From Octopus vulgaris (Eukaryota): 64,000 nucleotides of DNA. A model generated the notes under the pieces. The model was not told the DNA's origin and did no database searches. It saw nothing but the letters and a program-made list of their open reading frames with translations. The stretch is from the NCBI GenBank assembly GCA_951406725.2, contig CATOCA020000001.1, positions 2,790,001 through 2,854,000 on the forward strand. The letters run 5' to 3'. Each line of letters begins with the position of its first letter. Position 1 is the stretch's first letter. Positions 1 to 64,000 of this stretch are shown here, piece after piece. Both the position numbers and the translations under genes were made by a program.

Positions 1-50
1 GAGAAAGAAAGAAAAAAGAATTAGAGAAAGAGAGAGAGTGAGAGAGAGAG
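1..50. repeat. GA/GAAA-rich microsatellite
   Basis: gagaaagaaagaaa...gagagagaga visible directly. Confidence 0.9.
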
Positions 51-512
51 AAATGTTAGTGAGCAAAAGAGACGACACAGATGGTGCTTGGATTTGACAG
101 GAAATGTCCCACCGACACGCACAGATGCGGGAGAGGACATCCGAGAAGCTTTCCGACTGGAACAGCGATTTCCAGCAGAAGACCCCTGTTGGAAAGGCAG
201 CCATTCTCACAGATGTGTGCGACGCACCGAATTTGTTTCCTCATAACTCCCCGCCAAACGGACATATTTAATTAAATTTTCTGTTAATACGCTTCAGATG
301 GTGATCATTCTGATTATATCGGAATTTGTAGCGAAACAAATTTGTCTGTCGGCGGAAAGATGAGTTTCGTAAAATTCACACGAATTGTCTGTGTTTGCTC
401 AGAACTTTAACAAAAATGGGTTATTTTCTAATGTAATTTTCTGCAAATAAGTTACAGTGTGTGTAAAATGCGATTATATTAGAATTTAATGTGGAAAGAA
501 AATCTAATGAGT

Positions 513-597
513 ACACACACACACACATTCACACACACACACATTAACACACACACACACACATTCACACACACACACACGCACGCACGCACACACA

Positions 598-648
<51 letters not shown>
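513..648. repeat. (CA)n microsatellite
   Basis: Long imperfect CA run. Confidence 0.95.
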
Positions 649-651
<3 letters not shown>

Positions 652-770
652 GATGCATATCACAATTATCCTTGAAATTTCAAGTTTCCTTTTGTCAATA
701 TGTGACCTGTTGTAATATGTATGTGTAATAATCCACCAAATTAATTTTCTCTTATTCATTTCCGATATAA

Positions 771-3700
771 TTTTTCACGCTGAGAGTTGCTGAAGCATGG
801 AACAAACTGCCGGCATCAGTTGTTAGTTGTCGGAGCACTGCATCCTTCAAAACTTTCATGCTTTCTGAGATTCGCCAACACTACACCTGATTTTCTCCCC
901 TCCATACACACGCAAGCATGGAACAAACTGCCGGCATCAGTTGTTAGTTGTCGGAGCACTGCATCCTTCAAAACTTCCATGCTTCCTGAGATTCGCCAAC
1001 ACTACACCTGATTTCCTCCCTCCATACACACGCAAGCATGGAACAAACTGCCGGCATCAGTTGTTAATTGTCTGAGCACTGCATCCTTCAAAACTTCCAT
1101 TCTTCCTGAGATTCACCAACACTACACCTGATTTCCTCCCCTCCATACACACGCAAGCATGGAACAAACTGCCGGCATCAGTTGTTAGTGGTTGCAGCAC
1201 TGCATCCTTCAAAACTTTCATGCTTTCTGAGATTCGCCAACACTACACCTGATTTCCTCCCCTCCATACACACGCAAGCATGGAACAAACAGCCGGCATC
1301 AGTTGTTAGTTGTCGGAGCACTGCATCCTTCAAAACTTCCATGCTTCCTGAGATTCGCCAACACTACACCTGATTTCCTTCCCTCCATACACACGCAAGC
1401 ATGGAACAAACTGCCGGCATCAGTTGTTAGTTGTCGGAGCACTGCATCCTTCAAAACCTTCATGCTTCCTGAGATTCGCCAACACTACACCTGATTTCCT
1501 CCCCTCCATACACACGCAAGCATGGAACAAACTGCCGGCATCAGTTGTTAATTGTCTGAGCCTCGGAGCACTGCATCCTTCAAAACTTCCATGCTTTCTG
1601 AGATTCGCCAACACTACACCTGATTTCCTCCCCTCCATACACACCAAGCATGGAACAAACTGCCGCATCAGCATCAGTTGTTATTGTCGGTTAGCACACT
1701 GCATCCTTCAAAACTTCCATGCTTCCTGAGATTCGCCAACACTACACCTGATTTCTCCCCTCCATACACACCAAGCATGGAACAAACTGCCGGCATCAGT
1801 TGTTATTGTCTGAGCACTGCATCCTTCAAAACTTCCATGCTTCCTGAGATTCGCCAACACTACACCTGATTTCCTCCCCTCCATACACACCAAGCATGGA
1901 ACAAACTGCCGGCATCAGTTGTTAATTGTCTGAGCACTGCATCCTTCAAAACTTCCATGCTTCTGAGATTCCCAACACTACACCTGATTTCCTCCCTCCA
2001 TACACACCAAGCATGGAACAAACTGCCGGATCAGTTGTTAATTGTCTGAGCACTGCATCCTTCAAAACTTCCATGCTTCCTGAGATTCGCCAACACTACA
2101 CCTGATTTCCTCCCCTCCATACACACGCAAGCATGGAACAAACTGCCGGCATCAGTTGTTAATTGTCTGAGCACTGCATCCTTCAAAACTTTCATGCTTT
2201 CTGAGATTCGCCAACACTACACCTGATTTCCTCCCCTCCATACACACGCAAACATGGAACAAACTGCCGGCATCAGTTGTTAGTTGTCGGAGCACTGCAT
2301 CCTTCAAAACTTTCATGCTTTCTGAGATTCGCCAACACTACACCTGATTTTCTCCCCCTCCATACACACGCAAGCATGGAACAAACTGCCGGCATCAGTT
2401 GTTAGATGTCGGAGCACTGCATCCTTCAAAACTTCCATGCTTCCTGAGATTCGCCAACACTACACCTGATTTCCTCCCCTCCATACACACGCAAGCATGG
2501 AACAAACTGCCGGCATCAGTTGTTAATTGTCTGAGCACTGCATCCTTCAAAACTTCCATGCTTTCTGAGATTCGCCAACACTACACCTGATTTCCTCCCC
2601 TCCATACACACGCAAGCATGGAACAAACTGCCGGCATCAGTTGTTAGTGGTTGCAGCACTGCATCCTTCAAAACTTCCATGCTTCCTGAGATTCGCCAAC
2701 ACTACACCTGATTTCCTCCCCTCCATACACACGCAAGCATGGAACAAACTGCCGGCATCAGTTCAAAACTTCCATGCTTCCTGAGATTCGCCAACACTAC
2801 ACCAGATTTCCTCCCCTCCATACACACGCAAGCATGGAACAAACTGCCGGCATCAGTTGTTAATTGTCTGAGCACTGCATCCTTCAAAACTTCCATGCTT
2901 CCTGAGATTCACCAACACTACACCTGATTTCCTCCCCTCCATACACACGCAAGCATGGAACAAACTGCCGGCATCAGTTGTTAATTGTCTGAGCACTGCA
3001 TCCTTCAAAACTTCCATGCTTCCTGAGATTCACCAACACTACACCTGATTTCCTCCCCTCCATACACACGCAAGCATGGAACAAACTGCCGGCATCAGTT
3101 GTTAATTGTCTGAGCACTGCATCCTTCAAAACTTCCATGCTTCCTGAGATTCACCAACACTACACCTGATTTCCTCCCCTCCATACACACGCAAGCATGG
3201 AACAAACTGCCGGCATCAGTTGTTAATTGTCTGAGCACTGCATCCTTCAAAACTTCCATGCTTCCTGAGATTCACCAACACTACACCTGATTTCCTCCCC
3301 TCCATACACACCAAGCATGGAACAAACTGCCGGCATCAGTTGTTAATTGTCTGAGCACTGCATCCTTCAAAACTTCCATGCTTCCTGAGATTCACCAACA
3401 CTACACCTGATTTCCTCCCCTCCATACACACGCAAGCATGGAACAAACTGCCGGCATCAGTTGTTAATTGTCTGAGCACTGCATCCTTCAAAACTTCCAT
3501 TCTTCCTGAGATTCACCAACACTACACCTGATTTCCTCCCCTCCATACACACGCAAGCATGGAACAAACTGCCGGCATCAGTTGTTAATTGTCTGAGCAC
3601 TGCATCCTTCAAAACTTCCATTCTTCCTGAGATTCACCAACACTACACCTGATTTCCTCCCCTCCATACACACGCAAGCATGGAACAAACTGCCGGCATC

Positions 3701-6700
3701 AGTTGTTAGTGGTTGCAGCACTGCATCCTTCAAAACTTCCATGCTTCCTGAGATTCACCAACACTACACCTGATTTCCTCCCCTCCATACACACGCAAGC
3801 ATGGAACAAACTGCCGGCATCAGTTGTTAATTGTCTGAGCACTGCATCCTTCAAAACTTCCATCTTCCTGAGATTCACCAACACTACACCTGATTTCCTC
3901 CCCTCCATACACACGCAAGCATGGAACAAACTGCCGGCATCAGTTGTTAGTTGTCTGAGCACTGCATCCTTCAAAACTTCCATGCTTCCTGAGATTCACC
4001 AACACTACACCTGATTTCCTCCCCTCCATACACACGCAAGCATGGAACAAACTGCCGGCATCAGTTGTTAATTGTCTGAGCACTGCATCCTTCAAAACTT
4101 CCATTCTTCCTGAGATTCACCAACACTACACCTGATTTCCTCCCCTCCATACACACGCAAGCATGGAACAAACTGCCGGCATCAGTTGTTAATTGTCTGA
4201 GCACTGCATCCTTCAAAACTTCCATTCTTCCTGAGATTCGCCAACACTACACCTGATTTCCTCCCCTCCATACACACGCAAGCATGGAACAAACTGCCGG
4301 CATTAGTTGTTAATTGTCTGAGCACTGCATCCTTCAAAACTTCCATTCTTCCTGAGATTCACCAACACTACACCTGATTTCCTCCCCTCCATACACACGC
4401 AAGCATGGAACAAACTGCCGGCATCAGTTGTTAATTGTCTGAGCACTGCATCCTTCAAAACTTCCATTCTTCCTGAGATTCACCAACACTACACCTGATT
4501 TCCTCCCCTCCATACACACGCAAGCATGGAACAAACTGCCGGCATCAGTTGTTAATTGTCTGAGCACTGCATCCTTCAAAACTTCCATTCTTCCTGAGAT
4601 TCACCAACACTACACCTGATTTCCTCCCCTCCATACACACGCAAGCATGGAACAAACTGCCGGCATCAGTTGTTAATTGTCTGAGCACTGCATCCTTCAA
4701 AACTTCCATCTTCCTGAGATTCACCAACACTACACCTGATTTCCTCCCCTCCATACACACGCAAGCATGGAACAAACTGCCGGCATCAGTTGTTAATTGT
4801 CTGAGCACTGCATCCTTCAAAACTTCCATTCTTCCTGAGATTCACCAACACTACACCTGATTTCCTCCCCTCCATACACACGCAAGCATGGAACAAACTG
4901 CCGGCATCAGTTGTTAATTGTCTGAGCACTGCATCCTTCAAAACTTCCATTCTTCCTGAGATTCACCAACACTACACCTGATTTCCTCCCCTCCATACAC
5001 ACTCAAGCATGGAACAAACTGCCGGCATCAGTTGTTAATTGTCTGAGCACTGCATCCTTCAAAACTTCCATCTTCCTGAGATTCACCAACACTACACCTG
5101 ATTTCCTCCCCTCCATACACACGCAAGCATGGAACAAACTGCCGGCATCAGTTGTTAATTGTCTGAGCACTGCATCCTTCAAAACTTCCATTCTTCCTGA
5201 GATTCACCAACACTACACCTGATTTCCTCCCCTCCATACACACGCAAGCATGGAACAAACTGCCGGCATCAGTTGTTAATTGTCTGAGCACTGCATCCTT
5301 CAAAACTTCCATTCTTCCTGAGATTCACCAACACTACACCTGATTTCCTCCCCTCCATACACACGCAAGCATGGAACAAACTGCCGGCATCAGTTGTTAA
5401 TTGTCTGAGCACTGCATCCTTCAAAACTTCCATTCTTCCTGAGATTCACCAACACTACACCTGATTTCCTCCCTCCATACACACGCAAGCATGGAACAAA
5501 CTGCCGGCATCAGTTGTTAATTGTCTGAGCACTGCATCCTTCAAAACTTCCATCTTGAGATTCACCAACACTACACCTGATTTCCTCCCCTCCATACACA
5601 CGCAAGCATGGAACAAACTGCCGGCATCAGTTGTTAATTGTCTGAGCACTGCATCCTTCAAAACTTCCATTCTTCCTGAGATTCACCAACACTACACCTG
5701 ATTTCCTCCCCTCCATACACACGCAAGCATGGAACAAACTGCCGGCATCAGTTGTTAATTGTCTGAGCACTGCATCCTTCAAAACTTCCATTCTTCCTGA
5801 GATTCACCAACACTACACCTGATTTCCTCCCCTCCATACACACGCAAGCATGGAACAAACTGCCGGCATCAGTTGTTAATTGTCTGAGCACTGCATCCTT
5901 CAAAACTTCCATTCTTCCTGAGATTCACCAACACTACACCTGATTTCCTCCCCTCCATACACACGCAAGCATGGAACAAACTGCCGGCATCAGTTGTTAG
6001 TGGTTGCAGCACTGCATCCTTCAAAACTTCCAGCCTTCCTGAGATTCACCAACACTACACCTGATTTCCTCCCCTCCATACACACGCAAGCATGGAACAA
6101 ACTGCCGGCATCAGTTGTTAATTGTCTGAGCACTGCATCCTTCAAAACTTCCATTCTTCCTGAGATTCACCAACACTACACCTGATTTCCTCCCCTCCAT
6201 ACACACTCAAGCATGGAACAAACTGCCGGCATCAGTTGTTAATTGTCTGAGCACTGCATCCTTCAAAACTTCCATGCTTCCTGAGATTCACCAACACTAC
6301 ACCTGATTTCCTCCCCTCCATACACACGCAAGCATGGAACAAACTGCCGGCATCAGTTGTTAATTGTCTGAGCACTGCATCCTTCAAAACTTCCATTCTT
6401 CCTGAGATTCACCAACACTACACCTGATTTCCTCCCCTCCATACACACGCAAGCATGGAACAAACTGCCGGCATCAGTTGTTAATTGTCTGAGCACTGCA
6501 TCCTTCAAAACTTCCATTCTTCCTGAGATTCACCAACACTACACCTGATTTCCTCCCCTCCATACACACGCAAGCATGGAACAAACTGCCGGCATCAGTT
6601 GTTAATTGTCTGAGCACTGCATCCTTCAAAACTTCCATTCTTCCTGAGATTCACCAACACTACACCTGATTTCCTCCCCTCCATACACACGCAAGCATGG

Positions 6701-9700
6701 AACAAACTGCCGGCATCAGTTGTTAATTGTCTGAGCACTGCATCCTTCAAAACTTCCATTCTTCCTGAGATTCACCAACACTACACCTGATTTCCTCCCC
6801 TCCATACACACGCAAGCATGGAACAAACTGCCGGCATCAGTTGTTAATTGTCTGAGCACTGCATCCTTCAAAACTTCCATTCTTCCTGAGATTCACCAAC
6901 ACTACACCTGATTTCCTCCCCTCCATACACACGCAAGCATGGAACAAACTGCCGGCATCAGTTGTTAATTGTCTGAGCACTGCATCCTTCAAAACTTCCA
7001 TTCTTCCTGAGATTCACCAACACTACACCTGATTTCCTCCCCTCCATACACACGCAAGCATGGAACAAACTGCCGGCATCAGTTGTTAATTGTCTGAGCA
7101 CTGCATCCTTCAAAACTTCCATCTTCCTGAGATTCACCAACACTACACCTGATTTCCTCCCCTCCATACACACGCAAGCATGGAACAAACTGCCGGCATC
7201 AGTTGTTAATTGTCTGAGCACTGCATCCTTCAAAACTTCCATTCTTCCTGAGATTCACCAACACTACACCTGATTTCCTCCCCTCCATACACACGCAAGC
7301 ATGGAACAAACTGCCGGCATCAGTTGTTAATTGTCTGAGCACTGCATCCTTCAAAACTTCCATTCTTCCTGAGATTCACCAACACTACACCTGATTTCCT
7401 CCCCTCCATACACACGCAAGCATGGAACAAACTGCCGGCATCAGTTGTTAATTGTCTGAGCACTGCATCCTTCAAAACTTCCATTCTTCCTGAGATTCAC
7501 CAACACTACACCTGATTTCCTCCCCTCCATACACACGCAAGCATGGAACAAACTGCCGGCATCAGTTGTTAATTGTCTGAGCACTGCATCCTTCAAAACT
7601 TCCATTCTTCCTGAGATTCACCAACACTACACCTGATTTCCTCCCCTCCATACACACGCAAGCATGGAACAAACTGCCGGCATCAGTTGTTAATTGTCTG
7701 AGCACTGCATCCTTCAAAACTTCCATTCTTCCTGAGATTCACCAACACTACACCTGATTTCCTCCCCTCCATACACACGCAAGCATGGAACAAACTGCCG
7801 GCATCAGTTGTTAATTGTCTGAGCACTGCATCCTTCAAAACTTCCATTCTTCCTGAGATTCACCAACACTACACCTGATTTCCTCCCCTCCATACACACG
7901 CAAGCATGGAACAAACTGCCGGCATCAGTTGTTAATTGTCTGAGCACTGCATCCTTCAAAACTTCCATTCTTCCTGAGATTCACCAACACTACACCTGAT
8001 TTCCTCCCCTCCATACACACGCAAGCATGGAACAAACTGCCGGCATCAGTTGTTATGTAGCACTGCATCCTTCAAAACTTCATCTTAAGATTCCCAACAC
8101 TACACCTGATTTCCTCCATACACCAAGTCAGTTGTTATGTCAGCACTGCATCCTTCAAAACTTCCATTCTTCCTGAGATTCACCAACACTACACCTGATT
8201 TCTTCCCCTCCATACACACGCAAGCATGGAACAAACTGCCGGCATCAGTTGTTAGTGGTTGCAGCACTGCATCCTTCAAAACTTCCATTCTTCCTGAGAT
8301 TCACCAACACTACACCTGATTTCCTCCCCTCCATACACACGCAAGCATGGAACAAACTGCCGGCATCAGTTGTTAATTGTCTGAGCACTGCATCCTTCAA
8401 AACTTCCATTCTTCCTGAGATTCACCAACACTACACCTGATTTCCTCCCCTCCATACACACTCAAGCATGGAACAAACTGCCGGCATCAGTTGTTAATTG
8501 TCTGAGCACTGCATCCTTCAAAACTTCCATTCTTCCTGAGATTCACCAACACTACACCTGATTTCCTCCCCTCCATACACACGCAAGCATGGAACAAACT
8601 GCCGGCATCAGTTGTTAATTGTCTGAGCACTGCATCCTTCAAAACTTCCATTCTTCCTGAGATTCACCAACACTACACCTGATTTCCTCCCCTCCATACA
8701 CACGCAAGCATGGAACAAACTGCCGGCATCAGTTGTTAATTGTCTGAGCACTGCATCCTTCAAAACTTCCATTCTTCCTGAGATTCACCAACACTACACC
8801 TGATTTCCTCCCCTCCATACACACGCAAGCATGGAACAAACTGCCGGCATCAGTTGTTAATTGTCTGAGCACTGCATCCTTCAAAACTTCCATTCTTCCT
8901 GAGATTCACCAACACTACACCTGATTTCCTCCCCTCCATACACACGCAAGCATGGAACAAACTGCCGGCATCAGTTGTTAATTGTCTGAGCACTGCATCC
9001 TTCAAAACTTCCATTCTTCCTGAGATTCACCAACACTACACCTGATTTCCTCCCCTCCATACACACGCAAGCATGGAACAAACTGCCGGCATCAGTTGTT
9101 AATTGTCTGAGCACTGCATCCTTCAAAACTTCCATTCTTCCTGAGATTCACCAACACTACACCTGATTTCCTCCCCTCCATACACACGCAAGCATGGAAC
9201 AAACTGCCGGCATCAGTTGTTAATTGTCTGAGCACTGCATCCTTCAAAACTTCCATTCTTCCTGAGATTCACCAACACTACACCTGATTTCCTCCCCTCC
9301 ATACACACGCAAGCATGGAACAAACTGCCGGCATCAGTTGTTAATTGTCTGAGCACTGCATCCTTCAAAACTTCCATTCTTCCTGAGATTCACCAACACT
9401 ACACCTGATTTCCTCCCCTCCATACACACGCAAGCATGGAACAAACTGCCGGCATCAGTTGTTAATTGTCTGAGCACTGCATCCTTCAAAACTTCCATTC
9501 TTCCTGAGATTCACCAACACTACACCTGATTTCCTCCCCTCCATACACACGCAAGCATGGAACAAACTGCCGGCATCAGTTGTTAATTGTCTGAGCACTG
9601 CATCCTTCAAAACTTCCATTCTTCCTGAGATTCACCAACACTACACCTGATTTCCTCCCCTCCATACACACGCAAGCATGGAACAAACTGCCGGCATCAG

Positions 9701-12700
9701 TTGTTAATTGTCTGAGCACTGCATCCTTCAAAACTTCCATCTTCCTGAGATTCACCAACACTACACCAGATTTCCACCCCACCATACACACTCAAGCATG
9801 GAACAAACTGCCGGCATCAGTTGTTAATTGTCTGAGCACTGCATCCTTCAAAACTTCCATTCTTCCTGAGATTCACCAACACTACACCTGATTTCCTCCC
9901 CTCCATACACACTCAAGCATGGAACAAACTGCCGGCATCAGTTGTTAATTGTCTGAGCACTGCATCCTTCAAAACTTCCATTCTTCCTGAGATTCACCAA
10001 CACTACACCTGATTTCCTCCCCTCCATACACACTCAAGCATGGAACAAACTGCCGGCATCAGTTGTTAATTGTCTGAGCACTGCATCCTTCAAAACTTCC
10101 ATTCTTCCTGAGATTCACCAACACTACACCTGATTTCCTCCCCTCCATACACACTCAAGCATGGAACAAACTGCCGGCATCAGTTGTTAATTGTCTGAGC
10201 ACTGCATCCTTCAAAACTTCCATTCTTCCTGAGATTCACCAACACTACACCTGATTTCCTCCCCTCCATACACACTCAAGCATGGAACAAACTGCCGGCA
10301 TCAGTTGTTAATTGTCTGAGCACTGCATCCTTCAAAACTTCCATTCTTCCTGAGATTCACCAACACTACACCTGATTTCCTCCCCTCCATACACACTCAA
10401 GCATGGAACAAACTGCCGGCATCAGTTGTTAATTGTCTGAGCACTGCATCCTTCAAAACTTCCATTCTTCCTGAGATTCACCAACACTACACCTGATTTC
10501 CTCCCCTCCATACACACTCAAGCATGGAACAAACTGCCGGCATCAGTTGTTAATTGTCTGAGCACTGCATCCTTCAAAACTTCCATTCTTCCTGAGATTC
10601 ACCAACACTACACCTGATTTCCTCCCCTCCATACACACCAAGCATGGAACAAACTGCCGGCATCAGTTGTTAATTGTCTGAGCACTGCATCCTTCAAAAC
10701 TTCCATTCTTCCTGAGATTCACCAACACTACACCTGATTTCCTCCCCTCCATACACACGCAAGCATGGAACAAACTGCCGGCATCAGTTGTTAATTGTCT
10801 GAGCACTGCATCCTTCAAAACTTCCATTCTTCCTGAGATTCACCAACACTACACCTGATTTCCTCCCCTCCATACACACTCAAGCATGGAACAAACTGCC
10901 GGCATCAGTTGTTAATTGTCTGAGCACTGCATCCTTCAAAACTTCCATTCTTCCTGAGATTCACCAACACTACACCTGATTTCCTCCCCTCCATACACAG
11001 CAAGCATGGAACAAACTGCCGGCATCAGTTGTTAATTGTCTGAGCACTGCATCCTTCAAAACTTCCATCCTTCCTGAGATTCACCAACACTACACCTGAT
11101 TTCCTCCCCTCCATACACACGCAAGCATGGAACAAACTGCCGGCATCAGTTGTTAATTGTCTGAGCACTGCATCCTTCAAAACTTCCATCCTTCCTGAGA
11201 TTCACCAACACTACACCTGATTTCCTCCCTTCATACACACTCAAGCATGGAACAAACTGCCGGCATCAGTTGTTAATTGTCTGAGCACTGCATCCTTCAA
11301 AACTTCCATGCTTCCTGAGATTCACCAACACTACACCTGATTTCCTCCCCTCCATACACACTCAAGCATGGAACAAACTGCCGGCATCAGTTGTTAATTG
11401 TCTGAGCACTGCATCCTTCAAAACTTCCATTCTTCCTGAGATTCACCAACACTACACCTGATTTCCTCCCCTCCATACACACGCAAGCATGGAACAAACT
11501 GCCGGCATCAGTTGTTAATTGTCTGAGCACTGCATCCTTCAAAACTTCCATTCTTCCTGAGATTCACCAACACTACACCTGATTTCCTCCCCTCCATACA
11601 CACTCAAGCATGGAACAAACTGCCGGCATCAGTTGTTAATTGTCTGAGCACTGCATCCTTCAAAACTTCCATTCTTCCTGAGATTCACCAACACTACACC
11701 TGATTTCCTCCCCTCCATACACACGCAAGCATGGAACAAACTGCCGGCATCAGTTGTTAATTGTCTGAGCACTGCATCCTTCAAAACTTCCATTCTTCCT
11801 GAGATTCACCAACACTACACCTGATTTCCTCCCCTCCATACACACTCAAGCATGGAACAAACTGCCGGCATCAGTTGTTAATTGTCTGAGCACTGCATCC
11901 TTCAAAACTTCCATTCTTCCTGAGATTCACCAACACTACACCTGATTTCCTCCCCTCCATACACACCAAGCATGGAACAAACTGCCGGCATCAGTTGTTA
12001 ATTGTCTGAGCACTGCATCCTTCAAAACTTCCATTCTTCCTGAGATTCACCAACACTACACCTGATTTCCTCCCCTCCATACACACGCAAGCATGGAACA
12101 AACTGCCGGCATCAGTTGTTAATTGTCTGAGCACTGCATCCTTCAAAACTTCCATTCTTCCTGAGATTCACCAACACTACACCTGATTTCCTCCCCTCCA
12201 TACACACTCAAGCATGGAACAAACTGCCGGCATCAGTTGTTAATTGTCTGAGCACTGCATCCTTCAAAACTTCCATTCTTCCTGAGATTCACCAACACTA
12301 CACCTGATTTCCTCCCCTCCATACACACGCAAGCATGGAACAAACTGCCGGCATCAGTTGTTAATTGTCTGAGCACTGCATCCTTCAAAACTTCCATTCT
12401 TCCTGAGATTCACCAACACTACACCTGATTTCCTCCCCTCCATACACACGCAAGCATGGAACAAACTGCCGGCATCAGTTGTTAATTGTCTGAGCACTGC
12501 ATCCTTCAAAACTTCCATTCTTCCTGAGATTCACCAACACTACACCTGATTTCCTCCCCTCCATACACACTCAAGCATGGAACAAACTGCCGGCATCAGT
12601 TGTTAATTGTCTGAGCACTGCATCCTTCAAAACTTCCATTCTTCCTGAGATTCACCAACACTACACCTGATTTCCTCCCCTCCATACACACTCAAGCATG

Positions 12701-15700
12701 GAACAAACTGCCGGCATCAGTTGTTAATTGTCTGAGCACTGCATCCTTCAAAACTTCCATTCTTCCTGAGATTCACCAACACTACACCTGATTTCCTCCC
12801 CTCCATACACACTCAAGCATGGAACAAACTGCCGGCATCAGTTGTTAATTGTCTGAGCACTGCATCCTTCAAAACTTCCATTCTTCCTGAGATTCACCAA
12901 CACTACACCTGATTTCCTCCCCTCCATACACACTCAAGCATGGAACAAACTGCCGGCATCAGTTGTTAATTGTCTGAGCACTGCATCCTTCAAAACTTCC
13001 ATTCTTCCTGAGATTCACCAACACTACACCTGATTTCCTCCCCTCCATACACACTCAAGCATGGAACAAACTGCCGGCATCAGTTGTTAATTGTCTGAGC
13101 ACTGCATCCTTCAAAACTTCCATTCTTCCTGAGATTCACCAACACTACACCTGATTTCCTCCCCTCCATACACACTCAAGCATGGAACAAACTGCCGGCA
13201 TCAGTTGTTAATTGTCTGAGCACTGCATCCTTCAAAACTTCCATTCTTCCTGAGATTCACCAACACTACACCTGATTTCCTCCCCTCCATACACACTCAA
13301 GCATGGAACAAACTGCCGGCATCAGTTGTTAATTGTCTGAGCACTGCATCCTTCAAAACTTCCATTCTTCCTGAGATTCACCAACACTACACCTGATTTC
13401 CTCCCCTCCATACACACTCAAGCATGGAACAAACTGCCGGCATCAGTTGTTAATTGTCTGAGCACTGCATCCTTCAAAACTTCCATTCTTCCTGAGATTC
13501 ACCAACACTACACCTGATTTCCTCCCCTCCATACACACGCAAGCATGGAACAAACTGCCGGCATCAGTTGTTAATTGTCTGAGCACTGCATCCTTCAAAA
13601 CTTCCATTCTTCCTGAGATTCACCAACACTACACCTGATTTCTTCCCCTCCATACACACGCAAGCATGGAACAAACTGCCGGCATCAGTTGTTAATTGTC
13701 TGAGCACTGCATCCTTCAAAACTTCCATTCTTCCTGAGATTCACCAACACTACACCTGATTTCCTCCCCTCCATACACACTCAAGCATGGAACAAACTGC
13801 CGGCATCAGTTGTTAATTGTCTGAGCACTGCATCCTTCAAAACTTCCATTCTTCCTGAGATTCACCAACACTACACCTGATTTCCTCCCCTCCATACACA
13901 CTCAAGCATGGAACAAACTGCCGGCATCAGTTGTTAATTGTCTGAGCACTGCATCCTTCAAAACTTCCATTCTTCCTGAGATTCACCAACACTACACCTG
14001 ATTTCCTCCCCTCCATACACACGCAAGCATGGAACAAACTGCCGGCATCAGTTGTTAATTGTCTGAGCACTGCATCCTTCAAAACTTCCATTCTTCCTGA
14101 GATTCACCAACACTACACCTGATTTCCTCTCCTCCATACACACGCAAGCATGGAACAAACTGCCGGCATCAGTTGTTAATTGTCTGAGCACTGCATCCTT
14201 CAAAACTTCCATTCTTCCTGAGATTCACCAACACTACACCTGATTTCCTCCCCTCCATACACACTCAAGCATGGAACAAACTGCCGGCATCAGTTGTTAA
14301 TTGTCTGAGCACTGCATCCTTCAAAACTTCCATTCTTCCTGAGATTCACCAACACTACACCTGATTTCCTCCCCTCCATACACACTCAAGCATGGAACAA
14401 ACTGCCGGCATCAGTTGTTAATTGTCTGAGCACTGCATCCTTCAAAACTTCCATTCTTCCTGAGATTCACCAACACTACACCTGATTTCCTCCCCTCCAT
14501 ACACACTCAAGCATGGAACAAACTGCCGGCATCAGTTGTTAATTGTCTGAGCACTGCATCCTTCAAAACTTCCATTCTTCCTGAGATTCACCAACACTAC
14601 ACCTGATTTCCTCCCCTCCATACACACTCAAGCATGGAACAAACTGCCGGCATCAGTTGTTAATTGTCTGAGCACTGCATCCTTCAAAACTTCCATTCTT
14701 CCTGAGATTCACCAACACTACACCTGATTTCCTCCCCTCCATACACACTCAAGCATGGAACAAACTGCCGGCATCAGTTGTTAATTGTCTGAGCACTGCA
14801 TCCTTCAAAACTTCCATTCTTCCTGAGATTCACCAACACTACACCTGATTTCCTCCCCTCCATACACACTCAAGCATGGAACAAACTGCCGGCATCAGTT
14901 GTTAATTGTCTGAGCACTGCATCCTTCAAAACTTCCATTCTTCCTGAGATTCACCAACACTACACCTGATTTCCTCCCCTCCATACACACTCAAGCATGG
15001 AACAAACTGCCGGCATCAGTTGTTAATTGTCTGAGCACTGCATCCTTCAAAACTTCCATTCTTCCTGAGATTCACCAACACTACACCTGATTTCCTCCCC
15101 TCCATACACACTCAAGCATGGAACAAACTGCCGGCATCAGTTGTTAATTGTCTGAGCACTGCATCCTTCAAAACTTCCATTCTTCCTGAGATTCACCAAC
15201 ACTACACCTGATTTCCTCCCCTCCATACACACGCAAGCATGGAACAAACTGCCGGCATCAGTTGTTAATTGTCTGAGCACTGCATCCTTCAAAACTTCCA
15301 TTCTTCCTGAGATTCACCAACACTACACCTGATTTCCTCCCCTCCATACACACGCAAGCATGGAACAAACTGCCGGCATCAGTTGTTAATTGTCTGAGCA
15401 CTGCATCCTTCAAAACTTCCATTCTTCCTGAGATTCACCAACACTACACCTGATTTCCTCCCCTCCATACACACTCAAGCATGGAACAAACTGCCGGCAT
15501 CAGTTGTTAATTGTCTGAGCACTGCATCCTTCAAAACTTCCATTCTTCCTGAGATTCACCAACACTACACCTGATTTCCTCCCCTCCATACACACTCAAG
15601 CATGGAACAAACTGCCGGCATCAGTTGTTAATTGTCTGAGCACTGCATCCTTCAAAACTTCCATTCTTCCTGAGATTCACCAACACTACACCTGATTTCC

Positions 15701-18700
15701 TCCCCTCCATACACACTCAAGCATGGAACAAACTGCCGGCATCAGTTGTTAATTGTCTGAGCACTGCATCCTTCAAAACTTCCATTCTTCCTGAGATTCA
15801 CCAACACTACACCTGATTTCCTCCCCTCCATACACACGCAAGCATGGAACAAACTGCCGGCATCAGTTGTTAATTGTCTGAGCACTGCATCCTTCAAAAC
15901 TTCCATTCTTCCTGAGATTCACCAACACTACACCTGATTTCCTCCCCTCCATACACACTCAAGCATGGAACAAACTGCCGGCATCAGTTGTTAATTGTCT
16001 GAGCACTGCATCCTTCAAAACTTCCATTCTTCCTGAGATTCACCAACACTACACCTGATTTCCTCCCCTCCATACACACTCAAGCATGGAACAAACTGCC
16101 GGCATCAGTTGTTAATTGTCTGAGCACTGCATCCTTCAAAACTTCCATTCTTCCTGAGATTCACCAACACTACACCTGATTTCCTCCCCTCCATACACAC
16201 TCAAGCATGGAACAAACTGCCGGCATCAGTTGTTAATTGTCTGAGCACTGCATCCTTCAAAACTTCCATTCTTCCTGAGATTCACCAACACTACACCTGA
16301 TTTCCTCCCCTCCATACACACGCAAGCATGGAACAAACTGCCGGCATCAGTTGTTAATTGTCTGAGCACTGCATCCTTCAAAACTTCCATTCTTCCTGAG
16401 ATTCACCAACACTACACCTGATTTCCTCCCCTCCATACACACTCAAGCATGGAACAAACTGCCGGCATCAGTTGTTAATTGTCTGAGCACTGCATCCTTC
16501 AAAACTTCCATTCTTCCTGAGATTCACCAACACTACACCTGATTTCCTCCCCTCCATACACACGCAAGCATGGAACAAACTGCCGGCATCAGTTGTTAAT
16601 TGTCTGAGCACTGCATCCTTCAAAACTTCCATTCTTCCTGAGATTCACCAACACTACACCTGATTTCCTCCCCTCCATACACACGCAAGCATGGAACAAA
16701 CTGCCGGCATCAGTTGTTAATTGTCTGAGCACTGCATCCTTCAAAACTTCCATTCTTCCTGAGATTCACCAACACTACACCTGATTTCCTCCCCTCCATA
16801 CACACTCAAGCATGGAACAAACTGCCGGCATCAGTTGTTAATTGTCTGAGCACTGCATCCTTCAAAACTTCCATTCTTCCTGAGATTCACCAACACTACA
16901 CCTGATTTCCTCCCCTCCATACACACTCAAGCATGGAACAAACTGCCGGCATCAGTTGTTAATTGTCTGAGCACTGCATCCTTCAAAACTTCCATTCTTC
17001 CTGAGATTCACCAACACTACACCTGATTTCCTCCCCTCCATACACACTCAAGCATGGAACAAACTGCCGGCATCAGTTGTTAATTGTCTGAGCACTGCAT
17101 CCTTCAAAACTTCCATTCTTCCTGAGATTCACCAACACTACACCTGATTTCCTCCCCTCCATACACACCAAGCATGGAACAAACTGCCGGCATCAGTTGT
17201 TAATTGTCTGAGCACTGCATCCTTCAAAACTTCCATTCTTCCTGAGATTCACCAACACTACACCTGATTTCCTCCCCTCCATACACACTCAAGCATGGAA
17301 CAAACTGCCGGCATCAGTTGTTAATTGTCTGAGCACTGCATCCTTCAAAACTTCCATTCTTCCTGAGATTCACCAACACTACACCTGATTTCCTCCCCTC
17401 CATACACACTCAAGCATGGAACAAACTGCCGGCATCAGTTGTTAATTGTCTGAGCACTGCATCCTTCAAAACTTCCATTCTTCCTGAGATTCACCAACAC
17501 TACACCTGATTTCCTCCCCTCCATACACACTCAAGCATGGAACAAACTGCCGGCATCAGTTGTTAATTGTCTGAGCACTGCATCCTTCAAAACTTCCATT
17601 CTTCCTGAGATTCACCAACACTACACCTGATTTCCTCCCCTCCATACACACTCAAGCATGGAACAAACTGCCGGCATCAGTTGTTAATTGTCTGAGCACT
17701 GCATCCTTCAAAACTTCCATTCTTCCTGAGATTCACCAACACTACACCTGATTTCCTCCCCTCCATACACACTCAAGCATGGAACAAACTGCCGGCATCA
17801 GTTGTTAATTGTCTGAGCACTGCATCCTTCAAAACTTCCATTCTTCCTGAGATTCACCAACACTACACCTGATTTCCTCCCCTCCATACACACGCAAGCA
17901 TGGAACAAACTGCCGGCATCAGTTGTTAATTGTCTGAGCACTGCATCCTTCAAAACTTCCATTCTTCCTGAGATTCACCAACACTACACCTGATTTCCTC
18001 CCCTCCATACACACTCAAGCATGGAACAAACTGCCGGCATCAGTTGTTAATTGTCTGAGCACTGCATCCTTCAAAACTTCCATTCTTCCTGAGATTCACC
18101 AACACTACACCTGATTTCCTCCCCTCCATACACACTCAAGCATGGAACAAACTGCCGGCATCAGTTGTTAATTGTCTGAGCACTGCATCCTTCAAAACTT
18201 CCATTCTTCCTGAGATTCACCAACACTACACCTGATTTCCTCCCCTCCATACACACTCAAGCATGGAACAAACTGCCGGCATCAGTTGTTAATTGTCTGA
18301 GCACTGCATCCTTCAAAACTTCCATTCTTCCTGAGATTCACCAACACTACACCTGATTTCCTCCCCTCCATACACACGCAAGCATGGAACAAACTGCCGG
18401 CATCAGTTGTTAATTGTCTGAGCACTGCATCCTTCAAAACTTCCATTCTTCCTGAGATTCACCAACACTACACCTGATTTCCCCCCCTCCATACACACTC
18501 AAGCATGGAACAAACTGCCGGCATCAGTTGTTAATTGTCTGAGCACTGCATCCTTCAAAACTTCCATTCTTCCTGAGATTCACCAACACTACACCTGATT
18601 TCCTCCCCTCCATACACACTCAAGCATGGAACAAACTGCCGGCATCAGTTGTTAATTGTCTGAGCACTGCATCCTTCAAAACTTCCATTCTTCCTGAGAT

Positions 18701-21700
18701 TCACCAACACTACACCTGATTTCCTCCCCTCCATACACACTCAAGCATGGAACAAACTGCCGGCATCAGTTGTTAATTGTCTGAGCACTGCATCCTTCAA
18801 AACTTCCATTCTTCCTGAGATTCACCAACACTACACCTGATTTCCTCCCCTCCATACACACTCAAGCATGGAACAAACTGCCGGCATCAGTTGTTAATTG
18901 TCTGAGCACTGCATCCTTCAAAACTTCCATTCTTCCTGAGATTCACCAACACTACACCTGATTTCCTCCCCTCCATACACACGCAAGCATGGAACAAACT
19001 GCCGGCATCAGTTGTTAATTGTCGAAGCACTGCATCCTTCAAAACTTCCATTCTTCCTGAGATTCACCAACACTACACCTGATTTCCTCCCCTCCATACA
19101 CACTCAAGCATGGAACAAACTGCCGGCATCAGTTGTTAATTGTCTGAGCACTGCATCCTTCAAAACTTCCATTCTTCCTGAGATTCACCAACACTACACC
19201 TGATTTCCTCCCCTCCATACACACTCAAGCATGGAACAAACTGCCGGCATCAGTTGTTAATTGTCTGAGCACTGCATCCTTCAAAACTTCCATTCTTCCT
19301 GAGATTCACCAACACTACACCTGATTTCCTCCCCTCCATACACACTCAAGCATGGAACAAACTGCCGGCATCAGTTGTTAATTGTCTGAGCACTGCATCC
19401 TTCAAAACTTCCATTCTTCCTGAGATTCACCAACACTACACCTGATTTCCTCCCCTCCATACACACTCAAGCATGGAACAAACTGCCGGCATCAGTTGTT
19501 AATTGTCTGAGCACTGCATCCTTCAAAACTTCCATTCTTCCTGAGATTCACCAACACTACACCTGATTTCCTCCCCTCCATACACACCAAGCATGGAACA
19601 AACTGCCGGCATCAGTTGTTAATTGTCTGAGCACTGCATCCTTCAAAACTTCCATTCTTCCTGAGATTCACCAACACTACACCTGATTTCCTCCCCTCCA
19701 TACACACTCAAGCATGGAACAAACTGCCGGCATCAGTTGTTAATTGTCTGAGCACTGCATCCTTCAAAACTTCCATTCTTCCTGAGATTCACCAACACTA
19801 CACCTGATTTCCTCCCCTCCATACACACGCAAGCATGGAACAAACTGCCGGCATCAGTTGTTAATTGTCTGAGCACTGCATCCTTCAAAACTTCCATTCT
19901 TCCTGAGATTCACCAACACTACACCTGATTTCCTCCCCTCCATACACACTCAAGCATGGAACAAACTGCCGGCATCAGTTGTTAATTGTCTGAGCACTGC
20001 ATCCTTCAAAACTTCCATTCTTCCTGAGATTCACCAACACTACACCTGATTTCCTCCCCTCCATACACACTCAAGCATGGAACAAACTGCCGGCATCAGT
20101 TGTTAATTGTCTGAGCACTGCATCCTTCAAAACTTCCATTCTTCCTGAGATTCACCAACACTACACCTGATTTCCTCCCCTCCATACACACTCAAGCATG
20201 GAACAAACTGCCGGCATCAGTTGTTAATTGTCTGAGCACTGCATCCTTCAAAACTTCCATTCTTCCTGAGATTCACCAACACTACACCTGATTTCCTCCC
20301 CTCCATACACACGCAAGCATGGAACAAACTGCCGGCATCAGTTGTTAATTGTCTGAGCACTGCATCCTTCAAAACTTCCATTCTTCCTGAGATTCACCAA
20401 CACTACACCTGATTTCCTCCCCTCCATACACACTCAAGCATGGAACAAACTGCCGGCATCAGTTGTTAATTGTCTGAGCACTGCATCCTTCAAAACTTCC
20501 ATTCTTCCTGAGATTCACCAACACTACACCTGATTTCCTCCCCTCCATACACACTCAAGCATGGAACAAACTGCCGGCATCAGTTGTTAATTGTCTGAGC
20601 ACTGCATCCTTCAAAACTTCCATTCTTCCTGAGATTCACCAACACTACACCTGATTTCCTCCCCTCCATACACACTCAAGCATGGAACAAACTGCCGGCA
20701 TCAGTTGTTAATTGTCTGAGCACTGCATCCTTCAAAACTTCCATTCTTCCTGAGATTCACCAACACTACACCTGATTTCCTCCCCTCCATACACACGCAA
20801 GCATGGAACAAACTGCCGGCATCAGTTGTTAATTGTCTGAGCACTGCATCCTTCAAAACTTCCATTCTTCCTGAGATTCACCAACACTACACCTGATTTC
20901 CTCCCCTCCATACACACTCAAGCATGGAACAAACTGCCGGCATCAGTTGTTAATTGTCTGAGCACTGCATCCTTCAAAACTTCCATTCTTCCTGAGATTC
21001 ACCAACACTACACCTGATTTCCTCCCCTCCATACACCCAAGCATGGAACAAACTGCCGGCATCAGTTGTTAATTGTCTGAGCACTGCATCCTTCAAAACT
21101 TCCATTCTTCCTGAGATTCACCAACACTACACCTGATTTCCTCCCCTCCATACACACTCAAGCATGGAACAAACTGCCGGCATCAGTTGTTAATTGTCTG
21201 AGCACTGCATCCTTCAAAACTTCCATTCTTCCTGAGATTCACCAACACTACACCTGATTTCCTCCCCTCCATACACACGCAAGCATGGAACAAACTGCCG
21301 GCATCAGTTGTTAATTGTCTGAGCACTGCATCCTTCAAAACTTCCATTCTTCCTGAGATTCACCAACACTACACCTGATTTCCTCCCCTCCATACACACT
21401 CAAGCATGGAACAAACTGCCGGCATCAGTTGTTAATTGTCTGAGCACTGCATCCTTCAAAACTTCCATTCTTCCTGAGATTCACCAACACTACACCTGAT
21501 TTCCTCCCCTCCATACACACGCAAGCATGGAACAAACTGCCGGCATCAGTTGTTAATTGTCTGAGCACTGCATCCTTCAAAACTTCCATTCTTCCTGAGA
21601 TTCACCAACACTACACCTGATTTCCTCCCCTCCATACACACACAAGCATGGAACAAACTGCCGGCATCAGTTGTTAATTGTCTGAGCACTGCATCCTTCA

Positions 21701-24700
21701 AAACTTCCATTCTTCCTGAGATTCACCAACACTACACCTGATTTCCTCCCCTCCATACACACTCAAGCATGGAACAAACTGCCGGCATCAGTTGTTAATT
21801 GTCTGAGCACTGCATCCTTCAAAACTTCCATTCTTCCTGAGATTCACCAACACTACACCTGATTTCCTCCCCTCCATACACACTCAAGCATGGAACAAAC
21901 TGCCGGCATCAGTTGTTAATTGTCTGAGCACTGCATCCTTCAAAACTTCCATTCTTCCTGAGATTCACCAACACTACACCTGATTTCCTCCCCTCCATAC
22001 ACACGCAAGCATGGAACAAACTGCCGGCATCAGTTGTTAATTGTCTGAGCACTGCATCCTTCAAAACTTCCATTCTTCCTGAGATTCACCAACACTACAC
22101 CTGATTTCCTCCCCTCCATACACACTCAAGCATGGAACAAACTGCCGGCATCAGTTGTTAATTGTCTGAGCACTGCATCCTTCAAAACTTCCATTCTTCC
22201 TGAGATTCACCAACACTACACCTGATTTCCTCCCCTCCATACACACTCAAGCATGGAACAAACTGCCGGCATCAGTTGTTAATTGTCTGAGCACTGCATC
22301 CTTCAAAACTTCCATTCTTCCTGAGATTCACCAACACTACACCTGATTTCCTCCCCTCCATACACACGCAAGCATGGAACAAACTGCCGGCATCAGTTGT
22401 TAATTGTCTGAGCACTGCATCCTTCAAAACTTCCATTCTTCCTGAGATTCACCAACACTACACCTGATTTCCTCCCCTCCATACACACTCAAGCATGGAA
22501 CAAACTGCCGGCATCAGTTGTTAATTGTCTGAGCACTGCATCCTTCAAAACTTCCATTCTTCCTGAGATTCACCAACACTACACCTGATTTCCTCCCCTC
22601 CATACACACTCAAGCATGGAACAAACTGCCGGCATCAGTTGTTAATTGTCTGAGCACTGCATCCTTCAAAACTTCCATTCTTCCTGAGATTCACCAACAC
22701 TACACCTGATTTCCTCCCCTCCATACACACTCAAGCATGGAACAAACTGCCGGCATCAGTTGTTAATTGTCTGAGCACTGCATCCTTCAAAACTTCCATT
22801 CTTCCTGAGATTCACCAACACTACACCTGATTTCCTCCCCTCCATACACACCAAGCATGGAACAAACTGCCGGCATCAGTTGTTAATTGTCTGAGCACTG
22901 CATCCTTCAAAACTTCCATTCTTCCTGAGATTCACCAACACTACACCTGATTTCCTCCCCTCCATACACACTCAAGCATGGAACAAACTGCCGGCATCAG
23001 TTGTTAATTGTCTGAGCACTGCATCCTTCAAAACTTCCATCCTTCCTGAGATTCACCAACACTACACCTGATTTCCTCCTTTCCATACACACGCAAGCAT
23101 GGAACAAACTGCCTGCATCAGTTGTTAATTGTCTGAGCACTGCATCCTTCAAAACTTCCATTCTTCCTGAGATTCACCAACACTACACCTGATTTCCTCC
23201 CCTCCATACACACTCAAGCATGGAACAAACTGCCGGCATCAGTTGTTAATTGTCTGAGCACTGCATCCTTCAAAACTTCCATTCTTCCTGAGATTCACCA
23301 ACACTACACCTGATTTCCTCCCCTCCATACACACTCAAGCATGGAACAAACTGCCGGCATCAGTTGTTAATTGTCTGAGCACTGCATCCTTCAAAACTTC
23401 CATTCTTCCTGAGATTCACCAACACTACACCTGATTTCCTCCCCTCCATACACACTCAAGCATGGAACAAACTGCCGGCATCAGTTGTTAATTGTCTGAG
23501 CACTGCATCCTTCAAAACTTCCATTCTTCCTGAGATTCACCAACACTACACCTGATTTCCTCCCCTCCATACACACTCAAGCATGGAACAAACTGCCGGC
23601 ATCAGTTGTTAATTGTCTGAGCACTGCATCCTTCAAAACTTCCATTCTTCCTGAGATTCACCAACACTACACCTGATTTCCTCCCCTCCATACACACTCA
23701 AGCATGGAACAAACTGCCGGCATCAGTTGTTAATTGTCTGAGCACTGCATCCTTCAAAACTTCCATTCTTCCTGAGATTCACCAACACTACACCTGATTT
23801 CCTCCCCTCCATACACACTCAAGCATGGAACAAACTGCCGGCATCAGTTGTTAATTGTCTGAGCACTGCATCCTTCAAAACTTCCATTCTTCCTGAGATT
23901 CACCAACACTACACCTGATTTCCTCCCCTCCATACACACTCAAGCATGGAACAAACTGCCGGCATCAGTTGTTAATTGTCTGAGCACTGCATCCTTCAAA
24001 ACTTCCATTCTTCCTGAGATTCACCAACACTACACCTGATTTCCTCCCCTCCATACACACGCAAGCATGGAACAAACTGCCGGCATCAGTTGTTAATTGT
24101 CTGAGCACTGCATCCTTCAAAACTTCCATTCTTCCTGAGATTCACCAACACTACACCTGATTTCCTCCCCTCCATACACACTCAAGCATGGAACAAACTG
24201 CCGGCATCAGTTGTTAATTGTCTGAGCACTGCATCCTTCAAAACTTCCATTCTTCCTGAGATTCACCAACACTACACCTGATTTCCTCCCCTCCATACAC
24301 ACTCAAGCATGGAACAAACTGCCGGCATCAGTTGTTAATTGTCTGAGCACTGCATCCTTCAAAACTTCCATTCTTCCTGAGATTCACCAACACTACACCT
24401 GATTTCCTCCCCTCCATACACACGCAAGCATGGAACAAACTGCCGGCATCAGTTGTTAATTGTCTGAGCACTGCATCCTTCAAAACTTCCATTCTTCCTG
24501 AGATTCACCAACACTACACCTGATTTCCTCCCCTCCATACACACTCAAGCATGGAACAAACTGCCGGCATCAGTTGTTAATTGTCTGAGCACTGCATCCT
24601 TCAAAACTTCCATTCTTCCTGAGATTCACCAACACTACACCTGATTTCCTCCCCTCCATACACACTCAAGCATGGAACAAACTGCCGGCATCAGTTGTTA

Positions 24701-27700
24701 ATTGTCTGAGCACTGCATCCTTCAAAACTTCCATTCTTCCTGAGATTCACCAACACTACACCTGATTTCCTCCCCTCCATACACACGCAAGCATGGAACA
24801 AACTGCCGGCATCAGTTGTTAATTGTCTGAGCACTGCATCCTTCAAAACTTCCATTCTTCCTGAGATTCACCAACACTACACCTGATTTCCTCCCCTCCA
24901 TACACACTCAAGCATGGAACAAACTGCCGGCATCAGTTGTTAATTGTCTGAGCACTGCATCCTTCAAAACTTCCATTCTTCCTGAGATTCACCAACACTA
25001 CACCTGATTTCCTCCCCTCCATACACACTCAAGCATGGAACAAACTGCCGGCATCAGTTGTTAATTGTCTGAGCACTGCATCCTTCAAAACTTCCATTCT
25101 TCCTGAGATTCACCAACACTACACCTGATTTCCTCCCCTCCATACACACGCAAGCATGGAACAAACTGCCGGCATCAGTTGTTAATTGTCTGAGCACTGC
25201 ATCCTTCAAAACTTCCATTCTTCCTGAGATTCACCAACACTACACCTGATTTCCTCCCCTCCATACACACTCAAGCATGGAACAAACTGCCGGCATCAGT
25301 TGTTAATTGTCTGAGCACTGCATCCTTCAAAACTTCCATTCTTCCTGAGATTCACCAACACTACACCTGATTTCCTCCCCTCCATACACACTCAAGCATG
25401 GAACAAACTGCCGGCATCAGTTGTTAATTGTCTGAGCACTGCATCCTTCAAAACTTCCATTCTTCCTGAGATTCACCAACACTACACCTGATTTCCTCCC
25501 CTCCATACACACGCAAGCATGGAACAAACTGCCGGCATCAGTTGTTAATTGTCTGAGCACTGCATCCTTCAAAACTTCCATTCTTCCTGAGATTCACCAA
25601 CACTACACCTGATTTCCTCCCCTCCATACACACTCAAGCATGGAACAAACTGCCGGCATCAGTTGTTAATTGTCTGAGCACTGCATCCTTCAAAACTTCC
25701 ATTCTTCCTGAGATTCACCAACACTACACCTGATTTCCTCCCCTCCATACACACTCAAGCATGGAACAAACTGCCGGCATCAGTTGTTAATTGTCTGAGC
25801 ACTGCATCCTTCAAAACTTCCATTCTTCCTGAGATTCACCAACACTACACCTGATTTCCTCCCCTCCATACACACTCAAGCATGGAACAAACTGCCGGCA
25901 TCAGTTGTTAATTGTCTGAGCACTGCATCCTTCAAAACTTCCATTCTTCCTGAGATTCACCAACACTACACCTGATTTCCTCCCCTCCATACACACTCAA
26001 GCATGGAACAAACTGCCGGCATCAGTTGTTAATTGTCTGAGCACTGCATCCTTCAAAACTTCCATTCTTCCTGAGATTCACCAACACTACACCTGATTTC
26101 CTCCCCTCCATACACACGCAGCAAACATGGAACAAACTGCCGGCATCAGTTGTTAATTGTCTGAGCACTGCATCCTTCAAAACTTCCATCTTCCTGAGAT
26201 TCACCAACACTACACCTGATTTCCTCCCCTCCATACACACGCAAGCATGGAACAAACTGCCGGCATCAGTTGTTAATTGTCTGAGCACTGCATCCTTCAA
26301 AACTTCCATTCTTCCTGAGATTCACCAACACTACACCTGATTTCCTCCCCTCCATACACACGCAAGCATGGAACAAACTGCCGGCATCAGTTGTTAATTG
26401 TCTGAGCACTGCATCCTTCAAAACTTCCATGCTTTCTGAGATTCGCCAACACTACACCTGATATCCTCCCCTCCATACACACACAGCAAACATGGAACAA
26501 ACTGCCGGCATCAGTTGTTAATTGTCTGAGCACTGCATCCTTCAAAACTTCCATGCTTCCTGAGATTCACCAACACTACACCTGATTTCCTCCCCTCCAT
26601 ACACACGCAAGCATGGAACAAACTGCCGGCATCAGTTGTTAATTGTCTGAGCACTGCATCCTTCAAAACTTCCATCCTTCCTGAGATTCACCAACACTAC
26701 ACCTGATTTCCTCCCCTCCATACACACGCAGCAAACATGGAACAAACTGCCGGCATCAGTTGTTAATTGTCTGAGCACTGCATCCTTCAAAACTTCCATT
26801 CTTCCTGAGATTCACCAACACTACACCTGATTTCCTCCCCTCCATACACACGCAAGCATGGAACAAACTGCCGGCATCAGTTGTTAATTGTCTGAGCACT
26901 GCATCCTTCAAAACTTCCATTCTTCCTGAGATTCACCAACACTACACCTGATTTCCTCCCCTCCATACACACACAGCAAGCATGGAACAAACTGCCGGCA
27001 TCAGTTGTTAATTGTCTGAGCACTGCATCCTTCAAAACTTCCATTCTTCCTGAGATTCACCAACACTACACCTGATTTCCTCCCCTCCATACACACGCAA
27101 GCATGGAACAAACTGCCGGCATCAGTTGTTAATTGTCTGAGCACTGCATCCTTCAAAACTTCCATTCTTCCTGAGATTCACCAACACTACACCTGATTTC
27201 CTCCCCTCCATACACACGCAGGAAACATGGAACAAACTGCCGGCATCAGTTGTTAATTGTCTGAGCACTGCATCCTTCAAAACTTCCATTCTTCCTGAGA
27301 TTCACCAACACTACACCTGATTTCCTCCCCTCCATACACACGCAAGCATGGAACAAACTGCCGGCATCAGTTGTTAATTGTCTGAGCACTGCATCCTTCA
27401 AAACTTCCATTCTTTCTGAGATTCACCAACACTACACCTGATTTCCTCCCCTCCATACACACGCAAGCATGGAACAAACTGCCGGCATCAGTTGTTAATT
27501 GTCTGAGCACTGCATCCTTCAAAACTTCCATTCTTCCTGAGATTCACCAACACTACACCTGATTTCCTCCCCTCCATACACACCAAGCATGGAACAAACT
27601 GCCGGCATCAGTTGTTAATTGTCTGAGCACTGCATCCTTCAAAACTTCCATTCTTCCTGAGATTCACCAACACTACACCTGATTTCCTCCCCTCCATACA

Positions 27701-30700
27701 CACTCAAGCATGGAACAAACTGCCGGCATCAGTTGTTAATTGTCTGAGCACTGCATCCTTCAAAACTTCCATTCTTCCTGAGATTCACCAACACTACACC
27801 TGATTTCCTCCCCTCCATACACACGCAAGCATGGAACAAACTGCCGGCATCAGTTGTTAATTGTCTGAGCACTGCATCCTTCAAAACTTCCATTCTTCCT
27901 GAGATTCACCAACACTACACCTGATTTCCTCCCCTCCATACACACCAAGCATGGAACAAACTGCCGGCATCAGTTGTTAATTGTCTGAGCACTGCATCCT
28001 TCAAAACTTCCATGCTTCCTGAGATTCGCCAACACTACACCTGATTTCCTCCCCTCCATACACACGCAAACATGGAACAAACTGCCGGCATCAGTTGTTA
28101 ATTGTCTGAGCACTGCATCCTTCAAAACTTCCATGCTTCCTGAGATTCGCCAACACTACACCTGATTTCCTCCCCTCCATACACACGCAAGCATGGAACA
28201 AACTGCCGGCATCAGTTGTTAATTGTCTGAGCACTGCATCCTTCAAAACTTCCATTCTTCCTGAGATTCACCAACACTACACCTGATTTCCTCCCCTCCA
28301 TACACACTCAAGCATGGAACAAACTGCCGGCATCAGTTGTTAATTGTCTGAGCACTGCATCCTTCAAAACTTCCATGCTTCCTGAGATTCACCAACACTA
28401 CACCTGATTTCCTCCCCTCCATACACACGCAGCAAACATGGAACAAACTGCCGGCATCAGTTGTTAATTGTCTGAGCACTGCATCCTTCAAAACTTCCAT
28501 GCTTCCTGAGATTCACCAACACTACACCTGATTTCCTCCCCTCCATACACACGCAAGCATGGAACAAACTGCCGGCATCAGTTGTTAATTGTCTGAGCAC
28601 TGCATCCTTCAAAACTTCCATCTTCCTGAGATTCACCAACACTACACCTGATTTCCTCCCCTCCATACACACGCAAGCATGGAACAAACTGCCGGCATCA
28701 GTTGTTAATTGTCTGAGCACTGCATCCTTCAAAACTTCCATTCTTCCTGAGATTCACCAACACTACACCTGATTTCCTCCCCTCCATACACACTCAAGCA
28801 TGGAACAAACTGCCGGCATCAGTTGTTAATTGTCTGAGCACTGCATCCTTCAAAACTTCCATTCTTCCTGAGATTCACCAACACTACACCTGATTTCCTC
28901 CCCTCCATACACACGCAAGCATGGAACAAACTGCCGGCATCAGTTGTTAATTGTCTGAGCACTGCATCCTTCAAAACTTCCATTCTTCCTGAGATTCACC
29001 AACACTACACCTGATTTCCTCCCCTCCATACACACGCAAGCATGGAACAAACTGCCGGCATCAGTTGTTAATTGTCTGAGCACTGCATCCTTCAAAACTT
29101 CCATTCTTCCTGAGATTCACCAACACTACACCTGATTTCCTCCCCTCCATACACACGCAAGCATGGAACAAACTGCCGGCATCAGTTGTTAATTGTCTGA
29201 GCACTGCATCCTTCAAAACTTCCATGCTTCCTGAGATTCACCAACACTACACCTGATTTCCTCCCCTCCATACACACGCAAGCAAACATGGAACAAACTG
29301 CCGGCATCAGTTGTTAATTGTCTGAGCACTGCATCCTTCAAAACTTCCATGCTTCCTGAGATTCACCAACACTACACCTGATTTCCTCCCCTCCATACAC
29401 ACTCAAGCATGGAACAAACTGCCGGCATCAGTTGTTAATTGTCTGAGCACTGCATCCTTCAAAACTTCCATGCTTCCTGAGATTCACCAACACTACACCT
29501 GATTTCCTCCCCTCCATACACACTCAAACATGGAACAAACTGCCGGCATCAGTTGTTAATTGTCTGAGCACTGCATCCTTCAAAACTTCCATTCTTCCTG
29601 AGATTCACCAACACTACACCTGATTTCCTCCCCTCCATACACACACGCAAACATGGAACAAACTGCCGGCATCAGTTGTTAATTGTCTGAGCACTGCATC
29701 CTTCAAAACTTCCATGCTTCCTGAGATTAGCCAACATTACACCTGATTTCCTCCCCTCCATACACACGCAAGCATGGAACAAACTGCCGGCATCAGTTGT
29801 TAATTGTCTGAGCACTGCATCCTTCAAAACTTCCATTCTTCCTGAGATTCGCCAACACTACACCTGATTTCCTCCCCTCCATACACACGCAAGCATGGAA
29901 CAAACTGCCGGCATCAGTTGTTAATTGTCTGAGCACTGCATCCTTCAAAACTTCCATGCTTCCTGAGATTCGCCAACACTACACCTGATTTCCTCCCCTC
30001 CATACACACGCAGCAAACATGGAACAAACTGCCGGCATCAGTTGTTAATTGTCTGAGCACTGCATCCTTCAAAACTTCCATGCTTCCTGAGATTAGCCAA
30101 CACTACACCTGATTTCCTCCCCTCCATACACACGCAGCAAACATGGAACAAACTGCCGGCATCAGTTGTTAATTGTCTGAGCACTGCATCCTTCAAAACT
30201 TCCATGCTTCCTGAGATTCACCAACACTACACCTGATTTCCTCCCCTCCATACACACGCAAGCATGGAACAAACTGCCGGCATCAGTTGTTAATTGTCTG
30301 AGCACTGCATCCTTCAAAACTTCCATTCTTCCTGAGATTCACCAACACTACACCTGATTACCTCCCCTCCATACACACGCAGCAAACATGGAACAAACTG
30401 CCGGCATCAGTTGTTAATTGTCTGAGCACTGCATCCTTCAAAACTTCCATGCTTCCTGAGATTCGCCAACACTACACCTGATTTCCTCCCCTCCATACAC
30501 ACGCAGCAAACATGGAACAAACTGCCGGCATCAGTTGTTAATTGTCTGAGCACTGCATCCTTCAAAACTTCCATGCTTCCTGAGATTCACCAACACTACA
30601 CCTGATTTCCTCTCCTCCATACACACGCAAGCATGGAACAAACTGCCGGCATCAGTTGTTAATTGTCTGAGCACTGCATCCTTCAAAACTTCCATGCTTC

Positions 30701-32578
30701 CTGAGATTCACCAACACTACACCTGATTTCCTCCCCTCCATACACACGCAAGCATGGAACAAACTGCCGGCATCAGTTGTTAATTGTCTGAGCACTGCAT
30801 CCTTCAAAACTTCCATGCTTCCTGAGATTCACCAACACTACACCTGATTTCCTCCCCTCCATACACACGCAAGCATGGAACAAACTGCCGGCATCAGTTG
30901 TTAATTGTCTGAGCACTGCATCCTTCAAAACTTCCATTCTTCCTGAGATTCACCAACACTACACCTGATTTCCTCCCCTCCATACACACCAAGCATGGAA
31001 CAAACTGCCGGCATCAGTTGTTAATTGTCTGAGCACTGCATCCTTCAAAACTTCCATGCTTCCTGAGATTCACCAACACTACACCTGATTTCCTCCCCTC
31101 CATACACACGCAAGCATGGAACAAACTGCCGGCATCAGTTGTTAATTGTCTGAGCACTGCATCCTTCAAAACTTCCATGCTTCCTGAGATTCGCCAACAC
31201 TACACCTGATTTCCTCCCCTCCATACACACGCAAGCATGGAACAAACTGCCGGCATCAGTTGTTAATTGTCTGAGCACTGCATCCTTCAAAACTTCCATG
31301 CTTCCTGAGATTCACCAACACTACACCTGATTTCCTCCCCTCCATACACACGCAAGCATGGAACAAACTGCCGGCATCAGTTGTTAATTGTCTGAGCACT
31401 GCATCCTTCAAAACTTCCATGCTTCCTGAGATTCGCCAACACTACACCTGATTTCCTCCCCTCCATACACACTCAAGCATGGAACAAACTGCCGGCATCA
31501 GTTGTTAATTGTCTGAGCACTGCATCCTTCAAAACTTCCATGCTTCCTGAGATTCGCCAACACTACACCTGATTTCCTCCCCTCCATACACACACAAGCA
31601 TGGAACAAACTGCCGGCATCAGTTGTTAGTGGTTGCAGCACTGCATCCTTCAAAACTTCCATGCTTCCTGAGATTCGCCAACACTACACCTGATTTCCTC
31701 CCCTCCATACACACACAAGCATGGAACAAACTGCCGGCATCAGTTGTTAATTGTCTGAGCACTGCATCCTTCAAAACTTCCATGCTTCCTGAGATTCGCC
31801 AACACTACACCTGATTTCCTCCCCTCCATACACACCAAGCATGGAACAAACTGCCGGCATCAGTTGTTAATTGTCTGAGCACTGCATCCTTCAAAACTTC
31901 CATGCTTCCTGAGATTCGCCAACACTACACCTGATTTCCTCCCCTCCATACACACGCAAGCATGGAACAAACTGCCGGCATCAGTTGTTAATTGTCTGAG
32001 CACTGCATCCTTCAAAACTTCCATGCTTCCTGAGATTCGCCAACACTACACCTGATTTCCTCCCCTCCATACACACGCAAGCATGGAACAAACTGCCGGC
32101 ATCAGTTGTTAATTGTCTGAGCACTGCATCCTTCAAAACTTCCATGCTTCCTGAGATTCGCCAACACTACACCTGATTTCCTCCCCTCCATACACACGCA
32201 AGCATGGAACAAACTGCCGGCATCAGTTGTTAATTGTCTGAGCACTGCATCCTTCAAAACTTCCATGCTTTCTGAGATTCGCCAACACTACACTTGATTT
32301 CCTCCCCTCCATACACACACAAGCATGGAACAAACTGCCGGCATCAGTTGTTAGTTGTCTGAGCACTGCATCCTTCAAAACTTCAATGCTTTCTGAGATT
32401 CGCCAACACTACACCTGATTTCCTCCCCTCCATACACACGCAAGCATGTATCTGACTCATACATTGTTCGCTTTCCATACATTTGTACATTACTGCATAC
32501 ACCTTATACGCACTTTCTGACAAGTTGTGGTGCACCTGAGCACTGTATACAATAATTTCATTATTTTTATTATTATTT
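771..32578 (+). mobile_element. 5'-truncated CR1/L2-type non-LTR retrotransposon 3' end (~280 bp if collapsed) whose internal 121-bp segment is tandemly amplified
   Basis: 771-890 translates FFTLRVAEAWNKLPASVVSCRSTASFKTFMLSEIRQHYT*, matching the CR1/L2 ORF2 C-terminal pattern FFxxRVxxxWNxLPxxVVxxxSxxxFK. After the array come a unique 3'UTR (32442-32560) and a TTA-rich tail. Candidate TSD TATAATT at 766-772 and 32579-32585. Confidence 0.85.
793..32441 (+). repeat. 121-bp tandem satellite array, ~260 copies (~31.6 kb)
   Basis: Unit aagcatggaacaaactgccggcatcagttgttaattgtctgagcactgcatccttcaaaacttccattcttcctgagattcaccaacactacacctgatttcctcccctccatacacac(g/t)c counted at 121 nt; 31649/121 is about 261. 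Confidence 0.98.
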
Positions 32579-32585
32579 TATAATT

Positions 32586-33200
32586 CTAATCGACACACTC
32601 TGAAAGGCATTTATAGAAAAGTCCATTAAAAATTTACTATTTTTCTGAAAGTTGTGAAGAAAGCCAGACGCCTTGTGTGAATTTTCTAAAACTCCTCACA
32701 TCGAAGAAGGAAAAATGTTTTCATCAAATATTCCGATATAATCGCAATTTACAGCATGAGAAGCTCAGTTTTAGAAAATATAATTTAAAATCTCCATTTT
32801 CTGGAAGCTCTGAGGCAGGAAATTCGGGTGTCAAACATCTGAAGCAATACCGAAAGGCATTTAATATCTTCACACTGAACTCCTTCATAACCGTCGAGAT
32901 GCGTCAATTTCCGTCGATTTCCGTTCTCGTAGCTGTTTCCCGCAACACAGCTCCGTCACACATCCATGAGACCGGCCTGCGATGAGTAAAAACAGTGTGT
33001 CGAGATGTTTCGGTGGTAGAGGCGTCGTCACTATGAGCTGAATTGTTCTCCGTTAGATGGCATTCACTTGTTTCCTGTTCTATTCTCATCACTTCCGGTC
33101 TGATCCCTTTCCTTCTCGAAGTTTACTTTCACATTTTTGCAGCTTAAAATAGGACGACAACCAGTGCACGGCTGCACTAAACTGCACTTTCATTGCATAT
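32586..33200 (-). promoter_or_regulatory. CpG-containing unique segment; putative promoter/first non-coding exon on the minus strand
   Basis: CpG-rich relative to surroundings; ETS-type CCGGAAGTG on minus at 33090-33098; joins 53-772 across the candidate TSD; recalled resemblance to 5' leaders of Octopus C2H2 zinc-finger genes (unverified). Confidence 0.35.
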
Positions 33201-34079
33201 TCTTGCTCCCTTCGCTTTGTAGTGGACAGTCAATGGCTAATCTTTGCAGTTATCTGACCAAATGCCAATTATAAAATAGAAACTATTAGATTGAGGGAAA
33301 TGTCCGTGCGTCGTGTTAAAATAATGATTGTTTTATGCAAGAATTTATTCAAAAGCAACAAATATTCTTCAAAATAAAGACCAAACGCACGAACTTTTTC
33401 CTCAACTTAATAAATAAATTTTGAAGCAATTAAAGAAATAAGAGGTTTCATTTAGTATGCGATGTTTGGCTGCTATTTCTAGCAGCTGCCTCCACAATAG
33501 GTGCAGGGTGCAGTGTGAAGATTACGAGGAGGAAATTAAGGGCTAAGAATTGCAATATTAAACCCTTCGATCTATTATTTACATTAAATCATTTTTGGAA
33601 ATCTTCAAATTCTGCGCAAGAAAAAAATAGAATTTAAAGCGAAAAGGGATTCAATAAGAGTTATTGTTCTTACCCTTTCAACGTTGACTCCTCCCACCAC
33701 TTTGCATAATGTAGACTGACTCCGCCCATTTTGCATTCTTTATGAACTCATACCCTTCCCCTATTACTAAATATATATCGTCCAATAAGCGCGCTCTCCC
33801 TCTTTGTCTCTTTCTCTTCGCCTCCCTCTCCCACCTCCTCATATATTACCCAATGCTTCCCCCTCCCTTGCTTTTACTCTTAATTCCCTCTGTCTGTACC
33901 TCACTAAACCCTTAATGCATTTTCATACTCTTTCTCCCTCCCCTACAAAACATATCCTCCCACTTCTCCCTCTTTGTCTCCTTTCTCTCAGAACCTCATT
34001 ATATATTCATTTTAATCACCGCCCACCTCCCTTGGAAAAGCGTTCACCTCTTCCTCTCCCTCACTAACTGTATATCTGT

Positions 34080-34971
34080 CTGTCTGTCTCTCTCTCTCTC
34101 TCACGCATTCTGTCTCTCTCTCTCTCTCCCACTCTCATTCTTTCTCTGCTTCCTCATACATTAATATATCCCTCCCCTTCCCTAGGCTTTCTCTCTCTCA
34201 CTCTTTCTTCCTTTCCTTTCTCTCTCTCTCTCTCTCTCTCACGCATTCTGTCTCTCTCTCTCTCCCACTCTCATTCTTTCTCTGCTTCCTCATACATTAA
34301 TATACCCCTCCCCTTCCCTAGGCTTTCTCTCTCTCACTCTTTCTTCCTTTCTCTCTCTCTCTCTCTCACGCATTCTGTCTCTCTCTCTCTCCCACTCTCA
34401 CTCCCACTCTCTGCTTCCTCATACATTAATATATCCCTCCCCTTCCCTAGGCTTTCTCTCTCTCAATCTTTCTTCCTTTCTCTCTCTCTCTCTCACGCAT
34501 TCTGTCTCTCTCTCTCTCCCACTCTCACTCCCACTCTCTGCTTCCTCATACATTAATATATCCCTCCCTTTCCCTAGGGTTTCTCTCTCTCACTCTTTCT
34601 TCCTTTCTTTCTCTCTGTCTCTCTCTCTCACGCATTCTGTCTCTCTCTCTCTCCCACTCTCATTCTTTCTCTGCTTCCTCATACATTAATATATCCCTCC
34701 CCTTCCCTAGGCTTTCTCTCTCTCACTCTTTCTTCCTTTCTTTCTCTCTCTCTCTCTCCCACTCTCATTCTTTCTCTGCTTCCTCATACATTAATATATC
34801 CCTCCCTTCCCTAGGGTTTCTCTCTCTCACTCTTTCTTCCTTTCTTTCTCTCTGTCGCTCTCTCTCACGCATTCTGTCTCTCTCTCTCCCACTCTCATTC
34901 TTTCTCTGCTTCCTCATACATTAATATATCCCTCCCCTTCCCTAGGCTTTCTCTCTCTCACTCTTTCTTCC

Positions 34972-35003
<32 letters not shown>

Positions 35004-35610
35004 ATTCTTTCTCTGCTTCCTCATACATTAATATACCCCTCCCCTTCCCTAGGGTTTCTCTCTCTCACTCTTTCTTCCTTTCTTTCTCTCTGTCTCTCTC
35101 TCTCGCATTCTGTCTCTCTCTCTCTCCCACTCTCATTCTTTCTCTGCTTCATCATACATTAATATATCCCTCCCCTTCCCTAGGGTTTCTCTCTCTCACT
35201 CTTTCTTCCTTTCTTTCTCTCTCTCTCTCTCTCTCTCACGCATTCTGTCTCTCTCTCTCTCCCACTCTCATTCTTTCTCTGCTTCCTCATACATTAATAT
35301 ATCCCTCCCCTTCCCTAGGGTTTCTCTCTCTCTCACTCTTTCTTCCTTTCTTTCTCTCTCTCTCTCTCTCACGCATTCTGTCTCTCTCTCTCTCTCCCAC
35401 TCTCATTCTTTCTCTGCTTCCTCATACATTAATATATCCCTCCCCTTCCCTAGGGTTTCTCTCTCTCACTCTTTCTTCCTTTCTTTCTCTCTCTCTCTCT
35501 CTCTCACGCATTCTGTCTCTCTCTCTCTCTCCCACTCTCATTCTTTCTCTGCTTCCTCATACATTAATATATTCCTCCCCTTCCCTGGGCTTTCTCTCTC
35601 TCACTCTTTC

Positions 35611-35642
<32 letters not shown>

Positions 35643-35770
35643 ACGCATTCTGTCTCTCTCTCTCTCTCTCACTCTCATTCTTTCTCTGCTTCCTCATACA
35701 TTAATATATCCCTCCCCTTCCCTAGGGTTTCTCTCTCTCACTCTTTCTTCCTTTCTTTCTCTCTCTATCT
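34080..35770. repeat. CT-rich minisatellite, ~105-140-bp unit, ~13 copies
   Basis: Anchor ctgcttcctcatacattaatatatccctccccttccctagg recurs about 13 times, separated by variable (CT)n tracts. Confidence 0.92.
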
Positions 35771-36036
35771 CTCCCACCTCCTTATATCTTACCCTCTCCC
35801 TCTTCCTCTCCTTTTATCCCTAAGAAACCTTACTTTCTTACAAATAAATTATATTTTCAGATTTACCTTCAAATTTCTCTCTCGCTAATTATTTTACCAG
35901 AAGCTAATTATTTAACTAACCATTAATTACATAATTACTGTGTAGTTCTTAATTGAGCAAATTAAATAGCCGAGACATTGACGGACAATTTAAGAAGCAT
36001 TTATTCAAAGAATCCTCCTACACCTGGTTTGACATC

Positions 36037-37085
36037 ATGCTAGAAATAACAGCCCACTACACTCAAAGTTGCTTTGTTTTTCATACGAAATTGAAAGACA
36101 ATTTAAGAAGCATTTATAAAACTTTTTCCCGGATCTGGTCAGACTTCTTCATCGGATGAGAAACCAAGTGAAGAAGCGTCTATAAAACGTATTGGTGGTC
36201 TGTTATCTTGCTAGAAATAACAGCCCACCACACTTAAAGTTGCTTTGTTTTTCATACGAAATTGAAAGACAATTTAAGAAGCATTTATAAAACTTTTTCC
36301 CGGATCTGGTCAGACTTCTTCATCGGATGAGAAACCAAGTGAAGAAGCGTCTATAAAACGTATTGGTGGTGTGTTATCTTGCTAGAAATAACAGCCCATT
36401 ACGCTATACTTTACATTGTTTTCATACGAAATTGAAAGACAATTTAAGAAGCATTTATAAAACTTTTTCCCGGATCTGGTCAGACTTCTTCCTCGAATGA
36501 GAAACCAAGTGAAGAAGCGTCTATAAAACGTATTGGTGGTCTGGTATCTTGCTAGAAATAACAGCCCACTACACTCAAAGTTGCTTTGTTTTTCATACGA
36601 AATTGAAAGACAATTTAAGAAGCATTTATAAAACTTTTTCCCGGACCTGGTCAAACTTCTTCCTCGAAAGAGGAACCAAGTGAAGAAGCGTCTATAAAAC
36701 GTATTGGTGGTCTGGTATCTTGCTAGAAATAACAGCCCACTACACTCAAAGTTGCTTTGTTTTTCATACGAAATTGAAAGACAATTTAAGAAGCATTTAT
36801 AAAATTTTTTCCCGGATCTGGTCAGACTTCTTCCTCGAATGAGAAACCAAGTGAAGAAGCGTCTATAAAACGTATTGGTTGTCTGGTATCTTGCTAGAAA
36901 TAACAGCCCAATACACTCAAAGTTGCTTTGTTTTTCATACGAAATTGAAAGACAATTTAAGAAGCATTTATAAAACTTTTTCCCGGATCTGGTCAGACTT
37001 CTTCCTCGAATGAGAAACCAAGTGAAGAAGCGTCTATAAAACGTATTGGTGGTCTGTCATCATGCTAGAAATAACAGCCCACAAC
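36037..37085. repeat. 171-bp tandem repeat, ~6 copies
   Basis: gctagaaataacagcc recurs at ~36039, 36210, 36381, 36551, 36722, 36893, 37064; a diverged copy at ~37166. Confidence 0.93.
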
Positions 37086-37239
37086 ACTATACTTTACATC
37101 ATTTTTATGAAGGTCACTTTAAGGAGCTTCTAAGGAAATATAGTCCAGTTGGGGATCAAATGTGATGCTAGAAATAACAGCCAAGTATGTTAAAGTTTGG
37201 TTTTGTGTTTCATATGAAAATGAAGGACACTTCGAAACT

Positions 37240-37845
37240 CTTCTCTCTCCTTCCTCATTCTGTATTAATATCTCATCCTTCCCCTCTTCCTTTCTCTAAT
37301 ACATGATATACTCCCTCTCTTATCACACACATCATTCCCTCTCCTTCTCTACTCCTCTCCCTCCCCTCTTTCACTTATTTATGTTATTGTTTAACCCCCC
37401 TCCCTCATCCCTCGTTTTCTCTCAACTCTTACTCTCCCTCCCTCACAAAGCATATATCTCATACATCACCTCTCTTTCCTTCCCCCTCCCTCAATTTTTG
37501 TCTCTCTCCCTTCCTCTTTACCACCTCATATCTCGTACTCTCTCTCTACCTCTTTTGCGCTCCGCCCCACGTCACACTCTCCCTCTCTTTCTAAACCTAT
37601 GTATCCTTCTCTCTCTCCCTCCACCTCCTTATATAATATTCTCTCATTCTCTTACCTCGTTCTTTCCCTCCTTTTCTCCTCCCTTTCCCTCTCCCTCTCT
37701 TTCTCTATGTCTGTCTTTCTCTCTCTTTGCTCTCTCGATTTCTCTCTTTCTTCCTCTTGCTTCTTATGTCTCTCTCTCTGTCTCCGTGTCTCTGTTTGTC
37801 TGTCTCTCTCTTTCTCCCTCCCTCCCTCTCCCTCTCTCTATTACC
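37240..37845. repeat. CT-rich low-complexity tract
   Basis: Pyrimidine-rich sequence; the overlapping S/L/P-rich ORFs are compositional artefacts. Confidence 0.8.
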
Positions 37846-38202
37846 TTATTATATATTAATGCTCCGCCTTGTGATGATTGCAGGCAGAGTGAAAGGAAAA
37901 GTAAAGAATTGGAAATGTGAAAAAGCGAAATAAAAAACGAATCAGCGACGTGGAGTCGCAATCTGTACTAATTCCATTGATCAATGTTCGATATTTATCG
38001 ATAATGTGTTATAAACACTATTTTATATTATTCTCACTCTTTTTAATAATAGGCATCACTCGCCGTCGCTCCGCCCCTTTCTCTCCCTCCACACACCGCA
38101 CGATGCTCTTTGAAGCGGTGTTCCATCCAGATGTCCTCACATCCGTTTCTCTCATCAATAGGCAAACCGTTGTTCCATCCGTCTCTTTGCCATTGTCGGC
38201 CG

Positions 38203-38236
<34 letters not shown>

Positions 38237-38241
38237 ATATA

Positions 38242-38480
38242 TTGGGTTGGTGCATAATCATTGCGGCTTTTTTCAACAAATTTTATTCAACAAAAACAAT
38301 AACATGTAACAAAAACATCGTTAAATGATTATTCCGGAGCATATTCACCATCTACTTCAATAACTGCTTCCCATTCGCTTGATAGACGATCATGTAAAGA
38401 TGTTTTTGATAAATATTTTTATTGTTTTTGTTGAATATTATTTGTTGAAAAATAGCCGCAATAATTAAGCACCAACCCAA
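38242..38480 (-). mobile_element. Mariner-family non-autonomous element (internally deleted, MITE-like, 239 bp)
   Basis: TIRs ttgggttggtgcataatcattgcggc... / ...gccgcaataattaagcaccaacccaa, flanked by TA on both sides. The internal minus strand encodes the mariner C-terminus DRLSSEWEAVIEVDGEYAPE*. Confidence 0.9.
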
Positions 38481-38496
38481 TATTTTACCTAACCCT

Positions 38497-38960
38497 AGGA
38501 TGGTGTGATATCTTGAATTGAGCGTTACATGGATTAAAGTGAGGGAAGGTTGCACAATAGCATCTGGCTCACTCTCTCGTCCCTTCCTCTGTGATTCCAG
38601 TGGAAGGATGAAGTCAAGAAAACTACAGACAGGTTGCAGTTCACCCTCCACAAAGTTTGCCGGTCCGTCGAGCCTGTCTAGTGGTTTCCTCAGTACACTC
38701 AACCGGTTCACATCCTTAGATAGACAAGCCCTAGTCCACCAATGGTTAAAGGCCGTTTGCTACCCTTACCATGGTTTAGCCAGCCTGTGGAAGCCGTGAG
38801 CCTGGGTGTGGATACTGTTGCATGCAGATAGCATTGATGAACCACAGGTGAGAGGTGGGAGTCACGGGAGGACCAAAGCGGATGGACTACTCCAAGGAGT
38901 ACTACATATTCCCCCTGACAGAGGTACTACTTGACCCAGGTACACCTTGCACCCTAGAAC
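38497..38960 (-). mobile_element. RTE-related non-autonomous element / RTE 5' region
   Basis: Minus strand reads gggtgcaaggtgtacctgggtcaagtagtacctctg...ctctcacctgtgg...ggctaaacca...cttgacttc...ccactgg...gagagagtgag...tgtgcaacc...ctcactttaatcca, which I recall as resembling RTE-derived elements (not searched). Confidence 0.5.
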
Positions 38961-38964
38961 ATAA

Positions 38965-39146
38965 TTTACAAGGGCAAAGAAAGCTTGAATGATGCGGGTC
39001 CAGAGTCGGCTTCTTGCCTTCAGACCCAGCAGACAACCATTGCCCGACCTGTGGGGCGGAGAATGCATCGGACAGGACGGCAACAACCAGACACACCTTC
39101 ACACTTCTTATGTATTTGGTCATCGTCGACAACGACGGAAGAACTA
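38965..39146 (+). mobile_element. RTE-clade LINE 3' end fragment
   Basis: tgcccgacctgtgg (CPTCG zinc-knuckle start) followed by an RTE-like terminus ggtcatcgtcgacaacgacggaagaac. Confidence 0.5.
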
Positions 39147-39197
39147 ATACCTGCCCCTCACTTGCTATTCCTATAAGATGAAAACACAAACATGCTA

Positions 39198-39408
39198 ATC
39201 TCTCTCTCTCTTTTCTCCCTGTCTCTGTCTTTCTCTCTCTCTCTCTCTCTCACTGTATCTGTCTCTCCTCCTCTCACTCTTCCTGCCTGTCGAGCTTTTT
39301 CACTCTCTGTCCCTATCCGTCTCCCTCTCTCTCTCTCTCTTTTTCTCTCCTCCCTCTCTCTCTTTGTCTCTCACTCCCACTCTCTCTCTTTCTCTCTCTT
39401 TCAGTCTC
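39198..39408. repeat. (CT)n-rich microsatellite
   Basis: Visible. Confidence 0.85.
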
Positions 39409-39625
39409 AACGAAGGAATTTAATTAACAACGCAAAGGGAGGTAATACTTCATACTCAACACAAGAGTTATTGCCCTTCAAACTTTGAATTTACCTTTCG
39501 TCCTAAGAGAAATGATAATCCCGATTTACGGCTATGATAATCCCGATTTACGGCTAGGATAATCCTATTCTTTATACATCTTAAAAAGTTTAAAATTTTA
39601 AGATTTAATATTGAATATACAAGAC

Positions 39626-39730
39626 AGGCGCTAGCGTGGCTGCGTGGTTAAGAATCTTGTTTTCCAGCCATGTGATCGTGGGTTCAATCACACTGCCTCT
39701 AATCCTTGGAAAAGTGTCTTCTATTCAAGC
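39626..39730 (+). mobile_element. Degenerate tRNA-derived SINE head
   Basis: A-box-like tggctgcgtggttaag and B-box-like ggttcaatc. Confidence 0.55.
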
Positions 39731-39786
39731 AAAGGTTTATATGTATACATATATCGTGTGTATGCATGTGTGTGTGTATATTTAGT

Positions 39787-40099
39787 GAAGGCGCGTGGCT
39801 TAGTGGTTGGGGCATTCGACTCAACATTGTAAGGTCGTGAGTTCGATTCCCGGCGACGCGTTGTGTCCTTGAGCAAGACACCTCATTTCACGTTGCTCCA
39901 GTCCACTCAGCTGGCAAAAATGAGTGGCACCTGTATTTCAAAGGGCCAGCCTTGTCACACTTTGAATCTCTCTGAGAACTATGTTAGGGGTCGGTGTGTC
40001 TGTGGATTACTCAGCCACTTGCATGTCAATTTCACGAGCGGGCTGTTCCGTTGATCAAATCGGCTGGTACCCTCGTCGTTGTAACCGATGGAGCGCTCC
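39787..40099 (+). mobile_element. tRNA-derived SINE with conserved central domain and RTE-like tail
   Basis: A box tggcttagtgg, B box gttcgattcc, core gtgtccttgagcaagacac...ttgctccagtccactcagctgg, tail ccctcgtcgttgtaaccgatggagcg. Confidence 0.8.
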
Positions 40100-40236
40100 T
40101 ATCTATCTCTCTGTCTATCTATCTGTCTGTCTGTCGTCTGTCGTCTGTCTGTCTGTCTGTCTGTCTGTACACACACACATTCATACACATATATATGTAT
40201 ATAGACACCCATATATATATATATGCACATATATAT

Positions 40237-40267
<31 letters not shown>

Positions 40268-40392
40268 CATATATATACACCCATAGATATATATATATAT
40301 ATGCATATATATACATACATATATATATGTATATAGACACCCATATATATATATGCATATATATACATACATATATATATGTATATAGACAC

Positions 40393-40427
<35 letters not shown>

Positions 40428-40534
40428 TATATATACATACATATATATATGTATATAGACACCCATATATATATATATATATATATATGCATATATATAC
40501 ATACATATATACATATATATATGTATATAGACAC

Positions 40535-40568
<34 letters not shown>

Positions 40569-40745
40569 GCACATACATATATATATGTATATAGACACCC
40601 ACATATATACATACATACATATATGTATATATATATATATAACAAAATACAAGATGGGCCAAGAACGCAAAACATCCGGACAACTAGGCTTATATATATA
40701 TATATATATATATACATACGTATGTATGTATGTATGTGTTTGTGA
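40100..40745. repeat. Compound TCTG/TA/CA microsatellite with internal higher-order unit (gtatatagacaccc-(at)n-gcatatatatacatac)
   Basis: gtatatagacaccc recurs about 6 times. Confidence 0.9.
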
Positions 40746-40789
40746 CTTTGTAAACTTTGCTTTTCACCCAAATTGCATATCCAGTTTGA

Positions 40790-41170
40790 ACCAGCAAGAG
40801 CTGCATTTACGTTTTGATCTTTGTGGATCTTGAAATGTGTTTTGAGGCCTCCCTTAGATTTGCAGACCTTCTAGCATACACGGCATTGATGTATAGACAG
40901 AATGGCTGGTGGAGGTTCGTTGTTCAATGGTCCGCAAATGAGATTTGAGTCCAGCAAGAGAAATATCAGAGATTCTGCTCACAAAAAAATTGCTGAGATT
41001 CATATTCTCGTTGATAATAACATTTTTCTTCGAATTTCGTTTCATTTTTCATTGGGACATCCTGGTTCTTCAAAACTTTCACTGCATTTTTGTTCGCCAT
41101 CCAACTCGGTCTCATGCAAGGGTTTCTATGGCTTTTGGATCAATTCCCACTGACTCTGACTTCACCATAT
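40790..41170 (-). mobile_element. RTE-clade LINE ORF C-terminal fragment (decayed)
   Basis: Minus strand: GIDPKAIETLA*DRVGWRTK... and C2H2 finger [22 protein letters not shown]. Confidence 0.65.
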
Positions 41171-41204
41171 TTTGTTATACAGTCCTAAATATATATATAT
41201 AAAA

Positions 41205-57320: not shown

Positions 57321-57954
57321 ATCCAGATGGTCTGTGAAGGACATAGGCAATGTCAAAAAAGATCAAACCAAAACTAGGCTGAAAGATTCTTGCTCAAGGT
57401 GTGATGGAGTTGGATTGAACTCAATACTAACATGTCAGGATTATGATGTGAACTTATTAATCACCTGGTCGTGTACCCCTCCCACAGACCTGTCAGAGAT
57501 GTAGATGCAAAACTGTGCGCGTGGTGGGCAAGTAATATAATTGGTAGGTTTGGATCCAGCTGAGGTAGAAATAATAAACCCCATGGAACTGAAGCTGGCA
57601 GAATGAACCAGAATCAAAATTATTTCCTAAATGATACGGAAGGAAAAAAGGGCACAGAATTGAGGGGTGGGATGTGAAAGACAGAAATTGTGAGGAAATT
57701 TTCCAATGTATGAAACATAAAAAGATTAGAAACAAAATGAAGGAAACCTGCCCACCTCACTTTTCTTTTTCCATGAGGTACGGAACTTTGAAGGACAGTT
57801 GTTCCAAAAATTATGTCCAGAATGGAGTGCCAGACTAAATGCTTTGTTCTATTTAGTTCTGTTCCTCTGCATTCTGAGTTCAAATCTCACACAAGTCAGC
57901 TTTAACTTTAATCCAACAGGTATCAATAAAATAAATTATACTAGAATAGCTTGC

Positions 57955-59030
57955 CAATAACATCACATTTCTCCTTTCTTTTGATTATCTTTATTCTTCT
58001 ATTGGAAAAGGGGATTATCACATTGACTCCTCTTCCTTTTGTTTTTGTACAGGTGCATTATACATGCATCTTTGAACTGCTGGGGAACAGATCCAGTTTC
58101 CCAGATCAAACAGATCAATTTGCACAGTTTATTTACAATTTGTCTGCTACCATGCTTGCACACCTCTATGGGAATATCGTCTTGTCCAAGATCTTTACCA
58201 TTGGAAAGTTTTTCAATAACAGTACTTGTCTCTTGCAAGGAAGGATGTTCCACTAGTTCTTCAGCATTGCGAGTGGATTCTTGATTTGATACAGATTTAA
58301 AGTGTTCAGGTAATCTTTTTAGAATTTCATCTTTCCTACTTATGAGTTGTGTTACATCGTTAGAGAGAATAGATTCTGTACTACCTTTTTTTGGACCAAA
58401 CACATTTTTCAGAATGTTATACAGTGTTCTCAAGTTGTGAGAGTTAGCAGCCTGTTCCAATTCTTGGGCTTGTTTCGTCCACCAAACTTTTCATCTCATG
58501 CAGTTTTCTGCATAGATTTTCTCTAGAGATGTATAGGAATCTGGATGTTGGCAAATTTTTGTCTGAGATCCATGTCTTTTGTCTCTTGTGCAAAGTTTCT
58601 AGGAGAGGTTTAATTTGAGAATCATTCTTGTTGGTGTTTGTGCTTCACAAATTCTAGAACTACTTCAGCAGATGATTTGATGCTGTCACGTATATTGTGC
58701 CACCACATTTTTAGGCATTCCTCTATTTCTGCAAGCTTTGAATTTAAATGTATTTCAAAATTTTTTATCATTTCTAGATTTTTTAAAGAAGCAATGTTTA
58801 TTCTCGGATGTAAACTGGATTTTAGTGGCCTCTTTCCATATGGATTAACAAATACCTTGCTGTGAATCATTCTGTGATCCAAGTAACACTTGGATGTTAT
58901 GTGAGTTCTGGTGAACCCGAAATCACTGCAATCATTGTTCTTAGTTATAACATAGTCCACATATATCAGTGACCAGATCAGGGATGCTTCCAGGTGCTTT
59001 TGTATTTATTTGCCTACATAAACACTGCAT
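57955..59030 (-). mobile_element. RTE-clade LINE remnant (APE end to RT start)
   Basis: DYVIT...DHRMIHSK...; LYNILKNVFGP...HFKSV...DDIPIEVCKHG...IWETGSVPQQFKDACIMHLYKNK..RSQCDN. Confidence 0.85.
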
Positions 59031-59034
59031 CTGG

Positions 59035-61045
59035 TGCTGTTCCAGTCCCATTCATCTAGAGGTCATGTGTCTGTAGGTGAAGCCTCACTGAACAGCAGAA
59101 TTCAAATGCCACCCAAGGAGAAGGTTGCTGGTCGGTACCAGTTTTTTTGGAAATCAATTAAAGGCAGAAAGAAGAGAGTGACAGAATTATTGAAAGAGGT
59201 GACACTACTGTGAAGAGATAAGCTGAATTTTCCAATCATTTCCCGGCTCAAAAATGTGCTTCATTTGTATGACAAATGCACCTAAAAAAGACAATTTGAG
59301 CCATTAGAGGAACTGTTCAATATCAACAAAGTCTGCAATGAATGGCTCAATGCTGATGATAAAATGCTTTACTCTATGCAACTCCAAAGCCAGGGCAAAA
59401 TGGGTTATTCAACAAGTAAAGCTGCAAGCAAGCACACTATCCATAATTCCAAGAGGAGATGCTCGGATGCTGAAGCCTCCCATTCTTTATCAAACTCATC
59501 AACCCTGAAGTGACTCTGAAGAAGAAGAGATTGAAGAGTACAATTATGGTGAAGATGACAGAGTTGATCAAAACGATATAGATAGTGATGTCACTTATTC
59601 TTCCACAAGAAGGAACAATAAATCTGCAATTGGTATGAGATTTGTAACTGAAACAAATGTCTCTACCTACAAAGCTGCGAAAATCTGCAAAGAATTGTCA
59701 GAGGAGGACATTGATATCCCAGCTTCTAGTCAGCAAGGCATTTTACAATGCACTGTTTGAGAAAGCTGGTGTAATGACGAAACACTTGATCAATACACTA
59801 AGCAATCAGAAATGGGACCTGCATTTTGATGGTAAACATATTGACGGAAATGAATATCAAGTGGTAATCATCAAGACAAAACAAGTGAAATTAAGCTGGC
59901 TGCTCTGAAGCTGTGTGGTGACAAGGTCGAGACCATTGCAGAGGGATTGAAAAGCATCTTGGATGAATTTCACTTTTAGGGTGAAATCTTAATGATTATT
60001 GCTGATACGACGAGTGTGAATACCGGATGAAAGAGTTGGGTAGTGGTTAGACTGCAGAGAATTTCTTGAGCAAATGCTATGATGAGCCACAATTCATGAG
60101 CAACCAACACCGTGTCTTGGACAGAATCCTGCATATTTTTATGGATGAAGAGCTAGCTAGTGCAAGCAATTCACTCAACATCGGATATTTTCTTGTCAAA
60201 GAACTCATGACAAGTTATGAAGAACTCCAAGGCTCCTTCCAGAATGGAAATCGTCATAGTAGATCAAGCAGGTTGGAGAGATGATATGAAGTTTCTGCTT
60301 CACTTAACCCATGCCTTCAAGTTCTTCCATGGAAAGAGAGACATCCCTTTCATCAAGTTTCAGAAAATTCCAAACATCAGTAATGCCAGATGGAATTTGC
60401 AAACAATCCTAGCCCTTCTTATATTTTTACTTACGTCACATGTGAGAGATTGCAGATGGTCTGCCAGTTCATCTCATATGACTGGGCAGACCACTGGTTC
60501 AGTGACCAAGTGTATAGAGCTGAAGATTATGCAGAGCTATCACAAACCTTACTACTCTACAAGACTTCTTTGAAATGCTTGACAAATCACTGGAAACAAG
60601 AGCCCTCAAAACTAAAGATTAGCAGAAGCAATTAATGCTATGAGTGAGCAATTAAGGTCATGCAAGAACTACACACCACATGCAAGAACAAAGCTAACCT
60701 GCCATTGAGTTTCATTCTCTCTATTAGACTTGCCGCAACTTGACTATTGACTAATTTGACTTTATATGACTTACCTTCTTTTTATTGGTCTGGAATGTAG
60801 AATATAATTCTTTTAACAGTTATGGATCTTTTTTTCCTTTATTGTTTATTATTCTATCAGGGTCCTAGTTTTTGGAAACCCACCCAAAAGCAACCAAATA
60901 TAAAAATTTCAAAGTTAGTCATGAGTGAACTTTTTTGAGCAAATAGAAAAAAAACATTGATTTTCATAGTCTTCTAGCAAAAACTCGACAGAATATGATA
61001 CAGGACTACGGAGTTACAAAAAAGTTGTATCCTCAGTGCACACAG
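59035..61045 (+). mobile_element. Decayed DDE DNA transposon, hAT-related (hATm-like) transposase
   Basis: WDLHFDGK (D1), IIADTTSVNTG (D2), PQF..QHRVLD (CxxH-like), RSN*CYE*AIKVMQE (E); many stops and frameshifts. Confidence 0.7.
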
Positions 61046-61054
61046 CACGTTGAG

Positions 61055-61200
61055 ATACTGTGACCAGGTTTTGGGTAGGTGTTCTGCTTGCTATGGGCAG
61101 GTCTTCTTGAGCATGGCAGGGCACCAACCCTCCCAATCCATTGTCATCTCTTCTGTAAGGCTCAGCATTTTGAGATCAGTTTGCACAACCTCATCCCATA
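61055..61200 (-). mobile_element. RTE-type LINE 3' remnant
   Basis: Minus strand WDEVVQTDLKMLSLTEEMTMDW, homologous to the region around 62620-62695. Confidence 0.6.
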
Positions 61201-61409
61201 CTGGTGACAAAGATCTCTAATTGCATTTACTAAGACATCTGAAGATGATGCAATACTACTATTTAGTGCATCATTTTTATGAAACAAACAATTAGTATTG
61301 CATCATCTTTGAAGGAATGATGAAACATTGCATCATAATTCAACAAGTATAAAACATTGACAGCCTGCCAACTATTCATTTGTCCTTTGTAATCCTTCCA
61401 CGAAATATC

Positions 61410-61965
61410 AAAGAATCAAAAGCTAAGCCTTGAAGAGATTTCACAATTGTTATCCAGCTTCCATAAAGAATGGGAAAAAATTATTTGTGATGAATCTTCT
61501 TTTCCTGAAGATGATAATGAAAGTGATCCTGCCAATATTGCCTGTTCAGAATTGGATATGATGAGAACAAAATGATTCTTCAAATCCTTCGATGATGCAT
61601 GTAGAACATTATTTGAAGGATAAGTCTGAAACTGAAAGGACTCAGGAAGAACACTATTGAAAGGGCACAAGAAGAACTCCATCCTACAATGTTTACATGA
61701 ACAGCTTGGACCTTCCCATTTTGCAAGTAGATTTTATGATTCAGCTCTTTCATCATTTATATTATTCATGAAGCCAAATCTGGAAATCCAAATATGGACA
61801 AATGCTGAAGGAACTTGGGTCTATAAAGATAAGTGAATAGAAATAAACTCTGCTGAATTTAGAAAGTCTATTGGATTGATTATTCTTATTGTAGTTTCCA
61901 AATCAAATCATGCAAACATTACTCAAACTTAGAGTTTTGGAGACAGACACCCCCTTTGCAAATAC
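61410..61965 (+). mobile_element. piggyBac-type transposase N-terminal remnant
   Basis: Acidic N-terminus, GPSHFA, IWTNAEG.WVYKDK*IEINSAEFRKSIGLIILIVVSKSN...S...RHP. Confidence 0.7.
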
Positions 61966-62174
61966 ACACACATGAATGCATAAATGTACATATAAACTTA
62001 TATATGAATACATACATCCACATGCACATATATATTGGTGACGTACACAAATACATAACAGGTATATATAATACTGAAATAAGCAACCCATATTGATTCC
62101 TGTGTGTAGAAATCAATGGCTTCATAAAGTACAACTGTAACAACTAATGGGAAACAAACGCATACATACATACA

Positions 62175-63650
62175 TCATCATTTAACGATGCTAGCATGAG
62201 TTGGATGGTTCGACCAGGGTCTGGGAAGCAAGGAGGCTACACCAGGCTCCAGTCTGATCTGGCAGTGTTTCTACAGCTGGATGCCCTTCCTAAAGCCAAC
62301 CACTCCGTGAGTGTAGTGGGTGCTTTTAACGTGCCACCGGTACGGAACCCATCGGTCATGTTCGGATGGTGCTTTTTATGTGCCACAGGCACAGGTATCA
62401 CAACTACAATTTCCATTTGATTTTTATTTTGATGTTGATGTATTTGACTCAGTAGGTCTCCTTAAGCACAGCAGGTCACCCTACAATCCAAGGTAAGCAC
62501 AGCAGGCCGTCCTGCAGTCGAAGGTACTTTGGATGGGTTGGGGCTGCTATGTGAAGCTGGTGCAGGAAACAGCCATGAACTCACGTTATCTGTCAGGTCT
62601 TCGCAGTCACAGCATATCTCCAGAGATCTCGGTCTTTCATCATTGTCTCTGTGAGGCCCAATGTTCAAAGGTCATGCTTGACCACCTCATCCCATGTATT
62701 CCTGGGTCTACTTCTACCCTGGATTCCTTCAACTGTTTGGGAGTGGCACTTCTTCACTCATCTCTCCTCATCCATCCATAGTACATGACCATACCAGTGC
62801 AAACATCTTTCTTGCATGCCACATCTGATGCTTCTTGTGTCCAGCATTTCTCTCAGAGCACTTACACTCTGTCGTCTGTGCACACTGACATTACACATCC
62901 AGCGGATAATACTAGCTTCATTTCTTTCAAGCCTACACATGTCCTCTGCTGTCACAGTTCATATTTCACTACCTTGAAGCATGGCAGTTCACACACATGT
63001 GTCATACAATCTACCTTTCACTCTGAGCGAGAGACCCTTTGTCACCAGTAGGGGTAGAAACTTTCTAAACTTTGCCCAGGCTATTCGTATTCTAGTGGTG
63101 ACACTCTCTGAGCATCCACCCACACTACTAACTTGGTCACCTAGGTAGTGGAAACAATCAACTACTTCTAATTTCTCCCCCTGGAGTGTGATGGAATCTG
63201 TTTTCTGAGCATCTGTGGTGTCTATTGCCCCTGTGCATCTGCTGCACATGAAAGCTATCTTCTCAGTTAGTTTTCCTCTGATGTTGCTACACCTCTTATG
63301 CGTCCATAGCTTACATTGGGTACATCTTAAAGAGTTTCTACCTACACCTTTTCTACAGATTGAGCGGGGCCACCTACTTAAGGGTGTGTGTGATGAGTTC
63401 ACCTTCCTACTTAAATAACTTTGGTCTTCGCTACATTTACTATAAGGCCTTTTGATTCTAAACCTAACTTCCACACCCAAAATTTCTTTTCTAGTTCCGG
63501 TAGTGATTCTGTTATGAGGGCCAGGTCATCAGTATAGAGGAACTCCCAGGGGCAACCCATCTTGAATTCCTCTGTTATTGCCTGGAGGACTATGATGAAT
63601 AAAAGGGACTGAGGGCTGAACCTTGGTGGACCCTTACTTCTACCCAGAAT
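62175..63650 (-). mobile_element. 5'-truncated RTE-clade LINE (RT C-terminal half, 3'UTR, (GAT)n tail)
   Basis: QGS.LSPFLFIIV...LYTDDLAL, FHYLGD...RIRIAWAKF...KGRLYDTCV, RLERNEASIIRWMC...WYGHVLW; tail gttaaatgatgatg. Confidence 0.9.
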
Positions 63651-64000
63651 TATTCACTTATATTAATATAACAAATAAAAATAAAAATTTAAAAAATATA
63701 CAAAACATACAGAAATCAATGAAGAGAGAAAAGAAACAGTAAGATGATAGATGTTGACTTCATCAGGTATTTCTGTTTATTTCGAAACCTACAATGAACA
63801 GGTCATTTCACAGATGCTAAACTATAAATTTCACAGGGTAAAACATTAAAATTGACACCACTAAGTTGAGAATGCTACATCACAGAAAATTTCTGTCTCA
63901 CTATTGGCTAAAAATACACAGTTTTTTTTAAAGTTTTCATCAAATTTTTTCTCCACAAGTACATGGCTTCACAGGAATAAGCATGTAAACTACATCAATA

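What the first reader, a model, noticed from the sequence alone, without database searches (positions are those of the whole stretch)
766..32585. Birth of a 31.6-kb satellite from one short LINE insertion via a 7-bp microhomology
Seen: the first unit is preceded by upstream LINE codons (FFTLRVAE) and the last unit continues into a single-copy 3'UTR with a TTA-rich tail. The junction word AAGCATG occurs both in ORF2 (gctgAAGCATGgaac, 793-799) and in the 3'UTR (cacgcAAGCATGtatc, 32442-32448), exactly one unit apart. TATAATT flanks both sides. Inference: a ~280-bp 5'-truncated CR1/L2-type insertion gained an internal duplication at this microhomology (RT template slippage, circle intermediate or unequal exchange) and expanded about 260-fold in place, with both founder ends still intact. 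Each unit carries the ORF2 stop codon. If transcribed, the array would yield many copies of LINE 3'-end sequence (possible small-RNA source or decoy), which is speculative.
Basis: partly seen in the sequence, partly recalled or inferred. Interest (0 to 1): 0.85.

Follow-up and report, generated by a model that had tools for sequence, protein, structure and literature searches.

The report
Octopus satellite inside a retrotransposon fragment
In an octopus genome, a 121-base piece of a short retrotransposon insertion has been copied head to tail about 260 times while both ends of the insertion stayed intact, which makes it an unusually complete example of a known way in which satellite DNA begins.

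Summary
About 262 units of 121 bp (793-32441) lie between a 5'-truncated CR1-type ORF2 end and a single-copy 3'UTR with a TTA tail. AAGCATG marks both breakpoints and TATAATT flanks both ends. The peptide matches an Octopus vulgaris protein (28/28 aa) and an RT-bearing ORF2. Contigs of two public runs show dispersed LINE copies entering at AAGCATG from ORF2, matching 771-792 at 21/22 letters. An inverted paralogue of the host repeat fits an empty site with one TSD (modest support). Edge units carry LINE alleles and central units derived ones (rho -0.70). Raw reads of one run hold the head-to-tail junction.

Limits: the array length is unverified, since 30 of 38 deleted bases fall on polymorphic sites, a sign of mixed consensus. 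The right flank looks like a block of about 20-35 copies, so a single-locus birth is not shown. The decoy or small-RNA idea has no support. The mechanism (duplication between 5-10 bp repeats) and CR1-derived satellites are both published. Verdict: a new, unusually complete member of a known kind.

The parts
210..508 (-). Old inverted paralogue (about 69% identical) of the host repeat into which the LINE inserted; serves as an internal model of the empty site
740..765 (+). Left host flank; with the TSD it completes the host motif TTCCGATATAAT (760-771), also found inverted at 313-324 and direct near 32731-32742
766..772 (+). Left target-site duplication TATAATT; bases 771-772 shared with the LINE 5' end
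771..792 (+). Single-copy 5'-truncated ORF2 remnant (FFTLRVAE codons)
   Evidence: (21/22 match to loose ends of dispersed copies)
793..799 (+). ORF2 copy of the 7-bp direct repeat AAGCATG (5' breakpoint)
793..913 (+). Unit 1, founder-like: 6 of 6 LINE-type alleles; 98 nt of ORF2 including the stop (888-890) plus 23 nt of 3'UTR
793..32441 (+). Tandem array of about 262 units of 121 bp
9794..25998 (+). Homogeneous core (units 75-208): 118 of 134 units identical apart from position 120; derived alleles
25999..30628 (+). Local subfamily of units with a 2-4 bp longer junction followed by a 3G>A unit (scattered over units 209-246)
32321..32441 (+). Last unit, partly founder-like (117/121 identical to unit 1)
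32442..32448 (+). 3'UTR copy of AAGCATG (3' breakpoint); start of a weak predicted hairpin (z -1.6)
32449..32559 (+). Single-copy LINE 3'UTR, abundant as dispersed copies in public contigs
32560..32578 (+). TTA/TAT-type microsatellite tail
32579..32585 (+). Right target-site duplication TATAATT
32586..33780 (+). Right host flank; behaves as a near-identical multi-copy block (roughly 20-35 copies, inferred) in contigs of two runs; extent beyond 33780 not tested
   Evidence: tables 2, 5, 8

Best explanation
This is a satellite array born inside a dead-on-arrival CR1-type LINE fragment in an Octopus genome. Step 1 (shown by anatomy and homology): a 280-bp 5'-truncated 3' end inserted into an older host repeat and made a 7-bp TSD. 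Step 2 (junction shown, process inferred): the 121 bp between two chance AAGCATG words was duplicated once, most likely after insertion by slipped-strand replication or repair, or unequal exchange between the 7-mers (the Haber-Louis route). Step 3 (gradient shown, process inferred): repeated unequal exchange and conversion, centred on the middle, expanded it to hundreds of units. New alleles swept outward in nested layers (positions 34/40/102, then 82 and 68, then 120) and the ends stayed near the founder state. It most likely has no function of its own. The true length is uncertain.
For: Peptide 100% identical over 28 aa to an O. vulgaris protein and 72% over 39 aa to the C-terminus of an RVT_1-bearing ORF2. 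Loose ends before 32321 in 73 (X4) and 59 (X11) contigs continue into ORF2, match 771-792 at 21/22 letters and stop matching exactly at 770. The empty site with one TSD aligns across the junction to the inverted paralogue without a gap there: 22/45 matches against 17/45 with two TSDs and 10/45 with none. The host motif spacing is 158 against 160, and the 12-nt motif at 760-771 is identical to the paralogue at 313-324. Majority alleles of dispersed copies (table 3) are those of unit 1. LINE-type alleles fall from 3.25 of 6 (units 1-20) to 0.2 (centre) and rise to 2.2 (units 241-260), rho -0.70. X23 raw reads carry the head-to-tail junction with array-derived alleles: 14 reads cover 32319, and 5 reads run through the junction stretch and return to it. 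Mechanism and end-to-centre pattern are published (PMC6947457, PMC3389668, PMC5411766).
Against: Length unverified: 30 of 38 deleted bases lie at or one base left of 7 polymorphic sites (p 1.5e-21), and the two alleles at position 120 are randomly ordered in the core (runs z 1.4). Both suggest a consensus of mixed haplotypes or misplaced reads, so part of the homogeneous core may be artefact. The raw runs X22 and X23 gave only 50 and 26 laid reads, none on the flank beyond its first few bases, and far fewer unit reads than a 260-unit array predicts; they also lack the abundant dispersed LINE, so they cannot size the array. The empty-site extension left of the TSD is only marginally the best of 29 registers (8/12 against 7/12; 13/26 tied). 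No true empty allele was seen. The flank appears multi-copy, so founder ends may exist at many loci.
Confidence: 0.72

Rival explanations
1. The origin is as described, but the 31.6-kb array is an assembly product. Either a collapsed larger array, or the left end of one copy of a multi-copy host block joined through shared units to the right end of another.
For: Consensus-conflict deletions at polymorphic sites; random order of position-120 alleles in the core; indel-rich units 7-11 and 61; multi-copy right flank; X23 holds mainly an 88-bp derivative unit absent from the window, which points to more array elsewhere.
Against: The smooth, two-sided, site-specific allele gradient over several kb and the local junction subfamily in units 209-246 are hard to get from a simple collapse. 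A complex multi-base variant occurs on both sides (units 4, 16, 25, 44, 62 and 255). This rival concerns length and locus, not origin.
Confidence: 0.35
2. The first duplication arose during insertion: reverse transcriptase slipped back from the ORF2 AAGCATG to the 3'UTR AAGCATG on the RNA, re-copied 121 nt and fell off 22 nt later.
For: The 5' truncation is only 22 nt from the 5' breakpoint. The UTR copy of the word starts a predicted hairpin (z -1.6). Other rearranged LINE ends that re-enter at 32321 exist at low depth in X4 (table 5c), though with other junctions.
Against: The hairpin is not significant (16 of 200 shuffles fold as well). Post-insertion duplication between 5-20 bp repeats, mostly 7 bp, is documented for 300 human TE-derived repeats (PMC3389668). 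Sequence alone cannot separate the two routes.
Confidence: 0.2
3. The tandem units belong to the mobile sequence itself: a LINE subfamily or the multi-copy host block already carried the repeat and delivered it here.
For: The right flank is near-identical and high-depth in X4 and X11; one X4 contig at that same depth (928) reaches 12 nt into the tail beyond the TSD, which suggests that many block copies carry the insertion (under the tool's 31-letter bridging rule, so weak).
Against: The commonest loose end before the unit in both runs is ORF2, so typical LINE copies have one unit. The TSD brackets only the LINE fragment. The left flank was not tested for copy number.
Confidence: 0.2
4. The array is kept because it makes LINE 3'-end RNA that acts as a small-RNA source or a decoy for the CR1 machinery.
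For: Only the anatomy: many sense copies of ORF2-end sequence ending in an intact 3' tail.
Against: Units lack the last 137 nt with the tail; unit and 3' end fold no better than shuffles (z 0.45, 0.77, 0.90); no Rfam match in 32200-64000; all six frames of the commonest unit are closed.
Confidence: 0.05

Closest known systems
TE-derived minisatellites initiated between short direct repeats (Haber and Louis 1998 model; human survey by Ahmed and Liang, PMC3389668; review PMC6947457)
   Same: A unit bounded by a 7-bp direct repeat inside a retrotransposon copy, with TE sequence continuing on both sides. The survey counts 300 such human cases, most with 7-bp repeats.
   Different: Unit of 121 bp and about 260 copies (31.6 kb), satellite scale; TSD and tail still readable. 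The review doubts that this route explains satellites with larger units. I did not see copy numbers for the 300 human cases.
Chicken HinfI (SCR1) and Cen satellites derived from CR1; cetacean common satellite from the L1 3' end (as listed in PMC9659126 and PMC6947457)
   Same: Satellite monomer made of a LINE 3' region; HinfI holds CR1 3'UTR plus partial ORF2.
   Different: As summarised in the reviews, those are known by monomer similarity; I saw no mention of an intact founding insertion, but did not read the primary papers. Here the monomer is wholly LINE-internal and the founder ends remain. Different lineage.
Drosophila Rsp array structure (PMC5411766)
   Same: Homogeneous centre and variant-rich ends, attributed to unequal exchange and conversion.
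   Different: Here the ancestral state is known from the dispersed LINE, so the gradient has a direction: ends ancestral, centre derived.
Octopus vulgaris CR1 LINEs (13 recently active families, 787 insertions; PMC13282606)
   Same: Same genus and likely the source clade.
   Different: I could not assign the family, and the paper's main text has no word beginning with 'satellite'; its supplement was listed but not read.

Membership tests
5'-truncated LINE (non-LTR) insertion | Sequence is the 3' end of an RT-encoding ORF2 plus 3'UTR | tested here: met
   P0001 matches residues 372-410 of P0012 (28/39), which has RVT_1 at E 7.7e-32
5'-truncated LINE (non-LTR) insertion | Dispersed copies with more 5' sequence exist | tested here: met
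   Loose ends in 73 and 59 contigs continue upstream; proteins P0002-P0005 extend N-terminally
5'-truncated LINE (non-LTR) insertion | Simple-repeat 3' tail and target-site duplication | tested here: met
   Tail 32560-32578; TATAATT at both ends; paralogue register favours one copy in the empty state, modestly
5'-truncated LINE (non-LTR) insertion | Empty allele observed in another individual or species | tested here: inconclusive
   No empty-site loose end among the rows shown (344 rows hidden); raw runs did not cover the flank
CR1 clade (against L2 or others) | RT phylogeny places ORF2 in CR1 | not tested
   No tree built. Similarity only: P0012 matches a stork protein at E 4e-21 over the post-RT region; that bird LINEs of this form are CR1 is recalled, not from a call
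Haber-Louis type TE-derived tandem repeat | Array bounded by a 5-10 bp direct repeat one unit apart in the founder | tested here: met
   AAGCATG at offsets 22 and 143 of the 280-bp collapsed element, exact for 7 bp only
Haber-Louis type TE-derived tandem repeat | First duplication by DNA slippage or unequal exchange, not by reverse transcription | not testable with these tools
   Needs single-unit copies of the same insertion
Satellite DNA array under concerted evolution | Long head-to-tail array of units over 100 bp, homogenised in the centre | tested here: met
   as assembled
Satellite DNA array under concerted evolution | Array length confirmed by spanning reads or depth | tested here: inconclusive
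   Junction real in X23 reads; depth uninformative; consensus-conflict signal
Centromeric or heterochromatic satellite | CENP-A binding or cytological location | not testable with these tools
   No genome or chromatin data held

The most novel reading that the evidence does not exclude
The locus is the preserved founder of a multi-locus Octopus satellite family. One LINE fragment inserted into a block now present in roughly 20-35 copies and the duplication was carried with the block. Separate copies then expanded to different lengths and variants (121 bp here, an 88-bp derivative in another individual). That would give replicate satellite births from one known ancestor with readable layers of allele sweeps, a direct test of how and how fast a two-copy duplication becomes a satellite.
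Probability: 0.25. Interest if true: 0.68.

Novelty: new member of a known kind. Interest (0 to 1): 0.42.

Why it matters
Satellite origins are usually inferred from monomer similarity after the founding locus has been erased. Here the insertion ends, the TSD, the breakpoint repeat and the ancestral alleles are all readable, so the order of mutations and the direction of homogenisation can be followed. It suggests that the short-direct-repeat route, which one review limits to minisatellites, can reach tens of kilobases with a 121-bp unit. It is a clean teaching and test case, not a new mechanism or function, and its value depends on long-read confirmation.

Tried and rejected
No whole genome is held, so no genome-wide search for other arrays or a LINE consensus was possible. 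Idea that the 3'UTR is an old diverged copy of the unit, making the 7-mer part of longer homeology: rejected. Global scores were reached by 152-254 of 2000 shuffles, and by 646-898 with the 7-mer fixed; local scores by 34-49 of 2000, weak. Structured-RNA idea: not supported; no Rfam match in 32200-64000 and no tRNA in the window. Higher-order periodicity in the core: none clear (one of 12 lags just outside the band). Other copies of this LINE end in the window: none. The window's second LINE at 44233-44763 gave no alignment to the peptide. Pfam gave 0 families for the 39-aa peptide. The unit pattern had 0 matches in metagenome contigs. No RNA holder listed on record; this says nothing on expression, and no RNA run was laid. 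Raw-read depth for copy number failed: X22 and X23 had depth in 6 and 4 of 30 bins, and most X22 reads were unrelated TTA-rich matches to the tail. I laid 4 of 24 listed runs. Earlier scan findings: three look-ups, nothing. Literature searches for this Octopus satellite listed no paper describing it; the library lacks most subscription papers.
Full report
Observation. The array runs from 793 to 32448. An anchor search finds 261 units; one of 199 bp is two degenerate units, so about 262. 217 of 260 spacings are 121 bp, there are 71 distinct sequences, and two sequences that differ only at position 120 make up 164 of 261. Upstream of unit 1 are 22 nt in frame with it (FFTLRVAE...). Downstream of the last unit are AAGCATG, about 110 nt of single-copy sequence, a TTA-type tail and TATAATT, which also stands at 766-772. 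Collapsed to one unit the element is 280 bp, with AAGCATG at offsets 22 and 143. The match is exactly 7 bp, with mismatches on both sides. The stop codon is at the expected place in 246 of 261 units.

What the sequence is. The 39-aa peptide found 10 proteins at E up to 0.001 among 1.84 billion representatives. One, named Octopus vulgaris by its source, is identical over 28 aa and continues upstream. A cluster member of another hit, P0012, has an RVT_1 domain (E 7.7e-32) and ends in the same peptide at 28/39 identity. Three weaker hits are bird-like LINE proteins, two of them named from a stork, and P0012 aligns to one at E 4e-21. So this is the 3' end of a LINE ORF2 in an Octopus genome. CR1 is the likely clade, by similarity and recall; I built no tree. 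CR1 is recently active in O. vulgaris (PMC13282606, first third of the text and searched passages read).

Dispersed copies. I laid 4 of 24 listed runs on 32280-33780. In contigs of X4 (organism B) and X11 (organism D), 73 and 59 contigs have loose ends just before the unit start. Their consensus matches window 771-792 at 21 of 22 letters and differs at 770. Ordinary LINE copies therefore enter the unit from ORF2, and the 5' truncation is at 771, sharing two bases with the TSD. Unit and UTR are both very deep in these runs, far above the flank; the tool warns that such depth is not a copy number.

Empty site. No empty allele was seen. An internal check exists: 210-508 is an inverted, 69% identical paralogue of the host sequence. 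With the insertion and one TSD removed, the flanks align to it without a gap at the junction: 22/45 matches, against 17/45 with two TSDs and 10/45 with none; local scores 204, 197, 195. The host repeat has a motif recurring at about 160 bp, and the left flank supplies it in full (12/12 identical to 313-324) at spacing 158 against 160 in the paralogue (read from the alignment). Taken alone, the bases left of the TSD are only marginally best among 29 registers, so this support is real but modest.

Direction of change. Majority alleles in the dispersed copies (table 3; positions 34 and 68 inferred from no alternative being listed, with 24 rows hidden) are those of unit 1, which has 6 of 6. The mean falls from 3.25 in units 1-20 to 0.2-0.3 in units 101-200 and rises to 2.2 in units 241-260 (rho -0.70; neighbouring units are not independent, so the p-value is not quoted). 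The layers are nested: 34/40/102 change first, then 82 and 68, then 120. Homogeneous centres with variant ends are the published signature of unequal exchange (PMC5411766, passages read).

Is the array real? The junction is. X23 raw reads cover it (14 reads at 32319; 5 reads return to the same stretch within 150 nt) and carry array-derived alleles. Most are an 88-bp derivative lacking unit positions 37-69, which is not in the window. In X4 and X11 the distance-to-end values at 32319 (30 and 33) imply at least one contig crossing the junction in each; that is my reading of the column. The length is not confirmed. 30 of 38 deleted bases in units fall at or beside 7 polymorphic sites (p 1.5e-21), and position-120 alleles are randomly ordered in the core. 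Both are expected if reads from two haplotypes or from different units were piled into one consensus. X22 and X23 show almost no dispersed LINE and no flank, which I cannot explain, so their depth cannot size the array.

The flank is not unique. Over 32586-33780, long contigs nearly identical to the window have depth 431-928 in X4 and 194-283 in X11. Contigs that look like single loci have about 17-62 and 4-20 (tables 5, 5c, 8). The ratio suggests roughly 20-35 copies; this is an inference. One X4 contig at depth 928 reaches 12 nt into the tail, too short to count as bridging, but hinting that many block copies hold the insertion. The left flank was not tested. No RNA gene was found to explain the block.

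Mechanism. Shown: insertion anatomy, breakpoint on a 7-bp repeat, a single unit in typical dispersed copies, ancestral ends and derived centre. Inferred: the first duplication by DNA slippage or unequal exchange after insertion (preferred), or by RT slip-back during insertion (0.2; the truncation is only 22 nt away); then expansion by unequal exchange. Function: probably none. Units lack the tail and fold no better than shuffles.

Comparison. Duplication between 5-10 bp repeats is the Haber-Louis model, and 300 human TE-derived repeats fit it, mostly with 7-bp repeats (PMC3389668 and PMC6947457, passages read). Satellites from CR1 3'UTR plus ORF2 (chicken HinfI) and from the L1 3' end (cetaceans) are listed in PMC9659126 (passages read); I saw the primary papers only as citations. 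Four searches listed no description of this Octopus array. The supplement of PMC13282606 was listed, not read, and might bear on whether the repeat is already in a library.

Verdict. A real LINE-derived tandem repeat with an unusually complete birth record; known mechanism; length and single-locus history unverified. New member of a known kind, interest 0.42.

Noticed in passing
window 32586-33780: Flank behaves as a homogeneous block of roughly 20-35 copies in contigs of two runs; identity and extent unknown (large mobile element or segmental repeat).
   Followed up: partly
run X23 on window 32280-32448: An 88-bp derivative unit (positions 37-69 missing) with array-derived alleles dominates the few reads; it is absent from the window.
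   Followed up: partly
window 210-508 against 740-772 and 32586-32841: Old inverted repeat (about 69%) with an internal period of about 160 bp around a CA microsatellite (513-649); foldback-like.
   Followed up: partly
window 33284-33412: Short element with 28-nt inverted arms and a depth spike of more than tenfold in X4; possibly a MITE.
   Followed up: no
window 34079-35773: TC-rich tandem repeat of 105-135 bp units, about 13 copies.
   Followed up: no
window 36034-37088: A second satellite-like array, 171-bp unit, 6.2 copies, with diverged partial copies on both sides.
   Followed up: no
window 44230-48984 (minus strand): Another LINE (RVT_1 at E 2.5e-6) broken into pieces by long TA microsatellites, the longest about 1.7 kb (46046-47713).
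   Followed up: partly
window 62989-63525 (minus strand): ORF with a PHD-finger match at the Pfam cut-off (24.4 bits), probably part of another LINE.
   Followed up: no
window 53844-53995 and 54223-54374: 152-bp inverted repeat at 94% identity, about 230 bp apart; probable MITE.
   Followed up: no
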